IMG/VR virus record: IMGVR_UViG_3300004151_000006
Coordinates: 1 to 64,000 of that record
Length of the DNA stretch: 64,000 bases
Direction: 5' to 3' (one strand)
This document shows, one piece after another, positions 1 to 64,000 of the stretch. The stretch's first letter is position 1, and each line of letters begins with the position of its first letter. The notes beneath the pieces were generated by a model. The model ran no database searches and had not been told where the DNA came from. It saw only the letters and a list, made by a program, of their open reading frames with translations. The translations under genes were made by a program, and so were the position numbers.

Positions 1-43
1 CATCTGTAGCTACTTGAAATTGAGTACCAGATGGCGTAGCCAT
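1..43 (-). CDS. 5' end of a gene running off the window (MATPSGTQFQVATD...)
   Basis: ATG at 43 with AGGAGG RBS; ATCCTATAG motif at 88-80. Confidence 0.6.
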   Translation of the reverse strand, partial: MATPSGTQFQVATD

Positions 44-98
44 ATATGTGATCCTCCTAGAGGTGATGGTATCTAAAGACTATAGGATGAAGAGAGGT

Positions 99-124
99 GG
101 GACAGTCCCCTTGGGGACTGTCCC
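99..124. terminator. GC-rich hairpin (12-bp arms)
   Basis: gggacagtcccc-tt-ggggactgtccc, downstream of minus gene 136..852. Confidence 0.7.
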
Positions 125-135
125 TGTTGACGCAT

Positions 136-852
136 TTACAGAGGCCAAGCCAGATCGATGTTGTCGAAGAAAGCTGCAGCCATAGCTTCAGCATTGGCTG
201 CAGTATCAATGAGCTTAGTGATCACCTTTTCACGTTCAAAACACGCCAGAGTACGGATAGCCATCACCTTAAAGAAATAGAGGATCTCAGTCTCAGTGAT
301 AGCACGATATGTACCTTCAGTAATCTTGAATTCCAATTCATCCATATATTGCTTGAATTCAGTATCTTCAGGTTCAAAGATCTTAAGATAGACTAAAGAG
401 ATCATAAGTTGAGCAATACGATTACGATCAGCTTCAGCAGACTGGATCACAGTACCATCGGAAAGCTTGACACCAGCATCTTCCACCACATGTTTCTTTT
501 CAGCCAAACGAGCAAACAATAAAGGTTTGATGATATCCATTGACTTAGCCACTAGTGTCCACTTAAATCGATACCCTTTAGCAGTGACTGTGATCTTTTC
601 TTCAGAGAAAGGTATCACCTGTTCAATAGTAGTCTCGAAATATTCATACTGATCTATACCATTTGTATCTTTAGCTGTCACATCAAAGATATCTTTATTC
701 TCCAAATACTTGGGAGGAAAATACTGGTTGTCAAAATAGTAGATACCCTGTTCTTCCAGGGACTTAGTATTGACAATGGTACCAGCTGTGCGCATGTCGT
801 CCAACTGATAGTCCGTGATGGGACGATTCTCATCTTTGATGAAAAAAGGCAT
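136..852 (-). CDS. tail fibre assembly protein, DUF4376-like
   Basis: C-terminal KHVVEDAGVKLSDGTVIQSAEADRNRI...CFERE pattern; AAGGAG RBS. Confidence 0.65.
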   Translation of the reverse strand: MPFFIKDENRPITDYQLDDMRTAGTIVNTKSLEEQGIYYFDNQYFPPKYLENKDIFDVTAKDTNGIDQYEYFETTIEQVIPFSEEKITVTAKGYRFKWTLVAKSMDIIKPLLFARLAEKKHVVEDAGVKLSDGTVIQSAEADRNRIAQLMISLVYLKIFEPEDTEFKQYMDELEFKITEGTYRAITETEILYFFKVMAIRTLACFEREKVITKLIDTAANAEAMAAAFFDNIDLAWPL

Positions 853-979
853 ATGCGATCTCCTTTGAGAGATATGTGATGGTGTAGCTAAGACTATAGA
901 ATGGTCATATTGTTGATTCAGTTTAGGCTATCACAGTATCACATGTTATAGGCCCTGTGCTATTAAAGGAGAGATCCCT

Positions 980-1807
980 ATGTCAGACACTTTTTCTGTC
1001 TTTTTTAATGCTATCATTGAACTTGGATTATCAGCCTATGCTATTAATATTGAACCCATTGATGATGGTATCTTAGATGTCTATACTATTAAAATAGATG
1101 AAACTTATATTTATTGGCATTGTCTCAATACAGAAAAAGCACTAGAATATCCAGCCTATGATGAAGATCATATCATACATCTCCTGACTATCCATATCTT
1201 ACCTATCAGATATAAAGAAGATATCGCTACACCAAGAGATATTTATATTGCGTATCAAAATACTGAGTATATCAGTGAACTCCATTTAGATGTACTTACA
1301 GATAATATCATTCAATCTATCGTGGATAGTTTACCTGATCTCAAATACAATCCAGATTATACTGTTTATGATGGCCAGAGTGTCAAAATGAATGAAATCA
1401 ATCAAGCTTATAATGAAGCATTCAATACTATTATTATTGACTATCCAGAACAAGAAGTAGCATCTTTCCCTTTACAGACAGATCAAGCTAAAGAGTACCT
1501 CTCTAATCCAAATGCAGAAGTCTCATTCTTAAGATTACTTTATGCTGGTCGTGTCAGTCGTGGATATACTGAGACATTGGAAGAACTCTGTAGAAAGATC
1601 TTATCTAAAGCTACACTGTTTGAACCTATCTCCGGATATCTCTCTGGTATCCGCCAAGCTATGGAAAAAGAAATAGAGGCTATCATCACTCGAGTAGAAT
1701 CCGGTGATATCACCACCTATCAAGGATACAGATTGTGTATGCAGATCTATGTGGAATATCCAATTCCCACTAGGGAGCAATTCTTACAGATGATCACACC
1801 TGTATGA
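980..1807 (+). CDS. tail fibre assembly chaperone-like protein
   Basis: YPEQEVASFPLQTDQAKEYL...LEELCRKILSKA...SGYLSGIRQAME resembles a common tail-fibre chaperone domain; AAGGAG RBS. Confidence 0.65.
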   Translation: MSDTFSVFFNAIIELGLSAYAINIEPIDDGILDVYTIKIDETYIYWHCLNTEKALEYPAYDEDHIIHLLTIHILPIRYKEDIATPRDIYIAYQNTEYISELHLDVLTDNIIQSIVDSLPDLKYNPDYTVYDGQSVKMNEINQAYNEAFNTIIIDYPEQEVASFPLQTDQAKEYLSNPNAEVSFLRLLYAGRVSRGYTETLEELCRKILSKATLFEPISGYLSGIRQAMEKEIEAIITRVESGDITTYQGYRLCMQIYVEYPIPTREQFLQMITPV

Positions 1808-2107
1808 CATTCATTCAATCTGTAGATATATATCATATATTTGGAGTATTGATGTATTTGATTTAGGTATACCCGTATACTACTACTTGTCTTCATTGTA
1901 TTTGCTTTTATAGTAGTTATATGGGAGGACACCATGTTAGTGGTTGTCATCATTGCACTCATCGGCTAAGTTTTCATTCTTCATTAATCTTTTATTGTGG
2001 CGTGTGGATAGATATGCTGCACTGTCATCTCTATAGCCTCTTAGAGATGCTAGGTAGAGTAATCTCTACCTGCTGCATATGTGAAAACCGTAACAGGAGA
2101 TAGCGTA

Positions 2108-2719
2108 GTGACTTATGCGAAGCATGTGTTTTTCACCCTAGGGATCCTTTGGATCTCGGCCATCAGTGGCGTAGCTCATAGTGCTACAGTATCTGATCTC
2201 ACCAAAGTGGATGTCTCTATCCATAAAGTCTTAAAACAATATCCCAACCATGTACAACAGTATGCTGAACAGTATAGATTATTACTCATAGAGACTGCAG
2301 TGGTGGAATCTGATGCTGGTATCTATATCAACTGTATGGGTAATTATGGTCATTATCAAATACGTGGTACTTCAGGTAAAGAACTCATCACTGATCTTAA
2401 ATCACAATATCCGGATATTTATCAAATAGTAATGAAACATTTCAATAAACAACTATCACTCAAAGATAATTTGATTCAAAATTTAGACTTTTCTACAGCA
2501 TTGTGTGTAGCGTATTATTGTACCAAACTTAAAGATCCAGAGAAACAATTATCCACTGTGGAAAGTAGAGCTGCTACTTGGAAGAAATTATACAATACAT
2601 ATAGAGGAGCTGGTACAGTGAGTAAATATATCAAAGTCAATAAACCAATCCACCAGACAATACCAAAGATCAAACCACTCTTTTCAAATACCAATATTAT
2701 TACTGAAGACAAACAATGA
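2108..2719 (+). CDS. exported lysozyme-fold/transglycosylase-like protein (endolysin-like)
   Basis: signal-peptide-like N-terminus; LLIETAVVES..G, GHYQI, NLDFSTALC, WKKLYNTYRGAGT; GTG start after AGGAG (ORF track start 2081). Confidence 0.6.
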   Translation: MTYAKHVFFTLGILWISAISGVAHSATVSDLTKVDVSIHKVLKQYPNHVQQYAEQYRLLLIETAVVESDAGIYINCMGNYGHYQIRGTSGKELITDLKSQYPDIYQIVMKHFNKQLSLKDNLIQNLDFSTALCVAYYCTKLKDPEKQLSTVESRAATWKKLYNTYRGAGTVSKYIKVNKPIHQTIPKIKPLFSNTNIITEDKQ

Positions 2720-3315
2720 AATTCAAATGGTCATACTTAATACCATTGGTAGTTGTTGGTTTTGTTCTCTTTGTTTTTAGTATGGTCCTTGATCAGCTAT
2801 ACAGTACCACATCCACTAATCACAAACCCATTAGCTTTCAAGCACCACAAGTACAAGAGTATGGAATCAAGCATGAAGAAGAACCACTCCCACCTATCAA
2901 GTATTTTGGATATCTGAAATCAAGTAAGGTCAATGATCTCAATCATCTTTACTTTGAAGTATTTGATCAAGATAAGCATCTATACAAAATAGTCCAACTC
3001 TATGGTATAAAGGTACCCAATGATTCAAATATTAAAAAAGCTATTGACACTGTCATTGGAGTATATGCAGAGAATCAAGTCATCATTGTGTCTAGGACAG
3101 ATCATCCTGATCAACAGTTTGATATTGTCTCAATCAAGATCATCACACCAAACAATATCCTCATAGATTTGGCTGAGCTCCTCACTACAAAAGGCTCCGT
3201 CGATGTCACTGAGGATACCAAACATCAGATGACACATGCCCTCCTTAATAAAGGAAAGTCCTATGCTCAAGAGCACCATTTGGGCATCTGGGCTAATACT
3301 TCCATATCAAAGTAA
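2716..3315 (+). CDS. membrane-anchored thermonuclease (SNase)-like protein, probably degenerate
   Basis: N-terminal TM; VQLYGIKVP, LAELLTTKG, AQEHHLGIWA; no DGDT motif. Confidence 0.55.
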   Translation: MKFKWSYLIPLVVVGFVLFVFSMVLDQLYSTTSTNHKPISFQAPQVQEYGIKHEEEPLPPIKYFGYLKSSKVNDLNHLYFEVFDQDKHLYKIVQLYGIKVPNDSNIKKAIDTVIGVYAENQVIIVSRTDHPDQQFDIVSIKIITPNNILIDLAELLTTKGSVDVTEDTKHQMTHALLNKGKSYAQEHHLGIWANTSISK

Positions 3316-3667
3316 AATCATCATTGCTGGTAGTAGAAGTATCATTGATCCAAATCTAATTTATCCAATCTTAGATGATCATTTTTCATATATAGGTGAA
3401 GTAGTTTGTGGGACAGCTCTTGGTGTAGACACCATTGGTGCTCATTGGGCAATAGATAGACAAGTCAGGATCAGTTGTTTTAAACCTGATTGGCATCCCA
3501 ATGGGCATTATGACAAATCTGCTGGATATAAACGTAATATAGAAATGGGTGAATATGCACATGGACTATTAGCTTTTTGGGATGGTCAATCACGGGGGAC
3601 CAACCACATGATCAATATCATGGATCGGTTGGGTAAACCCTATGTAGTCTATAAACTTGCAGCATGA
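3263..3667 (+). CDS. SLOG family (YspA/DUF2493-like) protein
   Basis: KIIIAGSR, VVCGTALGVD, SAGYKRN, AFWDGQSRGT; ATG 3263 preceded by AAGGA. Confidence 0.85.
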   Translation: MLKSTIWASGLILPYQSKIIIAGSRSIIDPNLIYPILDDHFSYIGEVVCGTALGVDTIGAHWAIDRQVRISCFKPDWHPNGHYDKSAGYKRNIEMGEYAHGLLAFWDGQSRGTNHMINIMDRLGKPYVVYKLAA

Positions 3668-3726
3668 CCCTATACATAGTCACCATGGGAGCATTGCTCC
3701 CATGGTGTACTACACAGGAGGCTACC

Positions 3727-3981
3727 ATGTCTAAGGACAATCCGAATGAAATCATTCATGGTCCGATCATGTCCGAAGGACTCATCGGTCGAAAGTGTAT
3801 ACGTCAGTATCACAATGGGAATAAAGATACACATTATATCATCCGTGGGGTCTATGTAAAGACCACTGGATTTGATGATCGAATAGTGTTCATTGTAGAA
3901 GACCAAGAAACTTCTACAGTGACTAATGTGTTAGCACATCAAGTGAAACTTCTTCCGATCGAGGAGACTATCCATGAATAA
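3727..3981 (+). CDS. hypothetical protein
   Basis: AGGAGG RBS before ATG 3727. Confidence 0.7.
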   Translation: MSKDNPNEIIHGPIMSEGLIGRKCIRQYHNGNKDTHYIIRGVYVKTTGFDDRIVFIVEDQETSTVTNVLAHQVKLLPIEETIHE

Positions 3982-4576
3982 CAAATCTATAAATATCAAG
4001 ACTTTTGCAAAACTGAAAGTTGCTATATGTATTGATGATGTCATGGAGAAAGGTGAAACCCAAGGTACTGTATATGTTGAACCAACACAATGTAGACAAG
4101 GTATGACTTATGTGAAAATTGAAGATGGTGCACTCATCCCAGTTGAATTGTCTGAACTTTATATCAATTATGGTGAATTAGCTTTACGTGAAGGATTAGA
4201 TATTGATATTGATGATATTGAATATGATAGAGTGGTCAGTGTACCAGATACAGTAAAACAAGCTATTGATAAACATTTTGATAAATTGGATGAAAATGAA
4301 ATTGAATATCTGATTGAACAATTTGGAAATGAAGATAGATTTAAACATAGTTTATTCCGTATCTTCAAAGGGAATATTCCCATACCTAAATTACATGATT
4401 TAATTAATATGATTTTAAACAAGAAGGATTTTTCACCCATATTGGAATTGAATAAACTTGAGATCAAATGTTGTATGGCTAGTATTTTTAAACTATATAT
4501 GAATGATCTCAATAATTTAAATATCACCCATGCTAAATTCCTTAAAGCTTATATGAATGGTGAATTCACTTTTTGA
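3974..4576 (+). CDS. hypothetical protein
   Basis: GAGGAG RBS, coupled to upstream ORF. Confidence 0.75.
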   Translation: MNNKSINIKTFAKLKVAICIDDVMEKGETQGTVYVEPTQCRQGMTYVKIEDGALIPVELSELYINYGELALREGLDIDIDDIEYDRVVSVPDTVKQAIDKHFDKLDENEIEYLIEQFGNEDRFKHSLFRIFKGNIPIPKLHDLINMILNKKDFSPILELNKLEIKCCMASIFKLYMNDLNNLNITHAKFLKAYMNGEFTF

Positions 4577-4592
4577 TCCAAATGGAGGATAT

Positions 4593-5153
4593 ATGAAAAC
4601 ACTCAAAGTTAATTATTATAATAATAAACCCTCATCTAAATTATATGTGATTTTGAAGTTAGTGTCTCCAGAATCATCAAAAGAGATATTTGGGTATCAC
4701 CTCATCAGTGCTTATGTTCATTCTATTGAAAACATACAAGATCCCAAAAATCACATATATCATATATGTCATACTTCCACAGAATATCTTCATTTCTTTC
4801 CTGGATGTAAAGGTCGTGAAGTCGATGTGATCACTGAAAATATCAACACTCAAAAAGATTGGGATATTGCAAGTGATCAATATTATAAATTGTTGTATGA
4901 TAGGTATGATAAGTATTGGAAATCTTTAAATGATATCAATAATACCATTTGTGATAAGAGTATAGTCCATGATAAAGCATTACTGACATTATGTAATGCT
5001 AGAGATGAATATCGGGCTATCGCTTATTCTCTTAAATGTGAGGTATTACCTGATCATGGAATGATATCTCGTGATACATTTTGCAAATTACAGAATAATG
5101 ATCATGAATATTATCTTGAGACTTTTGTGAATAAATGGGTGTTAGAGGAATAA
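4593..5153 (+). CDS. hypothetical protein
   Basis: GGAGG RBS before ATG 4593. Confidence 0.75.
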   Translation: MKTLKVNYYNNKPSSKLYVILKLVSPESSKEIFGYHLISAYVHSIENIQDPKNHIYHICHTSTEYLHFFPGCKGREVDVITENINTQKDWDIASDQYYKLLYDRYDKYWKSLNDINNTICDKSIVHDKALLTLCNARDEYRAIAYSLKCEVLPDHGMISRDTFCKLQNNDHEYYLETFVNKWVLEE

Positions 5154-5166
5154 AGGAAAGCACATC

Positions 5167-5700
5167 ATGTCAAATATATATAGTTTCATCTATACTTTTC
5201 CCACTTTTATGATGTGTCAAAATACAGATGAAATCCTCTCTGCTATATGGAAGGAAAAATCTAATTATCTTTATTTATTAGAACATCATAAATCCAACAA
5301 ATATTTAGCATTGGTGAAATTGAACTGTGATGGATGTAAATTACCTGAAATCTTAGGTAAACCCAATGATAGTAAATATACTCTACGTATAGAGTACAGC
5401 CATAAAAAGATACTCTATGAGTGGTCATATAGCCCACATAATATAGAAATTTATAGACAATATTGTCGTCATAATGATATTTTATATTTTAGTAATAATA
5501 TTACTCAAGCTATAATGATGTTTGAATTAAAATTGTATGATATTGAAAAGATTATTACTGCACATTTTATTGAAGCACAAATAAACTTAGAACGTGATTG
5601 TAAAATCAGAATGAAAGATTTAAAAGATGATCAAGTTAAAATACTACAATCTCTTATGTTAGAGAATACAAAGATAAAAGAAGAAATGAAAGATGAGTAA
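5167..5700 (+). CDS. hypothetical protein
   Basis: 177-aa ORF in operon, AAGGA RBS. Confidence 0.7.
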   Translation: MSNIYSFIYTFPTFMMCQNTDEILSAIWKEKSNYLYLLEHHKSNKYLALVKLNCDGCKLPEILGKPNDSKYTLRIEYSHKKILYEWSYSPHNIEIYRQYCRHNDILYFSNNITQAIMMFELKLYDIEKIITAHFIEAQINLERDCKIRMKDLKDDQVKILQSLMLENTKIKEEMKDE

Positions 5701-5989
5701 TATTATTGTCACTAGTAAATGGGTGATAGATAGTGATCATGTTATTGGTAAATTCTGTAAGTGTTATGGTTGTGTATGTATGATCATTGGTTTCTTTGGT
5801 GATAGTGTACAAACTACATTTCTACTTGAAGATATAAAAACAGGTAAATTGAAAGATAGAAAAATAGAAGTTTTAGATTATGATTTCACTGATCAAGATA
5901 ATCAAGATATTCAGAAATATATTGATACTAAAATAAATCCAATCAAAGTTGAGGATTTATTTGGTGAAGGTGGATATTCTAGTGAGTAA
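5693..5989 (+). CDS. hypothetical protein
   Basis: overlapping start/stop in operon. Confidence 0.65.
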   Translation: MSNIIVTSKWVIDSDHVIGKFCKCYGCVCMIIGFFGDSVQTTFLLEDIKTGKLKDRKIEVLDYDFTDQDNQDIQKYIDTKINPIKVEDLFGEGGYSSE

Positions 5990-6125
5990 TAATACAACAA
6001 CTGTGATATTTACAATCTGTATTACGATAATATTTGTTACCTTAGTTATCACATTTGGTATTGTGGAATATAAAAAATTAGAACTGGGTATCGTGGATAA
6101 AAGCTTAATCACTATCAAACCTTAG
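5982..6125 (+). CDS. 47-aa single-TM protein (not in ORF track)
   Basis: GTG start overlapping upstream gene end; MSNNTTTVIFTICITIIFVTLVITFGIVEYKK...; fills gap before hairpin. Confidence 0.55.
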   Translation: MSNNTTTVIFTICITIIFVTLVITFGIVEYKKLELGIVDKSLITIKP

Positions 6126-6148
6126 AATAAAACCTTTTAATAAGCAGC

Positions 6149-6181
6149 TGGACACAGTGGCCCGTCGGGCCACTGTGTCCA
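6149..6181. terminator. GC-rich hairpin (16-bp arms) between convergent genes
   Basis: tggacacagtggcccg-t-cgggccactgtgtcca. Confidence 0.75.
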
Positions 6182-6222
6182 TATGTAGAAAGAGCAAGGT
6201 CTTTTTTGCTCTCGTAGGCTGC

Positions 6223-6627
6223 TTATACCGACTGAGCCGTGTATCCGTGAGAACGAAGGAGTTCTAGGATGGTGGCTAATTGCTCAGATGGAGTGTCATA
6301 TATCCTGATATCGAATGACGTAGCTACGTCGACGACTTCCAGGGATGATGGATCGATCCACTCTCTGGCGAAAAAGCGCTTGCGTTTACTCTCGTAGTTC
6401 TCCAGAAGAGAAAGCTGCAAGAATGTCAACTTCTCAAGCACGGGCAGTTCTGGATGAAGTTTTACCACCTCTTTGTAGTAAGGGACAACATCCTCGGTGA
6501 GGGTGATTGCAGAATAGCGACAGATAGCTTCGATAGTACCAGACCAGAGCACATTATCATGCACACTGATGGACTTAAACCGAATGGTCTGTCCAATAGT
6601 TAGAGTAGATGGGTCTACTAGTGCCAT
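6223..6627 (-). CDS. conserved phiKZ-like hypothetical (possibly virion) protein
   Basis: 134 aa, GAGG RBS; WIDPSSLEVV and LELLRSHGY resemble a recalled phiKZ-like family. Confidence 0.6.
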   Translation of the reverse strand: MALVDPSTLTIGQTIRFKSISVHDNVLWSGTIEAICRYSAITLTEDVVPYYKEVVKLHPELPVLEKLTFLQLSLLENYESKRKRFFAREWIDPSSLEVVDVATSFDIRIYDTPSEQLATILELLRSHGYTAQSV

Positions 6628-6708
6628 GAGGTCATTACCTCAAATGCACCAGCATACTCACTTGATTTGTGATACTCCGGTTGATTCATGTCTATTCGAC
6701 CTTTTGCC

Positions 6709-8640
6709 CTAACTGGCATTTCCGGATACACTCTTCATATACACACCTCCAGGCACAATGACCTTATCTGTAGCCATCAGCTTGATGATGAGTTCACCCA
6801 CCCTACTTAAGATTTCATGATAAATCAACACAGGTTGAATCACTGGATACCCATATATCAATACATTATCATCCTCTTCAAGCTCAAGATACTCCAGGTA
6901 CATATCTAAGTCGTTCACGACACCTTCAGGTGCCAGAGCGTTGATATACTCCTGGGGATGCTTCGCTGTATTGGGGACTATAATATCATTTGTGTTGTAT
7001 ATATTTTCATCATATAAAGTCTTAATTACATGATTGATAGCTAACCTGAAATTCTCATGGATAAAGAGCATATATTTCTTATCCACTTCAGACATCACAA
7101 AGTTGTCATTTTCAATCTTTTCTTTAACGATCACAAGTACATCATTCATACTGAGTACACCATTAATAAAGAAGTTATTAGTGATAGATGCCATGGTAGC
7201 GCCAATGACATCTCTTACTACATGGTGTGCAGCTACATTGTCATGTGTATTACCACCAAGCTTTAAAGTGGGAAGATGAATACATGTCATATTTTTCATA
7301 GCTAAAGTAGCAATATCATGGACTGATTGATCTTTAGCATGACTAAGATCTGCTTGTTCAGCACGTAATTTCATATCTTCCAATAAGTCATCATAAAATT
7401 TACATTTACCTGGATGTTTAAAATTTGGATGAATGGTAGCTTTAGTAGCATCGTGTTCAAAGAGTCCATAGAATTCCATGACTGATCCATAGGTACGAAT
7501 CTTATTCACCATGAATGTGTAACTATCATCTAAAGGATTTTGTCTCTCAGTCTGAATATATGGAGTAGTGGATGCAATAGCATTAAGCACTGCAAGATCT
7601 ACTGCATACTGGGTAAATGTTTTATTTTTTGTAAAATACGAAGCTAGTGCAATGGGTTCTTTACGAATGGCATTAACCTCACCAACGGTACGTATAATTT
7701 CAGCTGGGATCTGTGCAGCAGTGAGTATACACAATGATTCATTTTCAGGATAAGCTTTGATATATCCAATCAATTTGCTCGTACAAGTATCACCAGTAGC
7801 CATACCATCGGGAATAGCTAACACTCTTACATTTTCTTTTACCCATTCAGTTTGCATGACTTCATTATAAAGATTGGCAGTTTGAAAATCAATATCTACG
7901 ACAAAATCATAAGGTTCTGTATGAACAGAATAATCAGTTTCATCTTCTACTTTTGAACTAAACCAAGTTTGATGTTCCCAAGCTTCTCTGGGGATACCTT
8001 CAAAGATAGTCTTCATACATTTAGATAAGATCAAATGTCCACCAGAAGAAGACATAGATTGCATAAAAGCAATGACACCAGCCCAATATTCTTCAGATTT
8101 ACCAGGATAAAGACTCATGAGTCTTTCAATAGAATAAGATTCATTATCGATAGTCTCCAACACAATCTTTACAAATTCTTTATAGAGTTTATTTTGATCT
8201 ACTGTAGTGAGTTTGAGTGCAGCGATCTTATCTTTGTTTTGTAATGCATTCTTAAGAAAGATAGCGGCTACTAGCATGGCAGTAGTGGTGCCATCTTTAG
8301 CTCTACGATCCACTTCTCTACCAATATAAGTGATGACATTTTTAAGATATGTTTGAATGATAGATGCAAACTCTACTTTTTCCAATATAGTAATACCATC
8401 TTTAGAGAATGTGGAAGGTGAAGCCAATGCAGCATTACCACTAGCGATTACATTCCGATCTACGATCATAGAAAATTGACTATGTGGACCACAATGTGGT
8501 GTGAGTAATTGATCAATATATTCCAGGGTATCTGTAAAGATCTGTTTGTTTTCTTCAAGTTTCATATCCACAACATTTTGCATATGCAAATGTGTGTTGA
8601 TGACGTTTTTACCAACGTGACCGTTGCCTGGATTGTTCAT
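6709..8640 (-). CDS. groEL: divergent GroEL-like chaperonin
   Basis: HCGP (TLGP), SKDGITIL (TKDGVTV), KDGTTTA (GDGTTTA), LKLGG...VRDVIGATMAS, VIQPV...KLMATDKVIV. Confidence 0.8.
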   Translation of the reverse strand: MNNPGNGHVGKNVINTHLHMQNVVDMKLEENKQIFTDTLEYIDQLLTPHCGPHSQFSMIVDRNVIASGNAALASPSTFSKDGITILEKVEFASIIQTYLKNVITYIGREVDRRAKDGTTTAMLVAAIFLKNALQNKDKIAALKLTTVDQNKLYKEFVKIVLETIDNESYSIERLMSLYPGKSEEYWAGVIAFMQSMSSSGGHLILSKCMKTIFEGIPREAWEHQTWFSSKVEDETDYSVHTEPYDFVVDIDFQTANLYNEVMQTEWVKENVRVLAIPDGMATGDTCTSKLIGYIKAYPENESLCILTAAQIPAEIIRTVGEVNAIRKEPIALASYFTKNKTFTQYAVDLAVLNAIASTTPYIQTERQNPLDDSYTFMVNKIRTYGSVMEFYGLFEHDATKATIHPNFKHPGKCKFYDDLLEDMKLRAEQADLSHAKDQSVHDIATLAMKNMTCIHLPTLKLGGNTHDNVAAHHVVRDVIGATMASITNNFFINGVLSMNDVLVIVKEKIENDNFVMSEVDKKYMLFIHENFRLAINHVIKTLYDENIYNTNDIIVPNTAKHPQEYINALAPEGVVNDLDMYLEYLELEEDDNVLIYGYPVIQPVLIYHEILSRVGELIIKLMATDKVIVPGGVYMKSVSGNAS

Positions 8641-9109
8641 ATGCTAAACGCTCCCGCGTATTAAATGTGTCTGTGGCATTAGCTGACTTATCCTGTTGTA
8701 TTTGATTTTGGATGTTAGCTATGACTTTTTTACGTGGTTCATCTATCTCAGCATAAACTGATTTCAATATATCATATAAAGCAAAATCCATCTCTAACAC
8801 ATCAGTTACAGATAAACCAGTGAGATTGTGGATATCGGTAGACATAAAGAAACGTAATACATCTTCAAAGATAGGATTACCTATTTCTCGATTATCTTCA
8901 TATTCAATACCTAGAAAGTTTCTACTCGTGATAGGTCTATCTTTATAAAAATTGGGATTAAAGAATTCACTATTGAATTTGGAAATACCCAAACACCGAG
9001 CCTTGCCTGGGTATTTCTTCCAAAATGCTAAAGCCTCTAGATGTGCTTTGGCGTATTCGACTATTTTGTCGTATTTGACTGGTTGGCTGCGGTCAGTCGA
9101 ATAAGACAC
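8609..9109 (-). CDS. probable -1 frameshift extension of the upstream tail/baseplate assembly protein
   Basis: GTG start without RBS; -1 frame relative to 9061..10779; T7 run just upstream; TGLSVTDVLEM motif. Confidence 0.65.
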   Translation of the reverse strand: MSYSTDRSQPVKYDKIVEYAKAHLEALAFWKKYPGKARCLGISKFNSEFFNPNFYKDRPITSRNFLGIEYEDNREIGNPIFEDVLRFFMSTDIHNLTGLSVTDVLEMDFALYDILKSVYAEIDEPRKKVIANIQNQIQQDKSANATDTFNTRERLAYEQSRQRSRW

Positions 9110-10779
9110 ATTGTAAAAAAACTTGACTGCACATCAAACGGGATAAATCCATCCACTGCATTCTTAGGAGCTTTACCACACTTAGGACAACGATCATATT
9201 GATGTACCACATGGGTGATCTTAGTGGCTTTGATATATTCATGGATACCTTCATCTAACTTTACATCTTCCATACTGATGGTATCTAAGATATCACGGAT
9301 ATCCTCTCTAGAGGTATCATCATACGGATCATTTTTCACAGTATAAATAATATTATCTTCACCCTGACCATCGATAGTTTCAATCTCAGAGATACTCTCG
9401 ATCCAAGGAAGCAAAAGCTTATAATAGTTATAACGAAGATATTCAAACACTTCATCTATCTTTGCATTGACAGCATCTTTACCAAGAGTATAGAACATCA
9501 TGTTGTTGTATTCATTGCCATACATGAGATAGAGTTCTGCCGTAGGTACACGATATTTTACTTCCCAATGACTAATGATACCAGTAGCACCATTGTTGAC
9601 AGTGAATCGATATGGTACTACATGCTTACCAATATTACGTTGATAGATGAGTACCTGCTCTGGATCTACTTTACCCTGATTAGTAAGAAAATCAGACATT
9701 TCTTTAGTGATGAGATCATCATTACGTACACAGAGTTTAAGGATATCAGCTTTGACTTCTTCAATATGTTCACATCTGGTGACTTCTTCACCTTCCATAC
9801 CTTCTAATGGTTCAGTACAAATATAACGCACTATGATACCTTCTCTAAACATGAGTGCTGCCAATGTAGCTAAAATAGTATCATAATCATGCATACTGAT
9901 ATATTTAAGAATGTCTGTACCCATCTGTGCAAAATCTTTAAGACTACTATCCTGAATCACCTTCGGTAAGAAATCACTGAGGATCAATTCCTTTACAGCA
10001 ATATCTGCATACAAATAAAAGTATCCACCGATCTCACGAGTAAAATGATACTTATTGTGTTGACACATCCTCACCATACCAGCAATTTCACTTAGAGACA
10101 AAGCTTTCAGTGTAATAAAAAACCCACTATTCATCAAAGGTATACGACACATACCCTGCATCTGTGCAATGACACGAGCACGTGCTTTGAATCCAGAGAG
10201 AACTTTATCTTTAGGAGCAGATGCACGTTTGGTCATACCTTCTTTAAAGATAGGTGCACGACTAAAAATCTCATTAAGGGTCTCAATATCTTTAGCTTGC
10301 TTCTTCATCCATTCCAATGCTTCACGGTTAAATTCCATCTGTTTCTTGTAATACAGAGTAGCATCAAAGAGTACACCATCTTTGTGATTAGGATCGTTTT
10401 TATTTTTATCCCAAGTAGGTTCACCTACACGATTTATTTCTTCATTGATAGCAGATGAATGTACAAATCTATCAGACAATGGGATAGTCAAACTTGTAAA
10501 TTCATTAACTTCATTATTACTTTGATCTTTAGCATCTTCTAATACTGAATTTAAAATATCATCTGTTGGGGTATTGTCTTCCTTAGGTTTATATTCTTCC
10601 AGATTAGCAATATCTTGAGTATGGATACTTTCTTCTTCATCATCACCAGGGATAGGTACACCATAATCAATATCTTGAGGTAATGATCCAGGTCGCAATG
10701 TTCCAGCTTGAGGAAGAGGATATCCATCATCTGAAGGATAAACAATTTCATGTTCTTTGGTATCGTCAATTTCACTCAT
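9061..10779 (-). CDS. tail/baseplate assembly chaperone-like protein with Zn-binding Cys motifs
   Basis: RIPLMNSGFFITL, YICTE...RCEH, CPKCGK, C-terminal IPFDVQSSFFT; AAGGAG RBS. Confidence 0.6.
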   Translation of the reverse strand: MSEIDDTKEHEIVYPSDDGYPLPQAGTLRPGSLPQDIDYGVPIPGDDEEESIHTQDIANLEEYKPKEDNTPTDDILNSVLEDAKDQSNNEVNEFTSLTIPLSDRFVHSSAINEEINRVGEPTWDKNKNDPNHKDGVLFDATLYYKKQMEFNREALEWMKKQAKDIETLNEIFSRAPIFKEGMTKRASAPKDKVLSGFKARARVIAQMQGMCRIPLMNSGFFITLKALSLSEIAGMVRMCQHNKYHFTREIGGYFYLYADIAVKELILSDFLPKVIQDSSLKDFAQMGTDILKYISMHDYDTILATLAALMFREGIIVRYICTEPLEGMEGEEVTRCEHIEEVKADILKLCVRNDDLITKEMSDFLTNQGKVDPEQVLIYQRNIGKHVVPYRFTVNNGATGIISHWEVKYRVPTAELYLMYGNEYNNMMFYTLGKDAVNAKIDEVFEYLRYNYYKLLLPWIESISEIETIDGQGEDNIIYTVKNDPYDDTSREDIRDILDTISMEDVKLDEGIHEYIKATKITHVVHQYDRCPKCGKAPKNAVDGFIPFDVQSSFFTMCLIRLTAANQSNTTK

Positions 10780-11729
10780 GACTTACTTTCTCCTTTTGGT
10801 ATGGGATACCATCCCATGTTTGGTCTACTAGATCTGATCTTTGCATCAGGATCCTCAAAATACGTCATTGTACGTAAACACCCAGGTGTCTCTGCCCATG
10901 TCCTACGTATATAACTATATTCAGATTTAGTCTTATTGATAAATTCTTTGAGTGAAGGTGTAGAAAATCCATCAAATGAAATCACTTTTAATGGGTGATA
11001 ATTTTCATATATTTGTTTATCTTCAGATTTCAATTGATCCAGATTGATATATTCAAAGATGAGTATATTTTCCATACGTGGATGTATATCTACTTTCTCC
11101 ACCATATATATAGGGTATTTTTGTTCTATATTATCAAAATATTGTGCCCACTCTACTAGTCTATTGACTATGATAAAATCCTCATATTTAAATCCAATGA
11201 TTTGTTTCTTATGATATTCTTGATCTGCTAATTCTAAATGTGAGACTACGAATACTCGTCTTGTACTACAATGAAATATGACTATTGGATCAAGACCACA
11301 TTTATTTACCCAGGATAACCAAGTCGTCACTTTACGTAATTCAATAGTAGTATCACCCACCATCAATATTTCTTTTAATCTATGAAGATATTCTAAATTA
11401 TCTTTAAATTCAATGATGTGAAATGAAAGCTCACCAGCATGAAATACTGAAAATAGACCACCTTCAGTGTTTGATAAAATTACTATATTCTTATTTTCGA
11501 ATACATTAAAGTATGCAAAAGGACAACGCCGTGCAGTGACTGAAGAGAAATATCTTTTTATCCACTCTAGAAAGATTTTATCTTCTTTAGTGATCTTCAC
11601 TTTCTTTATGTTTTGTGGTACACCAGTTGATTCACTAATCTCCAAAACTTCTTCAACTGGATCATTGGTTTCATCAATTGGTTCTTCTGATGAAACATCA
11701 CATTCCACCAGCTCATCATCTTCTGTCAT
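10776..11729 (-). CDS. hypothetical protein
   Basis: long ORF, GGGAG before ATG 11729, 4-nt overlap with next gene. Confidence 0.75.
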   Translation of the reverse strand: MTEDDELVECDVSSEEPIDETNDPVEEVLEISESTGVPQNIKKVKITKEDKIFLEWIKRYFSSVTARRCPFAYFNVFENKNIVILSNTEGGLFSVFHAGELSFHIIEFKDNLEYLHRLKEILMVGDTTIELRKVTTWLSWVNKCGLDPIVIFHCSTRRVFVVSHLELADQEYHKKQIIGFKYEDFIIVNRLVEWAQYFDNIEQKYPIYMVEKVDIHPRMENILIFEYINLDQLKSEDKQIYENYHPLKVISFDGFSTPSLKEFINKTKSEYSYIRRTWAETPGCLRTMTYFEDPDAKIRSSRPNMGWYPIPKGESKS

Positions 11730-11800
11730 GTTTATACTCCCACCAAGCATTGCTCTCTAATAAGATTAGAAGAAACTATAAGAAACAACACCTTTATGAT

Positions 11801-11826
11801 GTAGAGGAGGGCTAGCCCTCCTCTAC
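11801..11826. terminator. perfect 26-nt palindrome
   Basis: gtagaggagggct|agccctcctctac, downstream of 11837..12562. Confidence 0.7.
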
Positions 11827-11836
11827 TAAGAAATCA

Positions 11837-12562
11837 TTATTGTTTAATCTGATTGGTATCCACGATGATAGAATCTTCTTGGGGTACTTCATTGGTATGC
11901 GCATTAATAATAGCTTTAGCTTCATCTTCAGACACATCGATAACACTATCAGTATCTTTAGGAGATGGGAGCATACCAATACGTTTCAGATTTTCAAATT
12001 CTTCTTCAGGAGTAATTACATGGATCTCTTCATCAGGTGCAGTATCAACAGAAGTGGAATTGGTAAATTTAGGAGTCTGTAATGTGGGTTCATCAGTGAG
12101 TACCAGGTGTACATTTCTCACGATATGATCCATTTGAGTCATGACACTATCCATATAACTCCGTGTACTGTGAAAATTCTCCATAAGATCCATAAGCTGC
12201 ATGTCATGTTCCACACGATCTGTGATGACACTCAATTCACCAAGTTTAAGTCTAAATTCTTTACACCGTTCAAAATAATGGGGATATTCATCTTTCTGGA
12301 TATGTTCAATATCATGAATGATAGTCTCACACAACCGCACCACTTCAGGCATATCTTTAGACTTAAAGAAATCCATACGTTCACCCACCTGTTCTTTAAT
12401 GGCAATCATACGACCATTCCATGTGGTGAGGAATGATGCAAATGCCATGATCTTTTCAATGAACTGCTCTTTTGTATTTTTCTTAGAAAGGATCTGATGA
12501 CCCTTTTTACGCATATCTTGCGTACGCTTTTTATCACGACGCATCTTCGACTGCATGCCCAT
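11837..12562 (-). CDS. hypothetical protein (basic N-terminus, acidic tail)
   Basis: 241 aa, GGGAG RBS. Confidence 0.75.
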   Translation of the reverse strand: MGMQSKMRRDKKRTQDMRKKGHQILSKKNTKEQFIEKIMAFASFLTTWNGRMIAIKEQVGERMDFFKSKDMPEVVRLCETIIHDIEHIQKDEYPHYFERCKEFRLKLGELSVITDRVEHDMQLMDLMENFHSTRSYMDSVMTQMDHIVRNVHLVLTDEPTLQTPKFTNSTSVDTAPDEEIHVITPEEEFENLKRIGMLPSPKDTDSVIDVSEDEAKAIINAHTNEVPQEDSIIVDTNQIKQ

Positions 12563-12619
12563 ATATCTCTCCCTTACATGTTAAAGTAAATCCTCTAAAA
12601 GATAAAGAATCAATATGAA

Positions 12620-12657
12620 AAACTACACCAGGCAGGTTTCCCCACCCGGTGTAGTTT
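12620..12657. terminator. imperfect hairpin with T-tract on minus strand
   Basis: aaactacacc...ggtgtagttt, downstream of 12665..13222. Confidence 0.55.
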
Positions 12658-12664
12658 GATAAAC

Positions 12665-13222
12665 CTATTTAGAGATCATAGTGACAAAGTCTCTCGGTAA
12701 ATGTGTAGCCATACTAGCCAAGCTTGTCTGGATGAATTTGTTACCACCAGCTTCTACTACTAAGTCTGCAGTTTCATCAATCACTTTATCCCATTTTTCT
12801 AATTTCTGTACAGTAGCTTTCAAATCTGCAGGCAGACCCATACCAGCATCATCACCACCCTGATCTTCTTTATTAATCTCACGAATACCTTCAATCATAG
12901 TAGCCACCAAACGTGCACGACGATCAGTTTCAGCATATGCACTGAGCATAGCTTTTTGTACAATATCTTTATACATGAGTTTGGGGAGTACCAAACTATC
13001 CATGGTTTTAGTAGATTGTTCTTCTATAATACGCAATACTTTCATACGGTCATCACCACGATCTTTATAGAAATGTGCAAGCTCACTTAAAATAGCGATA
13101 GCAGCAGACTTGCGAAGATGGATAGCTTGAGCTTCTGATACACGGGTATCCATGTTGGACATAACAATCTTATCTTGTTCAGTGATACCAAGACGCTGTT
13201 CCATTTGATTGATCTTAAACAT
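12665..13222 (-). CDS. hypothetical protein
   Basis: AAGGAG RBS before ATG 13222. Confidence 0.75.
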   Translation of the reverse strand: MFKINQMEQRLGITEQDKIVMSNMDTRVSEAQAIHLRKSAAIAILSELAHFYKDRGDDRMKVLRIIEEQSTKTMDSLVLPKLMYKDIVQKAMLSAYAETDRRARLVATMIEGIREINKEDQGGDDAGMGLPADLKATVQKLEKWDKVIDETADLVVEAGGNKFIQTSLASMATHLPRDFVTMISK

Positions 13223-13398
13223 GGTAGCTCTCCTTATGTTGAGTCTCATGATGAGACAATAATGTCATTGGACCTATACGATATTGCAACCATATTCTAA
13301 CCCTTTGGACCATTTTTTAGTTTAAAAGTAATCTCAATGATCATGTCATAGTCCCAATTGTGAAAATTTACCCATACCTATGGGAGGAAATAACACAT

Positions 13399-15636
13399 AT
13401 GCGTATCGCTGTACCAGAGTCAATAGATAGAGAACCACTCTTACGTGCATATGTAGAAAACATGGTTACTTTTTTATCAAATGATTTGTCTTGGCTAGAA
13501 AAGACAGATAGAAGTGGAATTAGATTTTCACCCAATGATGATCCCAATACAAAGATACAAAAGACTATAGTTTTTAATGCAGAAATAAATGATAGAGTGA
13601 AAAACTATATACATGATGAAATCACTAAGATCGTTAAAGATCAAATAAAACGACCTAAAATATATGGTATAGATCATCCACATTATGGTGATGCTGAAGA
13701 AGTCAATGTGGATCTACTTGGTATCACCACCAAACATTTTGATAAGATTATTACCCCATCTGGATCAGTTTATATACCAGCTAAACAACATCCAAGTTTC
13801 CTTAGAGGGAAGATCACTGAAGATAAAGCAAACCGTGGTAGATTAAAGAAATTGATGTTTGATGCTAAAGCTGCGGGTGATAATGATGCTGCCAACTACT
13901 ACAATAGTGGACAGTCGTTATGTAAGATAGGTATGAATTCTTATCCCGGTGCAATGGCTTGTAGTTATAGCTTCTTATCAGATAGAGCTGGATTCAATTC
14001 TACTACATCCAGTTCACGATATCTGATCATGAATGCATATGCACAGACAGAAAGATTATTAGAAGGCAATTTCTATTTTATTAATTTAGAAGCAGTAATG
14101 AATCATATTGTTGTAGTATGTAGATCCTGTCCAGATGAGAAAACTATTATGGATATAATGTATAAATACAAACTCTATATTCCAACTTGGGATGATATTT
14201 ATGAATTCTTAAATAGTAACTATAAACAGTATTGTCCAAATAATTTACCCACCCAAATATCTGAGATGCTTATGCGTATGCCGGAATATAAACGTATTTT
14301 TCTTTATTACTTTAGCAATCTTAAACATATCCTCCAAGCCAATTCTTCTAAATTTCTTGATTGGATCCATGATTTTTATGATCATTATCTAGCAGAAAAA
14401 GCATATCCACCGGAAACATTAGAACCAGAAGGTCTATTTAAATTAGATGGTATGTTAGTCATCTTGATCTCCACAGTCTATGGTGAACTTCTTCCTTTAG
14501 GTAGTGACGGTAAGAAAGCTAAGATTTATGATACTGTAAAACTCTTTCCAGATATAGCTAAAAAGTTGTTATCCATTGGGCTTTATATGCAGGATAAATT
14601 AAATAATGAATTCATGGAATTCTTTGATCTCTTTTTGGATAATGGATGTATTATTCCAAATACTATTGATCATAAGAATATGTTTAGACATTGTGTGATT
14701 TTATCTGATACCGACTCAGTAGTCTTTACTACTAAATCTTGGTTGCAATGGTATACTGGAAAAAACATTATTGACCATAGTGCATATGAGATCAATGCTA
14801 TTATGGTGTATTGGTTATCTAAAGCATTAGAATTCATACTCAAAAATATGAGTGTTTCACGTGGTGCTGTAGGAGAAGATGCATTTATCATGAAGATGAA
14901 GAATGAATTCTTTTATCCATCTATGATCCAAAGTAGCTTAAAGAAACACTATGCGGGATTGGTGGTGGTACAAGAAGGTGTCGTCCTTCCTAAACCACAA
15001 TCAGATATCAAAGGCATCCAATTTAGAGGATCTAAATTAGCAGATGAAACAAAAGTATTTATTACTAAATATATTGATGAAACAAATGAACAAATCATCA
15101 AATGTGGAAAAGTATCAGCTAAAGAACGTATTTGGAAAGTAGTGGAATTTGAAAAGAAGGTATTATCATCAGTGAGAAAGGGTGAACTCAATTTTCTCAA
15201 CTTGATACCAGTAAAAAACGAAGATGAATATACAGATGCAGATAAATCCATTTATTTCAATTATCAATTTTGGGAATATGTGTTTGCTCCTAAGTTTGGA
15301 AACATCATGATTCCAACCAAATGTTATTCATTACCATTAGTGAATGTTAAAGATAAAGAATATTTGGAATATTTAAAGAAATGTGATAAAGAGATCTATC
15401 AGAGATTAATTGAATTCTGTGAGAAGTATCCTAAGAAAAAGATTACTCGGATACCAATCAATCCAGTGACTGATAAAATACCTGATGAGTTATTCCCCAT
15501 TGCTGCAATACGTCAGATCATCTTTGATAATGTAGCACCACTCCATTTATTTTTAGAATCATTAGGTATTGATCTTGGCAATAATCAAAAGAGTAGATTG
15601 TTGTTTTGTGAAATATATGGAAATGAATTAAACTAA
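13399..15636 (+). CDS. phiKZ-type split B-family DNA polymerase, polymerase subunit (gp50-like)
   Basis: motif B KIGMNSYPGA, motif C SDTDS, KMKNEF, KKHYAG, IKGIQFRGS; no exonuclease or motif A region; GGAGG RBS. Confidence 0.85.
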   Translation: MRIAVPESIDREPLLRAYVENMVTFLSNDLSWLEKTDRSGIRFSPNDDPNTKIQKTIVFNAEINDRVKNYIHDEITKIVKDQIKRPKIYGIDHPHYGDAEEVNVDLLGITTKHFDKIITPSGSVYIPAKQHPSFLRGKITEDKANRGRLKKLMFDAKAAGDNDAANYYNSGQSLCKIGMNSYPGAMACSYSFLSDRAGFNSTTSSSRYLIMNAYAQTERLLEGNFYFINLEAVMNHIVVVCRSCPDEKTIMDIMYKYKLYIPTWDDIYEFLNSNYKQYCPNNLPTQISEMLMRMPEYKRIFLYYFSNLKHILQANSSKFLDWIHDFYDHYLAEKAYPPETLEPEGLFKLDGMLVILISTVYGELLPLGSDGKKAKIYDTVKLFPDIAKKLLSIGLYMQDKLNNEFMEFFDLFLDNGCIIPNTIDHKNMFRHCVILSDTDSVVFTTKSWLQWYTGKNIIDHSAYEINAIMVYWLSKALEFILKNMSVSRGAVGEDAFIMKMKNEFFYPSMIQSSLKKHYAGLVVVQEGVVLPKPQSDIKGIQFRGSKLADETKVFITKYIDETNEQIIKCGKVSAKERIWKVVEFEKKVLSSVRKGELNFLNLIPVKNEDEYTDADKSIYFNYQFWEYVFAPKFGNIMIPTKCYSLPLVNVKDKEYLEYLKKCDKEIYQRLIEFCEKYPKKKITRIPINPVTDKIPDELFPIAAIRQIIFDNVAPLHLFLESLGIDLGNNQKSRLLFCEIYGNELN

Positions 15637-15642
15637 CAATAT

Positions 15643-15678
15643 GGATGATAGACATGCCCTGGGGCATGTCTATCATCC
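15643..15678. terminator. GC-rich hairpin (17-bp arms)
   Basis: ggatgatagacatgccc-tg-gggcatgtctatcatcc right after polymerase stop. Confidence 0.75.
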
Positions 15679-15690
15679 GATTATCAAATA

Positions 15691-15698
15691 TATATTAC
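15691..15698 (+). promoter_or_regulatory. phiKZ-type early promoter TATATTAC
   Basis: exact match, heads an accessory gene cluster. Confidence 0.7.
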
Positions 15699-15722
15699 AT
15701 CATTGAAATAAAGGAGGTAACT

Positions 15723-15995
15723 ATGTCATTACATGTTGATTTCTTCAGTGATCATGAAATGGACTATTGTCCTAAATGTGAATGGCTGTGTCCACACTGC
15801 AATGAAAAAAATAGTCTTACCTTTACATCAAGACCTTTAAAAGAAATCATAGAAGGTATAGTACTGGAATATCCAGATATGGTCAGTTGTGATGGGTGTA
15901 ATACACGATTTAAAATGAAGGATTTATTCGATTTAAATTATACTACAGAATCCATACACAGTGAACCTACCTTTGGGTTAGATAAATTCAAATAG
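15723..15995 (+). CDS. small Zn-ribbon protein
   Basis: AAGGAGG RBS; CPKC, CPHC, CDGC. Confidence 0.7.
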   Translation: MSLHVDFFSDHEMDYCPKCEWLCPHCNEKNSLTFTSRPLKEIIEGIVLEYPDMVSCDGCNTRFKMKDLFDLNYTTESIHSEPTFGLDKFK

Positions 15996-16004
15996 GAGGA
16001 CCAC

Positions 16005-16493
16005 ATGTCATATGAAGGACATATTCAACATTGGTGTAAGAATGGGCATTATTGGGAAGTTGGATATGGTTATGGTAATCTAAGTGAAGAAGAAATCAAA
16101 GCTGATCATACTTGTCTTGAATGTTCGGAATCTTCAATTTTTGAAAACAGTGTAGACGACACTAACTGTGATGCATATGGGGAAATACCCCCACAAATTA
16201 TGTTTAATGATAAGAATGGTCATGCGGTATATGTTATTCCAAAAAATTATACTGTGGGACATTTAATTGATACCAAAGAACCCATTGCTTATTACTTTTA
16301 CAAAGATGGGATACACTTTTCACATCGAATACATCAATGTGTGGTTATTCATGAAAAGATACATTATTTGCCTGAAAAATGTAAGGAGATCCTTTATCCA
16401 AAACAATTCAATTTGATCAAGTTTGGATTTCTCATTGATTTTGATAATGATCGTTTAGTGAATCCGTATCAATCTCCCACGGAGGAAATCTAA
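16005..16493 (+). CDS. hypothetical protein with N-terminal Cys/His motif
   Basis: AGGAGG RBS; MSYEGHIQHWCKNGH...CLEC...VDDTNC. Confidence 0.75.
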   Translation: MSYEGHIQHWCKNGHYWEVGYGYGNLSEEEIKADHTCLECSESSIFENSVDDTNCDAYGEIPPQIMFNDKNGHAVYVIPKNYTVGHLIDTKEPIAYYFYKDGIHFSHRIHQCVVIHEKIHYLPEKCKEILYPKQFNLIKFGFLIDFDNDRLVNPYQSPTEEI

Positions 16494-16494
16494 C

Positions 16495-16704
16495 ATGCCC
16501 GAATCCATGGAAATGATTATCAACCGTAAGGCGGATACCACCGAGTCCCTCGCACATCTGGTGCGAAGTATCACGGTCATCCCCCTGGCCAGGGCGTATC
16601 TCAGAAAGAATCCAGATACTCTGATGAAATCACCTAGATTCCTGACTACCATATCTGAGAGTTTTGCACAACACCATCGATTGTATCGTCGTTTGGGAGA
16701 ATAA
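16495..16704 (+). CDS. putative antitoxin of Doc
   Basis: 69 aa, GGAGG RBS, immediately upstream of doc; C-terminal helix FAQHHRLYRRLGE. Confidence 0.5.
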   Translation: MPESMEMIINRKADTTESLAHLVRSITVIPLARAYLRKNPDTLMKSPRFLTTISESFAQHHRLYRRLGE

Positions 16705-16705
16705 C

Positions 16706-17137
16706 ATGGGAATGAATACCAGATATCTTACTGTAGAAGAAGTATTATTTATACATGAAGCATCCATTATCTTATTTGGTGGTACCACTGGTGTGCGAGA
16801 TATAAATTTATTAAAATCTACTGTTGGTGCAGCTAAAAATATTGGTGGGTATACTGATGATTTATTCTCGATAGCTACCAGATATATGGAAGGGATATTG
16901 ATCAATCACCCATTCATTGATGGTAATAAGCGTACCGCATTTTGTGCTGTGGATACGTTTTTCAGGTTAAATGGGATATATTTAAAAGTACCTTATGATG
17001 TTGAAAACACAAATAGCATTAACTATAAAAAAGATGATGAACTCTATCAGTATTTTGTAGTTTGTTGGATCCCATGTGATAATAAATTGAGAAGCAAACA
17101 AATCTATAAAGATTTGAAGTATCTTTACAAATCTTAA
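16706..17137 (+). CDS. doc: Fic/Doc family (death-on-curing) toxin
   Basis: YLTVEEVLFIH, GVRDINLL, NHPFIDGNKRTA. Confidence 0.9.
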   Translation: MGMNTRYLTVEEVLFIHEASIILFGGTTGVRDINLLKSTVGAAKNIGGYTDDLFSIATRYMEGILINHPFIDGNKRTAFCAVDTFFRLNGIYLKVPYDVENTNSINYKKDDELYQYFVVCWIPCDNKLRSKQIYKDLKYLYKS

Positions 17138-17157
17138 ACCACAAAAAGGACTTTACA

Positions 17158-17355
17158 ATGCCTGGTATCACCAAACACTACAAGAAACAAATTCGAGATC
17201 TTAAACCTTGCATGATTTATTCTGCAAGGAAAGGTACCCGTGGTCCTAGTGGGAAAGAGAATGGTCGCCAGTTGAAAAAGATCTGGAAACACTATTTCAT
17301 CTGGAAACTTAGTAGCCAGAGACTACTGAGCGCTAAACATTTACAAATGAATTAA
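17158..17355 (+). CDS. small basic hypothetical protein
   Basis: AAGGA RBS; Lys/Arg-rich. Confidence 0.55.
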   Translation: MPGITKHYKKQIRDLKPCMIYSARKGTRGPSGKENGRQLKKIWKHYFIWKLSSQRLLSAKHLQMN

Positions 17356-17389
17356 CCCCAACGCCAACGATGGATGTGGAGTAAATCTC

Positions 17390-17860
17390 ATGAAACAATT
17401 GGATTCCAAAAACCAACTGTTGAAAGGTATTACCTGGTTGGCAATTCTCACCCTCGAAAAACTGGGACACATCACTGTCATTCATACTGGGGGCTTCGAT
17501 CTGTATGCCAAGTGTAACTGTGAATGGAATGAAGCTCGAATCATCGATCGGCGCGGTAATAAAGTATTGATGGTCGATCCATTCTCCGTACAAAAACAAT
17601 TTGGCATCACCAAATCGTTTGGTATTAGCTCATACGGATACGTCGTCAAAGACGACCACCATTGTTTGGCATTTTCCATATACAGTGATCCCCGGTATAC
17701 TACCCTCAAAAACAACGTGGGGGATTATCCAGAGTTCGTTAACACCATTTTGGCCCTTCCCGACTTTCCGACCAACATCCTCTACATATCCAATATCTGC
17801 TTTCATGAAGATTACCATGGGGCGAACTACTGGGAACGGGACTACACCATCCTTTCCTGA
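17390..17860 (+). CDS. hypothetical protein (elevated GC)
   Basis: GGAG RBS; followed by hairpin. Confidence 0.7.
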   Translation: MKQLDSKNQLLKGITWLAILTLEKLGHITVIHTGGFDLYAKCNCEWNEARIIDRRGNKVLMVDPFSVQKQFGITKSFGISSYGYVVKDDHHCLAFSIYSDPRYTTLKNNVGDYPEFVNTILALPDFPTNILYISNICFHEDYHGANYWERDYTILS

Positions 17861-17870
17861 TGACATGACT

Positions 17871-17898
17871 TGGAGCGGGGGATATGTCCCCCGCTCCA
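17871..17898. terminator. GC-rich hairpin
   Basis: tggagcggggga-tatg-tcccccgctcca; T-run about 22 nt downstream. Confidence 0.7.
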
Positions 17899-17979
17899 CA
17901 TTCGATTACAGGTATTATTCTTTTTTTTTATAAAAGCACTTATCTTATAGAAATTTATATCACAAGGAGGGAATATGTT

Positions 17980-18522
17980 ATGAAAAAATTCTTACTTACT
18001 CTCATGTTGTTGGGTATTTTTGTTACTCCCGGATACACCGTATCTTCTGATGAAACATGTGCACATATCCCCAATGAATATTTAGAACTTAATCAATATT
18101 ACAAATTAGTATTTTACCGTACAATGGATATCCAGTATAAACTTAAAAATGTGGGAATAGAAGACTCTAATTTAAATAGACTCAAATATCTTAATATTGA
18201 AAAACTGCTTCCCAGTACAGTGGTGACTATCTTAGGAATAGAATGCCATGAAGGATTTGACATTTCACAAGCACAAATATTTAAAGCTTCATTTAGTGGT
18301 GCAAACTTTACTTCCTATAATGATATCAATGATTTAAATTGGTCTAAAATCAAAACATATTGTGGTATTGATCGATTCAAGATGATGTTATCTGTTGGCA
18401 TATTTCGTTATATGGATGAAGTATCTAAAGAGATTTTTGCAGAGACTTGTGGTTTATATAAAAAATATCCCGATAAATTTGAAACTATTGTATTTCCTGA
18501 AAAGATATATTGTTCGAATTGA
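17980..18522 (+). CDS. exported protein
   Basis: AAGGAGG RBS; signal peptide MKKFLLTLMLLGIFVTPGYT. Confidence 0.7.
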   Translation: MKKFLLTLMLLGIFVTPGYTVSSDETCAHIPNEYLELNQYYKLVFYRTMDIQYKLKNVGIEDSNLNRLKYLNIEKLLPSTVVTILGIECHEGFDISQAQIFKASFSGANFTSYNDINDLNWSKIKTYCGIDRFKMMLSVGIFRYMDEVSKEIFAETCGLYKKYPDKFETIVFPEKIYCSN

Positions 18523-18530
18523 TGATGTTG

Positions 18531-18562
18531 GGCATACCCTAGCCAAAAGGCTAGGGTATGCC
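18531..18562. terminator. GC-rich hairpin (14-bp arms)
   Basis: ggcataccctagcc-aaaa-ggctagggtatgcc; TATATTAT follows at 18583. Confidence 0.7.
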
Positions 18563-18635
18563 ATTCAATTAATTTAAAAATATATATTATTAAATTGATA
18601 TAATCCTTTAAACTATTTAATCTGAGGAGTCTATT

Positions 18636-19091
18636 ATGTTTCGTTGGTTCCCCACTTCCTCCAAAAGAAATCAATGTATCATCAAATCAAAACTGCTCCT
18701 ACTTGGTTCTCCTTATTTTTACAAAGATGAAGCTGTGTATATGTTTGGTAAAAATGAAATGGCTAGATTTAATTATCTCTTTAAACTTATGATGAGTATC
18801 CACAATGATATCATCAATCATTTGCAAGCACAATGTAAACACCAAGTATCTGATAGTTATGCCAATCAATTGAAACTCCTTGGTGCATCTATGTCAAGAC
18901 TCATGCGTCATGTGGAAGTATTACATGAAGGTCTTGAAAATCTCACCAGAGAACAGTTTCAAAAGTATGTGAGTGACATCAATGAGACTTTCAATATCTT
19001 GGAATCCTTAGATGAACAAACCATAGAACATTTGGATATCCCATCTAAGAAAATCGAAACATTAGGTGAATCCCAAGATTTTCCTCAATAG
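18636..19091 (+). CDS. hypothetical helical protein
   Basis: GAGGAG RBS. Confidence 0.7.
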   Translation: MFRWFPTSSKRNQCIIKSKLLLLGSPYFYKDEAVYMFGKNEMARFNYLFKLMMSIHNDIINHLQAQCKHQVSDSYANQLKLLGASMSRLMRHVEVLHEGLENLTREQFQKYVSDINETFNILESLDEQTIEHLDIPSKKIETLGESQDFPQ

Positions 19092-19099
19092 GAGTATTT

Positions 19100-19849
19100 G
19101 TGGAACACATTGATCCAATCCAAAGTGATCTCTTTGACCTTTTACCTAATCTTTTCATTGAAAATAATAAACTCTGTGGTATGATAGATATTGATTGTAC
19201 AGAAGTAAATGATTCCCCAGCATTAGCTGCATGTTATCACCATGTGGATGAAGATGAGCATCCTATCTTTCCAGCTTATCTTGAAAACATCTTAAATGTT
19301 AAAATGTTGTATTATCGTGTGATGGCACAGATCCACGATACACAAAATACACAGATCCCAAATATCACCACTTTTCATTTAGTAAAAAATGATGAACATC
19401 CAGATACATGTATATCTTCCATAGAGAAACAATTATATCTTGGTATGTTTAGATTCTATAATGAAATCTATGGATTAGATGGATGTGATATCATTGATAA
19501 TAAAGATAAATTAAACCTAGTATTTAATGATGCTTCATATGAGAGTATCCTTCAAACATTTATCTTATTTCAATTAGAATATAGTGAAAATATATTCTTT
19601 CCCATTCCTTTTAAATGTATTGGTTTTTTAAAAGATAAATATATTGCTACACCATTTTATCCAGAACATGAATTTATTGAAAATGGTAATTATTTCAATT
19701 CAAAATTTATTAGTATAAATGAATCTACATTATCAGAGATGTATGATAAACCTGATAGTCCTTTTCAACTTTATCTATATCACGGTAATCAGTTGATTGA
19801 AAATACTAAAGATACTTCTAAAAAGTATTTTGGTGAATATGGATTTTAA
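19100..19849 (+). CDS. hypothetical protein
   Basis: AGGAG RBS, GTG start. Confidence 0.75.
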   Translation: MEHIDPIQSDLFDLLPNLFIENNKLCGMIDIDCTEVNDSPALAACYHHVDEDEHPIFPAYLENILNVKMLYYRVMAQIHDTQNTQIPNITTFHLVKNDEHPDTCISSIEKQLYLGMFRFYNEIYGLDGCDIIDNKDKLNLVFNDASYESILQTFILFQLEYSENIFFPIPFKCIGFLKDKYIATPFYPEHEFIENGNYFNSKFISINESTLSEMYDKPDSPFQLYLYHGNQLIENTKDTSKKYFGEYGF

Positions 19850-19938
19850 ATATAAGTTTTATATCATTTCAATAATTAGTCTATTGATTAATATAGCTAT
19901 AGTTTATTTTGAGACCAAACACTCAAAGGAGAAGCCAC

Positions 19939-20292
19939 ATGTCAAACGATCATCTGACTAACATCCCCGGTCTTGAAAAAGAAACTCCCCGGAACATTGA
20001 TCAGGACACTCCGGAGACTGAGACGTATGAGGATCTCAATGTCGTCAAGTTTGGTGAAGTCCTTATCAATGGGATAAAGACCAGACAAAGTCTGGTCTTT
20101 TGTCCTGAATGTGGGGATCCCCGTATCGAGATGGAAGCTATTGCTATCTTCCGTCTCACCAATCAACATGTGTGGTCTTTGGTGCCCATCACCCAAGAAG
20201 AACTGATCGAAGTGCTCAATCGGGATGACAATCAGTGCACCTGTACTGAATGTGGTTGGACTGGTACATTTGGTGAATTGGGACACTTTTAA
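19939..20292 (+). CDS. Zn-ribbon protein
   Basis: AAGGAG RBS; CPECG...CTECGWTG. Confidence 0.75.
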   Translation: MSNDHLTNIPGLEKETPRNIDQDTPETETYEDLNVVKFGEVLINGIKTRQSLVFCPECGDPRIEMEAIAIFRLTNQHVWSLVPITQEELIEVLNRDDNQCTCTECGWTGTFGELGHF

Positions 20293-20309
20293 ACTAGGAT
20301 TGTGTTCAC

Positions 20310-20591
20310 ATGCCACGCATACTTATTGTAGATGGTATTCCACACTGGGATGGTACACACATTGCTAAAATGATTGTTGATTTTATTGCAGCTTTAAATA
20401 CATATCCAGTCATTACACCAATGGAACAAAAATCTATGTTTCAAATAGATATGGAATGGCAATATAAAATGCAACAAGTTGATCATAGTTTTAAGTGGTT
20501 ACCTAATAGAACACCACATCTTAAACCTAAAACTAAGTTTACTATGATAAAAGCCAACCATAGAAATAGACATCATTTGTTTGGAAAATAA
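20310..20591 (+). CDS. hypothetical protein
   Basis: 93 aa followed by hairpin. Confidence 0.6.
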   Translation: MPRILIVDGIPHWDGTHIAKMIVDFIAALNTYPVITPMEQKSMFQIDMEWQYKMQQVDHSFKWLPNRTPHLKPKTKFTMIKANHRNRHHLFGK

Positions 20592-20601
20592 CAGACAGAT
20601 A

Positions 20602-20633
20602 CACCATGGGCTGGGATATCCCAGCCCATGGTG
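20602..20633. terminator. perfect 32-nt palindrome between convergent genes
   Basis: caccatgggctgggat|atcccagcccatggtg. Confidence 0.75.
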
Positions 20634-20660
20634 ATCTCACACTCTTTATTTTTTTATCGG

Positions 20661-20777
20661 TTACCAACCACAATCTGAAATTATCTCACAAAAGAGTCTA
20701 ATCATAAGGACACACATTGTACCCATCACGAAGATCGCTGTTATAACGACACATGGATCTTTCCCATTGGGTTCCAT
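20661..20777 (-). CDS. 38-aa hydrophobic peptide (not in ORF track)
   Basis: MEPNGKDPCVVITAIFVMGTMCVLMIRLFCEIISDCGW; GGAGG upstream; follows RNase H. Confidence 0.4.
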   Translation of the reverse strand: MEPNGKDPCVVITAIFVMGTMCVLMIRLFCEIISDCGW

Positions 20778-20783
20778 ACAAAT

Positions 20784-21239
20784 TTAGGTCCTCCAATATC
20801 CTCCACAATTATACTGAATTTGTAAAGCTAGACCATCACATAATTCATTACCAGCATCACCATTGTGTCCACGTACCCAATATGCTTTGATCATATGCAT
20901 GTGTTTATATTTCAAGATCTCCATCCATAAGTCCTGATTGAGCACTGGATTACCAGATGATGAAGTCCATCCGTTATTGGCCCAACCAGATACCCACTGA
21001 TTGATACCATTGACCACATATTGACTATCTGAATAAATATCTACTCTACATTTACAGGTAAGCTGAGCTAATGATGTCAATACCGCCTGTATCTCCATTC
21101 TATTGTTTGTAGTGTCTTTGACATAATCACAAAGCATGAGGTCGTGGTGTCCACAGGAGAGATATGCTCCCCATCCACCAGCACCATATTTTTTACTATA
21201 GGCACCATCAGCATATATCGTCACATGAGGCAAACTCAT
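20784..21239 (-). CDS. rnhA: ribonuclease HI
   Basis: IYADGA, TTNNRME, YSDSQYV, NQDLW, WVRGHNGDAGNELCD. Confidence 0.95.
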   Translation of the reverse strand: MSLPHVTIYADGAYSKKYGAGGWGAYLSCGHHDLMLCDYVKDTTNNRMEIQAVLTSLAQLTCKCRVDIYSDSQYVVNGINQWVSGWANNGWTSSSGNPVLNQDLWMEILKYKHMHMIKAYWVRGHNGDAGNELCDGLALQIQYNCGGYWRT

Positions 21240-21287
21240 ATTAGCTATCCCCCTACAATATAGGAAAATAGCGTATTTTATGATAGT

Positions 21288-21887
21288 CTATTTAGCAAAA
21301 CTCTGGATATACTTTGCCAGAATATTCCAAATACCTAAAGCTTGAAATATAACAACAAATGTAATGATACCAGTACAAGCCATATTGGCAATAATACTTG
21401 TTTTAGCTATCTTTTTAACATCGTTTATTTCATCATCATGAGTAATCACTTTTTCACAAGTGCTACGTACTTTATTGAATTGCTCATTGACTTTACTAAT
21501 ATGGTTGATGAGTTCATTTCTAATAGTTTCTTTATCTTTATTAAGAGTTTCAATATTGTTGATATTTTTATGTTGTCTATTTTCAATATCTTTAATGAAA
21601 TCCTGAGCATGTAACATAGTTTCTTTTAATCCAAACAGGGCTTGTTCAAGATTTTCATATTTCTCTGAATGTGTTTCTGTAATGGTTTTAATGGAATTGA
21701 TATTTTTACCAAGAATAGTGTTGGCTTTTAAGATACCATCCACTTTTCCATTGAGTGGTGATACTTTTGTATCCACTTCTTTCATTGAAGATTGAAGTCC
21801 ATTGATCTTAGTTTCCAGTGCTTTAGTCAAGCTAGCTACAGCTTCAATATCTTTTTTCAAGTCTTCTAATGTAATATCAGGAGGCAT
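21288..21887 (-). CDS. coiled-coil protein with C-terminal TM anchor
   Basis: heptad-rich body, hydrophobic C-terminus; next to holin-like gene. Confidence 0.7.
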   Translation of the reverse strand: MPPDITLEDLKKDIEAVASLTKALETKINGLQSSMKEVDTKVSPLNGKVDGILKANTILGKNINSIKTITETHSEKYENLEQALFGLKETMLHAQDFIKDIENRQHKNINNIETLNKDKETIRNELINHISKVNEQFNKVRSTCEKVITHDDEINDVKKIAKTSIIANMACTGIITFVVIFQALGIWNILAKYIQSFAK

Positions 21888-21896
21888 AATCTACAC

Positions 21897-22547
21897 CTAT
21901 TCCCTAGGCAAGTGCTCTCCATCCTCGGAGAGAACTTGGTGTGAAGTTGAACTACTGGGTGTGCCACTGATTGGATTGTTGGTTGATCCATTTGGTCGAG
22001 TTGATTTATTTGTATTCCTTAAACTACTTGTGGTATCACTACTCCCAAAGAAGAATCCCACAATAGCACTCAATATACCAAGTAAGAAACCAATAGCAGT
22101 ATCAGCAAATCGAATACTTTTTTCTGGGATCTCATAAAACGTAATCATAAACACATATCCAAAAACCAAGACAGTGATGATGAGTCCAAATAAAGGGGGG
22201 AAATATTTAAAGAATTTATTATCTTTATTAGATTCAATAAGTTTCATATAAGTTTCTCTAGCATGTTTAGTGTCTTCAGTAACTATTTTTTTATATTGAA
22301 CATAAAATTCACTAATAGTTGAGAAATTATCAAAAGCACACTTTCTTAATTGTTCAATGGTTTGATCGTCTAATGTAGCCAATACATCAGGATTGCTGAT
22401 ATCTATACCAATTTGTGTTTTAATGAGATTAGCCAATTCACGAATACCAGCATCATCCATGTTAGATAAAAACCCATATAGAAAATCAAGTTTGGTTGAT
22501 AAGACTGTATCACCAATCTTGTTGAGTAAGTTAGACATGGGGTACAC
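21897..22547 (-). CDS. holin-like two-TM protein
   Basis: two TM segments ending GFLLGILSAIVGFFFGSS. Confidence 0.55.
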   Translation of the reverse strand: MYPMSNLLNKIGDTVLSTKLDFLYGFLSNMDDAGIRELANLIKTQIGIDISNPDVLATLDDQTIEQLRKCAFDNFSTISEFYVQYKKIVTEDTKHARETYMKLIESNKDNKFFKYFPPLFGLIITVLVFGYVFMITFYEIPEKSIRFADTAIGFLLGILSAIVGFFFGSSDTTSSLRNTNKSTRPNGSTNNPISGTPSSSTSHQVLSEDGEHLPRE

Positions 22548-22610
22548 ACTCCTTTGATACTTTAGTATCTATAAGATGTAAAAAATAAAAAATACAAATA
22601 GTCAAATAAA

Positions 22611-22646
22611 CACCTACCCCACTCCAAGAGAGGAGTGGGGTAGGTG
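22611..22646. terminator. GC-rich hairpin (15-bp arms)
   Basis: cacctaccccactcc-aagaga-ggagtggggtaggtg, downstream of 22686..23537. Confidence 0.75.
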
Positions 22647-22685
22647 ATACATCCGAAGATGATTGACCTTGGCTTGCAGGTCTGG

Positions 22686-23537
22686 TTAGACCGGCAGATC
22701 CAGGATGGCATCCAGATCGGCGGCGCCGAGAGTGGCACAGACGACCTTGTGATCGTACATGATGGCATTAGCAGCCTGGACGTTGTCGTAGTCGGTGACG
22801 TCGGCGTTGGTCTCAACAGTGGACAGGCGAGCGATCTCGACCTTGGTCATCTTGCCGTAGGTGGCGCCATCCAGGACATCGTCCAGGGTATTGGCATTGT
22901 CGCCACGGAACTTGAAGTGATCCTGCAGCTGCAGGGTCCAGTTGACATCCAGCGTGCCGATCTCGGAGACCTTGTTCCAGGACATGGGCAGAGCACCGGA
23001 TCCATCCGGGTCATACCAGACATAGATCGCAGCGCCGGCGGTGACAGAGGTATCACCGGGAGTTTTCTCGCCGCCGCCGGTGATGGTGCCGTTGGTGGCA
23101 TCGACGACCAGGATCAGGGTCGAATGGAAGGAAGCATCCAGAGCCTGCAGGTCACCATAGGTCTCGACCACCTTGACGGTGTTGAGGATGAAGCCGGGCA
23201 GCTGATCATGACGGATCTTGCCGGTGGCGTCGGAGAGGATCATGGACTCGGGGATGTTCTGGCCGACCTTCAGAGAATAGGTCAGCCCGCCGTCGGCGGT
23301 GGTAAAGAGCTTGTCGAGCAGGACGCGGTATTCGGTAGGCAACGAAGCTTCGATGGCCCAGGGCAGCTGGGCGAAGGTCTTGGTGCCGTCGCCGACTTTG
23401 ATCCGACCAAGCGAGCTGTCACGGACGGCCAGACCAGCAGGGATGTTTTTGGTGTTATTGACCCAATTGGCCGAGGTATCGCTCGGCATCGGGGCCAACA
23501 GATTGGCGGTGTTGCGTTTGGTAGCGGAACCGGGCAT
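22686..23537 (-). CDS. virion fibre/decoration protein with Mtd-N/hyaluronidase-N-like domain
   Basis: GRIKVGDGTKTFAQLPW motif; AAGGAG RBS; codons strongly C/G-ending. Confidence 0.7.
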   Translation of the reverse strand: MPGSATKRNTANLLAPMPSDTSANWVNNTKNIPAGLAVRDSSLGRIKVGDGTKTFAQLPWAIEASLPTEYRVLLDKLFTTADGGLTYSLKVGQNIPESMILSDATGKIRHDQLPGFILNTVKVVETYGDLQALDASFHSTLILVVDATNGTITGGGEKTPGDTSVTAGAAIYVWYDPDGSGALPMSWNKVSEIGTLDVNWTLQLQDHFKFRGDNANTLDDVLDGATYGKMTKVEIARLSTVETNADVTDYDNVQAANAIMYDHKVVCATLGAADLDAILDLPV

Positions 23538-23658
23538 CGGATATTCTCCTTAATGCGTGCTTGTTGAATCAAATTTAGGAAAACCAAATACACTTCAGTA
23601 TAAAGGTCTCCTAGTGCCTATAAGATGTAAGCTTGGATCAACTGAAGCTTACAGAAAA

Positions 23659-23862
23659 TTAAAACAAAGATTTGATCATGGATGGTAGAATAACAAGACC
23701 CCTGAGTACACCTGCTACCACCACACATCCCATAGCCATGACTACTACATACGCTAAAAAGACCTTTAGGAACTTGATCTTTGACCTGCAACGAAAATCT
23801 GTCTGGAAATATTCCTTCTTGGTCTTTTCCAGCAATGGAGAATTGAAATTGATAACTGCCAC
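23659..23862 (-). CDS. small membrane protein
   Basis: AAGGAGG + GTG; C-terminal hydrophobic helix. Confidence 0.55.
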   Translation of the reverse strand: MAVINFNSPLLEKTKKEYFQTDFRCRSKIKFLKVFLAYVVVMAMGCVVVAGVLRGLVILPSMIKSLF

Positions 23863-23909
23863 GGTAGCCTCCTTTTTTGGATGAGTCTTAGAATCATTAA
23901 AGGTTTAAT

Positions 23910-25091
23910 ATGCTGACCAAGCATGCTATGTCTAGGCATGTGAAACCTTACATAGTACTTACTTGGGAGGACCTCTGTTTGATGGACGAAACACTACACA
24001 CACCTACAGTTACACAGGATATCTTAAACTTACGCTTTATTTCCGATGCTGCAGAAACGTATGTCTGTGATCAGGAGTACGTCTCAAAGTATGGCCAAGA
24101 TACAGTAAAAGAAGAAGACCTACTATTTGATCTATATGAAATAATCAAAAATGAATTAGTTGATCTGGGTATTGTTTATTGGGACACACAATATAATCCA
24201 TTAGAAGATTGGTATCAAGCACGTAGTCTTTATTATCTTAGAAAAGTATTTGATGAAGATGTATTGTTGATATTACTTAAACAAAATGATAGTGTAATAC
24301 CTGGTATTGAAACTATCATCTCTTCAGATGAAAGTGATGAAAGTGATATACATTTAGTATTAGAATTACTTAACAATACATTTATTGATCATCCTGATAT
24401 ATTGATGTGCATGGAATTTCAAGATAAGATCATCTCTACGGATAGATTCACTGAACATTTAAAAGCTATCATCTATACACATAAACATCTAGCTACCACC
24501 ACTATTGATGATCCTGAAATAGTGTTACCTTATATCAAACAAATTGAATTGGGCAGAGTGCGAGTAAAAGAAGCAGTAGAACGAATATTACTCAATCTTG
24601 ATGAGACTGGTAAAATCATGACCACTGATATAACAAATTGTGGAAGATCTAGTATTGATATGGAGCTACTTGATACTCTTCTTAGAAATTATGATTTGGA
24701 TAAACTTCAACCTAATGAGATTGGATATTATGCAGTTTTAGATAGACCTGATGAAAATATAGATAAGGTACAACTGGAATTTAAACAAAAATATATGGAT
24801 ATTCATCACAATAGAAGCCCACATCACATTGAGTATTGGAAATCACATGGAATATTAAACCTCACCAATACCAATATTCTAATGTTAATGGCACACATTT
24901 ATAATCCTTATTTAAATGGTGATGAATTTGTCACTGAATTTGCAAATATGAGAAAGATAGCTATCACTATATTCACTGAAGATCAGATTAAGATCTTAGA
25001 TACATATGGTCTGGTATTGATGGGTACTATGAGAGATCATGGTCAGGAGGATCAATATGGTCACATACCAGATCATTCCATCGTCTCATAA
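23910..25091 (+). CDS. hypothetical protein upstream of RNAP subunit
   Basis: 393-aa ORF; start uncertain. Confidence 0.75.
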   Translation: MLTKHAMSRHVKPYIVLTWEDLCLMDETLHTPTVTQDILNLRFISDAAETYVCDQEYVSKYGQDTVKEEDLLFDLYEIIKNELVDLGIVYWDTQYNPLEDWYQARSLYYLRKVFDEDVLLILLKQNDSVIPGIETIISSDESDESDIHLVLELLNNTFIDHPDILMCMEFQDKIISTDRFTEHLKAIIYTHKHLATTTIDDPEIVLPYIKQIELGRVRVKEAVERILLNLDETGKIMTTDITNCGRSSIDMELLDTLLRNYDLDKLQPNEIGYYAVLDRPDENIDKVQLEFKQKYMDIHHNRSPHHIEYWKSHGILNLTNTNILMLMAHIYNPYLNGDEFVTEFANMRKIAITIFTEDQIKILDTYGLVLMGTMRDHGQEDQYGHIPDHSIVS

Positions 25092-26811
25092 ACCTACAGA
25101 TGGGCAAGTCTCTCCTAAAGTAACTTTTTTAGTAGAGAATAGAGCATCTTTGATTTATAGAGAATTTCTGATTCAACTATTCACATATTCTACAAAACAT
25201 ACATTTGATCTTCCAGCTAATGTATTGGGTAAAGATACTATCAAGATAGATGCAGATACTGCTTTCGAATTAGATACTCTAATGGAACAACGTATTGTAG
25301 CTATACCAAAAAATAGTAAACCAATTAGTTTTCCCAAATCTGATGATATTGAAGCACTCAAATTACAAGATCGTATCATCACTACACGTATCATGGTAGA
25401 AAAGAATAAATACTCTATGGGTGATATCGTAGTAGCTCCTTGGGGATATAGATATGTAGTATCTAAACGTGTAGTCTATAAACGTCTCATTGATCACCCA
25501 TATTACAACGAATTGACTGATAGTCAAAAAGCTGAGATAGGTACTAATTTCTTTGATGTACTCACCTTAGATAAATTGGATGGTAGTAGACCCGTCCTCA
25601 GTGGTAGGGATTTTTATATCTATGGTGTAGCCTTTAAGACCATTGGTGATCATGATTTACCTTTAAATGACACTAATGGTAAAACCCCATGTAGTGTTAT
25701 CCTAGTCAAATTGTCAGAAAGCGGTGATATACCTATTTTCACTCCTACAGATACTTTCAAATTACAAAATGGTATGATAGAGAATTATACAGAATCAGCT
25801 AAAGCTATTGAAACTACTGTAGGAAGATATCTTTTAAATTATTTGATCTTAGTGAGACCGTTTAATAAACTTTTCACTTATATCAATGAACCATTTAATA
25901 TTGGTAAAATTGATACTATGGTAGCTACTGAATTATTAAACAAGACTATTGGTAGAAAAGAATATGATGATTACATGGCCTATGGATTTTTCATTGGTCA
26001 ATTTAGTGAATTCAGTGTACCAGGATTATCTAGAAAATCATTGACTACAGATCCCAAGATCAAAGCTCTCCGTGAAAAGCTTTTAAAAGAACATGCTCAT
26101 GAATTAGGTGATCCCACAGTACTTACGGCGATAGAAACACAGTTAGTTGAAGCTGATAAAGAATGGATAAAAGGTGATAGTAGTGAACATTTCTATGCAG
26201 TCACTGCAAATAAATCGTATAATGAACATAGAAAAAAGATGTTTCTCACTATGGGACTCATGCAATCTTTTAAATCTACAAGTACTGAATACACATTCAT
26301 CCCCAATAGTCTCTCTGAAGGATTCGATATCAAATATATGCCAGATGTTGCTAATGAAATTAGACGTGGTAGCTATGATCGTGGTAAAAATACTGCTAAT
26401 GGTGGTGTACAGACTAAAGACTTACTTCGTATCTTTAGTACATTACGTATTGTAGCTGATGATTGTCATACCAATGGGGGCATTAGATTATTACTCACTG
26501 AAGAGAATTATAAACATTATATCAAACGATATACCATGCATGCTGGTAAATCTATATTACTTACAAATGACAATATCAAAGAGTTTATTGGTAAAAATCT
26601 CATCATCCGTAGCCCAATGTATTGTAAAACAAAAGAAGGGCTGTGTAATATTTGCGCTGGAGAATACTTTAAAGAGCTCAATAGTACAGCCATTGGTATG
26701 TTAGCTCTAGATGTTGGATCAAAGTTTACTTCTATATCTATGAAATCCATGCACTTCAGTGGTATTAAATCTACCACCATCCATTCACTTTCACCATTTT
26801 TCTACGGATAA
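25057..26811 (+). CDS. virion RNA polymerase beta' C-terminal subunit (phiKZ gp80-like)
   Basis: ETTVGRYLLN, RRGSYDRGKNTANGG, DDCHT, IRSPMYC..GLCNICAG, SMKSMH; AGGAGG before ATG 25057. Confidence 0.88.
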   Translation: MVTYQIIPSSHKPTDGQVSPKVTFLVENRASLIYREFLIQLFTYSTKHTFDLPANVLGKDTIKIDADTAFELDTLMEQRIVAIPKNSKPISFPKSDDIEALKLQDRIITTRIMVEKNKYSMGDIVVAPWGYRYVVSKRVVYKRLIDHPYYNELTDSQKAEIGTNFFDVLTLDKLDGSRPVLSGRDFYIYGVAFKTIGDHDLPLNDTNGKTPCSVILVKLSESGDIPIFTPTDTFKLQNGMIENYTESAKAIETTVGRYLLNYLILVRPFNKLFTYINEPFNIGKIDTMVATELLNKTIGRKEYDDYMAYGFFIGQFSEFSVPGLSRKSLTTDPKIKALREKLLKEHAHELGDPTVLTAIETQLVEADKEWIKGDSSEHFYAVTANKSYNEHRKKMFLTMGLMQSFKSTSTEYTFIPNSLSEGFDIKYMPDVANEIRRGSYDRGKNTANGGVQTKDLLRIFSTLRIVADDCHTNGGIRLLLTEENYKHYIKRYTMHAGKSILLTNDNIKEFIGKNLIIRSPMYCKTKEGLCNICAGEYFKELNSTAIGMLALDVGSKFTSISMKSMHFSGIKSTTIHSLSPFFYG

Positions 26812-26840
26812 ATGGTATACTCTTCTAGGAGGACAGATTA

Positions 26841-27605
26841 ATGGCTACCACTACCATCAAGTCTCTCGGTGATATTAAAAAGACTTTGGCTGACTCTACC
26901 ACGCCAACTGTGAGTGATACTACCACTGAGTTTCCCACTACACTGGATACTCCGATTGCTAATATGGAAACTGAAGATAATAGCACCGTGACCAATACTA
27001 CTAACAGTGCACCTAGTGTAAATTATGTAAAAGATGCAAATACTCCTCTTCCTGGATTAGTTGATTATGATGAGGTGATTACAAGCGATCCTGTACAGCT
27101 TGGTAGTATCCAGCGTATTGAAGGTGGTGTGACATCAAAGACTTCTACCCCGATGACTATCGCTGGACAGCCAGATAAAGTGATCCCGACTATCGTCAGT
27201 GTTGAACAGATGGCATATCAACTCAAGATGTATATTGAAAATTACTTGAAGAAAAATACTTCTTTAATCGTTCCTTTTAAAACTCATCCAGAAGCTAAGA
27301 TTTGTGGTGAAGCTTTTTTACAATTAGTCAATTATGTGGTGGGATGTAATCATCCTCAAATTTATGAAGCTATTTATAATTTCTTTAAAGAGCATAAGAA
27401 TGGTATTCTCAATGAGCACCATGCTCTTCAGGGTACTAACTATTTAAAGAAAGAAGAAAGTATGCGCACTCAAATCTTTTATGAAGTTTTTAATCGTATT
27501 ACTGATGTACCCCGCAGAGCATTGAATGTGGATATCGTGAGAAGTATCTTCACTGGTGAACAAGGTAATACATTAATCAATTATTTGGTCATGAAGACCT
27601 CTTAA
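26841..27605 (+). CDS. conserved phiKZ-like hypothetical protein, Thr-rich N-terminus
   Basis: AGGAGG RBS; downstream of RNAP subunit. Confidence 0.7.
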   Translation: MATTTIKSLGDIKKTLADSTTPTVSDTTTEFPTTLDTPIANMETEDNSTVTNTTNSAPSVNYVKDANTPLPGLVDYDEVITSDPVQLGSIQRIEGGVTSKTSTPMTIAGQPDKVIPTIVSVEQMAYQLKMYIENYLKKNTSLIVPFKTHPEAKICGEAFLQLVNYVVGCNHPQIYEAIYNFFKEHKNGILNEHHALQGTNYLKKEESMRTQIFYEVFNRITDVPRRALNVDIVRSIFTGEQGNTLINYLVMKTS

Positions 27606-27612
27606 ACGATAC

Positions 27613-27648
27613 TAGACATGGGCTGGGGATATCCCCAGCCCATGTCTA
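27613..27648. terminator. perfect 36-nt palindrome between convergent genes
   Basis: tagacatgggctggggat|atccccagcccatgtcta; near-copy of 20602-20633. Confidence 0.75.
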
Positions 27649-27665
27649 CATCTGTGTATCTAAAT

Positions 27666-28235
27666 TTAAATTTTACGATGTTCTTCACGTCTAAGGAATG
27701 CAGTTTCTGCTTCTTCTCTCAATGTAGTAGATAACGCATGTGCACTTGTATGATCATGCTCCAATTCAGTTTTATTCACTACCACACATCCACGTGAATC
27801 AAATTGTGAATTGATGAAATTTTCTTTTTCTTGTTGAGTAAGAGGAATGTATGGCATAGTAGTCACCTCCCGGACATCAATGGTCCGAAGTACACCAGCT
27901 ACCACAGATTGTACATCCATGACATGATCATCTTGTTTCTTTCTCAGTTTAAGTGAAGTACGTTTATAGTGATTATCTTCACTATCCTTCAAAAGCTTAG
28001 CATACGTATCAACCATCTTTGATTGGGCTTCTAATTTTTCTGGATCTCCACCAAGAGAGATATCCATCTCATCCACCACTTTTTCTATTTTAGCAAGGAG
28101 TCTTTCTCTACGATCATCTGCACGAGTAAACGCCCTATCCATATTAAGAAGATCTGTCTCAAGAGAAGAGATCTCTGTTTGAAGATATTCGGGGATACAT
28201 TCTTCCACTTCAATGATTTGTGGTTCTTCTGACAT
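27666..28235 (-). CDS. hypothetical helical protein
   Basis: GGGAG before ATG 28235. Confidence 0.7.
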   Translation of the reverse strand: MSEEPQIIEVEECIPEYLQTEISSLETDLLNMDRAFTRADDRRERLLAKIEKVVDEMDISLGGDPEKLEAQSKMVDTYAKLLKDSEDNHYKRTSLKLRKKQDDHVMDVQSVVAGVLRTIDVREVTTMPYIPLTQQEKENFINSQFDSRGCVVVNKTELEHDHTSAHALSTTLREEAETAFLRREEHRKI

Positions 28236-28365
28236 AATAATTCTCCCATATATATTTAGGATATTTAAAATATCCATGTTTGCTTATGATTTCCCTCATA
28301 GCATGAGTCTTTAGATTTATCTGTATTTTAATATATGTGGTAGTTTTTCAATGAGTCTACAAGCA

Positions 28366-28373
28366 TATATTAC
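28366..28373 (+). promoter_or_regulatory. phiKZ-type early promoter TATATTAC
   Basis: exact match heading accessory cluster 28406-31232. Confidence 0.7.
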
Positions 28374-28405
28374 AAATAAGATACCATTTAAAAGGAGATC
28401 TTTTT

Positions 28406-29017
28406 ATGATGCATGAATTCTTATATGGGTATTCTAAAGGACATGGTCGTAACTTTGAATTTGGTGGATGCAAAAATTGTAATCTTATTATGCGAAAACC
28501 TGTCAATAAAGAACTCGATAATGGTATATTCAAAGAATTGTATAATGATAAAGTATTTCTTGATAATTATATCAGACTTCAAAAGATTAATTTTCCTGGA
28601 TTTAATGAAGATGAATTTCGAGAAGCCGTACATGACATAAATAATCGCACTGATGAAGAAAAGAAAATACTACAATCTACTTATGATTCACAACAAATCG
28701 TTGATGGTGTAAAAATTAATGCATTTCCTGCTGAAATGTATATTATTGGATATGAAGTTGGTACATTACCATATTCTTGGCATTTGGAATATGCTTTCTT
28801 CAGTATTGATGGTACTGGATTTTTATATAGTGAACATTTTAATACTCAATGTGGTAAATGTTCACATTATTTAGAAGAAGAAAATATCTGCAATCTTAAA
28901 TTATTCCCACCAGATCCTGAAATTCAAAGACTGTGTAAACAATTTAAATTAAAGATCTCTGATTTAAATGCACATGATATTTTAAATCAAATTATCAATA
29001 AATCTGAAGGAGTCTAA
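28406..29017 (+). CDS. hypothetical protein with Cys pairs
   Basis: AAGGAG RBS; CKNC, CGKC. Confidence 0.75.
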   Translation: MMHEFLYGYSKGHGRNFEFGGCKNCNLIMRKPVNKELDNGIFKELYNDKVFLDNYIRLQKINFPGFNEDEFREAVHDINNRTDEEKKILQSTYDSQQIVDGVKINAFPAEMYIIGYEVGTLPYSWHLEYAFFSIDGTGFLYSEHFNTQCGKCSHYLEEENICNLKLFPPDPEIQRLCKQFKLKISDLNAHDILNQIINKSEGV

Positions 29018-29021
29018 TCAT

Positions 29022-29507
29022 ATGGCTAAACCACAAGATTCAAATCATTATACTGGGTGCGCTATTACTTCACCTATTGAAGAACAGTCTATAAAAAATA
29101 TACATAAGTTCATTGATGATTCATTGGCATGTCAAGATATTAGGACTGGTGCTACTGATATTTATGTGCTTCGAGTCAAACGCTCTCATTTGAGATATTA
29201 CATCAATGCTCGTAGTGTCAGCAATGATGCAAATAAAGCTTCAGATAATGTATTAGCACTGTGTGATTATCTTCAGGATTTACTCAGTGGAAACTGTCCA
29301 GTAAAATCAGTTAAAGAAATATTAGATAAAGCCATGATGATGTTAGAAGAATCTATTTGGGAAGATGATCTAGAAAATGCTACTAAAAGGTGTAAATATT
29401 GTAAACACAGTCGTGATATTGGTCATGCTAAAGATTGTGATTATTTTGACCTTATCAATCAAAAGAAACACATTGATATAAATGTGGCAGTATATCAAGG
29501 AGACTGA
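29022..29507 (+). CDS. hypothetical protein with CxxC-x6-GH-x3-C motif
   Basis: AAGGAG RBS; CKYCKHSRDIGHAKDC. Confidence 0.75.
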   Translation: MAKPQDSNHYTGCAITSPIEEQSIKNIHKFIDDSLACQDIRTGATDIYVLRVKRSHLRYYINARSVSNDANKASDNVLALCDYLQDLLSGNCPVKSVKEILDKAMMMLEESIWEDDLENATKRCKYCKHSRDIGHAKDCDYFDLINQKKHIDINVAVYQGD

Positions 29508-29508
29508 T

Positions 29509-30027
29509 ATGAAGAATTTTAATCATAATGATTATCTTAAATCAATGGTAGATTATTTAATCTGTAATCGTGTATTAGTTACAATTAATTTAGATCTTAA
29601 TGGTATCAATATTACAAAAAAAGGTATACTCAAATATGGTATACATGATAATTATCTTTTGGAGGTGCATAATGAAGGTGATTATATTAAATTTATTCCA
29701 ATATCCAAAGATATAGTTTTTTCTGAAATTCAATATTTTGTTACATTGAGTATGCCTATTAAAATTGGAGATCATGTAAAATTTACAGCAGATGCAGATA
29801 TTATATTGAATTATTTTCAAGATTTTAATGTATGTGCTGTTAATGGAGATTATTTTAAAGATGTTGTATTTACTATATCTAACTTTATAAATAAAAATAA
29901 TGGTGCTGATATTTCAATGATATTAAGGGCTGATGGATACGGTAATCCTGGTAAATATGGAAATGGTGGTATTATTGTGTATGGGGAATATAAACGATAT
30001 ATCACAAAAGAGGAGGAACTCACATGA
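29509..30027 (+). CDS. hypothetical protein
   Basis: AAGGAG before ATG 29509. Confidence 0.75.
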   Translation: MKNFNHNDYLKSMVDYLICNRVLVTINLDLNGINITKKGILKYGIHDNYLLEVHNEGDYIKFIPISKDIVFSEIQYFVTLSMPIKIGDHVKFTADADIILNYFQDFNVCAVNGDYFKDVVFTISNFINKNNGADISMILRADGYGNPGKYGNGGIIVYGEYKRYITKEEELT

Positions 30028-30500
30028 TAGGTAAATCAGACGATCCCACAGTATTGCATGTTGGTAATACAGTTATGTTTCATCACCCACATCGTGACAA
30101 TAAAACTATTACGTATTTCAGTGATATAGATAAACCAAATACAGTACCTGGAAACTTTTTTGAAAATACATTATTTGTTATTCGTGATATTATCATTAAA
30201 CCCAGTGAATATAATTCATTAATGATTGAACTGGAAATCACCCATACTGATCTCACATGGGGAACTAATATAGTAATTTGGGTACCTAGTGAATCAGCAA
30301 AGTATATTTATCAATACCCAATGATAAAGGATGTACTCAATGCTGCAGATGAATTGCTTGAAATACTAGAATGGGGACATTCTTACAGTGATACTGATTG
30401 TGGTTATTGTCCCATTTGTAGACAGAGAAAATCTGAAGGTCATGTTGCTACCTGTAAAGTAAAAAAATATAAAGAACTTCGTACTATTTTTGGAGGATAA
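30024..30500 (+). CDS. hypothetical protein with CxxC-x6-GH-x3-C motif
   Basis: GAGGAGG RBS; CPICRQRKSEGHVATC. Confidence 0.75.
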   Translation: MIGKSDDPTVLHVGNTVMFHHPHRDNKTITYFSDIDKPNTVPGNFFENTLFVIRDIIIKPSEYNSLMIELEITHTDLTWGTNIVIWVPSESAKYIYQYPMIKDVLNAADELLEILEWGHSYSDTDCGYCPICRQRKSEGHVATCKVKKYKELRTIFGG

Positions 30501-30505
30501 TCAGT

Positions 30506-30931
30506 ATGACTTTCATATGTCCATTTTTAGCAGATGATATTGATAAACACCCAAATGGATTAAAATCTAATGATATGGTTATTATGGAATTACCAGAAGA
30601 GATTGGGTTTATTAACTTCTATGAAAATTTTGGAATTGATGAATCCTTTTTAAAGAATACAGTACGTACATCTGTAAATGGATTAATTTTTAAAGTGGAA
30701 CAAATATTTAAAGCTAGAAATTGCAATGAACAATATTTTGTAGTAATTACATTACAGTCTAAAGATAGTATTATGGTGCAATCACCAGATCCAGGAAAAT
30801 CTACTGTAAAAGAAATTGAACTATATTGGAGAAACCAATTTATCCAAGATATAAATACTATTATGTTGTTTAAGAAAGATCAAATCGCTTGTTTAAAATT
30901 GATCGATAATAAGGAGAAAACTAATGTCTGA
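30506..30931 (+). CDS. hypothetical protein
   Basis: GGAGG RBS. Confidence 0.7.
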   Translation: MTFICPFLADDIDKHPNGLKSNDMVIMELPEEIGFINFYENFGIDESFLKNTVRTSVNGLIFKVEQIFKARNCNEQYFVVITLQSKDSIMVQSPDPGKSTVKEIELYWRNQFIQDINTIMLFKKDQIACLKLIDNKEKTNV

Positions 30932-31232
30932 TACTAGCCCAAAAATCAGTATGACAGAATCATCTCAAGATTTTACGGCAAACATGCTTGATAAAATCAA
31001 TATTGCTAAATGTATATATGACACTATTATTTCTACTAATGATCTTCAATTGGTGGCATTACAGACCATTGATAAAGTTGGTGAAAACAATTATACTTTT
31101 TCACACACTGTACTTGGCAATCTTGATGTGGCTGATTTGTATGATGAATATATGTTAAAGGAATTGCCTGTGGATGATAAAGATAAACAGCTATTAAAAT
31201 TAATAGAAAAGAAAATGTTAGAAAAAGAATAG
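30924..31232 (+). CDS. hypothetical protein
   Basis: AAGGAG RBS. Confidence 0.7.
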   Translation: MSDTSPKISMTESSQDFTANMLDKINIAKCIYDTIISTNDLQLVALQTIDKVGENNYTFSHTVLGNLDVADLYDEYMLKELPVDDKDKQLLKLIEKKMLEKE

Positions 31233-31240
31233 ATCATATT

Positions 31241-31272
31241 TGGACATGGGAGGCACGTGCCTCCCATGTCCA
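31241..31272. terminator. perfect 32-nt palindrome
   Basis: tggacatgggaggcac|gtgcctcccatgtcca; TATATTAT follows at 31288. Confidence 0.75.
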
Positions 31273-31413
31273 TCACTCTTTCATCTATATATTATTTTTT
31301 TGAAGATTTAATAATAGTCTATATTTGACCCATATAACTAAGCACCTTTAAATTTATATTTGATGATTATCTAATGTAAGGGTAGTACCCCAGATAACAG
31401 GGAGGAACAAATC

Positions 31414-33918
31414 TTGAGTATCAGTGCCTATAGTTCTGATAGTATTGTGACCAATGAAGGACTGGAAGTCATCAGGAATCGTCCCACACAATTTGTACCT
31501 ACAAGAGATTATCAGGGTCAAGTACATACTGCAAAAGAGCCAATTGATAATAGTAATGATGAACTCAATCAATTGAAAGGTGGAACAATCACTGTCGTAA
31601 TGTTTAGGGATCGTGCTAAAGATAGATATCAGCTCCTTATTTCAGATACTGGACGTGGTATCCCTATCAGTGATGGTGCATTTCTTAGGGCACTCACAGT
31701 ACTCAATACTTCAGGTAAGTTTTCTATGGATGGTGCCTATCAAGGTAGTGGTGGTCTATTTGGTATTGGTGGTAAAGTACCCGCAGCATTATCTACAAGA
31801 TTTAAAGCATTATCTAGACGCGATAAAGGTACGGGTCTCCTTTATTTGGAAGACAGTGTCACTAAAGAATATGTGGTAGATACCAAGATTAGAAATCTAA
31901 GCACTGGTGTAGTTATTTGTTATGAAATTGATCCTCAGTTTTTTAATGATCTCCCATATTTCATGGAGACTGGATATTTAGATATTATTCAATTATTTCA
32001 ATTATGGGGAATATTTAATAATTTTCATTATATCTTTAAGATCTGTGACTTTCCTATTGAGGAAGGGTTTTGGAAAGCTGATATTGAAAAGAGTGAATCC
32101 ATTCTTGTACCATATATTCATGGATGTCCAATTGGGTGCATTGTAGTCTATGATAGTAATCTTATCAACCCTGATGATTATCTTCTTACCTATTTTAACA
32201 TCGATCCACCTATCATTTGGAAAACAGAGTTTAGAAAAGAATGTGATCTTCGAGTAGATAATTGTGCCTACATCATCAAGATGTTTATGACAAAGAAATT
32301 GGGCTATGATAAGATTGGGCTCATCAATAATATCTTTCCTAAAAATCAAGATAGTAGTACACATGTCTCTAGTTTTTATAAAGTATTAAATCAATATCTC
32401 GCACCTTTCATTGAAGATAAAGATCTTCAAAAGTTCTTTATAGAGGTAAATTATAAAATACCCATTTATGTAGCACTCAGTGTAAAACGTAATGGTGCAG
32501 AATTTAGTGGCACTACTAAAGATGCATATATTGATATGGAATTTGGTAAAATCTATGAAATGGAATTGCATAAATCATTCAAAGCTACTAAAAATGAAAT
32601 CTGGATAGAATTAGTATCATTATTTTTAGATGATCTTCAAGATAAATTTGATAGATATCATAATCGTGGTAGTACCACAAAACAAACTAGTCTTCTTACA
32701 TTAAAACTTAATGCGGGTAAAAAGTTTAGTCCATGTAGAAAAACTGGACCAAATGCAGAACTGTTTATTGTAGAAGGAGAATCTGCTTCTGGTATCATTG
32801 AAGGTAGAAATGCTGATTTTCAAGCAGTGTGGCAAATGCGTGGTAAGATCAAAAATATGATGGAAGATATCTTAAATGTACAACAAGCTAAAAAGAATAT
32901 CAAGAATAATAAATTCTATCAAGATTTTATCAAGATCATCAATTATGATCCCTATAACGATCCAGAACTTAAAAATCTCAATTATGGGAAAATCATATTT
33001 ACAATGGATGCCGATCCAGATGGAGCGCACATCGTATCACTCAATGTAAGTAATCTTTATCTCTTAGAACCAAAGCTTATTGAAATGGGCTTTATATGGA
33101 TAGCCACACCACCCCTTTATGAGATGCGTATTGGTAAAAATGGTCCAAAGAAATATCTTCGTGATAAAGTAGCACTCATTGACACAAAAGTTCAATATGT
33201 TTATAAAACAGTACTTGATATTAAATTAGAACTCGAAGATAAAAAGCTAGTAAATTTAAATGAAAGTGCATATAGAGACTTCTGTTATTTGGTTAATGAA
33301 TTTGGTGAGAAGTTAGAATACAGTGCAAAGCTTTTGGGTACTACACCAATGATCTTAGAAAGACTTTTATATGGATATGAATATCTCTTTCCTACCATTG
33401 ATATTGACGGGCTCAATAATCATTTTGGTGTAGATCATGCTAATTGGTTTACTAGACTTCATTATGATCCAAGTAATCAAATGCTTATCATTAGTATTGA
33501 AGATGTGGATCATCCAATCTCTATGAATGATCTTACCAAAGAGATACATCAGTCACTTTTTTATTATGTGAAGAAATATAAATTTGGTAAATGGTGGCCA
33601 GTGCTCACTTCTAAATTAGATGCTAAAAATGGACTTAATAAAGAATATTGCACACCCATTCAAGTATATCACTATTTCAAAACTATGGATAATATGATCC
33701 AAATAGATCGTATCAAGGGTCTTGGTCTACTTAATCCAGAAGATGTCATTGCTACCATCACTGATAAAAATACCAGATCATTATATCACGTTACTTCCAT
33801 TGGAGATGTAGAGCATATTTGTCATCTCATGGGAGATGACAGCAGTAATCGAAAGAAGATCTTGTTTGATACCAATATGGAGATGAAACTCCATGCATAT
33901 GGTACATCTCCTGTGTAA
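31414..33918 (+). CDS. gyrB: type IIA topoisomerase subunit B (GyrB-like)
   Basis: GHKL motifs EPIDNSNDE, DTGRGIP, GGLFGIGG; TOPRIM FIVEGESA, RGKIKN, DADPDGAHI; RIKGLG; GGAGG + TTG start. Confidence 0.92.
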   Translation: MSISAYSSDSIVTNEGLEVIRNRPTQFVPTRDYQGQVHTAKEPIDNSNDELNQLKGGTITVVMFRDRAKDRYQLLISDTGRGIPISDGAFLRALTVLNTSGKFSMDGAYQGSGGLFGIGGKVPAALSTRFKALSRRDKGTGLLYLEDSVTKEYVVDTKIRNLSTGVVICYEIDPQFFNDLPYFMETGYLDIIQLFQLWGIFNNFHYIFKICDFPIEEGFWKADIEKSESILVPYIHGCPIGCIVVYDSNLINPDDYLLTYFNIDPPIIWKTEFRKECDLRVDNCAYIIKMFMTKKLGYDKIGLINNIFPKNQDSSTHVSSFYKVLNQYLAPFIEDKDLQKFFIEVNYKIPIYVALSVKRNGAEFSGTTKDAYIDMEFGKIYEMELHKSFKATKNEIWIELVSLFLDDLQDKFDRYHNRGSTTKQTSLLTLKLNAGKKFSPCRKTGPNAELFIVEGESASGIIEGRNADFQAVWQMRGKIKNMMEDILNVQQAKKNIKNNKFYQDFIKIINYDPYNDPELKNLNYGKIIFTMDADPDGAHIVSLNVSNLYLLEPKLIEMGFIWIATPPLYEMRIGKNGPKKYLRDKVALIDTKVQYVYKTVLDIKLELEDKKLVNLNESAYRDFCYLVNEFGEKLEYSAKLLGTTPMILERLLYGYEYLFPTIDIDGLNNHFGVDHANWFTRLHYDPSNQMLIISIEDVDHPISMNDLTKEIHQSLFYYVKKYKFGKWWPVLTSKLDAKNGLNKEYCTPIQVYHYFKTMDNMIQIDRIKGLGLLNPEDVIATITDKNTRSLYHVTSIGDVEHICHLMGDDSSNRKKILFDTNMEMKLHAYGTSPV

Positions 33919-33933
33919 TATGTTGGATAAACA

Positions 33934-33958
33934 TGGGGTGGAGTATAACTCCACCCCA
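33934..33958. terminator. GC-rich hairpin
   Basis: tggggtggagt-ata-actccacccca after gyrB stop. Confidence 0.7.
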
Positions 33959-33973
33959 ATGACATAGGAGGAT

Positions 33974-34702
33974 GTGTATATCAACATGGGGCCACTACAA
34001 GCATATCTAGAAGAAAATAGATTCCTTTATGATAAAATACCGTTGTCACATGATCATGGTCTATTGGGCATACAAGCTATATTACCACCACTCATTTCAT
34101 TTATACGTAGATACAATCATCAACAAGATCTCACATTATTTAATTGTATCACTGAAGCACAATTGGATATGGGAATGGAATCTATCAATCAATATACTGA
34201 TATTCCAACACTTGATCATAAACTTTTACGTCAACCACGATGTGATATGCGTACACTTTATACTTGGTTAAATTTGTTTTCACAAATCTTAAATTACAAC
34301 CATAAATATCAGGAAGAACATCATAAACACTTTAACCATTTGTGGTATTTTCTCCCACATTTTTGCATACAGAAACCAATTAATATTGGTGGTTATGAAC
34401 CCGGTCATATTTTATCTGATAATATGTGGTTGCTACTTAACAACGTAGTATCTAATACTTTATACAATAAAAATTCATATGCATCTGATACTCGTTTAAC
34501 AGAACACTTTGTTGTTATTGCTAAATACTTTGAAAATGATATATGGGAAGACACAAATATTTGTATTGATAGTGCTTTTTACTATCTACAGAAAATCGGT
34601 ATTATTTGTTTAATGACTAGAGTATTTGATATCCCAAATATAGAAGTATCTTTTAAAAATGAGTTATATGATCATTTGATTCGTATTATTCCTTCTATGT
34701 AA
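33974..34702 (+). CDS. hypothetical protein
   Basis: 242 aa, AGGAGG upstream; start may be ATG 33986. Confidence 0.75.
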   Translation: MYINMGPLQAYLEENRFLYDKIPLSHDHGLLGIQAILPPLISFIRRYNHQQDLTLFNCITEAQLDMGMESINQYTDIPTLDHKLLRQPRCDMRTLYTWLNLFSQILNYNHKYQEEHHKHFNHLWYFLPHFCIQKPINIGGYEPGHILSDNMWLLLNNVVSNTLYNKNSYASDTRLTEHFVVIAKYFENDIWEDTNICIDSAFYYLQKIGIICLMTRVFDIPNIEVSFKNELYDHLIRIIPSM

Positions 34703-34730
34703 TACGGCATTACCCTACGAGGAGCGTGAC

Positions 34731-35708
34731 ATGGGAAAAAAGGACGCTATCGTCCTAGTTTCCAATGAGATAGAGACCCACACATCTGCTCTATCTCCGG
34801 CTAAAACTATTTTACCTGATCATATTGATATGACCCCAGCTAATATGCAAAAATCATTTTTAAATAAATTTATAGCAAACCAGCAGGTGTATACTTTACT
34901 TAAAGATATGAAGCGTAGTGGTAATCTTCTTTATACTCCAAAGGATATAGCTAGTGTTACACACCCATTAGCTAAACTCATTCGTATGATCTTTGTAGAG
35001 CAACGTATTACTGATAGATATTTAGAAGATATGCATAGTCTGTTTCGACTCAATCAAGATTTTCCACAAAATGAAATTAATAGTGACAGAAACAATCTTC
35101 GTAAAGCACTCACTAAAAATGAGATCACATATTCATTCTTTGAAAAAGTGTTGGGTGTGTTTGAAGCACATGTCGTGGATGTTATAGCTACAATACGTCT
35201 TTCTAATGGTGATACATATATCTATCGTAAAAATAAAGATTTCTCTAATCCACCATTTCCAGTAATCACATTAGAAATGATTTACAATATGGATGAGAGT
35301 GGATATTCACCAAATACTTCACCAATATATCCAGCTGAATCCATATATGAAACTACACACCCAATAGCCATGCTCATTCATATGTATTGTGTACATCAGA
35401 AAATCTCTATGGAGCATTTCTATTTTGTATTCAATGAATATTATACTCATTTAGGTTATACTTCCAATAGAGTTAATGCACATCGAAATAATTCTGTAAG
35501 ACAGTATTTTATCTCTAGCCCCACATTTAAAGCTTGGGAAAAATTCAATACTGTAATGGGTAATACACTTAAAGATTTCGGTGTTGTTATCCGACATAAA
35601 GACGGTACCGTAGTACAGTATATGGTATCAGATGCTAAACGTATCATCGATGCTAATGCATATCTTGATGATATCCATCTTGGAGAAACTGAATGGTCAC
35701 CACCCTGA
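34731..35708 (+). CDS. protein with two tandem copies of a phiKZ-like helical domain
   Basis: THPLAKLIRM...DRNN...TYSFFEKV...IRLSNG and THPIAMLIHM...HRNN...TFKAWEKF...IRHKDG. Confidence 0.75.
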   Translation: MGKKDAIVLVSNEIETHTSALSPAKTILPDHIDMTPANMQKSFLNKFIANQQVYTLLKDMKRSGNLLYTPKDIASVTHPLAKLIRMIFVEQRITDRYLEDMHSLFRLNQDFPQNEINSDRNNLRKALTKNEITYSFFEKVLGVFEAHVVDVIATIRLSNGDTYIYRKNKDFSNPPFPVITLEMIYNMDESGYSPNTSPIYPAESIYETTHPIAMLIHMYCVHQKISMEHFYFVFNEYYTHLGYTSNRVNAHRNNSVRQYFISSPTFKAWEKFNTVMGNTLKDFGVVIRHKDGTVVQYMVSDAKRIIDANAYLDDIHLGETEWSPP

Positions 35709-35796
35709 TCGTGAGTATCATGTGTGTATTGGGTGTATATTTACTACATTTATTGGAAAAATATTACAATAAAAGAAAATGATATCCATGATTAGC

Positions 35797-35826
35797 TGTG
35801 GGTGTGGGGTGATACCCACACCCACA
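35797..35826. terminator. GC-rich hairpin
   Basis: tgtgggtgtggg-gtgata-cccacacccaca, then ctttatttt. Confidence 0.65.
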
Positions 35827-35887
35827 CATATCTCTTTATTTTCACAACTTTTTACTATGGTATAGCTTATTCAAATAGGAGATATGC

Positions 35888-38167
35888 ATGGCAAAGCTAC
35901 GCGATATCAATAAACCAATGGACGTAGAGATCATTGACGCTAAACGAGTAGAAGACATCAGTTCTTCTGATTTAGTTGATGGTCAGATGCGTATTTATAC
36001 TGAAGATCTTGTATCAAGACAATACCCCCATGTCATTGATGGATTAAAGAAAGTGCAAAGACGTATTCTTTGGGTCCTTAATACATCAGATGAATTATTC
36101 AATTTGATTCGTATCATCGGACATACTGAAGATCTCCACACAAGTGGTGATAGTTCTATTTATTCTGCTTTAGTCCGTATGGCACAACCTTTCCATACTG
36201 GTCATCCATTGATTTTCATCAAAGGTAACGGTGGTTCTTATTCTAAAGAACAAGCTGCACACCCACGTTATATTCAAGTGAGCACCACTGAATTTGGTCG
36301 GGACATTCTTTTTAATAGATGTGTTAAAAAAGCTTTACCTTTAGTATATTCAAAAAACTTTGATAGTGAAGAACCACTGTATTTTATTCCATGTATACCT
36401 ACAGCTCTTCTGTATAATCACTTGACCATTGGTATCGGTTATAAATCAGAATCGCCACAACTCAATCTCAATAACTTATGTGAGTTAGTTATGAAACAAG
36501 TCGATATTCGCACTTCTACTTTTGGATTACAGGTGCCACACAATATCATTGCTAAATATTTGATACCTGATTTTCCAATCAATAATTATTTGATGAATAG
36601 AGATGAACTTTTAAAAGAATATGGTCAGGGTAATTTTGAGCATCCAATCAGACTGAATGGAATGATGGAATTTACAAATAACTCTATTGTACTTAAGGCA
36701 TGTGCTTATGGTGTGTCATATTACACATTATATTGTAATTTAACTGATAAACTTACAGATTCAAAGATCAAACATTGGTTACTCAATTATATTAATGGAT
36801 ATAGTGATTTTAGTGATAAAGAACCAAATTTTACTATTGACTTTAAAAATAAAGTAGATATCTTTGAACTATTGAGTAAGCTCCGTGCTACATTGGAAAT
36901 AGAAGGTGCTATTCATCCACGTTATTATTATACTTATGATGATAATCCCTTACATAAGACTCCACCACAGCTTCTCAGTATTTGGTATGATGAAAGAAAA
37001 CGTTCCATTCTTAGTGGTATTAAATATCAACACATGCAACTGACTCAGAATAAATTAGAGAAACAAGCCAGACTTATTATCTGTGAAAGAACTGATGATG
37101 TTATTCATATCTTACGTAACAGTGAAAATCCAATTAAAGAACTGACTGATACATTTCCCACACTCACCAAATATCAAGCTACTATCATTTACAATGCACC
37201 CATGCACACACTCACAAAACTCTCTAAGATCAAGATAGAAGAAGATATTGCTAGGATTGATCTTTCTATCCAAGATACGGTAGCTCGATATGGAAAGATC
37301 GATGAAACTATTTACAATGATGCACAATATGTAAAAAAGAAATATGGTAAGAAACGTATGACTAAATTCATAGATGAAATGATCGGATATGTTAAAGTGG
37401 GTGATACTGGTATCATGCAATATGAATCACCAGAAGATCTTTATGCTATCTTAAGTAGAAATCCGAATAATAGTAAAGCTATCCAGATATTTACTTATCA
37501 CCCATATCTTCCAAATAAGGTAGCATATTCTGAACAAAAAGCTTTAAAATATAAATACACTACCATACCTAAAGAATTCAAAGGTACTGCGGTACTTGAA
37601 TATCCAAACAATCCAGTGACATTTTGTCGTATTGAAGATGGGTCTGCATTCATACCTGGTATCAAGATACCCAATGATAATCAAAAACGTGGAGAGTTTC
37701 AATATACCACTAAGAAGTGTTATGGACTTACTTTAAATGGCAATGTCATTGAATTAGATGAATCAAGCATCTCTTCTAGAAAATCTATCTCTAGAGGTGC
37801 AAAATCTAATATCATTTATGTAATCCCTGGTAATTGTAAAGATATGATAGTATTTCATATGCATCCACTTGAACCCAATACTTTACGGATGGATCGTATC
37901 CTTCATAATGACAATTTAGGTAAGTGTGTATTTACACCCACCAATGCTCTTCAGGTACTTGATATCCAACCTGTCAATACCAATTTTATTGCTTTAAATA
38001 TCCCGCAAGACTGTATCAATAAAGTAGCTATTGAACATCTCATTATTGAAAATGTAAAAGGTTTCTTTGAAAATGGTCCCATGAATCTGATCATCAATTT
38101 GAGTAGAGGATCTAAGCAATTGAAAAAACATCCTGATCTTCAGAAAATGAGTATATTAAAAGGTTGA
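35888..38167 (+). CDS. gyrA: type IIA topoisomerase subunit A (GyrA-like)
   Basis: DGLKKVQRRILW, HTSGDSSIYSALVRMAQ, AAHPRY (catalytic Tyr), PTALL, PDFP. Confidence 0.92.
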   Translation: MAKLRDINKPMDVEIIDAKRVEDISSSDLVDGQMRIYTEDLVSRQYPHVIDGLKKVQRRILWVLNTSDELFNLIRIIGHTEDLHTSGDSSIYSALVRMAQPFHTGHPLIFIKGNGGSYSKEQAAHPRYIQVSTTEFGRDILFNRCVKKALPLVYSKNFDSEEPLYFIPCIPTALLYNHLTIGIGYKSESPQLNLNNLCELVMKQVDIRTSTFGLQVPHNIIAKYLIPDFPINNYLMNRDELLKEYGQGNFEHPIRLNGMMEFTNNSIVLKACAYGVSYYTLYCNLTDKLTDSKIKHWLLNYINGYSDFSDKEPNFTIDFKNKVDIFELLSKLRATLEIEGAIHPRYYYTYDDNPLHKTPPQLLSIWYDERKRSILSGIKYQHMQLTQNKLEKQARLIICERTDDVIHILRNSENPIKELTDTFPTLTKYQATIIYNAPMHTLTKLSKIKIEEDIARIDLSIQDTVARYGKIDETIYNDAQYVKKKYGKKRMTKFIDEMIGYVKVGDTGIMQYESPEDLYAILSRNPNNSKAIQIFTYHPYLPNKVAYSEQKALKYKYTTIPKEFKGTAVLEYPNNPVTFCRIEDGSAFIPGIKIPNDNQKRGEFQYTTKKCYGLTLNGNVIELDESSISSRKSISRGAKSNIIYVIPGNCKDMIVFHMHPLEPNTLRMDRILHNDNLGKCVFTPTNALQVLDIQPVNTNFIALNIPQDCINKVAIEHLIIENVKGFFENGPMNLIINLSRGSKQLKKHPDLQKMSILKG

Positions 38168-38170
38168 TAC

Positions 38171-38198
38171 TGGATGGGGTACATACGTACCCCATCCA
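38171..38198. terminator. GC-rich hairpin
   Basis: tggatggggtac-atac-gtaccccatcca after gyrA stop. Confidence 0.7.
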
Positions 38199-38211
38199 TA
38201 GGAGAAACTCT

Positions 38212-39009
38212 ATGCCAAATGGTATTTTAGTTTGTGATAAGTGTTTTACAGTCATCCACAGCAAATCGGACATAGCTAAACACAATGCCTGTTGTTTGGG
38301 TGAACTTGGGGAAATAGATGAACACCTCTGTGATGCGATGTTAGAACTGTGGAAAATGGGAATACAAACATTCTGGTGTTGTCAGGGACACCATTATGAT
38401 GATCACTTTTCTAGACCATATGTCGTTATGACTAAAGCAGTAATGCCCTTTGCAATTGAATTGAAAAAAGATGAAAAGTATAAAATGATAAAACTAAGAA
38501 GGAACTATTATAAATCCAATGAATTACTTATTGAGATCCCCTTAATAAGAGCATATCATTCACCATATCACATTTTAGAACTTATGTTGATTTTTGTAAG
38601 ATTTATTAATAACTTGGTGGTACTTATTAAAAATGCAGATACTTCCAAATTAAATAACCCAACACAAATCAAGTATAAATATAAAGGAACTTATGCCAAT
38701 ATCTGTTTTAAATGCTGGGGAGATGATACCCAATGGGTCATCTATGATTTTAAAGATTTTCCAACACAAGATGCATATAAAAAATGGTCTCCAATTAAAG
38801 TGTTCACAGAAGATAATAAATTATATATAGTAAGAAAAAACAGTACTAAAATATATAACCATGGAGAACAGATCACTAAAGAAGCTACATATGATTTACA
38901 TTTTAGCATTATTGAAGGTTTATGTTTTGCTAAAAAATCAAGAGTGCGACACAGAAATAGGGCTTTTAGAAAAAAGAATGCACTCATTCGTAGAGAAATA
39001 GAATGTTAA
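38212..39009 (+). CDS. hypothetical protein with Tyw3-like ID...T..CCxGH motif
   Basis: IDEHLCDAMLELWKMGIQTFWCCQGH; AGGAG before ATG 38212. Confidence 0.6.
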   Translation: MPNGILVCDKCFTVIHSKSDIAKHNACCLGELGEIDEHLCDAMLELWKMGIQTFWCCQGHHYDDHFSRPYVVMTKAVMPFAIELKKDEKYKMIKLRRNYYKSNELLIEIPLIRAYHSPYHILELMLIFVRFINNLVVLIKNADTSKLNNPTQIKYKYKGTYANICFKCWGDDTQWVIYDFKDFPTQDAYKKWSPIKVFTEDNKLYIVRKNSTKIYNHGEQITKEATYDLHFSIIEGLCFAKKSRVRHRNRAFRKKNALIRREIEC

Positions 39010-39629
39010 ATCAATATCAAAACATCAATACTGACTCTACTGAAATATTAGAAGAGAATGCTCTAATATTTAGAAAGGTATCTGAACCCTTTGGTGAACT
39101 TCACAACATGCATAATGGATTTCCACTTACGGTCATGGAGCACCGTATCAAATCTAGTGAAGCACTTTATCAGATGTTAAAATATCCACACCACAGTGAT
39201 GTACAACACAGTATCAACAATCAACCCCATGCATATGTAGCTAAGAGATATGCATATCACTATGATAGTCATAAAAGATCTGATTGGTTTGATGTTAGTG
39301 TACCTATTATGTATTGGGTAGTCAAACTCAAAGTACTCTTTTATTGGAAGATATTCTCACCCATTTATGTTCAGCATCCAAAAATTAATATTGTAGAATG
39401 GTCTAAGAAAGAAGAATTCTGGGGAGCTAAACTCAAACAAGGTATCTTTTATGGATCTAATGTATTGGGTAAAATACACATGTGTATCAGTGATGAAATA
39501 AATGAACTCTATCCACAAGTACAATCTTCTTCAAACAGTTTTATATATACTCTAGAACCTTTGAATATTCCGGACTTTAAATTATTCAATAAATTTATCC
39601 CACCAATAGATTTAGTATTAGAAAAATGA
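39003..39629 (+). CDS. NADAR (DUF1768/YbiA-like) family protein
   Basis: FGELHNM, SSEALYQ, RSDW, IVEWS..FWGA, GSNVLGKIHM. Confidence 0.88.
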   Translation: MLNQYQNINTDSTEILEENALIFRKVSEPFGELHNMHNGFPLTVMEHRIKSSEALYQMLKYPHHSDVQHSINNQPHAYVAKRYAYHYDSHKRSDWFDVSVPIMYWVVKLKVLFYWKIFSPIYVQHPKINIVEWSKKEEFWGAKLKQGIFYGSNVLGKIHMCISDEINELYPQVQSSSNSFIYTLEPLNIPDFKLFNKFIPPIDLVLEK

Positions 39630-39682
39630 TATTACAATATTATTTTAACAATCTGATAATTATCTATTAAGGAGGTATATTT

Positions 39683-41122
39683 ATGAGTAAAACTTATTAT
39701 CCTAAGGATATTTTAGATGGTGATATAGAATTTAAAGAAGATGATAAAGTGATGATTCCATTTTGTGAAAATGGTATGACTACATTTTTAACAGCAGAAA
39801 TTTGCAGTGGAGAACAATTTGAAGGTGAAGGATTGTATTTATCATTTGTGGATGATGTTAGTGTTGATTGGGAACGTGATACAGAACTTCATCATAGATT
39901 ATTTTCTTGTAGAAACATCGTACCTAAAGATGGATATGTTCTTTTACCCCAGGGTTCAACTTCTAAAATAAAAGTATCTTATCCAGCAAAAAGCTCTAAT
40001 CATTTGAGTATGTTATTAACACATTTATTATCATCATGCTGTACCTTTGATTACTGTTGCATGAAGAATAAAAAACATCTTATTTTTGATGATCGTGTTA
40101 TTAATGAACATCAACACTGTAGTACATATGTGTTCCATAATTATTATGACAACATTAAAGAAAAACCATATCTCCATCACGAACCAAATGTACTCTCATT
40201 ATTTGGATATGGTAAATATACTACAAAAAAATGGCAATTATATGAATTAATATCTTTAATATCTGGAAAAAGTAAAATTACTAGAGTTTATGAAAATACA
40301 GATAATGTTGATCTAATACGACTTAAATACGATATGGTTATTTCAGATTTAGAATCTGTAAAAAAGTGTGCTTTTTATAGTGATGAAAAACCACGTTGTA
40401 AATTTCAATATGTGGAACACAAAGAACTTATTAACCATATACCACATATTGAATATATAGGCTGGTATTCTCCATTTGAAAATATATTAAATAGAGAAAA
40501 CATGGCCAGTAACAATGATAAAGAATCTAATCATCATATTCCTCTCACTGAAGAATTTGTCACCAGTGGACTACCAGTTAAAAATCCAGCTAATATACCT
40601 GAAGGTGATCTATATACAAGTGTATTTCCAACTGATGTTGAAGAAATCAATTTTGAACGTAAGATCCCAGATGGTATCTTAAACAATACCAAAACAACAC
40701 TGGCCGCTACTGCTATGTATCAAACCCAAACCAAGAAGGAGAAGACCATGGATACCAAGACTGCTCTCATCGATAGCAACAAAGACGCTGCTTTCATCGC
40801 TGCCCAGATCGAAGCCGGCCGTTTGGCCACTGCCATGCTCACCAAGATGGCTACTCCGCACCTGCCGATGATTCTGCAAGGGTATGCACAGCATCCTCTT
40901 GCAGCATTGATCCTTGCCAATATGGCCGTCTTTGGCGTTGAACAGTTTCGGCCTACTGATGAAAAGGCCAAGTTTATTGCTAAGGCTATGCAGATCTCAG
41001 CATATACTGAGCTGTTCAAATCATTCAATGTTGAAGAGATGATCAATACGGTATTTGATGAACTGAGTGATAAGATTAAGTTCCCCACTATGAAAAAGGA
41101 AATTGAAGACATGAAGCTGTAA
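39683..41122 (+). CDS. composite hypothetical protein with strong internal start at 40748
   Basis: AAGGAGG RBS at 5' end; second in-frame AAGGAG + ATG at 40748 where GC rises. Confidence 0.65.
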   Translation: MSKTYYPKDILDGDIEFKEDDKVMIPFCENGMTTFLTAEICSGEQFEGEGLYLSFVDDVSVDWERDTELHHRLFSCRNIVPKDGYVLLPQGSTSKIKVSYPAKSSNHLSMLLTHLLSSCCTFDYCCMKNKKHLIFDDRVINEHQHCSTYVFHNYYDNIKEKPYLHHEPNVLSLFGYGKYTTKKWQLYELISLISGKSKITRVYENTDNVDLIRLKYDMVISDLESVKKCAFYSDEKPRCKFQYVEHKELINHIPHIEYIGWYSPFENILNRENMASNNDKESNHHIPLTEEFVTSGLPVKNPANIPEGDLYTSVFPTDVEEINFERKIPDGILNNTKTTLAATAMYQTQTKKEKTMDTKTALIDSNKDAAFIAAQIEAGRLATAMLTKMATPHLPMILQGYAQHPLAALILANMAVFGVEQFRPTDEKAKFIAKAMQISAYTELFKSFNVEEMINTVFDELSDKIKFPTMKKEIEDMKL

Positions 41123-41154
41123 TACCCGTGTAGTCCAAAACAGGACAAATATAT

Positions 41155-41200
41155 ATCATATATGGGATGTGAGAATAAAAACTCATGTCCCATATATGAT
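41155..41200 (+). promoter_or_regulatory. 19-bp hairpin overlapping a TATATCAT promoter-like motif
   Basis: atcatatatgggatgtgag/ctcatgtcccatatatgat with two G-U pairs on the + strand; TATATCAT at 41152. Confidence 0.55.
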
Positions 41201-41245
41201 CTGACTCCTTTTAACCACTTACTATCTTTTAAGGAGAGTGAAGCC

Positions 41246-41650
41246 ATGTACAAAGTGGTGGACTCCAATGGCATTGTGCTTGATTTTGATCTTCCGAACA
41301 AAAAGGAAGCTAAGATTGCCCGTGACAAGTATGATCAGGGCACTGCATTTCTTCAGCGTACGGATAAGCATCCCAGAGGGGCATCGCATCTGCCGCAACC
41401 CAAGAAACCCAAGTTTGGAAAACCCGAAGACCTGGTCACCGACACCCAGACCGAGCCGGTCAAACTCACTGATGAGGAGATCGAGGCTGAGGCCGAACGC
41501 CTTGAAGGCTTCGGCTACAAGACAGCCAATGGCACCGATGGTGTCCCTATCTGGAAACAAAGGGTGGAACGCAAAGTCGATGCTCCTTCGGCTTCGGCTC
41601 AGTTCCAGCCCCGGGTCATTGACTTCAGCGAAGACCCCACTTTCGCGTAG
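41246..41650 (+). CDS. hypothetical protein, GC3-rich
   Basis: AAGGAG before ATG 41246; directly upstream of RNA locus. Confidence 0.75.
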   Translation: MYKVVDSNGIVLDFDLPNKKEAKIARDKYDQGTAFLQRTDKHPRGASHLPQPKKPKFGKPEDLVTDTQTEPVKLTDEEIEAEAERLEGFGYKTANGTDGVPIWKQRVERKVDAPSASAQFQPRVIDFSEDPTFA

Positions 41651-41653
41651 TCT

Positions 41654-41679
41654 AAGATCAGATCCTAAGATCTGATCTT
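41654..41679. terminator. hairpin
   Basis: aagatcagatc-ctaa-gatctgatctt then cttcttt. Confidence 0.55.
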
Positions 41680-41691
41680 CTTCTTTAATCA

Positions 41692-42181
41692 GTGGGCACT
41701 TTAGACTAGAGGTAATTCTCACTGCTCACCAATTGGGATCGTCAAATCGGAGATAATGACGACCTAGGCCAAATTGGCTGAATATGGGAGGCAAATATGC
41801 ATTGGCCGTAACTATCATGTCCGGCTCCTTTGGGTCGTGCCTATCTGGGACTCCCGGAAAGGTCATCGGCTACACAGTCTAAGGTAATATCAAAATATAT
41901 CCGGTGAGTAGCTGTGCGGTAATGACAGCGGCAGTCGTTGACATCGACGATATGATGTGGGTTTAGAGGAACCCTCGGGAATGGGTGGTGTGAACACCCT
42001 ACCACACCCTATTCAAACAATAGATCGAGACTGTGACTAAACCACGTACTGAATCAAAGGTGATGTGCACCACCAGAGAGAGACTCGTGGTAACCGGATG
42101 TGTCTTAGGTATCGTTTGTTTATGCACCTCTAACTTGCATTACAGGGCTGGGGCCGGATCATCAGATTTGTGCCTCAGCCC
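41692..42181 (+). ncRNA. candidate large structured non-coding RNA
   Basis: no credible ORF, elevated GC, more than 12 helices including long-range pairs with G-U wobbles; directly upstream of tRNAs. Confidence 0.6.
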
Positions 42182-42195
42182 ATCTTAATTTATGT

Positions 42196-42271
42196 TGGGG
42201 TATAGCTCAGTTGGTAGAGCCATCGGCTCATAACCGAAAGGTCACGTGTTCGACCCACGTTGCCCCAACCA
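42196..42271 (+). tRNA. tRNA with CAU anticodon (probably Ile2; Met not excluded)
   Basis: cloverleaf, loop CTCATAA, GTTCGA T-arm, encoded CCA; lacks the three G-C anticodon-stem pairs of initiator tRNA. Confidence 0.9.
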
Positions 42272-42275
42272 TTGT

Positions 42276-42352
42276 GGGACTGTAGCTCAGTTGGATAGAG
42301 CATCTGCCTTCTAAGCAGACAGTCAGAGGTTCGACTCCTCTCAGTCTCACCA
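42276..42352 (+). tRNA. tRNA-Arg(UCU)
   Basis: cloverleaf, tctgc-CTTCTAA-gcaga, GGTTCGACTCC, encoded CCA. Confidence 0.93.
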
Positions 42353-42362
42353 CCAAAATTTT

Positions 42363-42439
42363 CAAGGACATAGCTTAGTCGTAGAGCCCAGGTCTCACCA
42401 GCCTGGAGAGTTTGGTTCAATTCCAAATGTCCTTGGCCA
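42363..42439 (+). tRNA. aberrant tRNA-like gene (8-bp acceptor; nominal anticodon CAC)
   Basis: caaggaca/tgtccttg + G + CCA; D arm gctt/gagc; caggt-CTCACCA-gcctg; tttgg-TTCAATT-ccaaa. Confidence 0.65.
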
Positions 42440-42514
42440 AGATTATCTCTCTTATATCAGGAGAGTTGTGTAAGACATTCTGTGCATCACCATGAAGGGA
42501 CATGTGGCTGTACA

Positions 42515-42646
42515 GGGACATAACTTCATCGTACCTCAATATCCATCAAAAGTGATACCCATGCGATGATGCGGGAGGAACACGTAAAACACCCTCCATC
42601 CAAATACCTCGACAGTTGACAGGTGGTAACCGCTGAACAATGTCCC
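42515..42646 (+). ncRNA. candidate ~130-nt multibranch RNA
   Basis: gggacat/atgtccc closes helices catcgta/tgcgatg, gcgg/ccgc, ggagg/cctcc, acct/aggt. Confidence 0.4.
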
Positions 42647-42651
42647 ATAAA

Positions 42652-42681
42652 GGAGAGAGTGCATATAAATGCACTCTCTCC
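42652..42681 (+). terminator. hairpin ending the RNA locus
   Basis: ggagagagtgcat-ataa-atgcactctctcc, T-run about 11 nt later. Confidence 0.75.
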
Positions 42682-42729
42682 CGCCACCACACTTTATTTT
42701 TTTTTGTAAATATTATGAAGGAGTAAATT

Positions 42730-43047
42730 ATGGATATACCCCAGATCATCATTGAAGTAAAAAATAATCCAATGGGCTACCGTGTATGCAAATTACATGG
42801 ACCAACAGTTGGTGATTGGGAACACTTTTTCGGTAATGTTAAAAAAGCTAATTTATTTCTTTCTAATAATTCACCACATGCAATCATGGCGATGCTCAGT
42901 GGTATGCTCACAGTTAATACTGGGAAAGAAAAGATTAGTTTATTTATTGATTCAATACTGGATACTGAGGAATATAATACTATCATGAATATCTTACCAA
43001 CCATCAATAAGAATGCTGTAAAACTCAAATCCATGGGAAATACTTAG
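42730..43047 (+). CDS. hypothetical protein
   Basis: AAGGAG RBS. Confidence 0.7.
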   Translation: MDIPQIIIEVKNNPMGYRVCKLHGPTVGDWEHFFGNVKKANLFLSNNSPHAIMAMLSGMLTVNTGKEKISLFIDSILDTEEYNTIMNILPTINKNAVKLKSMGNT

Positions 43048-43130
43048 AAACTATGCTATAGCTAGATCCACCGAATGTTGTCTCTAGCTCAATACTGAAT
43101 ATTCAACACTTCTGTTTAAGGAGCGCACAT

Positions 43131-43844
43131 ATGGTCACTGATGCTGAACCCATTTTGGGATATGATGCGGTCACTAACACCTACACGTGTGTCAGTACTG
43201 CTAAGCCATCTTCCCACACCATCGTTAAACAATTATTTCATGAAAAAACTTATAAACTCCGTGATCTTGCTAAGAAATTAAATCTTACCCCTTCAAAAGT
43301 CTTTAAGGTCATGTTTGACCGCAACACTGAAGAAGCTGATAAATTGGATGAGCGTATTGTCTCCACTGGTGAAAATGTTTGGGCTTTTAAATTAGGTGAA
43401 TCTGCAATTGAAGCTCCCATTCTTCCAGATACTACCAAGCCTATGGTCATTAGTGCAGTGGTGCTTAATAATATTCTCACTATCACGTTTGAAGATGTGA
43501 ACCATCTTGATGCTTCGAAGGTACCCACTTTAGATAAATTTGGTGTCTCTGTCAATGGAACTAAAATGAATGTTCAACGTATCCAGTTGGGTAAGAACAG
43601 TAATGTACTTAAACTTTACTTGGGTGGTGCTGTCAAATTTGGTGATATTATTGAAGTGCAATATACTAAACCTGATTCCCCGAAGAATAGCCTCCAGGAT
43701 ACTGCTAAAAATATCATCGATAATTTTCAAACCGAAGTCAATAATCTGTCTGAAGCTCCCCCTGCACCAGAACCAGCTCCAGTTACACCCACAGTCACAG
43801 ATCCTCAAACGCCTCCTGCTGAAGATCCTCCTGCCGCTACGTAG
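43131..43844 (+). CDS. SwmB-repeat (Ig-like) domain protein with Pro-rich tail
   Basis: SAVVLNNILTITF, FGVSVNG, LKLYLGGAVKFGDIIEVQYTKP, LQDTAKN. Confidence 0.7.
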   Translation: MVTDAEPILGYDAVTNTYTCVSTAKPSSHTIVKQLFHEKTYKLRDLAKKLNLTPSKVFKVMFDRNTEEADKLDERIVSTGENVWAFKLGESAIEAPILPDTTKPMVISAVVLNNILTITFEDVNHLDASKVPTLDKFGVSVNGTKMNVQRIQLGKNSNVLKLYLGGAVKFGDIIEVQYTKPDSPKNSLQDTAKNIIDNFQTEVNNLSEAPPAPEPAPVTPTVTDPQTPPAEDPPAAT

Positions 43845-43853
43845 CAGACTATG

Positions 43854-43886
43854 CCAGTGTAGTGGGGTCTATCCCCACTACACTGG
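43854..43886. terminator. GC-rich hairpin (14-bp arms)
   Basis: ccagtgtagtgggg-tctat-ccccactacactgg. Confidence 0.75.
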
Positions 43887-43940
43887 TGATGTATCTTTCT
43901 AGTAGATTTTTTCTTATCTTATAGCTAAGGAGATACAACC

Positions 43941-44630
43941 ATGACCCCAAAGAGAAAAAAAGTCCAGGACTTTATTCTTTCACATCTAAGGATACTCGAT
44001 CCTGAAGGAGACAATGTCTCTAGATATGAAAAGTTTTTCAGTGATCTATCTGATGTGCAGTTTGATGAATATATGAAAGACCTTAAGGATAATAAAGATC
44101 AGATCTATATCTTTGTACCACCACTCAAGACTGTACTCAAGATGGAAAATATCTTAAAGACTAATGATGCTTTGGGTATGGATCTCTTTGAAAGAGTGTG
44201 GCTCACAGATACTGCTACTGGTAATGTATATCTTACTCCACAAAAATATTTGATCTTAGAATTACCCATTAGGAGATTTAGACAATATCTTCAACATAAG
44301 TTATCAGTACCTGATGATGATAAGCGAATCGATCTACTCTCAGGTCAGGTCACTAAACCAGATAAAGCTGCTTCTTTATCTTACGTAGAAATGCAAACAT
44401 TAGCTGCTAGAGATCTTCACAACACTATTGCTGAATTAGCTAAATATCGTGGTGGTGATATCCATGCATATGCTGAATTTCGAAGACAGTTGGAAGAAAA
44501 TGGTACTGCTAATGTATCACTTGACAGTACTGGAAGTATGGCTCGAAGTACAGTCATATTAGATGTATTTTTATCTGGTATGCATATTGATTCCAATATT
44601 GTCACTAAAGAATCTGGAGATGTTGTATGA
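43941..44630 (+). CDS. virion RNA polymerase beta C-terminal subunit (phiKZ gp149-like)
   Basis: FERVWLTD, LPIRRFRQYLQHKLSVP, IDLLSGQVT, LSYVEMQTL, KYRGGD, VFLSGMHI. Confidence 0.88.
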   Translation: MTPKRKKVQDFILSHLRILDPEGDNVSRYEKFFSDLSDVQFDEYMKDLKDNKDQIYIFVPPLKTVLKMENILKTNDALGMDLFERVWLTDTATGNVYLTPQKYLILELPIRRFRQYLQHKLSVPDDDKRIDLLSGQVTKPDKAASLSYVEMQTLAARDLHNTIAELAKYRGGDIHAYAEFRRQLEENGTANVSLDSTGSMARSTVILDVFLSGMHIDSNIVTKESGDVV

Positions 44631-46162
44631 GTGTCATGTCTACAGTATCAAGTGCAGTCAGTACAGTCAAAAGTGTTGTTGGTGCTGTCACTGGATTGGT
44701 GGGTACTGCTAATGGCATCATATCTAAAGCTAGTAGTTTAGCAGATGCTTCTATCGAAAGTGTCATTAGTAGTTTACCTATCTCATCTGGATCATTTTCT
44801 AAAATCACTGATGCACTCACTACAGTTGGGAGTATTTCAAGTATTGTATCTGGTGGTACATCCCAAGCATTATCAAAAGTAAAACAACTGTTAGGTGGTG
44901 CTGGTGAAGCCTTATCTAATCCCATTTCATTTGTTACTAAGACTTTAAAAGATACTGTAGATGGATTTTCTTCTTCTAAAGATCTTGGATCCACTATAAG
45001 TGATGTGCTTAATATAAATCCAAAATCATTATCGGCTACTGCTTCTCGTGCTGGATTATCTAGTATTTCTACAGTAAGTGAACTCAATGATGCATTAGTC
45101 AATATCACTGATGCTGTATATAGTGGTGCATATACAGCTACCAATATAGTGTCTGCTACTTATGATACTGCATCTACAGTGACGGATGGTCTAAGTAAAC
45201 TCATCAGTGAAGGTATTCAATCTAATTTATCACTAGCCGATAATATTCGTTCTGGTATAAATTATAGTGTTTCACAAACAGTAGCTGCAGCTACAGATAG
45301 TGTTTCATTATTACAAACTGGAAATACTAATGTGACTAAGAATATTATTAATACTGCAGTATCTACATTACCATCTACTATCAAAGATACTGTTGGATAT
45401 CTTGATACCACCTTAATCAACACTCAAAAGACCCAAGTCTCTAATAGACTCACTGAATCTATCAATGCACTTAGTAATGAAATAGATTACATTTCAACTA
45501 CTAAAGATAGTTATAATAAAATATTAGCTAAGACCACTGTCAACTATCCAAGATTTATTGATAGTGCTGGTAATGAAGTATCTACAATAGTCAATGATAC
45601 TTCTCAATTATCACAATCTCAAATCAAGAAACTTTTAAAAACCATTCAAAAAGTATGTCCCGATATAAAGATACCTAGTGTGACTAATTTTGATGAAATG
45701 AAAGCTTTGTATGATGTGACCCTAGATATTATCTGTAAAAATGGTATGGTAGATGCACTCACCATTATGCTCACATATACTACTTATTTTGATACACGTA
45801 GTATCTATGTACTCAAATCACATTTAAATGAAATAAAAAAGACAGGTAATCTTAATTTATATAAAACTATTGTATTAGCAATTGGTCCCGGTAACATAGC
45901 TACTCCTGAAGCAGATCTTAAGATCTTAATTGCTAATACTATTTTGAGTGATACTAAATTGGCTATGATAGATGAATTATGTATATTGCTACAAATTCCA
46001 TTGAGTAAACTCATTGCAGGAAACATGTATGGTGATCAAATATCTATCAATACAACCAATGTAACTTTATTATCTGCTACTGATACTAAACTATTGGACA
46101 ATACTATTACACCTACAGTGCGGAATATGGCATTACAAATGAAAATAGCCTATGGAAAATAA
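44627..46162 (+). CDS. probable virion structural protein, Ser/Thr-rich N-terminal half
   Basis: 511 aa, coupled to RNAP subunit gene; low-complexity S/T/V/A/G N-half. Confidence 0.6.
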   Translation: MSVMSTVSSAVSTVKSVVGAVTGLVGTANGIISKASSLADASIESVISSLPISSGSFSKITDALTTVGSISSIVSGGTSQALSKVKQLLGGAGEALSNPISFVTKTLKDTVDGFSSSKDLGSTISDVLNINPKSLSATASRAGLSSISTVSELNDALVNITDAVYSGAYTATNIVSATYDTASTVTDGLSKLISEGIQSNLSLADNIRSGINYSVSQTVAAATDSVSLLQTGNTNVTKNIINTAVSTLPSTIKDTVGYLDTTLINTQKTQVSNRLTESINALSNEIDYISTTKDSYNKILAKTTVNYPRFIDSAGNEVSTIVNDTSQLSQSQIKKLLKTIQKVCPDIKIPSVTNFDEMKALYDVTLDIICKNGMVDALTIMLTYTTYFDTRSIYVLKSHLNEIKKTGNLNLYKTIVLAIGPGNIATPEADLKILIANTILSDTKLAMIDELCILLQIPLSKLIAGNMYGDQISINTTNVTLLSATDTKLLDNTITPTVRNMALQMKIAYGK

Positions 46163-46169
46163 TGATCAA

Positions 46170-46202
46170 ATGGTGCAGGGTCCTTTAAGGACCCTGCACC
46201 AT
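46170..46202. terminator. GC-rich hairpin (16-bp arms)
   Basis: atggtgcagggtcctt-t-aaggaccctgcaccat; TATATTAT follows at 46221. Confidence 0.75.
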
Positions 46203-46315
46203 CCATATCAATTTTGTATATATATTATTTTAATGAATCACAGTCCTATTGTTTGTATTAATAGGACCAATGAATCCACAAATATCACATATGTCACAAT
46301 GAAGGTGGATTACGT

Positions 46316-47626
46316 ATGACTCCGAATCACTGCACCACCAATCTCTATGATGGAGTCCGATCTGTACTTGGAGAACGGGCTATTAGATATGATGCAGAAT
46401 GTTGTAATGATAGACTCTTATCTCCAGAATATGGTACAGCCACATATATTGAATCAAAATGGGTCATCAATAGTAGCAAACAACCACTCTATATATTTCC
46501 GGGTTTTAATGTTGGTCAAAATGAAAGTGTTGGTGAAATACCCCCAGCATTGACAGGTAACAGAGGTCAGACTCAAGAAAACATTTATAGAAATGGTAAA
46601 GAAGTGGTGACTATTCGTGGATATGGATACTCTGGTAATGATCTCAGTGGATTTAGAAGACAAGATGGTATACCAAGTGGAAAATTATTTGAACAGTCTA
46701 TTTTTATAGATGAACTAATGGTACATCCAATCTATATTCCAAAATTCAATATGGTGTTGGGAACTGTATATCAAAAGCATATCTTGGAAGAATATCATCC
46801 ACTATCCAATCGATTCTATCAACAACAACGTGAGCTTTATACTCAGATGTGGTATAATGAACATCCTGAAGCAGCTATCTGTGTAGAAGGTAATGATCCC
46901 ACTGGAAAGATTTCACATCTTTATACTGTTATCAATGGTATCTCCATATTCACTAAAATAAATAATCATCAGAATGCTACATCATTTGCACAGATCAGAT
47001 TTAATATCCCAGATAAATCTATTTTAGAATTTGATATGTCTAAAGTGTTAGGTGGGTGTGAAGTAAAATATTTTGGTAATTCAGATATGCCTTGGATCTT
47101 AGGTGCCAGTAAGGCTTTAGTAGAATCCAAATATAAAGAACATGATATTGGTTTAAAACACCGATATACTGAAGATCAACTGGAAGTAAAAATCAAAGAT
47201 GCTGTGAGCGATATGTCAAATATGGTAGATCGTATGAAATCTAAATTAACAAATGCCGAAACTAAATTAGCGGATGCAGAAAAACTTATACGAGAACTTG
47301 AAACAAAATATACACATACAACTAAGATGGATGAATTACGTGAATCTACTAAACAAAGTATAGTCAAACGTGAAATAGATTATAATCAGTTTGAATATGA
47401 TAAAGAGATAGCTGCATATAAAGCATTGAAAGAAAGACATAGTTATCAAACTAGTGAAATGAACATGCTTGCCACTGGTGTAAAAACTGCAGCTATCGTA
47501 CTTCCAATATTAGCTACAATATACATTGCCACAAGACCATCAAGTATAGCTGTAGCAGCTGTTGCTACAGCTGGTAAAACATTGTATGCTGCTGGTAATG
47601 CTTTTATTGGTCTATTTACAGATTAA
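46316..47626 (+). CDS. conserved phiKZ-like protein with coiled coil and hydrophobic C-terminus
   Basis: 436 aa; precedes non-virion RNAP subunit. Confidence 0.7.
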   Translation: MTPNHCTTNLYDGVRSVLGERAIRYDAECCNDRLLSPEYGTATYIESKWVINSSKQPLYIFPGFNVGQNESVGEIPPALTGNRGQTQENIYRNGKEVVTIRGYGYSGNDLSGFRRQDGIPSGKLFEQSIFIDELMVHPIYIPKFNMVLGTVYQKHILEEYHPLSNRFYQQQRELYTQMWYNEHPEAAICVEGNDPTGKISHLYTVINGISIFTKINNHQNATSFAQIRFNIPDKSILEFDMSKVLGGCEVKYFGNSDMPWILGASKALVESKYKEHDIGLKHRYTEDQLEVKIKDAVSDMSNMVDRMKSKLTNAETKLADAEKLIRELETKYTHTTKMDELRESTKQSIVKREIDYNQFEYDKEIAAYKALKERHSYQTSEMNMLATGVKTAAIVLPILATIYIATRPSSIAVAAVATAGKTLYAAGNAFIGLFTD

Positions 47627-47677
47627 TGTCTTGTAAGATGTGATGTGTAAAACACATCAGAGGGGTCATCAAGTAGC

Positions 47678-49234
47678 ATGAAAGCTTATGCTAAGATTAT
47701 GGCTGGTGTAGAAGCCGCATTGCCCCCATTTGAGGATGATACCATATGTGAATATAGAAAAAATGAAATCAACCGTAGTTTAGAATATATTGATAATGTA
47801 TGGCATGAAGCTATGCGCTATAGTAAAAATGAAATCAAATATCTTGGATATACAGTATTATCTCCTGAACATAGATTAGATGAGCTTAATGATCCAGCAT
47901 TTAAACGTGGGTATAATATTCAATGGTCAGAACTCATCTTAGTGAGATTTGATTTTTCATTTGAAAATGAAAGAATCTCAGTTCATATGCATTTACCGTA
48001 TTATCGTGATGGTGCTATCACTATTGATGATACTAAATATTATCTTCAATTGGCTATCATTGATAAAATCATTTCACGTATTCCAAATGGTATCATCATT
48101 AAGGTAATGCGTTCACCTATTAAATTCTTTAGACATGAACAGTTTGGCTATGTCACCACTAAAGGTAAATCTTTTATTGAATCTATCATTACTACACAGA
48201 TACATTGGAAGACTAGAAAACGTACAAAGAAAGATCCACAGACTGCACTCCTTTTATATCCTTTAGGTAAATTTGGATTAGCTGAAACATTAGCTAGATT
48301 CGGTATCACATATGACGATTTGTGTTTTGTAGAAGAAGAAGATCTCATGGTGGCCGAAGATGTAGTCTTTGTAAAGATCAAGGAAAAATTGTATCTTAAA
48401 AGTAAATTACATATGTTTACTGGTGAAACTGGACGTATTATTGCTTCACTTATTTATTGTTTAAAATTTTATCGTGATGCCAATATTCAAAATGTATATG
48501 ATACTGTTGGTACTATTTGGAAGATTATTTTAGGTAAAAGTATCCATGGTCATCAAACTCCTGGCCCATTAGCACATAATCATACTGAAAAACATTTTGC
48601 TAGTTTATCCACATATTTAGATTATCTAACACAACATGAACTCACTACCATAGGTGTTTGTGTGGATGATATTTATGATCTTCTTATTGTTGTATTTAAA
48701 AATATTGATAAATGGATAGCTAATTATCGACCAAATAATCTATATGATAAAAAGCTTGGTGTACTTGAACTTATTTTAAGCCCTATTGTAGAAGCTATCT
48801 TTAATAAAATGTATAGTAATCCCAATGATCAGAAGCTCACTATCAAAAGTGTGAGAAATATGCTTAGAGTACCTAGCAAGAAGATAGCTGCTCTTTATAA
48901 ATGTGGGGCTATTCAAGGTGCCACTATCATCAATGATAATGAATTACTCACCATTCAAGGTAAGAAAATCATTCAACCGATTGATGCAGAAAAATCAGGA
49001 AAGAAAGGTAAAGGGAAGCGTCAAGCAAATATCATCACTGATCCAACATATGCATTTGATACATCACAAGTAGTGATTGAATCTATTCTTTCTATACCAG
49101 CTTCAAATCCAGGTGCAGCAGGCTTTATCAATCCCTATGCAAAAATTGATAATAGAGGTAATCTTCTTTGTCCAGAATATGCACGAGATGATCTTGATGA
49201 TCTTAAGCGATACTTACCTTCCCGCAGTGGGTAA
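47678..49234 (+). CDS. non-virion RNA polymerase beta N-terminal subunit (phiKZ gp123-like)
   Basis: EYIDNVW, LPYYRDGAITIDDTKYY, HFASLSTYLD, NLYDKKLGVLELIL, GFINPY. Confidence 0.78.
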   Translation: MKAYAKIMAGVEAALPPFEDDTICEYRKNEINRSLEYIDNVWHEAMRYSKNEIKYLGYTVLSPEHRLDELNDPAFKRGYNIQWSELILVRFDFSFENERISVHMHLPYYRDGAITIDDTKYYLQLAIIDKIISRIPNGIIIKVMRSPIKFFRHEQFGYVTTKGKSFIESIITTQIHWKTRKRTKKDPQTALLLYPLGKFGLAETLARFGITYDDLCFVEEEDLMVAEDVVFVKIKEKLYLKSKLHMFTGETGRIIASLIYCLKFYRDANIQNVYDTVGTIWKIILGKSIHGHQTPGPLAHNHTEKHFASLSTYLDYLTQHELTTIGVCVDDIYDLLIVVFKNIDKWIANYRPNNLYDKKLGVLELILSPIVEAIFNKMYSNPNDQKLTIKSVRNMLRVPSKKIAALYKCGAIQGATIINDNELLTIQGKKIIQPIDAEKSGKKGKGKRQANIITDPTYAFDTSQVVIESILSIPASNPGAAGFINPYAKIDNRGNLLCPEYARDDLDDLKRYLPSRSG

Positions 49235-49292
49235 TGTTATCAATAAGTATCATTGAGTATATATACTTCAACAACTTTAACAAGGAGTAGGC

Positions 49293-50936
49293 ATGGCTAT
49301 CGGTATGCCACCGTTTCAGGGTGCTATGATGATGCCACAAGCAGAGCACCCACTCACAAATGTATATGATCAGCTTGGTCAAACCCAAGTAATGCCAGCA
49401 TTGGTCAAAGCCTATGGTCTCAATAATCAAGAATATTCAGTGGTAACGCAGTTTTTAAATTCCAATGCAGCTAATTTCTTAAATGATTTTTGTAGTAGAT
49501 ACTTAAATAATCAAGGTGGATATGATCCTAATATGTTGTGCACACTGATGTATAAATTTGCAGAAAATTATTTGGTAGCACATATACGTGGTGCACAAAA
49601 TAGAAATATCCCCGCATTACCAAATGTGTCTGCATTTGCAGCACCACAATTGGCTGCAGGATCATCTATGGATTATTATGCAATTGGTATGGGTAATGTC
49701 AACACAAGTATTGTACCAAATGTTCCACAGAATCAAACTACTGGATATATTCAAGAAGCAATCCCGAATACTCAGCCAGTGCAGAACCATATTGCTGCAC
49801 CAAGACAGGAGACACCTATGGCACCAGTCATTGCACAGGAAGAGGATCCACAAGGCGATATCTCCTGTAGTGTGGATAAATTAGTGATTCAACCACAGAG
49901 TGATGAAGAAAAGAAATGGATGGATATCATCAATTCATCCAAAGCACAGACGTGTAAAGCTATGTTTCATTTTGTCAGTGATAAAAATGGTGAACAGTAT
50001 AAATTCAATCATGTGAAAGTTCATGTCCCCTATTCAAATAAAGAAAATGCTTTTATGGATATGATTACTGCATATCCGCAATTGTTTGTAGGTAACTACG
50101 CTACTTTAATGGAATTTTATACATATCTACCAATGGGTATCCATTTCTCTCAAGGCAAACCCATCTTTGATAATCTGAAAGATAGTTTTAGTAAGAATCC
50201 TTATGCACTTGGAAACCGTGTATTGGAACAATCTTTTGGTCAAGCTTATGGTGGTCAGGTCAGTATCATTTCTGAAGATATGATACGTATGCTCAACAAT
50301 ATGTTTGGATGTTATCTCAGCAAAGTGGATGCCAACAATCATGTAGAAATTTGTAAAATTGAAGAATTAGTTGATATCATTGCTATCCAGCAGGGGACCG
50401 ATCCAAGCTTGACAAATTTCACTAAATTTGAAATGTATAATGATAATGCTCTTGGTTGTGTGAAAGCAGCAATCAATGCATATTTTCATATTTTGGATCC
50501 TGAACGTAGACCTTATCTCAGATGTGAAGATGAAGAAATGAATCTGGCTGCATCTATGGAGATGAGTGGTATCCGTGTAGGCGATTATATTGGTCGTGAT
50601 TTTAATCTGATGCATGAAGAAAATGAAAACGTAATTAAATCTATCGTAGATCAATTGCGTAAGCGTACTATTGGACTCAAGAAACATACTGTACTCTTTA
50701 CTAACATTGATTTTCCTGATACTAAACGTATCGCAAAATATGGTCGTATCGCTATCAAGAAAGTGAGACATCCTTTGTATTTTATCTTGCAACATTTGGT
50801 AGAGAACTATCCCATTGATTTGTATAATATCGATCTTAAAGAGACTAAAGATGCTATCCCAATGTATCTCAATGTGGGTGTCAGTGTGAATGGTTTTATG
50901 ATCATTAAAATAGCAGATTATGATCCTGCAATGTAG
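49293..50936 (+). CDS. hypothetical protein, Q/P-rich linker
   Basis: AAGGAG RBS; 547 aa. Confidence 0.75.
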   Translation: MAIGMPPFQGAMMMPQAEHPLTNVYDQLGQTQVMPALVKAYGLNNQEYSVVTQFLNSNAANFLNDFCSRYLNNQGGYDPNMLCTLMYKFAENYLVAHIRGAQNRNIPALPNVSAFAAPQLAAGSSMDYYAIGMGNVNTSIVPNVPQNQTTGYIQEAIPNTQPVQNHIAAPRQETPMAPVIAQEEDPQGDISCSVDKLVIQPQSDEEKKWMDIINSSKAQTCKAMFHFVSDKNGEQYKFNHVKVHVPYSNKENAFMDMITAYPQLFVGNYATLMEFYTYLPMGIHFSQGKPIFDNLKDSFSKNPYALGNRVLEQSFGQAYGGQVSIISEDMIRMLNNMFGCYLSKVDANNHVEICKIEELVDIIAIQQGTDPSLTNFTKFEMYNDNALGCVKAAINAYFHILDPERRPYLRCEDEEMNLAASMEMSGIRVGDYIGRDFNLMHEENENVIKSIVDQLRKRTIGLKKHTVLFTNIDFPDTKRIAKYGRIAIKKVRHPLYFILQHLVENYPIDLYNIDLKETKDAIPMYLNVGVSVNGFMIIKIADYDPAM

Positions 50937-50947
50937 TCAATAGTATC

Positions 50948-50985
50948 TAGATAGAGGATGCCCCATGTGGGGCATCCTCTATCTA
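50948..50985. terminator. GC-rich hairpin (18-bp arms) between convergent genes
   Basis: tagatagaggatgcccca-tg-tggggcatcctctatcta. Confidence 0.75.
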
Positions 50986-51011
50986 CTATGCATGATATTT
51001 ATTTTTTTTTA

Positions 51012-51866
51012 TTAATCTGTAGAGATGGTATCTCCTGTGACATATATTGAACCCTCTGTGAATAAAAAGCGTCTTGTATCCGTAGCTGAAGGATGTGACA
51101 TATCAGTACCATTCCAAGTAGTCACAGCACTCATGTAAGTACACATACTTTCAGTGTAACTAAACTTTATACCCTGATAATTAAACGCTTCTACTAAATT
51201 ATCTTCACCTGCATAAACACCAAGTTCAGAAAGTACACCATATCTGAGATCACCATCATAAAGTACATTGATAGCTTCAACCACTTCTTCACCAGTGATA
51301 GAAGCTTTACCAATAGCACAAGTAGTGATCTCACTAAGTGTGGCATCTACCAATCCAGATGTTGAAGGTTTCTTACGTGTAGGTCGAAGATTAGTAGCAT
51401 CTAAAATATATGCTGATTCTTTTTGTGTAACCGGATCAGTATAGATAAATCCAACTTCATCAGTAAATTCAATCTTCTTAAGATAATAACAATAATACTT
51501 GACACCACCAAAAGTCTGGAGTACACGCATACGATATTTAGCACGTTCATTGGGAGTCAGTAGACTATCTTCATCTTCAGGGAGACATCTAAATGGAATA
51601 GGTTTAGCTAAATTCATTTCATCAGTTACGGGCTTATATGTTTCAGAAAGATCAGTATCTGATACATTATATTTACCACCAATACCAATACCAAAATATT
51701 GAATCTTAGGGATAGCTACTGGCTGTACTGCTTGATATACATTATAAAGAGAATTGATAGTACAATCCATATCAGGATTAAAAGTAACAGGAAGTCTTCC
51801 ACATAAACCAAGTTTGGATTCAATGAGTGTCTTAGTGGTATGTACCACCATACGAGAACTATCCAT
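51012..51866 (-). CDS. virion structural protein (phiKZ-like)
   Basis: YFGIGIGG, PIPFR, YRMRV...YYLKKI; in structural block. Confidence 0.7.
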   Translation of the reverse strand: MDSSRMVVHTTKTLIESKLGLCGRLPVTFNPDMDCTINSLYNVYQAVQPVAIPKIQYFGIGIGGKYNVSDTDLSETYKPVTDEMNLAKPIPFRCLPEDEDSLLTPNERAKYRMRVLQTFGGVKYYCYYLKKIEFTDEVGFIYTDPVTQKESAYILDATNLRPTRKKPSTSGLVDATLSEITTCAIGKASITGEEVVEAINVLYDGDLRYGVLSELGVYAGEDNLVEAFNYQGIKFSYTESMCTYMSAVTTWNGTDMSHPSATDTRRFLFTEGSIYVTGDTISTD

Positions 51867-53985
51867 CTGTCGACTCTCCTAACAGGTATATGTGCATACC
51901 TGATCTAAAGTTAGTACAAGACTTAATTGCTTGGACTGTAGAAATGAGTTCTTTCTGAGCTATTGATAAATTTGATCGTATTTCAGATTTCATATTAATT
52001 GTACGATTGATATCTGTAAATAATTTGATTTCATTTAAAGTATGAGGAATTGCATCTATCATTAATTCTTGTGGTATCTTCAATGTACCACTATTGTGAT
52101 ATTCTGGGTCACAATGACACTTCATATTAGTAATAACCACATATTCATTTTTATCTCTTGGGGTATCTAAAAATACCACATTATAACTACATAATTGAAC
52201 AAAGAGTTTTCTTAATGTACTATAAAGTTTTTCTAAATATTCAGTAGAACCAACAAGATCAGACATACCTTTAGTGATTGGAAATACTGCCACCAATAAG
52301 GCATTTAATAATTTAGAATAATCTGCTTCATTCTCATTGTAATAATTAATAAGATTGTAATATTCAATATGTCTATCATCATGAAACCATGTAGTATAAT
52401 CAGTATAATCTGATAACTTCAATGTATGTGTTTGTTTATTAAGAAGTGTGGTATAGAGTACTTTCATAGCCCGCACTGCTACATCATTACCTTCACTAAA
52501 AGTATATCTCACATCTCTAAGTAATGCACTGAACAATGTGGTTATATAATCTGAAAAAGTATCTTGATTTCTAAATGTTTCATTAGTATAATGAATGGTA
52601 TTCATGATCTTATCAACATCAATAAATTTAGATAACCTATATTTAACATAAAGATAAGTAAACTCTTTAGGTAACGTTTGTGGATACTTTTTATGATAAA
52701 CTATATTTGTAGTAAATTTGGTCGGTAATAGATCTGGTGTCTCTTTCTGTAATTTACATGCTGCGTAATAGATCAAAGCTAATGCATCTTCCATAGAAAG
52801 TTGCAATAATGTATTTGTGATTGGATCTATCACATTAATGTCATAATCTATCTGACCTTCAATATAGCGATAAATTGTTGTTTCAAATAAAAAATTAGAT
52901 AAAAGATCTTCCCATCTCGTATAAATGGAATTTTTTTTCATTTCTAGAAATTTAGTGGGCATCATGTTGACACGTGTCTTTTGATAATCAGATGTTAATT
53001 TATCCACATAAGCAGTAGAAATATCATGATCTAAGTTGCTATCATAAATACGAAGATTCATTTCTTCAATAGTAGTAGCATCTTTATATTGGACATCATC
53101 CGATACTTTCATGGAAGTGATTTCTGGAATAGTGTCACAAGTAATTGTGCTATTTTTAGTCTGTTGTACAAGATCTTTGCCATAGAGTGTAATAGCCATT
53201 TCACTCAATATATTATCTGCCAATACCTGCATGGTATTATGTTTACCCTGATTTTTATATACCCATTTTAAATTTCTATACAACCATAAAGATTGTTTAT
53301 TGGTCAATACATCCCTATAATCCCCAATTCCTTTGGAGGTAAGATACTCCCATACGTGAAATGGATGTACATGCGGGGTACCTATGTTATACACTCTTTT
53401 ACTGAATAGTATGTTTGGTAAAGCTTGCCAAAGCATATAATAAAATGCTTGTGGATAAAGATCTTCAAATACATATTCTGTAGTCCACCATCTCACTTTG
53501 ACATAATTAAGAAATTCTCTTAATGTATCAAGTAAACTTTCTCTTTCATATTCATATAACAAAGTATCATCATAAGCAAGTAATGATAATTCATCTGCAT
53601 CAATACAAGTTTGCACATCCTTGACTGGATATAAAATAGATCTGATGAGATGTGTTTGATGTGGATACTTTTTACATAAAAGAGTATGTTCTTTACTCGG
53701 TATCTTAAAAAATTCAAAGAGTCTTGGTCTTGTAATAGCTAATGATTTTTCAAATAAAATCTCTTTATCATCTTCTTTAGAATAAATATACATTGGGGTA
53801 TCGTATGATTGGTATTCTCCGCACAAATTATGATAATATGGATTCCAATCTGCATTAATATCAGTATATCCATTTGCTAACATGAGTTGTTCACCATATA
53901 TATATGAGAATGGTGAAAATTTGATAGTACATGTTCTTAAGAAATTAAACACCTCATCCCGATATATTGTTACATGACCGGCCAT
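51859..53985 (-). CDS. virion structural protein (phiKZ gp128-like)
   Basis: YYHNLCGEY, HPFHVWEYL, LWLYRN, QLCSY; divergent from portal. Confidence 0.7.
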   Translation of the reverse strand: MAGHVTIYRDEVFNFLRTCTIKFSPFSYIYGEQLMLANGYTDINADWNPYYHNLCGEYQSYDTPMYIYSKEDDKEILFEKSLAITRPRLFEFFKIPSKEHTLLCKKYPHQTHLIRSILYPVKDVQTCIDADELSLLAYDDTLLYEYERESLLDTLREFLNYVKVRWWTTEYVFEDLYPQAFYYMLWQALPNILFSKRVYNIGTPHVHPFHVWEYLTSKGIGDYRDVLTNKQSLWLYRNLKWVYKNQGKHNTMQVLADNILSEMAITLYGKDLVQQTKNSTITCDTIPEITSMKVSDDVQYKDATTIEEMNLRIYDSNLDHDISTAYVDKLTSDYQKTRVNMMPTKFLEMKKNSIYTRWEDLLSNFLFETTIYRYIEGQIDYDINVIDPITNTLLQLSMEDALALIYYAACKLQKETPDLLPTKFTTNIVYHKKYPQTLPKEFTYLYVKYRLSKFIDVDKIMNTIHYTNETFRNQDTFSDYITTLFSALLRDVRYTFSEGNDVAVRAMKVLYTTLLNKQTHTLKLSDYTDYTTWFHDDRHIEYYNLINYYNENEADYSKLLNALLVAVFPITKGMSDLVGSTEYLEKLYSTLRKLFVQLCSYNVVFLDTPRDKNEYVVITNMKCHCDPEYHNSGTLKIPQELMIDAIPHTLNEIKLFTDINRTINMKSEIRSNLSIAQKELISTVQAIKSCTNFRSGMHIYLLGESTDG

Positions 53986-54038
53986 GGCATCTCTCTTCTC
54001 CTTGTTTAAATGATTTTATCTTCTTAGGAGGATATCCT

Positions 54039-56828
54039 GTGGCAGATAGCGCCAAAATAGTACCCAGCGCATTTACACAATTAGCTGGAGTAATCGATGA
54101 AAAACCCCGTGTCACAAATATTAATAATAAAGAATTAAACAATACTCCAGTATCGAAATATAGTCATAATGAAATTCTCAGTGTAATCAGAAATACTTAT
54201 GTTAGTGATAAAGAAGTACCAAATCCGAATTTAGCCAATGCCGAAGGACTCATATCATACTTTCTACCGATACATGAACAAATTGGACAAGTACTTCTTG
54301 ATACTGAGAAAATGAAGAAGTTAGCACCTGAAATCAATCAAGCTAAACTCATTCGTATCTCTTCTATCATGTCACCCAATGATATGCAAGATGGTAAATT
54401 TATTTTTGACATAGACCAAATACCTGGACTCACAGAAGATGCTCGTAAAAAGATCACAGACCTGCTTAGTGAATTTTTTAATGAGACTGAAAAGTTAGCT
54501 AAGAAAGCAGCCAAATGGTCTGGTGATGCGCTCTATGGTCCAGGAGCTAGTCCAGTATTGTTACTCCCATCAAGTTATCAAAAAGCTATGCATGAAGATG
54601 GTAAACATATTATCGGTAATCGAACTGATGATAAAGTGATTGGGAATACTTCATTATCTGTTGAATCAATCAAATTTACAAAACAAGAATATATGAAGAA
54701 ATTAGAAAATACTTTTATCTACACTGATAACACTGTTGGTATTGAACATTGGGCACTTACTATTCAGAAAGATACTGATCATAAATCAAAATGGGTAGAT
54801 GACATCTATGATAATTTGCCCACCACTTATTTATTAGATAAAGAAAAAGATGAACTTCGTGTTGGTATTGAACAAATCACTGTAAATTTTATCAAACAAA
54901 TTGAAGCAGGTGATATTATTAAATTAACTGAAAATCCAGAGATCATCAAATTTGCTACTGAATATAGAAAAAATACAAGTAAACAATTGGAAAATAAATT
55001 ACAAAATCATTTTAACATGCAAATGTCATATAAACAAGAAGATCTAATTAGTTTAAATAAATATATTAATACTAAAGAAGTAGATGACACACATCCACTC
55101 ATGTTGGATATCCCAGCTGAATCTGTGATACCAATCTGTGTACCGAGTAATGAACGTGAACATCTCGGATATTTTATATTACTTGACGAATCAGGTCAAC
55201 CAATTAAGGCTGATGAAAGCAGAATCTCTAATTCTAATGGTTGGGGTGGTGGGCCACAAGCTGCCTTTCAAGCTATGTTCGGTAGTAGTGAACGTAATAT
55301 ATTTCAATCTCCCAATTTCAAAAACTATGAAGAGATGACAGTACGTAAAATCTTTAATGGCCTGTTAGATGAATATCTTAAATCCAAGCTACGTGGTATT
55401 GGACATGAAGATGTCACTATTGATAAAACCAATGCTATCATGACCACCATGCTGTATAGGTTACTTGAACATAAACGTACTCGTATTTTATTTATCCCTT
55501 CATTTTTGATGTCATATATTTGTTTTGATTATCGAAAAAATGGTACAGGTAAATCTTTATTAGAAGATATTCATTATCTTCTTTCATTACGTGTGACCTT
55601 TCAAGTAGCTGCACTTATGGGTATGGCTAAAGATGCAATCAATCATCGTACTTTAAATCTCACTTTTGCAAATCAAGAAACCAATCCTCGAGCACTCATG
55701 GATCAATTGGTCAATATGTTTGTTGAAAAAGAACGTATGCCATTTAGTTTAGATCCCACTGAAGTATCTCGAGGTATAGCTAGAAATGCTATCTCTGTAG
55801 CACCAAAAAACTTACCAGGATTAGATGAGTTTGGTATTGAACGTGTCAATGATGCTGGTGGTGGTGGCAATAAACCAGATACTGAATTGCTAGATACTAT
55901 CACTAATATGTTAGTCACGGCATTGGGTGTACCTTACAGTGCACTCAATCAATTGGCTGAACAAGAATATGCTAAATCTATCGTTACTACTAATTTATTT
56001 TATTCCAAACAAATCAGACAAGATCAGGATATCCTTTGCCTATTTGCTGAGCATCTTGTTAAACAATATATAAAATTTTCTCCTAAATTACAAACTAAAA
56101 TTCAAGCTATTATCAAAGAGTTTTTAAAAGATCCAGATGATACATCTGAAGAAGCTGAAAAGAAAAATGAAAAACGTGGTACAGTACCTTCTACCCAACA
56201 TGCTCCTGAACTAGAAAATGATGTGATCACCAAACTCAACATGATTACAAAGCTAGTCATTGATAGTATCAGACTTAAATTACCCACACCAAATATTGCT
56301 CAAGATAAAGCACAATATGCTGAAATTACAGAATATATAAATGCACTTGATCAGTTCCTTAATGTCAAATATGCCAATGAATTAGTACCTGCTGATAACA
56401 TGGAGGCTACTACTGCACTCAATGTAATCAAAGCTACTATTAAGAGTATTGCAATTGATGATTTCTTTAGTAAGGTTGGTGTAGTCAATACCATGGATCT
56501 TCCTTCCATCGAAGAATTTATTGCTAAACATGATGCCACTGATGTACTACAGATATTGATGAACTTTAATAAAGGACTCAAAGATGTAGCTACTAAATTT
56601 GGGAGTGCTGATCCAATGGGCATGGGTGGTAGCGATATGAGTATGATGGGAGATGACATGATGGGTGGTATGGGTGATGAAGGTATGATGGGAGATGAAC
56701 CACCTATGGATATGAATATGGATACTGGACCAGAGATGATGCCAGATGAAGTGCCCACATCCACTAAAGAAGAAAATAAAAACATGGATGGTACTTTTAA
56801 TATTCCTGAAGATAATAAGCCAGTGTAG
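54039..56828 (+). CDS. portal protein (phiKZ gp129-like)
   Basis: PEINQA..IRISSIMSP, IPAESVIP..P...HLGYFILLDESGQP, DYRKNGTGKSLLE; AGGAGG + GTG 54039. Confidence 0.75.
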   Translation: MADSAKIVPSAFTQLAGVIDEKPRVTNINNKELNNTPVSKYSHNEILSVIRNTYVSDKEVPNPNLANAEGLISYFLPIHEQIGQVLLDTEKMKKLAPEINQAKLIRISSIMSPNDMQDGKFIFDIDQIPGLTEDARKKITDLLSEFFNETEKLAKKAAKWSGDALYGPGASPVLLLPSSYQKAMHEDGKHIIGNRTDDKVIGNTSLSVESIKFTKQEYMKKLENTFIYTDNTVGIEHWALTIQKDTDHKSKWVDDIYDNLPTTYLLDKEKDELRVGIEQITVNFIKQIEAGDIIKLTENPEIIKFATEYRKNTSKQLENKLQNHFNMQMSYKQEDLISLNKYINTKEVDDTHPLMLDIPAESVIPICVPSNEREHLGYFILLDESGQPIKADESRISNSNGWGGGPQAAFQAMFGSSERNIFQSPNFKNYEEMTVRKIFNGLLDEYLKSKLRGIGHEDVTIDKTNAIMTTMLYRLLEHKRTRILFIPSFLMSYICFDYRKNGTGKSLLEDIHYLLSLRVTFQVAALMGMAKDAINHRTLNLTFANQETNPRALMDQLVNMFVEKERMPFSLDPTEVSRGIARNAISVAPKNLPGLDEFGIERVNDAGGGGNKPDTELLDTITNMLVTALGVPYSALNQLAEQEYAKSIVTTNLFYSKQIRQDQDILCLFAEHLVKQYIKFSPKLQTKIQAIIKEFLKDPDDTSEEAEKKNEKRGTVPSTQHAPELENDVITKLNMITKLVIDSIRLKLPTPNIAQDKAQYAEITEYINALDQFLNVKYANELVPADNMEATTALNVIKATIKSIAIDDFFSKVGVVNTMDLPSIEEFIAKHDATDVLQILMNFNKGLKDVATKFGSADPMGMGGSDMSMMGDDMMGGMGDEGMMGDEPPMDMNMDTGPEMMPDEVPTSTKEENKNMDGTFNIPEDNKPV

Positions 56829-56837
56829 TATGATCTC

Positions 56838-56867
56838 CTGGAGAGGGGCCCTATGGCCCCTCTCCAG
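56838..56867. terminator. GC-rich hairpin between convergent genes
   Basis: ctggagaggggcc-ctat-ggcccctctccag. Confidence 0.75.
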
Positions 56868-56892
56868 ATAGATCAATTAGATGTGATGTTGG

Positions 56893-57975
56893 TTAAACGA
56901 GAGTTCCACCAGTGGCTTCAGTCGTATCCGTAGCCACGGTGGTAGTACCACGATAAGACTCACCATCAGCAGCAGCCGGGGCACTCTCAGTCAAGAGCTG
57001 ACCAGGTCCCTGGTAGTACTGATTGGTGGGATTGATTCCCCGATAGCCCTGGAAGGCCGTAGCATTGCCAGGAGCAGACACGGTATCTGGATTGTATCCA
57101 CCACCGTTGACTTCATCGGAGATGCCGTAGTTCTTGATCACCGGCTGAATGGCTTCATCGAAGCCAGTCTTGCCGAGGATACCAGGCAGGGCCAGGTTGT
57201 AGTTGACCTGATGCATACGCAGCATGACAGCCACCTGGTAGGCCAGCTCACGAATGTTTTCGTTGTGCTGGACGATGCCGGTGTACTGGATAGTGCGTTC
57301 CTGCAAGTTAGTCGTGTTGATGACACGCTGCAACTGCAGGGGACCAATATCCGTCGGGAAGACGTTCGTGTAGAACGCCGCATCGATGATGCGATCCGGA
57401 AGCATGGTGGCATCGTACTGGATCGCCAGGAAGCTCATTGACCAAGCTGTCATGACCCAGGGCGGAATCTCACCGATGTCGGTGTTCATCGAGAGGGCCG
57501 AAGCATTGGTATCCGGATGTTGCATATCGAAGATCCACCGACGGTGCAGGTTCCAGCAGAGGTTGCCGGTCACTTCGGTGTATTCGATAGACGGTGAGAT
57601 CTGACCGCGAGTGCTGCGTGTCGGGATCTTGAGTGTCTGGCCATCATGGCCAATGGGAGTTTCAGCAGTCTCAACTGCATAGTTAAACTCAATACCAGTC
57701 ACAGACTTAGCATGAGTCTCGACCATGGACTTGAGCATCATCTGGAGATCAGGGATCCCATCCCACATGGAAGGGGTATGAAGCACCACAATGACTGCCG
57801 GAGTGAATGCCAACGGAGTGGCCGCATCCAACTTGGTATACTTTACACCAGTCCCAAGTTGACCACCCGTGAACAGGTTACCAACAGCTCCACGCTGTCC
57901 GATGCCAAGTCCGGTGATGTTACCGATCAGAGCATCCGTCATGGAGTTAGGCGCAGCAATAGGTTTACCGTTCAT
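56893..57975 (-). CDS. tail tube protein (phiKZ gp30-like)
   Basis: LKSMVETHAKSVTGI, PIGHDGQ, NVFP; downstream of sheath; GC3-rich. Confidence 0.78.
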   Translation of the reverse strand: MNGKPIAAPNSMTDALIGNITGLGIGQRGAVGNLFTGGQLGTGVKYTKLDAATPLAFTPAVIVVLHTPSMWDGIPDLQMMLKSMVETHAKSVTGIEFNYAVETAETPIGHDGQTLKIPTRSTRGQISPSIEYTEVTGNLCWNLHRRWIFDMQHPDTNASALSMNTDIGEIPPWVMTAWSMSFLAIQYDATMLPDRIIDAAFYTNVFPTDIGPLQLQRVINTTNLQERTIQYTGIVQHNENIRELAYQVAVMLRMHQVNYNLALPGILGKTGFDEAIQPVIKNYGISDEVNGGGYNPDTVSAPGNATAFQGYRGINPTNQYYQGPGQLLTESAPAAADGESYRGTTTVATDTTEATGGTLV

Positions 57976-57978
57976 AGA

Positions 57979-60012
57979 TTAAGCCTCCTCGGGGGTGTAG
58001 CCACTGCGCCAACAAACGATATCCACATCCCAAATGCGGTTCGGGGCATGGCCAATCAGATTGACAGTACCGTGGGTAGTATAACCGATCTTTTGTTCTT
58101 CATCAGTACGATAGAAATTCACTGAGACACCATATGTACCATTGAGCATATGCTGCATATCTTTCAGCGTAGTACGCTTGGCAGCAGCAGCCAGGATCTC
58201 AAACGGGAGTTCCTTACCGGCATGGACCGCCCAGTTGTACCGCACGATGTGCTTCGTATAGACCACGGCATCAGTGAAGATAGCCGAAGACAGAACCGAA
58301 GTGTCGTAACGATAAACAGTGCGGATATCCGGCCAGTGTACCCGATGACGATCGTAGAACTGGACATAGTTGAGACCATAGTCCCAGCTATCCTGCTTAT
58401 GATCGACCTTGCAGGGGAACCAGTTCATCTTGGTGACCTTGAAGAGCTTGACCTGCGAAAGCGGGAGACCCTTCGGCATGCCATCCAAGTAGTTCTTGGA
58501 CTGGTGATATGCACGCTTGGTCATGGCTTCCAACGTCAACGGAAGGAAACCCTCATACCTGGTATTGTCTACCAGATACCCAGCTTGCTGGTAGATCTCC
58601 ACCCTGCAGCATTCCGTACCATGGATGATAGATTCCGGCTGCAAGAGAGCTGCACTGTGTACAGCCATACCAACAGACATATCTTCATCCTTGGTATTCA
58701 TTCGATCCCGCTGACAATCCTGGGTAGACAAGATCACCTTGATGTCATCCCGCACAGCCAGGAAGCTCAAGAAAGCTTTCTTAGTTTCCAGCAAGACACC
58801 CGTATCCCAGACATGGGTAATGGGGAATCGAGCAGAATCAGAGATTTCCGGGAACAGATCATCTTTCAACCATTGACGAGTCAACGTTTCAATTGAAGTA
58901 TCAGTAATATCACCATCAGACCCACCAGACAAATAGATAATATAATTCTGATTAAGGACAACACTATTGGGATCAGTAGCATCCATTTCGATTTCCACAT
59001 GATCAAGATACGTACCATCAGCTTTACGACCAGTGAACAGATCGATCATATAGGGATTAGTTTCAGTCACATTAGGTTCAACATTAAGAACCGCAGTAGC
59101 TACAGCTTTATAATAGTTATCATAAGTGTGTACAGCAAAAGGAAGTTTAGAGAGCTGCATAGTCGAAGACCAGAACAAATCATCCAGTACATAGGTGAGT
59201 GCTAAATTCTTATCTAAAGTCTTATCAATAGCATCAGGACGAATACTGGCACGCACAAATGAATCACCATATGAAGAACGTACAGGAGAAACAGTATCCT
59301 GACCATACGTCTTTTTAACTACATAATACTGAAACTCCAAAGCACCAATACGGGATACCTGAGCTGCATCCACATTGATCGGATCATAATGAATCTTATA
59401 TCCAAGTTCATCACCATATTCACCAGGATACAAAGCACGATGTGCCAACATTGGGAAAGTCTGAGTGGATACACCAGCTTCTTCTACAGTGACAGGTCTC
59501 AATGAATTAAGTGTAACATCCTGTGCAATGATATCTTTAGTCCATTTCAATTTATATCCAGGTTCCTTAATGATATCACCAGAAGTAGCATCAGTGAGCG
59601 GAATCTTATTTCCATCAGTATCTAAAACAAAGCCACCGAATTCATCTTTCTTATACTGGGTAATTTGTGCAGGAGTGATTTTCAATTTCAGTGCAGAAGA
59701 AGAATACTTAGCAGTATCTGGAGCCAGTCGGACATAGAAACAGCCCTGACGTTCAAAAAGATGCTGCATATAAACAGATTCACGAGAATGATATTTTGAA
59801 TACTTGTCAAACGTACCTTCACCATACATCCATTTTGCAGAATCATAGGTCCCATTCCACGTAGGAAATCCAATGGGGCCTTGCATAGCACGCCCAAAAA
59901 ACACGGGACGATGTAATGGGAGTTCTTCCCGATACAGCGGCGTGTAAATGGACTTGTCCAACACGTTCATTTGCGCATGCGGAAACGTGTTTAAGATAGA
60001 CGTCGTACCCAT
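57979..60012 (-). CDS. tail sheath protein (phiKZ gp29-like)
   Basis: PLHRPVF..A..GP, YGEGTFD, YLSGGSDG, WDTG, PESIIHGT..CR, RTVY.YDTSVL; GAAGGAG before ATG 60012. Confidence 0.85.
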   Translation of the reverse strand: MGTTSILNTFPHAQMNVLDKSIYTPLYREELPLHRPVFFGRAMQGPIGFPTWNGTYDSAKWMYGEGTFDKYSKYHSRESVYMQHLFERQGCFYVRLAPDTAKYSSSALKLKITPAQITQYKKDEFGGFVLDTDGNKIPLTDATSGDIIKEPGYKLKWTKDIIAQDVTLNSLRPVTVEEAGVSTQTFPMLAHRALYPGEYGDELGYKIHYDPINVDAAQVSRIGALEFQYYVVKKTYGQDTVSPVRSSYGDSFVRASIRPDAIDKTLDKNLALTYVLDDLFWSSTMQLSKLPFAVHTYDNYYKAVATAVLNVEPNVTETNPYMIDLFTGRKADGTYLDHVEIEMDATDPNSVVLNQNYIIYLSGGSDGDITDTSIETLTRQWLKDDLFPEISDSARFPITHVWDTGVLLETKKAFLSFLAVRDDIKVILSTQDCQRDRMNTKDEDMSVGMAVHSAALLQPESIIHGTECCRVEIYQQAGYLVDNTRYEGFLPLTLEAMTKRAYHQSKNYLDGMPKGLPLSQVKLFKVTKMNWFPCKVDHKQDSWDYGLNYVQFYDRHRVHWPDIRTVYRYDTSVLSSAIFTDAVVYTKHIVRYNWAVHAGKELPFEILAAAAKRTTLKDMQHMLNGTYGVSVNFYRTDEEQKIGYTTHGTVNLIGHAPNRIWDVDIVCWRSGYTPEEA

Positions 60013-60175
60013 GTGTGTGCTCCTTCCTGAAGGAAAAATGCTCAACGCTGCCGGGGCATCGTATAGGTTAACGATTTTGGAGCAATCTTGCCTATAAGAT
60101 TGCCTGATAGCAACTTACTGAGGAATATAAAACTCAGTATACCAAATATACCCTTTTACCTAAAAGGATCCACAT

Positions 60176-61213
60176 ATGTTGAATAAAACACTGCTATCTA
60201 CCCAAGCTGCTGAGCTCTCCGGTATCAATGCCACGATACCTAAAATAGTAAAATATTTAGCTGACAACAGAAATTGTTATCTTGACAATGGTGTGATGCG
60301 CAACATTTATCAAATGAAACCACTCATCCCAACAGCATTCAATATCATTTTTGATAATATCCTAGAAAGTGATAAATTAGATGTGTTTGCACCTATCCGT
60401 ACAGATATGGGTACTGTACCTGAATTTCTTTCTACTAATGAATTTGTGTTGGATTTAAAATGGATACCCACAAGCAGTGAAGTACTTAGATCTTATCCAG
60501 AATTTCACCATAAAGTATTGATTAATTTAAGCCCTATCTTAAGAGTGAGTAAAACTACGCCGATACACTACAGCGTGAGTGACATCAACGTCATGCATGC
60601 TCTCTTTGTAAGAGCAGCTTTAGTTGCCTCATATCAAGATAGTGATGGTTGGCTTACTCCCCAATTGGGAGTATTTATCGCAAAAACCTATAGTATGGTG
60701 ATTTCTAGCCTTTTGGCTAAGCAATATGATTTGACTATCGTAGAACAATATACACTTGCTAGTGTATTTGCACTTTATATGTGTCAGATGTTAGGTGATA
60801 AAGATGATGATCTTATCATGCCTGCACTGTTTAATCGATGCACTTTTCTTTTTCCTCAACACAATCAATTAATAGCTATTGCTAAAGCTATGGAACATTA
60901 TTCAAAGATTGGACTCAATGTCGGTAGTATTTGTCAACTCATCTCTGAATTGGGACCCCAGCGTATGAAAGATTTTAATCCAAATATTCTGTATCGTAAT
61001 ATTAGTAATCTTGGTACTTCAACGATTCAAATGGCATTGGCTTTTGAATGTCCACCATTGTGGGTATATCAATTATTACTTACTATCTCTGGAGTAAAGA
61101 CACGTCTTCATCATGTGCTCAAAGAAAATAGACTCTTTGAAGACTGTAAATCATTTGGACGTGAATTGAATACTTCTCGTACATTCATTGATATACTCAA
61201 TACCAATCGTTAA
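60176..61213 (+). CDS. virion structural protein (phiKZ gp28-like)
   Basis: divergent from sheath as in phiKZ gene order; MALAFECPP. Confidence 0.6.
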   Translation: MLNKTLLSTQAAELSGINATIPKIVKYLADNRNCYLDNGVMRNIYQMKPLIPTAFNIIFDNILESDKLDVFAPIRTDMGTVPEFLSTNEFVLDLKWIPTSSEVLRSYPEFHHKVLINLSPILRVSKTTPIHYSVSDINVMHALFVRAALVASYQDSDGWLTPQLGVFIAKTYSMVISSLLAKQYDLTIVEQYTLASVFALYMCQMLGDKDDDLIMPALFNRCTFLFPQHNQLIAIAKAMEHYSKIGLNVGSICQLISELGPQRMKDFNPNILYRNISNLGTSTIQMALAFECPPLWVYQLLLTISGVKTRLHHVLKENRLFEDCKSFGRELNTSRTFIDILNTNR

Positions 61214-61243
61214 TATGTTTATTCATCAAAGGAGTAGTTCCCC

Positions 61244-63916
61244 ATGACAGATACTGAAAAAGCATTATGTGAAATACTCAATCAATATTGTTTTGATTGG
61301 GTATGGAATGAACCACTCTCTGAACTCCGTGAAAATATCAAACCAATACTTCTTAGTACCAGATCACAAAAAGGTAATTTTATTTATAAAGAAGAACTCA
61401 TTCCAGTACCTAATCAAGTAGATGGACCATTTTTCATGTATGGTATGTTTTATTCAGATGTCTGTGTGAATTTTACTATTCCAACAGAAACTTGGATAAG
61501 TCTAGAAACACTCTGTAATGATCACAATGTATTGATGGATATGTATAGTCATAAAGGTAAAGTCTGTCATAAAGGATATACTTTCATCCAGCTCAATAAG
61601 AGTAGGACTCGTATACTCATTGCTATCCAAAAAAATATGTGTAAACAATTCATTGATATAAATGATATGGATGAAGTCTATTTCACTGTACAGTTTGACA
61701 GTGATAAAGTCAATGAATGTACTGTCTATAGTCATTTCATCCCAACTACTGATATGTCTGGTACTTATAGATCCATGTTACTTCAACAACTCAATGCTTG
61801 GTCTCCTAAGTATCAACAGACTGTAATGTATATCAATGGTGTTGAATCTACTGACTTTGCTCCAAGTCTTAAGATGGGAGATTATATTGATGTTATTGTT
61901 GATGAGAATATAGCATTTAGTTTTGATCTTGATCTCACTGATATTACTAAAGATTTTGCTTATTATTCTGAAATGGATAAAACATATAAACAAATAATCC
62001 ATATTCCCAAAACTTTAAATCCAATCAATAGAGTAATTACTCATGATACTTGTGATATCTGGGTAAGGAGGAAAGTCCCCCTTACCCGTAGTGTGGAAGG
62101 TGCATATATGCACCGTGCAGCTAAACGTGGTGTCACTAATATTACACATAATGATTTTGGTATCCCTTTATATATCTTAGATGCATTTCGAGATCATCTA
62201 GATACTCAAGATATCACATTGCATGTTGTGTGTCGTTATTATGATAAAGACAATACCTTAATAAGAGATGCATCATTCATTGATCTTCTTTATACTCAAG
62301 ATGATGAGACTATCCTTACTACTTTAAAAGGTAATCTTAATTTCATTGGATTAGATTTTTGGAAAGCATATCAATTAGAACAAACTGAATATGTAAAGAT
62401 GTTTTTCAATCTAGCCGAACTTTATAGTGTCAATTTAGAATATTATGTAAAAGCTTTAGGTTATTATCACACCATTGTACTATTGGCATCTCGTATAGCT
62501 ACAAAGACCATCAGTATGGAAAGTACTCCTGAATTTTATGTGAATAGAGTTATGGTCTATGAAAAACCACCTCTTTATAAACAATATAAATCATTACCTT
62601 TGGTCTATCGCAATGGGCTCAAATTAAAATATAGTGATTATGGATATGTTGATCAGGGTGATACTATCACCATTAGTATGGGTGATGATGTAGTATCTAA
62701 CAGTGGTGATACTTTTACTACAGTATTGTATCTCGATGATGATAGATCTATTTATCTTGTAAATCCCAATACCACAGATACTTTCATTCAACTTCCTTAT
62801 ACTAAATTTAAATTATATGAAGTCACCACTGATGAATATCGTACATTTAAGGGAGTGGATCAAACAAGTAATGTAAGTTATAAAGATGTGACTGATGTCT
62901 ATGGACTCTATGCACTCCACACCACTGTGGATGGAATTTTACAATTAAGTTATGGTCCTGATATGCAAGACAAGACCTATGTTATTTGTAATGATAGATG
63001 TAGCTATGTTTATACGTATGATATTACTTCATTAGTTACTGCAGGTGAAAATGTGGTAATCCCCATTCAAATGAATGTGAAAAATAAAGCTAATGTACAA
63101 GTGCCCATCATTAATTTTAATAATATCTCAGTGTATATTAATGGTAGATATTTAATCAAAGACTTGGATTTCATTGTCAACACTGTCTATAATCATCTTG
63201 ATAATGTATCATTTAAACAGATCGTAATTCAGACTATGGAATATTTGATTGAACCTGGTACTAATTGGGTAGAAGTAATCCTCAATACAGATGAGATTGA
63301 TGATAGTTCTCTAAGTTTTCAAATCTCTGGTATCTGTACTGATCCTACTCCAGCCAATCTCTGGTTTCCCACCGTATCATTGTTACATATTGATGGTCAA
63401 TTGGTGAATCAAGTGACTGATAAAGGAGTATATCTTTCTGTTGATCCTGATAAATATAGACAAGGTGCACCTTATGAGGTACAAACTAGTGTGCCTGGTA
63501 TAGTAAGAGAGTTCATCTCTAAATATCATACTAATGAAGACAAAGCTCGTTTAGCAAAGATCAATGAATATTTTGGACAATTAAATCCCAATTATCCTGA
63601 TATAACTTTATTACCACAATCACACCGTATATATTCTACACTACTCAATAGGGTACTGAGAGATATTGTATTCGGTAATAAACAAATGGCTGATGATCCC
63701 GATAGTAATCGTATTAAAGAACAGCTTTTAGACTATGATTATCTTCGTGAATTAGACATTGTCCAACTCAATAAAAACAATTCTATGTATATTGATTATT
63801 ATCCAAGTTATAGACAATATGAATATACCTCTGAACAATTGTTGGTAATCAAAACTATCATCTCTTCTAACCTACCCAATGAAGCCATTAGGGCTAAGGC
63901 GGATACTCACAAATGA
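61244..63916 (+). CDS. large virion structural protein (phiKZ gp27-like)
   Basis: VWNEP, YING, ITHNDFGIP, VYINGRYLIKDLDF; AAGGAG RBS. Confidence 0.7.
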   Translation: MTDTEKALCEILNQYCFDWVWNEPLSELRENIKPILLSTRSQKGNFIYKEELIPVPNQVDGPFFMYGMFYSDVCVNFTIPTETWISLETLCNDHNVLMDMYSHKGKVCHKGYTFIQLNKSRTRILIAIQKNMCKQFIDINDMDEVYFTVQFDSDKVNECTVYSHFIPTTDMSGTYRSMLLQQLNAWSPKYQQTVMYINGVESTDFAPSLKMGDYIDVIVDENIAFSFDLDLTDITKDFAYYSEMDKTYKQIIHIPKTLNPINRVITHDTCDIWVRRKVPLTRSVEGAYMHRAAKRGVTNITHNDFGIPLYILDAFRDHLDTQDITLHVVCRYYDKDNTLIRDASFIDLLYTQDDETILTTLKGNLNFIGLDFWKAYQLEQTEYVKMFFNLAELYSVNLEYYVKALGYYHTIVLLASRIATKTISMESTPEFYVNRVMVYEKPPLYKQYKSLPLVYRNGLKLKYSDYGYVDQGDTITISMGDDVVSNSGDTFTTVLYLDDDRSIYLVNPNTTDTFIQLPYTKFKLYEVTTDEYRTFKGVDQTSNVSYKDVTDVYGLYALHTTVDGILQLSYGPDMQDKTYVICNDRCSYVYTYDITSLVTAGENVVIPIQMNVKNKANVQVPIINFNNISVYINGRYLIKDLDFIVNTVYNHLDNVSFKQIVIQTMEYLIEPGTNWVEVILNTDEIDDSSLSFQISGICTDPTPANLWFPTVSLLHIDGQLVNQVTDKGVYLSVDPDKYRQGAPYEVQTSVPGIVREFISKYHTNEDKARLAKINEYFGQLNPNYPDITLLPQSHRIYSTLLNRVLRDIVFGNKQMADDPDSNRIKEQLLDYDYLRELDIVQLNKNNSMYIDYYPSYRQYEYTSEQLLVIKTIISSNLPNEAIRAKADTHK

Positions 63917-64000
63917 GCGGAAAGACTACAGTCAATTTATTTTGGAAAGAGGTACCCACTGGCTGCTACATGGATGATGTATACGATCCAGATAGGGACG
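63913..64000 (+). CDS. 5' end of next gene (truncated by window)
   Basis: ATGA overlap with previous stop; MSGKTTVNLFWKEVP... Confidence 0.6.
   Translation, partial: MSGKTTVNLFWKEVPTGCYMDDVYDPDRD

Follow-up and report, generated by a model that had tools for sequence, protein, structure and literature searches.

A nine-base motif, ATNNTATAG, recurs between the genes of an uncultured giant phage (IMG/VR record IMGVR_UViG_3300004151_000006) and raises the question of whether a short, AT-rich word can serve as a promoter for the phage's own RNA polymerase. A preliminary description of the first 64,000 nucleotides of this record (hereafter the window) had listed 12 such sites, each pointing at the next gene start, and had proposed a variant of the phiKZ late promoter. 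Here, we tested whether this observation holds, extended it to the whole 286,688-bp genome and its relatives, and asked which polymerase most probably reads the motif. Our data suggest that it is very probably the promoter of the non-virion RNA polymerase (nvRNAP) for mostly particle-building genes, although start sites are inferred, as no RNA data exist for this phage, which is known only from freshwater metagenomes.

Placement and orientation of the motif

All 12 listed sites are exact matches on the strands given in the preliminary description, and ATCTTATAG indeed occurs five times in the window (Table 1). The word is not over-represented as such, since the window holds 22 matches compared to 27.5 +/- 5.0 in dinucleotide shuffles. 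The signal lies instead in the placement: all 12 sites fall into the 10.5% of the window that is intergenic, whereas the other 10 matches lie in coding sequence (binomial p=4e-7), and each of the 12 is co-oriented with the next start codon at a distance of 16-109 nt. Both divergent structural junctions (852/980 and 60012/60176) carry one copy per strand. Of the three near-matches mentioned in the preliminary description, only ATGGTATAC fits the wider core ATNNTATR, while TTCTTATAG and ATGTCATAG each break an invariant position and remain doubtful.

Table 1. Motif sites and related features in the window. Distance is the number of nucleotides to the next start codon; G001, G002 and G003 are metagenomic relatives.
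Position	Strand	Sequence	Distance (nt)	Feature	Observations
80..88	-	ATCCTATAG	36	Predicted promoter for a gene starting at 43(-) and cut by the contig start	Just after a strong hairpin at 97-125; same promoter and 5' leader recur at 213804(+), same motif and gene start at 286593(+)
894..902	-	ATTCTATAG	41	Predicted promoter of 136-852(-), a DUF4376 protein	Divergent junction
943..951	+	ATGTTATAG	28	Predicted promoter of 980-1807(+)	Head of a 9-gene + cluster
11776	-	TTCTTATAG		Doubtful near-match	
13274..13282	-	ATCGTATAG	51	Predicted promoter at the head of the minus-strand cluster 6223-13222	
13343	+	ATGTCATAG		Doubtful near-match	
17942..17950	+	ATCTTATAG	29	Predicted promoter of 17980-18522(+)	GC hairpin and T-run upstream
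22569..22577	-	ATCTTATAG	30	Predicted promoter of 21897-22538(-)	Hairpin of -32.6 kcal/mol upstream; orthologues in G001 and G002 carry ATTTTATAG and ATGGTATAG
23618..23626	-	ATCTTATAG	80	Predicted promoter of 22686-23537(-)	Strand of the gene settled by homology to G001
23923..23930	+	ATGCTATG		TATG-form site of the same class, heading 23982-25091(+)	Orthologues in G001 and G002 carry ATCTTATAG and ATGGTATAG
26812..26820	+	ATGGTATAC	about 20	Near-match upstream of 26841-27605(+); weaker candidate	No matching site upstream of the orthologues
28297..28304	-	ATGCTATG		TATG-form site heading 27666-28277(-)	Orthologues in G001 and G002 carry ATGTTATAG and ATGCTATAG
35857..35865	+	ATGGTATAG	22	Predicted promoter of 35888-38167(+), a topoisomerase II subunit A-like gene	G001 orthologue has ATCGTATGT
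43053..43061	+	ATGCTATAG	69	Predicted promoter of 43131-43844(+), an SWM-repeat protein	
43916..43924	+	ATCTTATAG	16	Predicted promoter of 43941-44630(+), a virion RNAP subunit homologous to phiKZ gp149	G001 orthologue has ATCTTATAG; phiKZ gp149 has ATGGTATG 25 nt upstream
47678..49234	+			Gene for the nvRNAP beta-like subunit, a homologue of phiKZ gp123	In a unit headed by the early-type motif at 46220
60058..60066	+	ATCGTATAG	109	Predicted promoter of 60176-61213(+), a PhiKZ_VTX-like gene	Orthologous sites in G001, G002 and G003
60092..60100	-	ATCTTATAG	79	Predicted promoter of the tail sheath gene 57979-60012(-)	Orthologous sites in L001, G001 and G003

The same picture emerges for the whole genome, in which 35 of 63 copies sit in the 10.7% that is intergenic, against 6.7 expected (p=3e-18). 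Seventeen of these lie in divergent gaps, which amount to only about 4 kb in total, and none in convergent gaps, while tandem gaps hold 14 sense and 2 antisense copies. Two sites at the contig ends that were scored as having no target do face gene starts, which are cut by the contig ends. The median distance to the start codon is 32 nt, and many tandem sites are positioned 15-45 nt after a strong, terminator-like GC hairpin. Even a deliberately conservative control, in which each intergenic piece was dinucleotide-shuffled, yielded 17.6 +/- 4.3 copies with a maximum of 32 in 300 shuffles, compared to the 35 observed. [quoted passage not shown]

The placement is also specific for the exact word, which is 56% intergenic. 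Words that change one invariant position are only 7-20% intergenic, and changing the final G gives 27%, a value inflated by ATNNTATAT words that partly overlap the early-promoter core. In addition, only the N2 spacing between AT and TAT is special among N0-N6.

Target genes and conservation in relatives

The genome belongs to a distant phiKZ-like jumbo phage that encodes homologues of subunits of both RNAPs, and the predicted targets of the motif are mostly virion genes, including the MCP (two tandem copies), the sheath, the VTX-like protein, the virion RNAP gp149- and gp178-like subunits and three virion structural families (phrog_2926, 3181 and 3293). The sheath, virion RNAP subunit and gyrA-like targets of the preliminary description are confirmed. 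However, the latter, a topoisomerase II subunit A, is not a virion gene, and since timing is inferred from gene content only, "middle/late, non-virion-RNAP class" is a safer designation than "late". A few credible junctions (51859-53985 / 54039-56828) lack the motif here, although G001 has it.

In contrast, a separate 35-40-nt AT-rich motif (attCAt-N9-ttttAAATATATATTAY-N5-TGA), with blocks spaced like the conserved -10/-20/-30 blocks of the phiKZ early promoter, has 32 intergenic copies, occurs only on the + strand and heads the units that carry the homologues of the nvRNAP subunits gp55, gp71, gp74 and gp123. A gp68-like sigma-like subunit, described in the literature as the most divergent, was not found by BLASTP at 1e-4. 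Of the 24 minus-strand gene clusters, 17 are headed by ATNNTATR.

Three metagenomic relatives, whose sheath proteins are 43-54% identical, show the same intergenic and oriented enrichment: 21 of 37 copies in G001, 18 of 25 in G002 and 4 of 5 in G003. Orthologous genes share the element (odds ratio 12.7, p=1.7e-9), although the pairs are not independent, because one gene of the genome studied here can count up to three times. Interestingly, TATAG and TATG forms replace each other upstream of orthologous genes. The nine-base word of the preliminary description is the main form of the wider core ATNNTATR.

Counter-selection inside genes

This core is 2.5-5-fold depleted in coding sequence on both strands. 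Relative to codon-shuffle expectation it is at 0.40 in this genome, 0.21-0.29 in G001 and G002 (the two larger relatives), 0.21-0.25 in phiKZ, 0.20 in 201phi2-1 and 0.30 in SPN3US, whereas T4 (0.85) and PBS1 (0.99) show no such depletion. Among the 16 dinucleotides at the first two positions, tested in this genome and in phiKZ, only AT is clearly depleted in both the TATG and the TATA form.

A probable promoter of the non-virion RNA polymerase

Taken together, we consider it likely that ATNNTATAG is the main form of the promoter used by the multisubunit nvRNAP for middle/late, mostly virion, genes. In the proposed programme, the injected virion RNAP reads the long AT-rich early promoters, whose units include the genes for the nvRNAP subunits, and the assembled nvRNAP then starts at sites with the core A(-7)T(-6)NNT(-3)A(-2)T(-1)R(+1) to drive the capsid, sheath, virion-RNAP and other particle genes on both strands. 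The enzyme that reads the motif, the start at the purine after TAT and the timing are inferred.

[quoted passage not shown] Both share a TAT-purine element without -35/-10 architecture in front of virion genes, and orthologous genes carry one form or the other, as seen for gp149 and the sheath junction. On the other hand, all copies of the usual nine-base word here have A rather than G after TAT, followed by G, and the AT two bases upstream of TAT is invariant, while the literature describes only a four-base consensus and calls its specificity puzzling (PMC4666361, PMC12809450). Our counts suggest that the AT also matters in phiKZ. In that phage, ATNNTATG is 29 of 71 intergenic (25 pointing at the downstream gene) and ATNNTATAG 13 of 26 (12 so oriented). 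However, the phiKZ model promoter P119L has T, not A, at -7 (PMC7618050), and the extended word is therefore not obligatory in phiKZ. For 201phi2-1, whose early, middle and late promoters were mapped by ONT-cappable-seq (PMC11512511), a three-class programme with late motifs mainly before structural genes is also described; this phage mostly uses the TATG form, and ATNNTATG is 25 of 51 intergenic.

In this context, it is about as likely as not that the true core promoter of the phiKZ-type nvRNAP across the lineage, including phiKZ itself, is the seven-specified-base word ATNNTATR and not TATG alone. According to this hypothesis, the AT at -7/-6, which lies near the upstream edge of the transcription bubble (strand separation at -8 in the phiKZ promoter-analogue structure), would be an unrecognised determinant that helps to explain how so short a start-site element can be specific, and the word would be so active that it is purged from both strands of coding DNA. 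The gp123 residues that sandwich T-3/A-2 (H185, H331, Y406) align with identical residues in the homologue found here, whereas F151, which stacks on G+1, aligns with I/V, but at 24% identity this alignment is weak evidence. The A-or-G choice at +1 in different lineages, set against changes in this pocket, offers a natural specificity series for this unusual polymerase. While middle and late promoters of jumbo phages are said not to be predictable from sequence (PMC7598289), a late-type class is read here directly from an uncultured phage genome and its relatives, which allows transcription-unit maps for metagenomic phiKZ-like phages.

The word differs from the other promoter classes considered. 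The phiKZ middle promoter, AAanTTACc centred near -24, has no counterpart at the motif, as there are no conserved positions between -30 and -3 in the 35 intergenic sites. The late promoters of AR9/PBS1 are likewise short and belong to a related non-virion multisubunit RNAP, but they consist of a different, uracil-dependent word (AACA-N6-TW) that is read on the template strand by a different subunit, gp226, and AACA-N6-T(A/G), the form tested, is not enriched between genes here (38 against 62.5 expected).

Alternative explanations

Placement and orientation would fit the binding site of a phage-encoded activator or repressor next to promoters as well as a promoter itself, and in phiKZ TATG alone is not sufficient for late-promoter function (PMC4666361). 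Nevertheless, we regard this as unlikely, because the word contains the TAT-purine element that phiKZ nvRNAP itself binds and starts at (PMC12809450), lacks dyad symmetry, and is strongly avoided inside genes on both strands in every phiKZ-type genome tested, which fits spurious initiation better than factor binding. About as improbable is an action at the RNA level, as a 5'-leader element or endoribonuclease processing site in polycistronic transcripts. The motif does lie in 5' leaders upstream of ribosome-binding sites, and without RNA data processing is not excluded; but the equal depletion on sense and antisense strands of coding sequence points to a DNA-level signal, the motif heads minus-strand clusters in divergent gaps, where no upstream transcript on that strand is expected, it follows terminator-like hairpins, and the homologous phiKZ element gives primary starts in vitro (PMC4666361).

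It is very unlikely that the motif is the early promoter of the injected virion RNAP, even though the motifs found bioinformatically in jumbo phages are reported to be the early ones (PMC7598289), since the separate long AT-rich motif occupies this role and ATNNTATAG, which has no conserved flanks, heads virion genes instead. Equally remote is a host sigma-factor or T7-like single-subunit RNAP promoter, although the core is TATA-like and some copies read CTATAG, resembling the -5 to +1 part of T7/SP6 promoters and overlapping the presumed start. Nothing is conserved upstream of the AT, neither a -35 element nor a 17-23-nt T7-type specificity region, TTGACA-N16-18-TATA(A/G)T has 1 hit in the genome and none in intergenic DNA, and TATAAT is not enriched between genes. 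Furthermore, the word is shared with phages of Pseudomonas and Salmonella, and no PF00940 RNAP was found in the genome, although the same search gave no match in the control genomes either. Finally, chance matches of a short AT-rich word, which the low overall count in the window might suggest, are refuted by the intergenic and orientation statistics, the lack of enrichment of one-base variants, the conservation in relatives and at orthologues, and the depletion in coding sequence.

The contig and its closest sequences

The window belongs to a single contig of 286,688 bp (in the following G000) with 34.9% G+C. Matches to PHROG and Pfam profiles point to phiKZ-specific families, namely sheath, tube, VTX, major capsid protein and split RNAP subunits, and tblastn places the RNAP pieces at about 24-41% identity to cultured phiKZ-like phages. 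It is therefore a distant, uncultured phiKZ-like jumbo phage. A search of the phage collection for near-identical DNA found nothing, and the same holds true for a tblastn search with one ORF and for a scan of viral contigs with a single protein. An alignment-based scan was needed. The contig is represented in four freshwater metagenome DNA runs and in no RNA run. Comparison of these runs over window positions 17935-23934 showed identical sequence and consequently provides neither variation nor expression evidence. For naming the target genes, Pfam was of limited use, whereas PHROGs named more of them.

Placement and orientation of the motif

All 12 sites listed in the preliminary description are exact. 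The word as such is not over-represented in the window, as we found 22 hits in comparison to 27.5 +/- 5.0 in shuffled sequences. However, these 12 sites are exactly the hits that fall in the 10.5% of the window that is intergenic (p=4e-7), and each of them points at the next start codon 16-109 nt away. Genome-wide there are 63 copies, of which 35 are intergenic, against 6.7 expected (p=3e-18). Seventeen copies lie in divergent gaps, which cover only about 4 kb, and none in convergent gaps, while tandem gaps contain 14 sense and 2 antisense copies. The median distance to the start codon is 32 nt. Dinucleotide shuffling of each intergenic piece gave 17.6 +/- 4.3 copies in contrast to the 35 observed.

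Words that change one invariant position are only 7-20% intergenic, compared with 56% for the exact word. Changing the final G gives 27%, but this class includes ATNNTATAT words, some of which are the reverse complement of the early-promoter core. Outside the word, only a C bias at the two preceding positions and a T/C bias two bases after it are visible. Besides, most tandem-gap sites lie 15-45 nt downstream of a strong GC-rich hairpin, which is the usual terminator-then-promoter layout.

A second motif in the early role

Analysis of k-mer enrichment in upstream regions gave two signals in addition to the ribosome-binding site: TCTTATAG and ATATATTA(Y). The second is the core of a motif of 35-40 nt, attCAt-N9-ttttAAATATATATTAY-N5-TGA, with 32 intergenic copies in the genome, all on the + strand. 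This matches the published description of phiKZ-type early promoters, which are long, AT-rich and conserved near -10, -20 and -30 (PMC7598289, PMC11512511). Interestingly, homologues of the non-virion RNAP subunits gp123, gp55, gp71 and gp74 lie in + strand units headed by this early-type motif, whereas the homologues of the virion RNAP subunits gp149 and gp178 sit directly behind ATNNTATAG. [quoted passage not shown] Such matches account for part of the intergenic ATNNTATAT count (54 in the genome) and should not be counted as late-type sites.

Target genes

Apart from these two virion RNAP genes, ATNNTATAG precedes the major capsid protein gene with two tandem copies (identified by Pfam PhiKZ_MCP), the sheath gene and the VTX-like gene, as well as three 'virion structural protein' families and a giant protein of 2,591 residues. 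The clear non-virion target is a topoisomerase II subunit A-like gene. Together with a topoisomerase II large-subunit-like gene, which follows an early-type promoter, it has no phiKZ counterpart detectable by BLASTP. Seventeen of 24 minus-strand gene clusters are headed by ATNNTATR, and several of the other seven are short, doubtful ORFs.

For the major capsid protein gene and for a second gene at window 22686-23537(-), long open frames exist on both strands over the same DNA. In both cases the minus-strand gene is the real one, based on the Pfam match for the capsid protein and on homology for the other. These stretches and the region at 56-60 kb have 44-46% G+C in comparison to 35% for the genome.

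Conservation in metagenomic relatives

The sheath protein has many metagenomic relatives, and three IMG/VR contigs were analysed whole: G001 (156 kb, sheath 54% identical), G002 (153 kb, 43%) and G003 (47 kb, 43%).

Copies of the motif in three metagenomic relatives
Contig	ATNNTATAG copies	Intergenic	Co-oriented with downstream gene
G001	37	21	18
G002	25	18	17
G003	5	4	3

The two free positions drift between lineages, with CT in the present genome and GG or GC in G002, but the seven fixed bases do not change. Among 136 reciprocal-best-hit gene pairs, which are not fully independent, the presence of ATNNTATR upstream agrees between genomes (odds ratio 12.7, p=1.7e-9), and TATAG and TATG forms replace each other at orthologues. 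The sheath/VTX junction keeps one site per strand in L001, a further sequence compared, and in G001. In the present genome the two sites at this junction face each other, so that the 5' ends of the two divergent transcripts would overlap by about 30 nt, and by more in phiKZ. In contrast, other divergent junctions are arranged back to back. The divergent junction between the phrog_3222 gene and the phrog_3004 virion gene is only 53 nt long and has no ATNNTATR, although the orthologous junction in G001 has ATCCTATAG and ATCGTATAC.

The wider core and phiKZ

Between AT and TAT only the two-base spacing is special, and this applies to the present genome, to G001 and G002, and to phiKZ. To assess counter-selection within genes, we compared the counts of ATNNTATR in coding sequence on both strands with codon-order shuffles of each gene, as a preceding comparison with the reversed word was uninformative.

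Observed/expected counts of ATNNTATR in coding sequence, both strands, against codon-order shuffles of each gene
Genome	Observed/expected
This genome	0.40
G001	0.21-0.29
G002	0.22-0.26
phiKZ	0.21-0.25
201phi2-1	0.20
SPN3US	0.30
T4 (control)	0.85
PBS1 (control)	0.99

The controls ATNNTATY and other spacings stay near 1 in this genome and in G001 (0.89-1.11). In phiKZ and G002 the ATNNTATY control also stays near 1, but the other spacings fall to 0.7-1.0, and in the two higher-GC phages other spacings are also somewhat depleted (0.5-0.66). Of the 16 dinucleotides at the first two positions, only AT is clearly depleted in both forms, TATG and TATA, as tested in this genome and in phiKZ.

In phiKZ, ATNNTATG is intergenic in 29 of 71 cases (25 pointing at the downstream gene) and ATNNTATAG in 13 of 26 (12 so oriented). 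Moreover, phiKZ gp149 has ATGGTATG 25 nt upstream, where its orthologue in our genome has ATCTTATAG. Convincing TATG-form sites are also present in this genome, for example a back-to-back pair and two sites within the window.

Mechanistic implications and alternative explanations

Published work on phiKZ has shown that T(-3)ATG(+1) is necessary for transcription by the purified five-subunit non-virion RNAP, with the start at the G (PMC4666361), that the four bases are bound on the non-template strand in a pocket of gp123, and that strand separation begins near -8 (PMC12809450). By homology, we infer that the purine after TAT is +1 in the present genome (A, followed by G), which places the invariant AT at -7/-6, next to the upstream edge of the bubble. 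An alignment of the gp123 homologues keeps the residues that sandwich T-3/A-2 (H185, H331, Y406), but replaces F151, which stacks on G+1, with I or V. At 24% identity this is only suggestive. In addition, the phiKZ model promoter P119L reads ATTGCTATG and has T at -7, so the extended word is not obligatory there (PMC7618050).

Among the alternative explanations, a separate DNA-binding factor cannot be excluded without biochemistry. A signal at the RNA level fits poorly with the equal depletion on both strands and with sites heading minus-strand clusters in divergent gaps. An early role, depending on the virion RNAP, is taken by the other motif. Host sigma-70 or T7-like promoters are not supported, since nothing is conserved upstream, there is no -35/-10 pattern, and no single-subunit RNAP match was found, although in the latter search the control was silent as well. 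Chance is excluded by the placement, conservation and depletion tests.

The kind of element inferred here, a start-site promoter of a phiKZ-type non-virion RNAP, is already known. To our knowledge, and with the restriction that neither the original phiKZ promoter paper (Ceyssens et al. 2014) nor the supplementary start-site tables of the phiKZ ONT-cappable-seq study (PMC10914365) could be included in the comparison, no paper has reported the findings made here, and searches for TATAG in jumbo or phiKZ-like phages gave no paper either. New are the nine-base form with A at the presumed +1, its conservation across an uncultured freshwater clade, the fact that it can be found from sequence alone, and the evidence that AT at -7/-6 belongs to the core in phiKZ, 201phi2-1 and SPN3US as well.

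Contig ends and further features

The last 60 nt of the contig are the reverse complement of the first 60 nt. Three paralogous gene starts each carry ATCCTATAG, and the copies at 43(-) and 213849(+) also share an almost identical 5' leader. IMG/VR classes the record as having inverted terminal repeats and CheckV as 100% complete, but it may instead be an assembly break inside a repeated gene. Three tRNA genes lie in a gene-poor stretch at 41.7-42.7 kb of the window, without an identified promoter. Outside the window, about 1 kb with no credible ORF directly follows an early-type promoter and is possibly a non-coding RNA or a missed gene.

Coordinates of the features discussed in the text (G000, the whole genome)
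Sequence	Position	Strand	Feature
Window	15690-15698	+	Early-type motif, core ATATATTAY
Window	18582-18590	+	Early-type motif, core ATATATTAY; minus strand matches ATNNTATR
Window	28365-28373	+	Early-type motif, core ATATATTAY
Window	31287-31295	+	Early-type motif, core ATATATTAY; minus strand matches ATNNTATR
Window	46220-46228	+	Early-type motif, core ATATATTAY; minus strand matches ATNNTATR
Window	47678-49234	+	gp123 homologue (non-virion RNAP)
G000	175465-177057	+	gp55 homologue (non-virion RNAP)
G000	193346-195592	+	gp71 homologue (non-virion RNAP)
G000	195546-197501	+	gp74 homologue (non-virion RNAP)
Window	43941-44630		gp149 homologue (virion RNAP)
G000	229897-233916		gp178 homologue (virion RNAP)
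G000	138579-140924	-	Major capsid protein gene
G000	138567-140858	+	Open frame opposite the major capsid protein gene
Window	22686-23537	-	Gene supported by homology
Window	22644-23567	+	Open frame opposite the gene at 22686-23537
Window	31414-33918		Topoisomerase II large-subunit-like gene
Window	35888-38167		Topoisomerase II subunit A-like gene
Window	23923	+	TATG-form site
Window	28297	-	TATG-form site
G000	124312/124335	-/+	TATG-form pair, back to back
Window	60058-60100		Sheath/VTX-like junction, sites face each other
G001	108737-108771		Sheath/VTX-like junction, sites face each other
phiKZ	20160-20300		Sheath/VTX-like junction, sites face each other
Window	894/943		Divergent junction, back to back
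G000	213752/213804		Divergent junction, back to back
G000	270533/270553		Divergent junction, back to back
Window	53986-54038		Divergent junction without ATNNTATR
Window	51859-53985	-	phrog_3222 gene
Window	54039-56828	+	phrog_3004 virion gene
Window	1-60		First 60 nt of the contig
G000	286629-286688		Last 60 nt of the contig, reverse complement of the first 60 nt
G000	213803-213890		Related stretch with paralogous gene start
Window	43	-	Paralogous gene start
G000	213849	+	Paralogous gene start
G000	286656	+	Paralogous gene start
Window	42196-42439	+	tRNA genes Met-CAT, Arg-TCT and Val-CAC
G000	85449		Early-type promoter
G000	85397-86417		About 1 kb with no credible ORF

What the first reader, a model, noticed from the sequence alone, without database searches (positions are those of the whole stretch)
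9109..9136. Probable programmed -1 frameshift fusing a tail-assembly-chaperone-like gene to its neighbour
Seen (minus strand): near its end the 572-aa ORF reads AGT TTT TTT ACA ATG, a slippery T TTT TTT at 9121-9115. The next ORF (8609..9109) is exactly in the -1 frame. That frame opens after a TGA at 9136-9134, only four codons before the slip site, and its GTG start has no RBS although most genes here have a strong one. Slippage gives ...QSSFF-YNVSYSTDR..., about 723 aa instead of 572 aa. Known: lambda G/GT and P2 E/E' tail chaperones use -1 frameshifts, P2 on a T-run. Inference: a G/GT-type system in a phiKZ-like jumbo phage, where such ORFs are usually annotated as separate genes.
Basis: partly seen in the sequence, partly recalled or inferred. 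Interest (0 to 1): 0.75.

Follow-up and report, generated by a model that had tools for sequence, protein, structure and literature searches.

The report
Conserved -1 frameshift in jumbo-phage core gene
A run of seven T's near the end of a 572-residue phage gene very probably makes some ribosomes slip back one base and add a 168-residue tail, and the same unannotated signal is kept in all 34 phiKZ-like jumbo-phage lineages examined, but the gene is not a recognisable tail chaperone.

Summary
On the minus strand, ORF1 (9061..10779, 572 aa) carries an in-phase T TTT TTT at 9121-9115. The next ORF (to 8609) lies in the -1 frame, which opens four codons before the run. Its GTG has no ribosome-binding site. 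Slippage would give 555 + 168 = 723 aa.

ORF1 is a distant orthologue of phiKZ gp077 / PhiPA3 gp074. The extension is homologous to the small gene downstream of those (PhiPA3 gp073).

In 34 of 34 distinct lineages:
- ORF1 ends 8-44 codons after an in-phase T-run.
- The first Phe codon of the run is TTT in 33 of 33 cases, although TTC dominates elsewhere in many of these genes.
- The -1 frame is open from the run for 151-180 codons. About 1075 codons lie between the junction and the annotated start of the small gene, and none is a stop.

GenBank annotates two separate genes everywhere, and I found no paper describing this.

The frameshift reading is strongly supported by comparison but unproven at protein level. 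The "tail-assembly-chaperone" label is not supported: size, gene context and families do not fit, and a homologue is reported as early-expressed. A link to T4 gp26/gp51 hub proteins is only a weak lead. Function is unknown.

The parts
9061..10779 (-). ORF1, 572 aa. It is the 0-frame product and a distant orthologue of phiKZ gp077 / PhiPA3 gp074 / 201phi2-1 gp136 (phrog_4585, function unknown). It carries near-invariant cysteines at C321, C336, C531 and C534.
   Evidence: (E 4.5e-34)
9115..9121 (-). Slippery heptamer T TTT TTT (U UUU UUU in the mRNA), in X XXY YYZ phase with ORF1. It encodes the invariant Phe554-Phe555.
   Evidence: An in-phase T-run is kept in 34/34 lineages.
8609..9115 (-). 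-1-frame extension: 168 codons (YNVSYSTDR...) plus the stop at 8611-8609. It is homologous to the small gene downstream of gp077 orthologues (PhiPA3 gp073; phrog_12109/7580). It is predicted to be helical, with a helix of about 55 residues at the C-terminus.
   Evidence: pLDDT 87.8; hhalign probability 88.6%, E 2.7e-6
9061..9114 (-). 0-frame tail of ORF1 after the slip site: 17 codons (TMCLIRLTAANQSNTTK) plus the stop at 9063-9061. The frameshift product lacks this tail.
   Evidence: the tail is 8-44 aa across lineages
9134..9136 (-). TGA that closes the -1 frame four codons upstream of the run. It leaves no room for an upstream independent start of ORF2.
   Evidence: The same TGA is present in the 62%-identical relative L005.
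9107..9109 (-). GTG, the only candidate start of ORF2 before its conserved domain that is shared with the nearest relative L005. A TTG near 8987 is CTG in L005. The GTG has no Shine-Dalgarno, so it is probably just an internal Val codon of the trans-frame protein.
   Evidence: dG -0.2 against a median of -7.3
9067..9108 (-). Candidate stimulatory stem-loop beginning 6 nt after the heptamer. Its 5' arm UGUCUUAUUCGACUG pairs with CAGUCAAAUACGACA. It is suggestive only.
   Evidence: -11.5 kcal/mol, z -1.5 here; a hairpin at the same position in 5 relatives, z -1.2 to -3.35; six outer pairs conserved, no two-sided covariation.

Best explanation
The site is a programmed -1 ribosomal frameshift. Most ribosomes translating ORF1 read through U UUU UUU, add 17 more residues and stop, giving a 572-aa protein.

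A fraction slip back one base while the two tRNA-Phe occupy UUU UUU. The P-site tRNA re-pairs on U-UU and the A-site tRNA on U-UU. These ribosomes then continue in the -1 frame for 168 codons. The result is a 723-aa protein with the same first 555 residues and a helical C-terminal module that replaces the short tail.

In this phage the extension probably has no independent initiation, so it would be made only as a fusion and at a ratio fixed by slip efficiency. In this phage's sub-clade a hairpin 5-7 nt downstream may stimulate slipping.

The arrangement is ancestral to the whole phiKZ gp077 / downstream-small-gene pair of phiKZ-like jumbo phages, where the two parts are annotated as separate genes.

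Shown here: the sequence anatomy, its conservation and the statistics. Inferred: that slipping occurs, that it is ribosomal, and the ratio of the two products. Unknown: what the two proteins do. ORF1 is a core protein with conserved Cys/His residues that could bind a metal. It is probably not a tail chaperone.
For: 1. Anatomy: in-phase heptamer, -1 ORF, no SD, and the -1 frame closed just upstream.

2. Nearest relative (62% aa identity, contig L005): same heptamer, phase and TGA. About 110 nt around the site are roughly 95% identical, whereas the flanks are markedly more diverged.

3. Across 34 of 34 distinct lineages (23 cultured phages of many genera, the window, and 10 metagenomic contigs including L005) there is exactly one T-run of 5 or more in the last 260 nt of ORF1, and it is in phase. 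The heptamers are T TTT TTT (21), T TTT TTC (9), G TTT TTT (2), A TTT TTT (1) and A CTT TTT (1). The -1 frame is open for 151-180 codons from it.

4. Codon bias (first 28 lineages):
- The P-site Phe codon is TTT in 27/27, although TTT is often the minority Phe codon elsewhere in the same genes (RSL2 0 of 18, L031 0 of 22). The joint probability is about 1e-15.
- The preceding base is T in 25/28 against an expected 0.33 (P 9e-10).
- The A-site tolerates TTC, as tandem slippage predicts. The six later lineages agree.

5. Stop-free linker:
- 851 -1-frame codons lie between the junction and the called ORF2 start in 25 lineages, with 0 stops.
- The +1 frame has 73 stops over the same spans.
- The -1-frame stop density inside ORF1 bodies is 0.095, giving P about 1e-37.
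- The six later lineages add 224 codons with no stop.

6. ORF2 is in the -1 frame in 34/34, even where 5-218 nt separate the ORF1 stop from the called ORF2 start.

7. The extension is one homologous family.

8. T7 is identical in contigs from three runs.
Against: - There is no protein, ribosome-profiling or reporter evidence. Everything rests on comparison.
- A profile search of 1.84 billion proteins found 36 relatives of ORF2, all called as stand-alone proteins of 84-164 aa. No lineage has an in-frame fusion.
- Several lineages have an ATG, and in Miami an annotated RBS, in front of the conserved part of ORF2. Independent translation may therefore coexist with the frameshift there.
- No family-wide stable downstream RNA structure exists (median percentile 0.28). 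The sub-clade hairpin lacks two-sided covariation.
- Five lineages have weaker heptamers (G/A TTT TTT, A CTT TTT).
- The conserved Phe-Phe is also a protein feature, so part of the run's conservation is at the amino-acid level.
- Lineages are related, so the joint probabilities overstate independence. At 15-25% identity, however, synonymous sites are saturated.
Confidence: 0.8

Rival explanations
1. Transcriptional slippage. The phage or host RNA polymerase stutters on the T-run and adds one U to some mRNAs. Normal translation of those mRNAs then gives the same 723-aa fusion.
For: A one-base insertion puts downstream codons in the same -1 frame. All lineages have a homopolymer of 5-8 T. No universal RNA stimulator was found. 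These phages encode unusual RNA polymerases (annotations).
Against: Runs are short. Ten of 34 lineages have only T5 or T6, and known slippage-prone runs are usually 8-9 or longer (my own knowledge). The run is always positioned as X XXY YYZ with the A-site codon TTY. No RNA data were available; only DNA contigs were found.
Confidence: 0.08
2. These are two ordinary genes. ORF2 is translated on its own, from the GTG or another start, by coupling or re-initiation after ORF1 terminates. On this view the T-run is merely the codons of a conserved Phe-Phe.
For: Every GenBank record examined annotates two CDSs. All 36 database relatives of ORF2 are stand-alone calls. Some lineages have ATG starts, one with an annotated RBS. 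ATGA-type overlaps exist in L031, L032 and L041.
Against: This view does not explain several observations.
- TTT is used at the first Phe in 33/33 lineages against the codon bias, and T precedes it.
- ORF2 is in the -1 frame in 34/34.
- About 1075 linker codons upstream of the called starts contain no stop.
- The only candidate start in this window that is conserved in its nearest relative has no SD, and the frame is closed four codons upstream of the run.
Confidence: 0.08
3. It is a G/GT-type tail assembly chaperone. ORF1 would bind the tape measure, and the extension would recruit tube protein.
For: - The recoding logic is the same: a -1 shift near the end of the upstream ORF gives a C-terminal extension.
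- Three records label orthologues as baseplate proteins: AH06 'baseplate protein' and MJ359 'baseplate hub', and DT01 'putative baseplate hub assembly protein, GP26_BPT4'.
- ESM Atlas neighbours include clusters in which 14-24% of members carry PF12322 (T4_baseplate).
- hhalign against the T4 gp51 family and T4 gp26 gives only 21-28% probability.
- The Atlas hit of the extension to P2 GpE scores 0.83, which is chance level.
Against: - ORF1 is 500-720 aa.
- No tail-chaperone or PF12322 HMM matches it.
- The gene neighbourhood is not tube/tape-measure.
- No fold match was found.
- The Churi homologue is reported among early-expressed proteins.
Confidence: 0.06
4. It is an artefact: a sequencing or assembly error in a homopolymer, or a decaying gene, splits one 723-aa gene in two.
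For: Homopolymers are error-prone.
Against: The sequence is identical in contigs from three runs at 6.6-20.6x depth. The same split is present in 34 independent genomes with different run lengths. No lineage has the in-frame version.
Confidence: 0.01

Closest known systems
Lambda G/GT and P2 E/E+E' tail assembly chaperones (programmed -1 frameshift; P2 on a T-run)
   Same: A -1 slip on a homopolymeric heptamer lies a few codons before the stop of the upstream ORF. It yields a short product and a C-terminally extended product, presumably at a fixed ratio. The extension ORF is annotated as a separate small gene. The arrangement is conserved across a large phage group despite very low sequence identity.
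   Different: The upstream protein is 500-720 aa rather than about 100-150 aa. No sequence-family match exists. The gene does not lie between tube and tape-measure genes. A homologue is reported as early-expressed. Function is unknown.
E. coli dnaX tau/gamma and IS-element transposase -1 frameshifts
   Same: Tandem slippage of two identical tRNAs occurs on an X XXY YYZ motif. A downstream hairpin at about 6 nt is possible in this sub-clade.
   Different: In dnaX the shift truncates the protein, whereas here it extends it by about 160 aa. No upstream SD-like stimulator is seen. The motif is U-rich rather than A AAA AAG.
phiKZ gp077 / PhiPA3 gp074 / 201phi2-1 gp136 family with the downstream small gene (PhiPA3 gp073, 201phi2-1 gp135)
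   Same: ORF1 is homologous (phrog_4585, E 4.5e-34). The extension is homologous (hhalign probability 88.6%). The T-run, phase and -1 relation are the same.
   Different: Identity is only about 20%. This phage's clade has a GroEL-like gene immediately downstream instead of the arrangement in cultured phages. In the databases the pair is annotated as two hypothetical proteins with no frameshift.
T4 gp26 / gp51 baseplate hub (assembly) proteins, Pfam PF12322
   Same: Both have a strand motif followed by a Cys pair. Each side yields two products from one gene region (T4 gene 26 has an internal product 26'). One orthologue (DT01) was annotated as gp26-like.
   Different: No HMM match exists. Profile-profile probability is only 21-28% over short stretches. 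The proteins differ two- to three-fold in size. T4 uses internal initiation, not frameshifting.

Membership tests
Programmed -1 ribosomal frameshift site | Slippery heptamer X XXY YYZ in phase with the upstream ORF | tested here: met
   T TTT TTT at 9121-9115 in phase
Programmed -1 ribosomal frameshift site | A long -1 ORF is open across the site, with no plausible independent start | tested here: met
   168 open codons. TGA lies four codons upstream. The GTG has no SD.
Programmed -1 ribosomal frameshift site | Motif, phase and -1 relation are conserved in orthologues beyond the codon-usage expectation | tested here: met
   34/34 lineages. Joint probability for TTT at the P-site is about 1e-15. 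Stop-free linker P is about 1e-37.
Programmed -1 ribosomal frameshift site | Stimulatory RNA structure 5-9 nt downstream | tested here: inconclusive
   A hairpin is present in six sub-clade members (z -1.2 to -3.35) without two-sided covariation. None is seen family-wide.
Programmed -1 ribosomal frameshift site | The trans-frame protein is actually made | not testable with these tools
   Only DNA contigs were found. No proteomic data could be searched.
Tail assembly chaperone (lambda G/GT, P2 E/E+E') | -1 frameshift near the end of the upstream ORF giving an extended product | tested here: met
   As above
Tail assembly chaperone (lambda G/GT, P2 E/E+E') | Small upstream protein (about 100-150 aa) belonging to a tail-chaperone sequence family | tested here: not met
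   ORF1 is 572 aa (489-720 aa in orthologues). No tail-chaperone Pfam hit for ORF1 or for the extension.
Tail assembly chaperone (lambda G/GT, P2 E/E+E') | Located between the tail tube and tape-measure genes | tested here: not met
   The neighbours are a GroEL-like gene and unknowns here, with a divergent DNA polymerase nearby in the relative L005. In cultured phages they are a virion RNA polymerase subunit and a helicase.
Tail assembly chaperone (lambda G/GT, P2 E/E+E') | Late expression and a role in tail assembly | not testable with these tools
   The only pointer is that the Churi gp256 homologue is listed among early-expressed proteins (PMC11849849).
T4 gp26/gp51 baseplate hub family (PF12322) | Match to the family HMM above its cut-off | tested here: not met
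   No hit in 19 orthologues, in the window's own genome or in 5 phage genomes. T4 gp26 and gp51 score 216 and 178 bits as positive controls.
T4 gp26/gp51 baseplate hub family (PF12322) | Profile-profile or fold similarity | tested here: inconclusive
   hhalign gives 21-28% probability. There is an ESM Atlas lead. The ORF1 model is too poor to judge (pLDDT 52.6) and gives no PDB match.
phiKZ gp077 family (phrog_4585) | Significant sequence match over the core | tested here: met
   E 4.5e-34. tblastn hits 51 jumbo-phage records. The PhiPA3 note equates gp074 with phiKZ gp077.
Small gene downstream of gp077 (PhiPA3 gp073; phrog_12109/7580) | Homology of the -1 extension | tested here: met
   hhalign probability 88.6%, E 2.7e-6 over 71 columns. 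15 of 17 cultured-phage extensions hit phrog_12109.

The most novel reading that the evidence does not exclude
The gp077/small-gene pair is a single two-product gene across the phiKZ-like jumbo phages examined. Its -1 frameshift is as old and as obligatory as G/GT, but it sits in a different, much larger protein. In the boldest version this protein is a very distant gp26/gp51-type hub-assembly factor. The 'chaperone plus frameshift-extended chaperone' strategy of lambda and P2 would then also operate in phiKZ-type contractile tails. The opposite outcome would be equally new: an early or ejected protein whose two isoforms must be made at a fixed ratio.
Probability: 0.15. Interest if true: 0.85.

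Novelty: new member of a known kind. Interest (0 to 1): 0.7.

Why it matters
- Programmed -1 frameshifting in tailed phages is textbook for tail chaperones. Here the same device appears in a different gene pair that is widely conserved in phiKZ-like (nucleus-forming) jumbo phages and is annotated everywhere as two hypothetical proteins.
- If confirmed, it corrects the annotation of about 240 phage genomes. In phiKZ-type KTN4, for example, 85 codons of the extension are unannotated.
- It links two 'unknown' conserved genes into one functional unit and implies that a fixed ratio of short to long isoform matters.
- It gives experimenters a clean genetic handle: synonymous slip-dead alleles and fused-only alleles in phiKZ, PhiPA3, Goslar or SPN3US.
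- It is also a well-replicated natural data set on U UUU UUY slippage across hosts with very different GC content.

Tried and rejected
- DNA-level search of the phage collection found nothing.
- IMG/VR pattern scans with ORF1 or ORF2 found no relatives.
- Word-indexed protein searches found only one relative, even with a 19-sequence profile.
ORF1 therefore had to be modelled from 7 sequences and came out poor (pLDDT 52.6).
- Foldseek against the PDB gave no match for ORF1 or for the extension. A profile search of PDB sequences also gave none.
- PF12322 (T4 gp26/gp51) was tested by HMM and by hhalign, including local re-runs on sub-alignments. It was not confirmed.
- The ESM Atlas hit of the extension to P2 GpE scored 0.83, which I judged to be chance level.
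- Complex prediction of ORF1 with the extension returned 'no answer'. It counts neither for nor against binding.
- Chimallin was not found in the window's own genome by a single-sequence search, which is not conclusive.
- Literature searches found no description of this frameshift: phiKZ/frameshift/gp77, ribosomal frameshift with Chimalliviridae, jumbo phage with slippery, and others.
- The Goslar structure paper and the transposon-mutagenesis (PCH45) paper use their own gene numbers and were irrelevant.
- The two SPN3US papers, the core-genome paper and the antisense-oligomer paper do not mention the gene numbers I searched for. For SPN3US those numbers (gp39/gp40) were my own guess at the orthologue's numbering.
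- The phage-nucleus interaction paper uses PhiPA3 numbering, in which gp136 is the major capsid protein, so it was irrelevant too.
Full report
**1. The observation**

- ORF1 runs 10779..9061 (572 aa).
- Its last codons read AGT TTT TTT ACA ATG, so T TTT TTT at 9121-9115 is in the X XXY YYZ phase needed for tandem -1 slippage.
- The 166-codon ORF 9109..8609 is in the -1 frame.
- That frame is closed by TGA at 9136-9134, four codons before the run.
- Slipping after Phe555 gives ..QSSFF|YNVSYSTDR.. and 555 + 168 = 723 aa.

The GTG at 9109 has no Shine-Dalgarno. Its anti-SD duplex energy is -0.2 kcal/mol, against a median of -7.3 for 56 gene starts in the window.

T7 runs as such are common in this 35% GC sequence: 14 in the window. 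Among 119 in-phase slippery heptamers in long open frames, however, this one is the clear outlier. It has 168 open -1 codons after it (next best 79) and lies 17 codons before the 0-frame stop.

Contigs from three separate freshwater metagenome runs are identical across 8600-9600 with no indel. The T7 is therefore not an assembly error. These runs may include the sample the window itself came from.

**2. What the genes are**

The window is the first 64 kb of a 286,688-bp virus record with terminal repeats.

ORF1 matches phrog_4585 (unknown function, E 4.5e-34). By tblastn it matches single genes in 51 jumbo phages at about 20% identity. GenBank notes equate the PhiPA3 hit (gp074) with phiKZ gp077, 201phi2-1 gp136 and EL gp47. 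With PhiPA3 gp074 as the query, 240 phage records carry an orthologue.

Neither ORF1 nor ORF2 has a Pfam match. The gene downstream of ORF2 is GroEL-like.

**3. Conservation of the frameshift signal**

The only close relative is 62% identical, on a 32.9-kb metagenomic contig. It has the same T TTT TTT, the same phase, the same upstream TGA and a -1 ORF of the same length. About 110 nt around the site are roughly 95% identical, whereas the flanks are markedly more diverged.

I then fetched orthologous loci from 23 cultured phages of many genera. Their hosts are Pseudomonas, Erwinia, Salmonella, Escherichia, Ralstonia, Xanthomonas, Burkholderia, Proteus, Serratia, Klebsiella, Vibrio and Cronobacter. 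GC content of the loci tabulated ranges from 35% to 57%. I also found nine more metagenomic lineages through an HMMER profile search with ORF2.

In all 34 distinct lineages:
- ORF1 has exactly one T-run of 5 or more in its last 260 nt.
- The run is in phase. The heptamers are T TTT TTT (21), T TTT TTC (9), G TTT TTT (2), A TTT TTT (1) and A CTT TTT (1).
- ORF1 ends 8-44 codons later.
- The -1 frame is open from the run for 151-180 codons and contains the annotated small downstream gene.

**4. Statistics**

In the first 28 lineages the P-site Phe codon is TTT in 27 of 27. Yet TTT is often the minority Phe codon elsewhere in the same genes: 0 of 18 in RSL2, 0 of 22 in L031, 2 of 21 in PhiPA3. 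The joint probability is about 1e-15. The base before it is T in 25 of 28, against 0.33 expected (P 9e-10). The A-site codon may be TTT or TTC.

This pattern fits tandem slippage. The third base of the A-site codon plays no part in re-pairing after the shift, whereas the P-site codon must supply a U.

Between the junction and the start codon chosen by the gene callers lie 851 -1-frame codons in 25 lineages, with no stop. The +1 frame has 73 stops over the same spans, and the -1-frame stop density inside ORF1 bodies is 0.095, giving P of about 1e-37. The six later lineages add 224 stop-free codons.

ORF2 is in the -1 frame in 34 of 34 lineages, even where 5-218 nt separate the ORF1 stop from the called ORF2 start. 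The lineages are related, so these probabilities are optimistic. At 15-25% protein identity, though, synonymous sites carry no shared history.

**5. The extension**

The ORF2 profile found 36 relatives among 1.84 billion proteins. All were called as stand-alone proteins of 84-164 aa, and none was an in-frame fusion.

A profile of this clade aligns with a profile of the cultured-phage extensions at 88.6% probability (E 2.7e-6). Those extensions belong to phrog_12109/7580, of unknown function. The window's ORF2 is therefore the counterpart of PhiPA3 gp073 and its relatives.

Its model is confident (pLDDT 87.8). It shows a small helical domain followed by a helix of about 55 residues, with no PDB fold match.

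In KTN4, a phiKZ-species phage, the annotated small gene covers only 80 of the 165 open codons.

**6. Mechanism**

I conclude that ribosomal -1 frameshifting on U UUU UUY gives a short and a long isoform.

A family-wide stimulatory structure is not apparent. In the window's sub-clade all six members can form a hairpin beginning 5-7 nt after the heptamer. The 5' arm is invariant and the 3' arms differ in sequence and position (z -1.2 to -3.35). RNAalifold keeps only six outer pairs, without two-sided covariation, so this is suggestive only.

Transcriptional slippage would give the same protein. I rate it lower because ten lineages have only T5 or T6 and because of the strict phase. No RNA data were available to test it.

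**7. Function, and the tail-chaperone idea**

Nothing supports membership of a tail-chaperone family.
- ORF1 is about four times too large.
- No tail-chaperone Pfam family matches it.
- The neighbourhood is not tube/tape-measure.
- The Churi homologue (gp256 = phiKZ gp077) is listed among early-expressed proteins found by proteomics (PMC11849849). Early detection could also reflect an ejected virion protein.

A weaker lead points to T4 gp26/gp51 (PF12322).
- A few records label orthologues as baseplate or hub proteins.
- ESM Atlas neighbours partly carry PF12322.
- Both T4 proteins are indeed PF12322.
- Against this, the HMM finds nothing in these phages, and hhalign gives only 21-28% probability over short stretches.

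The ORF1 model is poor (pLDDT 52.6) and matches no solved structure. Near-invariant C321, C336, C531 and C534 suggest a metal site. A complex prediction of ORF1 with the extension gave no answer. Function therefore remains unknown.

**8. Novelty**

All GenBank records examined annotate two separate CDSs. The Agricanvirus record I opened (Desertfox) annotates them as overlapping CDSs, and several related records list two features under the match. Seven full-text searches found no description of a frameshift in these genes. The library lacks most subscription journals, so prior mention cannot be excluded.

The mechanism is a known kind. The instance, in a gene pair conserved across the phiKZ-like jumbo phages sampled and outside the tail-chaperone families, appears to be new.

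**9. Verdict**

- The frameshift interpretation is strongly supported by comparative evidence (confidence 0.8) but not shown at protein level.
- The tail-chaperone label is not supported.
- Interest is 0.7.

Noticed in passing
window 6709-8640 (-): A GroEL/Cpn60-like gene (643 aa; phrog_5725, weak PF00118) starts 32 nt inside the end of the -1 extension. The adjacency of extension and GroEL-like gene is kept in the related metagenomic contigs L005, L030-L033, L037 and probably L041. It is absent from the cultured phiKZ-like phages examined.
   Followed up: partly
window 9064-10779 (-), residues C321, C336, C531, C534: Four cysteines are nearly invariant across 12 orthologues at about 20% identity (C..C.H ... 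CPxC). They suggest a zinc or other metal site in the gp077 family.
   Followed up: no
L006 (KTN4, phiKZ species) 3066-3563: The annotated small gene (KTN4_102, 80 aa) covers less than half of the 165-codon open -1 frame. 85 codons upstream of its ATG are stop-free and unannotated. In Desertfox (L002) the annotators instead chose a start 28 codons upstream of the T-run, giving a 136-nt overlap with ORF1.
   Followed up: yes
window 41405-41426 (+): Two in-phase heptamers, A AAC CCA and A AAC CCG, in a long open frame are followed by 74-79 open -1 codons. This is the second-longest such case in the window. They are not classical efficient slip sites.
   Followed up: no
G000 (whole 286,688-bp record): A search with residues 119-602 of PhiPA3 chimallin (gp053) found no match at E <= 0.001. 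The phage may therefore lie outside, or at the edge of, the nucleus-forming family, even though it shares the gp077 / small-gene pair. At the roughly 20% identity seen for ORF1, this single-sequence search is not conclusive.
   Followed up: partly
L036 (T4) 2803-3429 (-): T4 gene 26 is annotated with an internal second product, 26'. T4 gp26 and gp51 both belong to PF12322. This is another two-product arrangement in the family that is a weak candidate relative of ORF1.
   Followed up: no
window 9134-9136 and the equivalent positions in L003, L005, L006, L014, L015, L018: In seven of the first 19 lineages, the -1-frame stop lies just six codons upstream of the junction. Where I read the sequence (the window and L005) it is a TGA created by the TTT GAT codons of the conserved P-F-D motif of ORF1. 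It looks like a by-product of protein conservation, and it also excludes an upstream start for ORF2.
   Followed up: partly

What the first reader, a model, noticed from the sequence alone, without database searches (positions are those of the whole stretch)
41692..42181. ~490-nt densely structured, apparently pseudoknotted non-coding RNA heading a tRNA cluster
Seen: no credible ORF and higher GC than the flanks. Local helices: gtgggca 41692/tgctcac 41723; tcgtca 41739/tgacga 41757; ggccaa 41767/ttggcc 41802; tccgg 41820/ccgga 41854. An 11-bp long-range helix atatatccggt 41895/accggatgtgt 42093 (two G-U, valid on the + strand only) plus gagt 41906/actc 42083 encloses gctgt/acagc, gtcg/cgac, gtgg(g)tttag 41957/ctaaaccac 42037 and ggtg/cacc. 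The 3' hairpins are atgca 42122/tgcat 42136 and gggctggggc 42145/gcctcagccc 42172. Crossing pairs: tagagg 41707 (loop of the first hairpin) with cctcta 42127 (loop of a 3' hairpin), an end-to-end kissing loop; and cacagtct 41873 with agactgtg 42028, which competes with ctttagact 41699/agtctaagg 41876. Known: GOLLD and ROOL are large ornate RNAs found beside tRNAs in phages. I see no RNase P, tmRNA or intron signatures. Inference: an ornate phage RNA, possibly a new class. Short helices also arise by chance, so the fold needs covariation support.
Basis: partly seen in the sequence, partly recalled or inferred. Interest (0 to 1): 0.88.

Follow-up and report, generated by a model that had tools for sequence, protein, structure and literature searches.

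The report
Conserved structured RNAs flanking phage tRNAs
A jumbo phage's tRNA gene cluster is bracketed by two conserved, folded non-coding RNAs that match no known RNA family; only the middle 200 bases of the flagged 490-base stretch belong to one of them, and what they do is unknown.

Summary
It is not one conserved 490-nt RNA, though. Two related metagenomic jumbo-phage contigs (L003, L133) keep only the central ~200 nt (41901-42097, "element A"). In A, 10 of 41 pairs carry compensatory changes, against 0-1 in slid controls. The 5' ~227 nt (flanked by AGTCTAAG repeats) and the 3' ~90 nt are specific to this phage. A second conserved structured RNA ("element B", 42440-42690) starts directly after the last tRNA in all three phages. 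Neither element matches any of 4,227 Rfam families, 50,697 GenBank phages, or T4 rnaC/rnaD. Best reading: these are new structured RNAs built into a phage tRNA operon and probably released by tRNA processing. By position they resemble T4 species 1/2 RNAs and GOLLD/ROOL. Their function is unknown. Only three members are known, plus a possible distant pair, so the fold is supported but thinly.

The parts
41654..41679 (+). Terminator-like hairpin (11 bp, then CTTCTTCTTT) right after the stop codon of the 134-aa ORF. Present in the window only.
   Evidence: I6. Absent from L003 and L133, where element A starts 6-10 nt after the stop codon.
41657..41883 (+). Window-specific 5' module. It is bounded by the direct repeat AGTCTAAG at 41649 and 41876.
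   Evidence: No counterpart in L003, L133 or any other fetched locus. Direct repeat D2. MFE z = -2.15, with 4 of 200 shuffles as good.
41901..42097 (+). Element A: conserved structured RNA of ~200 nt, closed by P1 (41901-41907 with 42091-42097).
   Evidence: 73-83% nucleotide identity among window, L003 and L133, at least as high as the flanking genes. 96.7% of cells paired. 10 pairs changed on both sides, against 3.4+-1.5 in shuffles (0 of 500) and 0-1 in slid controls. Covariance model scores 217-244 bits.
41911..41929 (+). P2 hairpin (gctgt / acagc). With its flanks it is invariant in all three phages. It is also shared with a distant element in two unrelated tRNA arrays (L140, L147).
41931..41945 (+). 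S1 5' strand. It pairs with 42023-42034 (11 pairs in three blocks).
   Evidence: Three compensatory pairs, one private to each lineage (columns 49-150, 60-142 and 62-140).
41960..41966 (+). P4 5' strand (ggtttag). It pairs with 42037-42043 (ctaaacc) and crosses S1, giving a pseudoknot.
   Evidence: 7 pairs kept in all three, with one G-C to G-U change and no compensatory change.
41983..42000 (+). Hb hairpin inside the pseudoknot loop. Its sequence differs in each phage but the pairing is kept.
   Evidence: 3 compensatory pairs.
42003..42034 (+). Invariant unpaired motif CACACCCTA (42003-42011), then a variable spacer, then the S1 3' strand (42023-42034).
42037..42088 (+). P4 3' strand (42037-42043), P6 (42044-42046 with 42086-42088), and the nearly invariant GTGCACCACC motif (42065-42074; L133 carries a single C-to-T change).
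   Evidence: P6 has one compensatory pair.
42104..42195 (+). Window-specific linker with hairpins 42122-42140 and 42145-42181. The second has 10 G+C-rich pairs followed by a U-rich tail.
   Evidence: No counterpart in L003 or L133, where 16 to ~55 nt separate A from the next tRNA sequence.
42196..42439 (+). tRNA-Met(CAT) at 42196-42271, tRNA-Arg(TCT) at 42276-42352 and tRNA-Val(CAC) at 42363-42439.
   Evidence: ARAGORN. Rfam tRNA model scores of 61.4, 71.2 and 50.2 bits.
42440..42689 (+). Element B: a second conserved structured RNA that starts directly after tRNA-Val. Hairpins: H1 42447-42465, H2 42480-42515, H4 42573-42597, H6 42652-42681. Conserved unpaired motifs: CCATCC, a 4-5 nt spacer, then CCTCGAC (42596-42613), and a terminal CCACCA (42684-42689).
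   Evidence: 75-79% identity among the three phages. 94.4% of cells paired and 6 compensatory pairs, against 0-1 in slid controls. z = -3.39. Many frame-breaking indels, so it is not coding.
42694..42705 (+). T-run after element B. It is conserved in all three phages but lies at a variable distance from hairpin H6.

Best explanation
The flagged interval is a composite. Its functional core is element A (41901-42097), a ~200-nt RNA closed by a long-range stem. It has an invariant hairpin module, several variable hairpins and a probable pseudoknot (S1 crossing P4).

Element A is the 5' member of a pair. Element B (~250 nt) begins right after the last tRNA. Together with the tRNAs they form one + strand transcription unit.

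Inferred mechanism: the unit is transcribed as a polycistronic precursor. RNase P cleavage at the 5' end of the first tRNA frees A with a defined 3' end. 3' processing of the last tRNA frees B. B's terminal hairpin plus CCACCA tail then protects its 3' end.

The released RNAs would act as stable folded accessory RNAs during infection. The most likely role is binding a component of the translation or tRNA-metabolism machinery. This would parallel the T4 species 1 and 2 RNAs, which sit in the same place, and GOLLD/ROOL, which sit beside phage tRNAs.

Shown here: conservation, covariation, strand, position, and absence from known families. Inferred: co-transcription, processing, stability and any trans-acting role.
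For: - Synteny with two related phages that keep A and B but not the rest of the gap.
- The non-coding stretches are as conserved as, or more conserved than, the adjacent genes: A 73-83% and B 75-79%, against 66-77%.
- Compensatory changes: 10 pairs in A and 6 in B, against 0-1 when partners are slid.
- Each of the three lineages carries its own compensatory change in S1.
- Twelve G-U cells in A's helices would be A-C mismatches on the other strand. The + strand also folds better.
- No conserved ORF, and the indels break reading frames.
- B starts within a few nt of the tRNA-Val 3' end in all three phages.
- In T4 the last tRNA is followed after 1 nt by rnaD and then rnaC, annotated as small stable RNAs, and rnaD ends in CACCA.
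- GOLLD and ROOL are described as phage RNAs near tRNA islands, with tRNAs sometimes inside GOLLD (bioRxiv 10.1101/2024.12.08.627333, PMC5737381).
Against: - Only three sequences exist, and two of them are 83% identical, so every covariation count rests on very few events.
- P2 and P4 never vary, which says nothing either way about whether they pair.
- The alignments are MAFFT alignments, not structural ones.
- There are no expression data, so transcript ends, stability and processing are all inferred.
- In L003 and L133 element A abuts the stop codon of the upstream gene, so it could equally be that gene's 3' UTR.
- The spacing between A and the tRNA varies (16 to ~98 nt), and L133 has an endonuclease gene between them.
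- No partner or target was identified.
Confidence: 0.5

Rival explanations
1. A and B are cis-acting parts of the tRNA operon transcript rather than RNAs with a job of their own. They would be a structured leader and trailer that set transcript stability, the order of processing, or termination and read-through.
For: - They sit exactly at the two ends of the tRNA block.
- P1's 3' strand is followed by a U-rich tract in all three phages, and B ends in a long hairpin with a T-run downstream.
- L003 and L133 carry a further element with alternative hairpins plus a T-run between the tRNAs.
Against: - A 200-nt multi-helix fold with invariant unpaired motifs and a probable pseudoknot is far more than end protection needs.
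- The distance between B's hairpin and the T-run varies from 9 to 27 nt, which does not fit an intrinsic terminator.
- No Rfam leader or riboswitch family matches.
Confidence: 0.25
2. A, the tRNAs and B are one giant GOLLD-like RNA. A would be the variable 5' domain, the tRNAs would sit in the linker and B would be the conserved 3' domain. Such an RNA might self-assemble.
For: In the window, A to B spans about 800 nt (41901-42690) with tRNAs in between, next to a tRNA-Met. That is the layout described for GOLLD.
Against: - No match to the GOLLD or ROOL models at E<=10 in any of the three phages.
- In L003 a MazE-family ORF and a terminator-like element lie between A and B. In L133 an HNH endonuclease ORF does.
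- The only covarying A-to-B pairing is matched by 20% of column shuffles.
Confidence: 0.08
3. Element A is a 3' UTR element or RNA partner of the upstream 134-aa protein. It would be unrelated to the tRNAs.
For: A follows that gene in all three phages and starts 6-10 nt after its stop codon in L003 and L133. The protein has no known domain and occurs only in these phages.
Against: - In the window a terminator-like hairpin and 227 nt separate the gene from A.
- A possibly related element in L140 and L147 lies between tRNAs with no such gene nearby.
Confidence: 0.07
4. One reading: one ~490-nt ornate RNA (41692-42181) with an end-to-end kissing loop.
For: All the proposed pairings exist in the sequence. 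The whole gap folds with z = -4.44.
Against: The 5' 200 nt and the 3' 90 nt, which hold both arms of the kissing loop, are missing from the two phages that keep the core. The 5' part alone folds only marginally better than shuffles.
Confidence: 0.05

Closest known systems
T4 species 1 and species 2 RNAs (rnaC, rnaD)
   Same: They are small structured RNAs encoded on the tRNA strand directly after the last tRNA of a phage tRNA cluster. rnaD starts 1 nt after tRNA-Arg, and rnaD plus rnaC together span 264 nt. rnaD ends in CACCA. A homing endonuclease gene sits inside the cluster, as in L133. From general knowledge, they are released by tRNA-processing enzymes and their function is still unknown.
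   Different: There is no sequence or covariance-model similarity to A or B. T4 rnaC carries a T-arm-like GGTTCGAATCC motif and B has none. T4 has no annotated counterpart of A upstream of its first tRNA.
GOLLD RNA (Rfam RF01998)
   Same: It is a large phage or prophage RNA near tRNA islands, sometimes with tRNAs in the linker between a variable 5' region and a conserved 3' region. One studied member lies next to a tRNA-Met.
   Different: No model match. A and B are separated by ORFs in two of the three phages. A is ~200 nt and B is 250-300 nt, against more than 800 nt for GOLLD.
ROOL RNA (Rfam RF03087)
   Same: It is a phage-associated, pseudoknotted RNA of unknown function, often beside tRNAs.
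   Different: [quoted passage not shown] There is no model match here.
MALAT1 / mascRNA (3' end formation by RNase P at a downstream tRNA-like structure)
   Same: If A is released by RNase P cutting at the 5' end of the next tRNA, its 3' end would be made in the same way. This is my inference, drawing on established knowledge of MALAT1.
   Different: MALAT1 is eukaryotic and is stabilised by a triple helix. No homology is claimed and nothing was tested here.

Membership tests
GOLLD | Match to the Rfam covariance model RF01998 | tested here: not met
   No hit at gathering score or at E<=10 in the window or in the homologous stretches of L003 and L133.
GOLLD | One RNA of about 800 nt or more with a variable 5' region and a conserved 3' region, sometimes with tRNAs in the linker | tested here: inconclusive
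   The window layout fits, spanning ~800 nt from A to B. However, ORFs and a terminator-like element separate A from B in L003 and L133. There is no significant A-B covariation.
GOLLD / ROOL | Located in phages or prophages next to tRNA genes | tested here: met
GOLLD / ROOL | Homo-oligomeric cage assembly | not testable with these tools
   This needs native gels or cryo-EM.
ROOL | [quoted passage not shown] | tested here: not met
   No hit. A is ~200 nt with one multistem junction and one candidate pseudoknot.
T4 species 1/2 RNAs | Encoded directly distal to the last tRNA of a phage tRNA cluster, on the same strand | tested here: met
   B starts right after tRNA-Val in all three phages. A sits at the other end of the cluster and has no T4 counterpart.
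T4 species 1/2 RNAs | Sequence or structure similarity to rnaC or rnaD | tested here: not met
   nhmmer run with --max found nothing. The covariance model of A scored at most 3.6 bits.
T4 species 1/2 RNAs | Stable processed RNA in infected cells | not testable with these tools
   The phage is uncultured and no transcript data are available.
tmRNA, RNase P RNA, group I/II introns, T-box and other riboswitches, HEARO | Match to ARAGORN (tmRNA) or to the Rfam models | tested here: not met
   The tools do find these families elsewhere: HEARO in L140 and a tmRNA in L149.

The most novel reading that the evidence does not exclude
Element A, with its invariant P1-P2 module that recurs in unrelated tRNA arrays (L140, L147), defines a new class of pseudoknotted RNA with a sophisticated activity of its own. 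That activity could be a ribozyme or processing function acting on the tRNA precursor, or a self-assembling particle made together with B, as GOLLD and ROOL turned out to be.
Probability: 0.12. Interest if true: 0.85.

Novelty: new variant of a known kind. Interest (0 to 1): 0.57.

Why it matters
Phage tRNA clusters are known to carry enigmatic structured RNAs. The T4 species 1/2 RNAs have had no known function for about 50 years. GOLLD and ROOL were recently shown to form RNA cages.

Two further RNA families, unrelated in sequence but at the same genomic address in a jumbo phage, suggest this pairing is a recurring solution to some need of phage infection. Candidate needs are tRNA supply, translation takeover, or defence against tRNA-targeting host nucleases.

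Element A is small enough (~200 nt) for direct probing and structure work. Its invariant 5' module may link otherwise unrelated tRNA-array RNAs.

Tried and rejected
Homologue searches that added nothing beyond L003 and L133:
- blastn of the locus, of A and of the L147 element against 50,697 GenBank phages gave only tRNA hits or nothing.
- IMG/VR pattern scans with five A/B motifs returned only the source contig plus chance hits in coding DNA.
- A metagenome scan with the 105-aa neighbour alignment returned only the same phage.
- Copies of the same phage in other samples are 100% identical over the locus, so they add no variation.
- More distant relatives found through the RNA polymerase piece (L125-L131) lack A and B.

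Other readings tested and dropped:
- Coding: no conserved ORF, and the indels break reading frames.
- TAG read-through of the upstream gene into A: by inspection of the sequences, the extension runs into stops at different places in the three phages.
- A-B base pairing: one covarying 6-bp match, but 20% of shuffles do as well.
- A recurring promoter-like motif upstream of A or after B: not found beyond chance, or not informative.
- The 5' module as a multicopy mobile element: no second copy in the 64-kb window.

The L140/L147 element:
- A sequence profile or covariance model aligns only the ~32-nt module convincingly.
- Those loci were picked by that very motif, so relatedness to A stays a lead only.
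- A last scan for more members found only chance hits.

Full report
**What is in the sequence**

The window comes from a 286,688-bp uncultured viral contig, IMGVR_UViG_3300004151_000006. It encodes topoisomerase II subunits and a piece of a phage multisubunit RNA polymerase, so 'jumbo phage' is right.

Between a 134-aa ORF (41246-41650) and a 105-aa ORF (42730-43047) lie 1,079 nt without a credible ORF. This stretch holds a 545-nt gap, then three tRNA genes (Met-CAT, Arg-TCT, Val-CAC; 42196-42439), then a further 290 nt.

The 545-nt gap folds at -185 kcal/mol against -158.7+-5.9 for shuffles (z -4.44). The opposite strand gives z -2.78.

GC is 0.47-0.49 here. The whole stretch 40650-42700 is a G+C-rich island, including the upstream ORF at 0.53, in a genome of roughly 0.25-0.39.

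**Known families**

Nothing but the tRNAs reaches any Rfam 15 threshold. With relaxed filters and E<=10 on short stretches, no family of interest appears. That covers GOLLD, ROOL, OLE, tmRNA, RNase P, introns, riboswitches and HEARO. The same holds for the homologous stretches in two related phages. blastn against 50,697 GenBank phages finds only the tRNAs.

**Relatives**

A search with the adjacent 134-aa protein found one homologue (50% identity) on a 16-kb Logan contig, L003. The 105-aa protein found another on a 4-kb contig, L133. Both are syntenic with the window.

Aligning the intergenic DNA shows that only two blocks are shared:
- Element A: window 41901-42097, matching L003 ~826-1031 and L133 ~2007-2211.
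- Element B: window 42440-42690, matching L003 1611-1907 and L133 3313-3601.

A is 73-83% identical between phages and B is 75-79%. The two flanking genes are 66-77% identical at the nucleotide level. No reading frame is conserved, and the many 1-, 2-, 5- and 8-nt indels rule out coding.

In L003 and L133, A begins 6-10 nt after the stop codon. In the window, the extra 227 nt are bounded by the direct repeat AGTCTAAG (41649 and 41876). That is the footprint expected of an insertion, or of a deletion between repeats in the other lineage.

**Fold of element A**

On the three-sequence alignment I tested a model with six helices (window coordinates):

| Helix | 5' strand | 3' strand |
|---|---|---|
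| P1 | 41901-41907 | 42091-42097 |
| P2 | 41911-41915 | 41925-41929 |
| S1 | 41931-41945 | 42023-42034 |
| P4 | 41960-41966 | 42037-42043 |
| Hb | 41983-41989 | 41994-42000 |
| P6 | 42044-42046 | 42086-42088 |

Of 122 cells, 96.7% form standard pairs. Ten pairs changed on both sides, against 3.4+-1.5 in shuffles (0 of 500) and 0-1 when the 3' partners are slid by 1-3 columns.

Hb has three. S1 also has three, one private to each lineage.

Column 62 varies in step with column 140, not with column 54, so S1 is the better-supported partner.

It is kept in all three phages with one G-U change and no compensatory change. It crosses S1, so the RNA is probably pseudoknotted. The agactgtg segment pairs with 41931-41936 inside A, not with cacagtct at 41873.

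RNAalifold offers a nested alternative for the P4 5' strand, gggt with accc. With three sequences this cannot be excluded.

Twelve G-U cells and the better + strand energy fix the strand.

**Fold of element B**

Four hairpins were tested. They are 94.4% paired, with six compensatory pairs against 0-1 in slid controls. The window sequence folds with z -3.39.

B begins immediately after tRNA-Val in all three phages. It ends with a 13-bp hairpin, a conserved CCACCA and a T-run at variable distance.

**One RNA or several?**

In the window, A to B spans ~800 nt with tRNAs in between, much like the GOLLD layout described in the cryo-EM paper. Three observations argue for separate modules of a tRNA operon:
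- In L003 a MazE-family ORF and a terminator-like element lie between A and B.
- In L133 an HNH endonuclease ORF lies between them.
- The only covarying A-B pairing is no better than 20% of shuffles.

**Closest analogue by position**

In T4 the last tRNA is followed after 1 nt by rnaD (119 nt, ending CACCA) and then rnaC (139 nt). Both are annotated as small stable RNAs, and a homing endonuclease gene sits inside the cluster. There is no sequence or model similarity to A or B.

**A possible wider family**

A scan of one genome per species for A's invariant P2 module found one hit, L140, a contig binned with a Hyphomonas MAG. A looser IMG/VR scan found L147.

In both, the module with five extra identical bases heads a ~200-nt non-coding element. 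The element lies between two tRNA genes of a tRNA array, on the tRNA strand. About four chance hits were expected in the genome scan, but a chance hit landing in such a spot is unlikely.

The predicted fold of this pair has the same outline as A: a closing stem, the P2 hairpin, a long-range helix starting one base later, and a 3' subdomain. Beyond the module the sequences do not align convincingly. Both loci were selected by the motif itself, so I treat this as a lead only.

**Interpretation**

Shown here:
- A and B are conserved, non-coding, + strand elements.
- Their folds have covariation support.
- They sit at the two ends of a phage tRNA block.
- They are absent from known families.

Inferred: they are co-transcribed with the tRNAs and released by RNase P and tRNA 3' processing. 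They would then persist as folded accessory RNAs, as T4 rnaC and rnaD do.

Their role is unknown. I rank a trans-acting role in translation or tRNA metabolism above a purely cis-acting leader/trailer role. The reason is the invariant unpaired motifs and the pseudoknot. The evidence is thin: three sequences, two of them close, and no transcript data.

**Verdict**

This is a real and apparently undescribed pair of structured phage RNAs. The find is of moderate interest and belongs to a known kind of puzzle.

Noticed in passing
window 42440-42705: A second conserved structured RNA (element B) follows the last tRNA and was not part of the finding. It has six compensatory pairs, a conserved CCACCA tail and a T-run.
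   Followed up: yes
L140:685-890 and L147:6318-6590: A ~200-nt element lies between tRNAs in two unrelated tRNA arrays. It shares A's ~35-nt 5' module (the closing stem plus the invariant P2 hairpin) and A's overall fold outline. It has no Rfam or GenBank phage match.
   Followed up: partly
window 41649-41656 and 41876-41883: The 8-nt direct repeat AGTCTAAG bounds exactly the 227 nt that the related phages lack. This looks like an insertion footprint, or the substrate of a deletion.
   Followed up: partly
L003:1140-1265 and L133:3097-3217: A third conserved non-coding element (81% identity) lies between tRNA-Met and tRNA-Val. Its alternative hairpins (CCACCACC / GGTGGTGG / CCCACCACC) and T-run look like an attenuator. 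It is absent from the window.
   Followed up: no
L003:1291-1506: A lone MazE-family (antitoxin-like) ORF sits inside the tRNA/RNA locus of the related phage.
   Followed up: no
L133:2268-2903: The 5' half of a tRNA resembling the window's tRNA-Met is cut off and followed by an HNH_3 endonuclease ORF. This parallels segB inside the T4 tRNA cluster.
   Followed up: no
L127:1700-2035: This looks like a long-variable-arm tRNA whose two halves are separated by ~250 nt, possibly an intron. ARAGORN does not call it and there is no Rfam intron hit at gathering score. About 500 nt of G+C-rich non-coding DNA also follows tRNA-Met at 3043-3560.
   Followed up: no
L140:1734-1987: A HEARO RNA (107.6 bits) sits inside a 12-tRNA array. 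It is followed by what looks like the start of an ORF at ~2054.
   Followed up: no
window 40650-42700: A G+C-rich island (0.42-0.54, against 0.25-0.39 around it) covers the RNAs, the 134-aa ORF and the C-terminal DUF7566 part of the 479-aa protein.
   Followed up: no
window 41155-41200: An inverted repeat with 19-nt arms (89% complementary, 8-nt loop) lies between the DUF7566 gene and the 134-aa gene.
   Followed up: no

Follow-up and report, generated by a model that had tools for sequence, protein, structure and literature searches.

The locus encodes three tRNAs between two structured RNAs

We analysed a 64,000-nucleotide stretch of DNA (the window) that opens the uncultured viral contig IMGVR_UViG_3300004151_000006, which is 286.7 kb long. 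The genome is that of a low-GC (~33%), phiKZ-like jumbo phage, with genes for a phiKZ-type tail sheath and tail tube, a vertex protein, a divergent family B DNA polymerase and a type II topoisomerase. In the window, ARAGORN calls three tRNA genes and no others, in a single plus-strand cluster. The first is a canonical tRNA(CAT), Met or Ile2 (42196-42271; Rfam, 61.4 bits), and the second a canonical tRNA-Arg(TCT) (42276-42352; Rfam, 71.2 bits). The third gene starts 10 nt after tRNA-Arg(TCT), at 42363-42439, and is called tRNA-Val(CAC). A preliminary description had singled it out as an unusual tRNA-like gene and proposed a tRNA-gene search as a check, and the ARAGORN call agrees with it.

The cluster sits in an operon of ~1 kb without convincing ORFs, which consists of a structured RNA, tRNA-CAT, tRNA-Arg-UCU, the third tRNA, another structured RNA and a terminator. 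Its left edge is a terminator-like plus-strand hairpin (41654-41679) that ends the preceding protein gene, and its right edge is a hairpin with a T-run at ~42652-42705. The upstream structured RNA (41900-42105, plus strand) is ~200 nt long, is closed by a long helix and is probably on the same transcript as the tRNAs. When the window was aligned with two related loci described below (L024 and L027), RNAalifold predicted 58 pairs in this RNA, 17 of them with changes on both sides. The downstream structured RNA (42440-42705, plus strand) is ~265 nt long and begins 1 nt after the CCA of the third tRNA; with a further relative, L025, added to the alignment, 46 pairs were predicted, 13 with both-sided changes. 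Its conserved blocks include GAGTTGTGTAAG, ACCATGAAGGGACATGTGG and ATACCTCGACAG, and its 3' end is a 12-13 bp hairpin followed by CCACCA and a T-run (42693-42705). The motif GTGGTAACCG is common to the upstream and downstream RNAs (repeat D3). No Rfam family matches either RNA, and neither has a match among the INPHARED phages. The locus as a whole is a conserved ~1 kb tRNA/ncRNA operon.

Candidate long-range pairings in the operon were rejected. Matches between tRNA loops and the flanking RNAs are only 5-6 nt long, involve GGUGAG or GGUGG segments that already lie in conserved helices, and are at chance level. An inverted repeat between 41750-41771 and 42428-42449 is 73% complementary and not conserved, and was also judged to be chance.

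Elsewhere in the window, a NADAR-domain protein of the ADP-ribose-processing family is encoded ~2.5 kb upstream of the tRNA operon (39003-39629, plus strand). Its gene adjoins topoisomerase and DUF7566 genes, as it also does in relatives (L021 and a contig from SRR27069942). A Pfam scan of the other window ORFs found no tRNA-processing, repair or synthetase genes. Two islands are GC-rich, at 0.44-0.46 vs ~0.33 elsewhere. The one at 56001-60000 spans the tail tube and tail sheath genes. In the one at 22001-24000, long ORFs on opposite strands overlap almost fully (22644-23567, plus; 22686-23537, minus), and the coding strand is ambiguous.

The third tRNA folds as a cloverleaf with irregular loops and an irregular 3' end

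The Rfam tRNA model (RF00005) matches the third tRNA at 42364-42435 with 50.2 bits, against a gathering score of 29 (E = 8.6e-8 for the 64-kb window), and aligns it as an ordinary 7/5 cloverleaf over model positions 1-71 of 71. The cloverleaf is also the minimum free energy structure, with a z-score of -3.1, and 0/200 shuffles fold equally well. The match is far beyond chance.

The gene spans 77 nt, including C-1 and an encoded GCCA tail. The 5' acceptor strand (42363-42370) consists of C-1 (42363) and AAGGACA and can pair with 42428-42435. The D arm (42373-42387) reads GCTT / AGTCGTA / GAGC and contains a U13.G22 wobble. The anticodon arm (42388-42406) comprises C26, CAGGT, the loop CTCACCA, GCCTG and G44, with the anticodon CAC at 42396-42398 and C37 at 42399. 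A variable region of 4-5 nt (GAGAG) leads to the T arm (42411-42427), TTTGG / TTCAATT / CCAAA, which has a perfect 5-bp stem and a canonical T loop (T54 T55 C56 R57 A58) with the G53:C61 pair. The 3' acceptor strand (42428-42439) is TGTCCTT, followed by G73 (42435), an extra G (42436) and CCA (42437-42439), which leaves the CCA one base off the canonical register. The G discriminator, encoded CCA, perfect T stem and short variable loop had all been noted in the preliminary description, and each was found where it had been placed.

The same description claimed a perfect 8-bp acceptor stem, caaggaca/tgtccttg. The sequence is as claimed: 42363-42371 and 42427-42435 are 100% complementary in a repeat search, and ARAGORN draws an 8-bp stem with a G discriminator and CCA. 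However, the eighth pair is only potential. The 7-bp stem is AAGGACA (42364-42370) with TGTCCTT (42428-42434), to which C42363:G42435 is a possible addition. Positions -1 and 73 can also pair (U:A) in both canonical neighbour tRNAs, which have A73 and CCA in register. The 8-bp reading rests solely on the one extra G before CCA, and therefore a single-base insertion is enough to produce it. We take the 8/5 geometry to be a by-product of this extra G rather than a Sec-like design.

The loops depart from the canonical pattern in part. The D loop, AGUCGUA, has one G where canonical tRNAs have G18 G19, as first reported. The anticodon arm allows the two readings already proposed, a 7-nt loop CUCACCA or a CCAGG/CCTGG stem with a 9-nt loop, as well as a third with a 6-bp stem (C26:G44 to U31.G39). 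Canonical elongators combine U33 with a purine at 37; here U33 is present and position 37 is C. In E. coli, A35 and C36 are the main identity elements for ValRS. The anticodon CAC supplies both, whereas the A73 of tRNA-Val is replaced by G42435, or by G42436 in the 8-bp reading.

A 9-mer, GTCTCACCA, occurs twice in the window (repeat D6): at 42344-42352, where it forms the 3' end of tRNA-Arg (acceptor strand, A73 and CCA), and at 42392-42400, in the anticodon stem-loop of the third tRNA. We also considered a tRNA-His (GUG) on the minus strand and rejected it; there is no T loop, the end pair is C-1:G73 and not G-1:C73, and no tool calls it.

Relatives and codon use point to a valine slot

We collected four related loci (L025, L024, L027 and L032) from Logan/NCBI assemblies by means of homologues of neighbouring genes. 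The third tRNA sequence is identical in at least three independent assemblies, including L029 and L023, and L023 is 100% identical over the cluster. Searches of viral and metagenome contigs guided by the DUF7566-neighbour protein returned the same phage only.

In L024 and L027 (64% identical), the position directly before the downstream RNA is occupied by a canonical, unrelated tRNA-Val(UAC) with A73-CCA. This gene is a non-homologous replacement of the window-type gene. The preliminary description had named as contrary evidence a canonical tRNA in relatives that differs from the third tRNA by random substitutions; what lies in the slot is a different gene, not a randomly substituted copy of the same one. 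Since both occupants are of the valine type, the amino-acid family of the slot is kept across the replacement.

Both loci also carry, fused to the new tRNA-Val(UAC), a 17-nt 5' remnant whose best match is the 5' region of tRNA-Arg of the window type. In L027 (2266-3001), a 5' fragment of the window-type CAT tRNA is followed by an HNH_3 endonuclease gene and then by a different tRNA-Met(CAT). These remnants and new tRNAs indicate that the cluster is a replacement hotspot. A MazE-like antitoxin ORF is inserted between tRNAs in L024 (1291-1610).

In the more distant L032, the CAT tRNA agrees with the window CAT tRNA at 7/7 anticodon-loop positions, and there is no Val tRNA nearby. At 660-1000, L032 contains a class-II (Leu-like) tRNA gene, GCCCGAGTGGTGGAA...CTCGGGTACCA, split by a group I intron (Rfam Intron_gpI, 71.9 bits at 692-934) and adjoining an HNH_3 gene; ARAGORN misses the interrupted tRNA.

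GUG accounts for 20-24% of Val codons in the window genes, while other G-ending four-box codons average 5%, so that GUG is used 4-5x as much. The codons of the neighbouring tRNAs are also well used (AUA, 20% of Ile; AGA, 36% of Arg). Relatives with a Val tRNA in the slot share the GUA/GUG preference, whereas L032 prefers GUU at 63%. Codon use thus fits a phage valine tRNA for GUR codons, as indirect evidence. The preliminary description had overlooked this valine context.

Some of the irregular features have precedents among tRNA genes

The D arm TAGCTTAGTCGTAGAGC is identical in a canonical tRNA-Thr(UGU) gene found on 12 viral contigs. A normal tRNA can therefore have a GG-less D loop, and the feature, though correctly described, is not unique to this gene. 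This tRNA-Thr(UGU), with its single-G D loop (AGTCGTA), is near-identical on 12 unrelated viral contigs (L006-L017), which include GVMAG bins (giant-virus MAGs). Its recurrence may reflect a common organellar or cellular source, or contamination.

A pyrimidine at position 37 is very rare. The pattern GAGC-N6-CTCAC[R or Y]-...-GGTTCRANTCC was run against IMG/VR. Its purine-37 version matched 32 loci, 19 of which ARAGORN calls tRNA-Val(CAC). With a pyrimidine it matched two loci only, the third tRNA and one aberrant gene with a 6-nt loop. Among comparable phage tRNA-Val(CAC) genes, meaning those that match this one pattern, C37 is found in 1/20. The CUCACCA version gave five matches among 185,579 species of bacteria and archaea, at one genome per species; three of the five are tRNA-like and degenerate-looking. 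These three genes, in an uncultured bacterium (L035, 633-673), Kitasatospora (L037, 2201-2277) and a Pseudorhodoferax MAG (L038, 1790-1864), all have imperfect arms, and the Pseudorhodoferax gene lies within a tRNA array. Position 73 is A in nearly all of the 19 phage tRNA-Val(CAC) genes; one of them, L067, has G73 together with an in-register CCA.

Beyond the contig of the window, the exact anticodon arm occurs in IMG/VR only within coding sequence of two high-GC phages (L002 and L003), which is attributed to chance, and the looser pattern AGAGC-N6-CTCACCA-N15-TTCAATT occurs there in the window's contig only. The downstream motif ACCATGANGNGACATGTGG gave a single chance match in IMG/VR, within a gene (L026). 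BLAST against INPHARED phages returned no match to the third tRNA, and the 24-kb neighbourhood was matched via tRNA-Arg only.

Paired changes preserve the stems while the anticodon loop and the 3' end change

The closest diverged relative, L025 (neighbour protein 73% identical), has a 70-nt cloverleaf at the same place, with the same upstream spacer and a conserved downstream RNA. It reads GGAGACT CA GCTC AATGGTC GAGC G CGGGA CCCACACCA TCCCG AGG TCCG TTCAATT CGGA AGTCTCC A TCTCCA, and neither ARAGORN nor Rfam recognises it. We compared 21 pairs, including -1:73, between this counterpart and the window gene. Eleven are identical, one is changed on one side, nine are changed on both sides and none is broken. 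In a simulation of random substitution, 0/300,000 runs kept all pairs (P < 1e-5). With nine double changes and no broken pair, the stems are under selection. The earlier argument that intact stems combined with broken loop invariants speak against random decay is therefore upheld by comparison with a relative. The third tRNA gene is certainly a tRNA-derived, structure-selected element of valine ancestry.

These data bear directly on whether the gene could be a recently inactivated tRNA-Val pseudogene, without remaining function, in a replacement hotspot. Stem mismatches are the sign of a decaying pseudogene, and all 21/21 pairs are intact in both the window and L025 despite differences at 19/42 stem bases. 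For the window copy alone, a rough estimate is that ~5 random hits would spare all pairs with a chance of ~0.05. The identical sequence also recurs in several independent samples. On the other hand, C37, the CCA shift and G73 could each be a single-event lesion, the few cellular CUCACCA-loop genes look degenerate, and the cluster turns over fast, as seen in the CAT remnant, HNH gene and new tRNA-Met of L027 and in the tRNA-Arg remnant of L024/L027. Taken together, we consider a pseudogene improbable.

The T loop is identical in L025 and the window, and the 3' part of the anticodon loop, CACCA, is common to both. L025 differs in having a 9-nt anticodon loop without U33, a 3-nt variable loop, a 4-bp T stem and a CCA three bases off register. 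The anticodon loop of this lineage is therefore not conserved, in contrast to that of the CAT tRNA, which stays the same at 7/7 positions as far out as L032. The L025 counterpart also bears on the idea of a specialised tRNA, whether one with a true 13-bp (8/5) branch, one with a 9-nt anticodon loop for recoding, or a decoy that presents ...CACCA to host tRNA-targeting nucleases. The window sequence does permit 8 bp + G + CCA and a 9-nt loop, and in L025 the 9-nt loop is obligatory and again contains CACCA. Phage tRNAs with an 8-bp acceptor stem (8/4) exist (PMC5389517), and phage tRNAs are known to counter tRNA-cleaving defences (PMC10264068, PMC11464382). However, the L025 tail (A-TCTCCA) does not back a conserved design of 8 bp + N + CCA, and the third tRNA lacks a long variable arm, a UCA anticodon and a Sec-type D arm. 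The expanded anticodon proposed in the preliminary description is not supported, as the 9-nt loop of L025 lacks U33 and the window loop closes to 7 nt. The decoy role proposed there is likewise unsupported; we found no nuclease or defence link in the window. Presence of GTCTCACCA in both the tRNA-Arg 3' end and the third tRNA would suit a decoy or other special role, but the repeat is expected by chance at ~2%, was noticed post hoc and is not conserved in L025. We regard a specialised tRNA of any of these kinds as very improbable.

The 3' end and the position of the gene raise a stronger alternative, namely a non-decoding, tRNA-shaped element derived from tRNA-Val that serves as punctuation. 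RNase P and 3' nucleases would act on it to separate tRNA-Arg from the downstream RNA, while its loop, position 73 and CCA register drift. An in-register CCA is present at 9/9 canonical tRNA 3' ends in these loci and absent from both the window gene and its L025 counterpart. The first hairpin of the downstream RNA follows position 73 of a tRNA or tRNA-like element at a distance of 10-11 nt in all four relatives. The nine double changes that keep the stems coincide with an anticodon loop that goes from 7 to 9 nt, loss of U33, a shorter variable loop and a T stem with one pair fewer, and in the window copy the deviations cluster at charging and decoding positions (37, 73 and the tail) rather than in the stems or T loop. 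There are also precedents in the t-elements of plant mitochondria (PMC1920247) and in the pseudo-tRNA tRNA-Other of Bacillus cereus (PMC3399842). Against this, the acceptor/T-arm stack is all that RNase P requires, and the gene has kept its D and anticodon stems as well. The window copy retains A35 and C36 and is able to close a normal 7-nt loop that contains U33; the slot in L024/L027 holds a fully canonical tRNA-Val; phage GUG use fits decoding; and the lineage is known from two sequences only. We consider such a processing element less likely than not. It nonetheless ranks nearly equal to the valine-tRNA reading. The non-decoding mimic or processing signal of the preliminary description thus survives as a serious rival, on account of the loop length change and the CCA register, and not as the reading we prefer.

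A broader form of this idea would make the window gene and its L025 counterpart a small jumbo-phage family of non-decoding tRNA-shaped RNAs, derived from tRNA-Val and kept by compensatory evolution. Its members would share an acceptor end that is lengthened or displaced (8/5 in the window, 8/4 in L025), with a conserved CACCA motif in an enlarged anticodon loop, and could act as a processing module for the flanking RNAs, as a partner of them, or as bait for ACCA-end enzymes. We consider the existence of such a family rather unlikely.

The third tRNA is tentatively read as an irregular valine tRNA

Our preferred reading, held at slightly less than an even chance, is that the third tRNA is a diverged tRNA-Val(CAC) of a phiKZ-like jumbo phage that may still work, though sloppily and possibly weakly. 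It is favoured because the gene matches the full tRNA model, has U33 and A35/C36, lies in a valine slot in a phage that uses GUG, and has a precedent for each of its oddities. The ARAGORN and Rfam calls, the canonical T loop and the availability of a 7-nt loop also count for it. Counted against it are the rare C37, G73, the out-of-register CCA and the non-conserved anticodon loop in the lineage. In T4, several tRNA genes have no encoded CCA, and host enzymes mature their products nevertheless. Together with the D arm in tRNA-Thr and G73 in L067, such T4 genes without a usable encoded CCA favour a sloppy decoder.

If the third tRNA is a valine tRNA, its maturation and use can be outlined as follows. 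It would be co-transcribed with its neighbours. RNase P cleavage at its 5' side would also free the trailer of tRNA-Arg, and cutting or trimming at its 3' side would also free the 5' end of the downstream RNA. The host 3' pathway would set the mature form, either a normal 7/5 tRNA with G73, from which the trailer is removed and to which CCA is re-added, or an 8-bp stem that keeps the encoded G-CCA. Host ValRS could then charge the tRNA via A35 and C36, and GUG would be read. C37, G73 and the absent G19 would probably make charging and decoding inefficient. The 8-bp form, if made, should bind EF-Tu poorly, as reported for tRNA-Sec (PMC7609411).

Interest in phage tRNAs has revived, both as tools of counter-defence and as codon-adaptation markers. 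A phage tRNA poised between a decoding and a structural role would show the recruitment of tRNA genes to other uses. Were the third tRNA no more than a sloppy tRNA-Val, it would count as a routine annotation, albeit one of a functional tRNA that naturally has C37. Should the 8-bp form truly arise, the gene would yield a class-I tRNA whose acceptor branch has 13 bp, a length known so far, to our knowledge, only for tRNA-Sec. The two flanking structured RNAs may be a more rewarding target than the tRNA itself.

Comparison with known systems

The operon resembles the tRNA clusters of lytic phages such as T4 in its tight tRNA spacing, in anticodons suited to A/T-rich or phage-preferred codons, in small structured RNAs that are probably within the same transcript and in homing endonuclease genes in or near the cluster in relatives. 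The T4 tRNA region also produces co-transcribed stable small RNAs. Unlike the members of such clusters, the third tRNA has C37, G73, no G19 and a CCA shifted by one base, and no known family matches its flanking RNAs.

Irregular tRNAs with an 8-bp acceptor stem do occur in phage tRNA polycistrons, as (8/4) tRNA-His and tRNA-Ser (Mukai et al. 2017, PMC5389517), and the L025 counterpart can be drawn as 8/4 with its 4-bp T stem. In the (8/4) tRNAs and allo-tRNAs the branch totals 12 bp (8/4 or 9/3), and allo-tRNAs add to this a Sec-like D arm and a long variable arm (PMC5389517), whereas the window branch is 7/5 or 8/5 because the T stem is a perfect 5 bp, and the D arm of the third tRNA is ordinary and its variable loop short. 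The comparison with allo-tRNAs suggested in the preliminary description thus sets the third tRNA outside that group, with its 5-bp T stem and no long arm.

The analogy with bacterial tRNA-Sec (8/5, 13-bp branch; PMC7609411) comes down to the 8/5 potential, that is, a possible 8-bp acceptor with a 5-bp T stem, beside which only a possible 6-bp anticodon stem can be set. The sequence allows 8/5 and Rfam aligns 7/5; the eighth pair depends on the RNase P cut site. We rejected identity with tRNA-Sec, as the third tRNA combines a 4-5 nt variable region and a CAC anticodon with a D arm of 4-bp stem and 7-nt loop, vs the long arm, UCA anticodon and 6-bp D stem with 4-nt loop of tRNA-Sec. Rfam also prefers its general tRNA model for the third tRNA.

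Phage tRNAs that escape anticodon nucleases (PMC10264068, PMC11555353, PMC11464382) likewise have an anticodon loop that departs from the cellular norm, but, so far as is reported, they still decode canonically and have a purine at 37. The tRNA-Other of Bacillus cereus (PMC3399842) and t-elements (PMC1920247) share with the third tRNA a cloverleaf that is kept while charging and decoding features are degraded, and a position in which tRNA-processing enzymes could set the ends of a neighbouring RNA. The window copy is far closer to a normal tRNA than these are.

The preliminary observation holds, and the interpretation given with it is partly right. The most fitting label for the gene is a valine-family phage tRNA of irregular form. 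Its nearest described counterparts are the irregular tRNAs of phage polycistrons (PMC5389517) and, should it prove to be a punctuation element, the pseudo-tRNAs and processing elements of Bacillus cereus and plant mitochondria (PMC3399842, PMC1920247).
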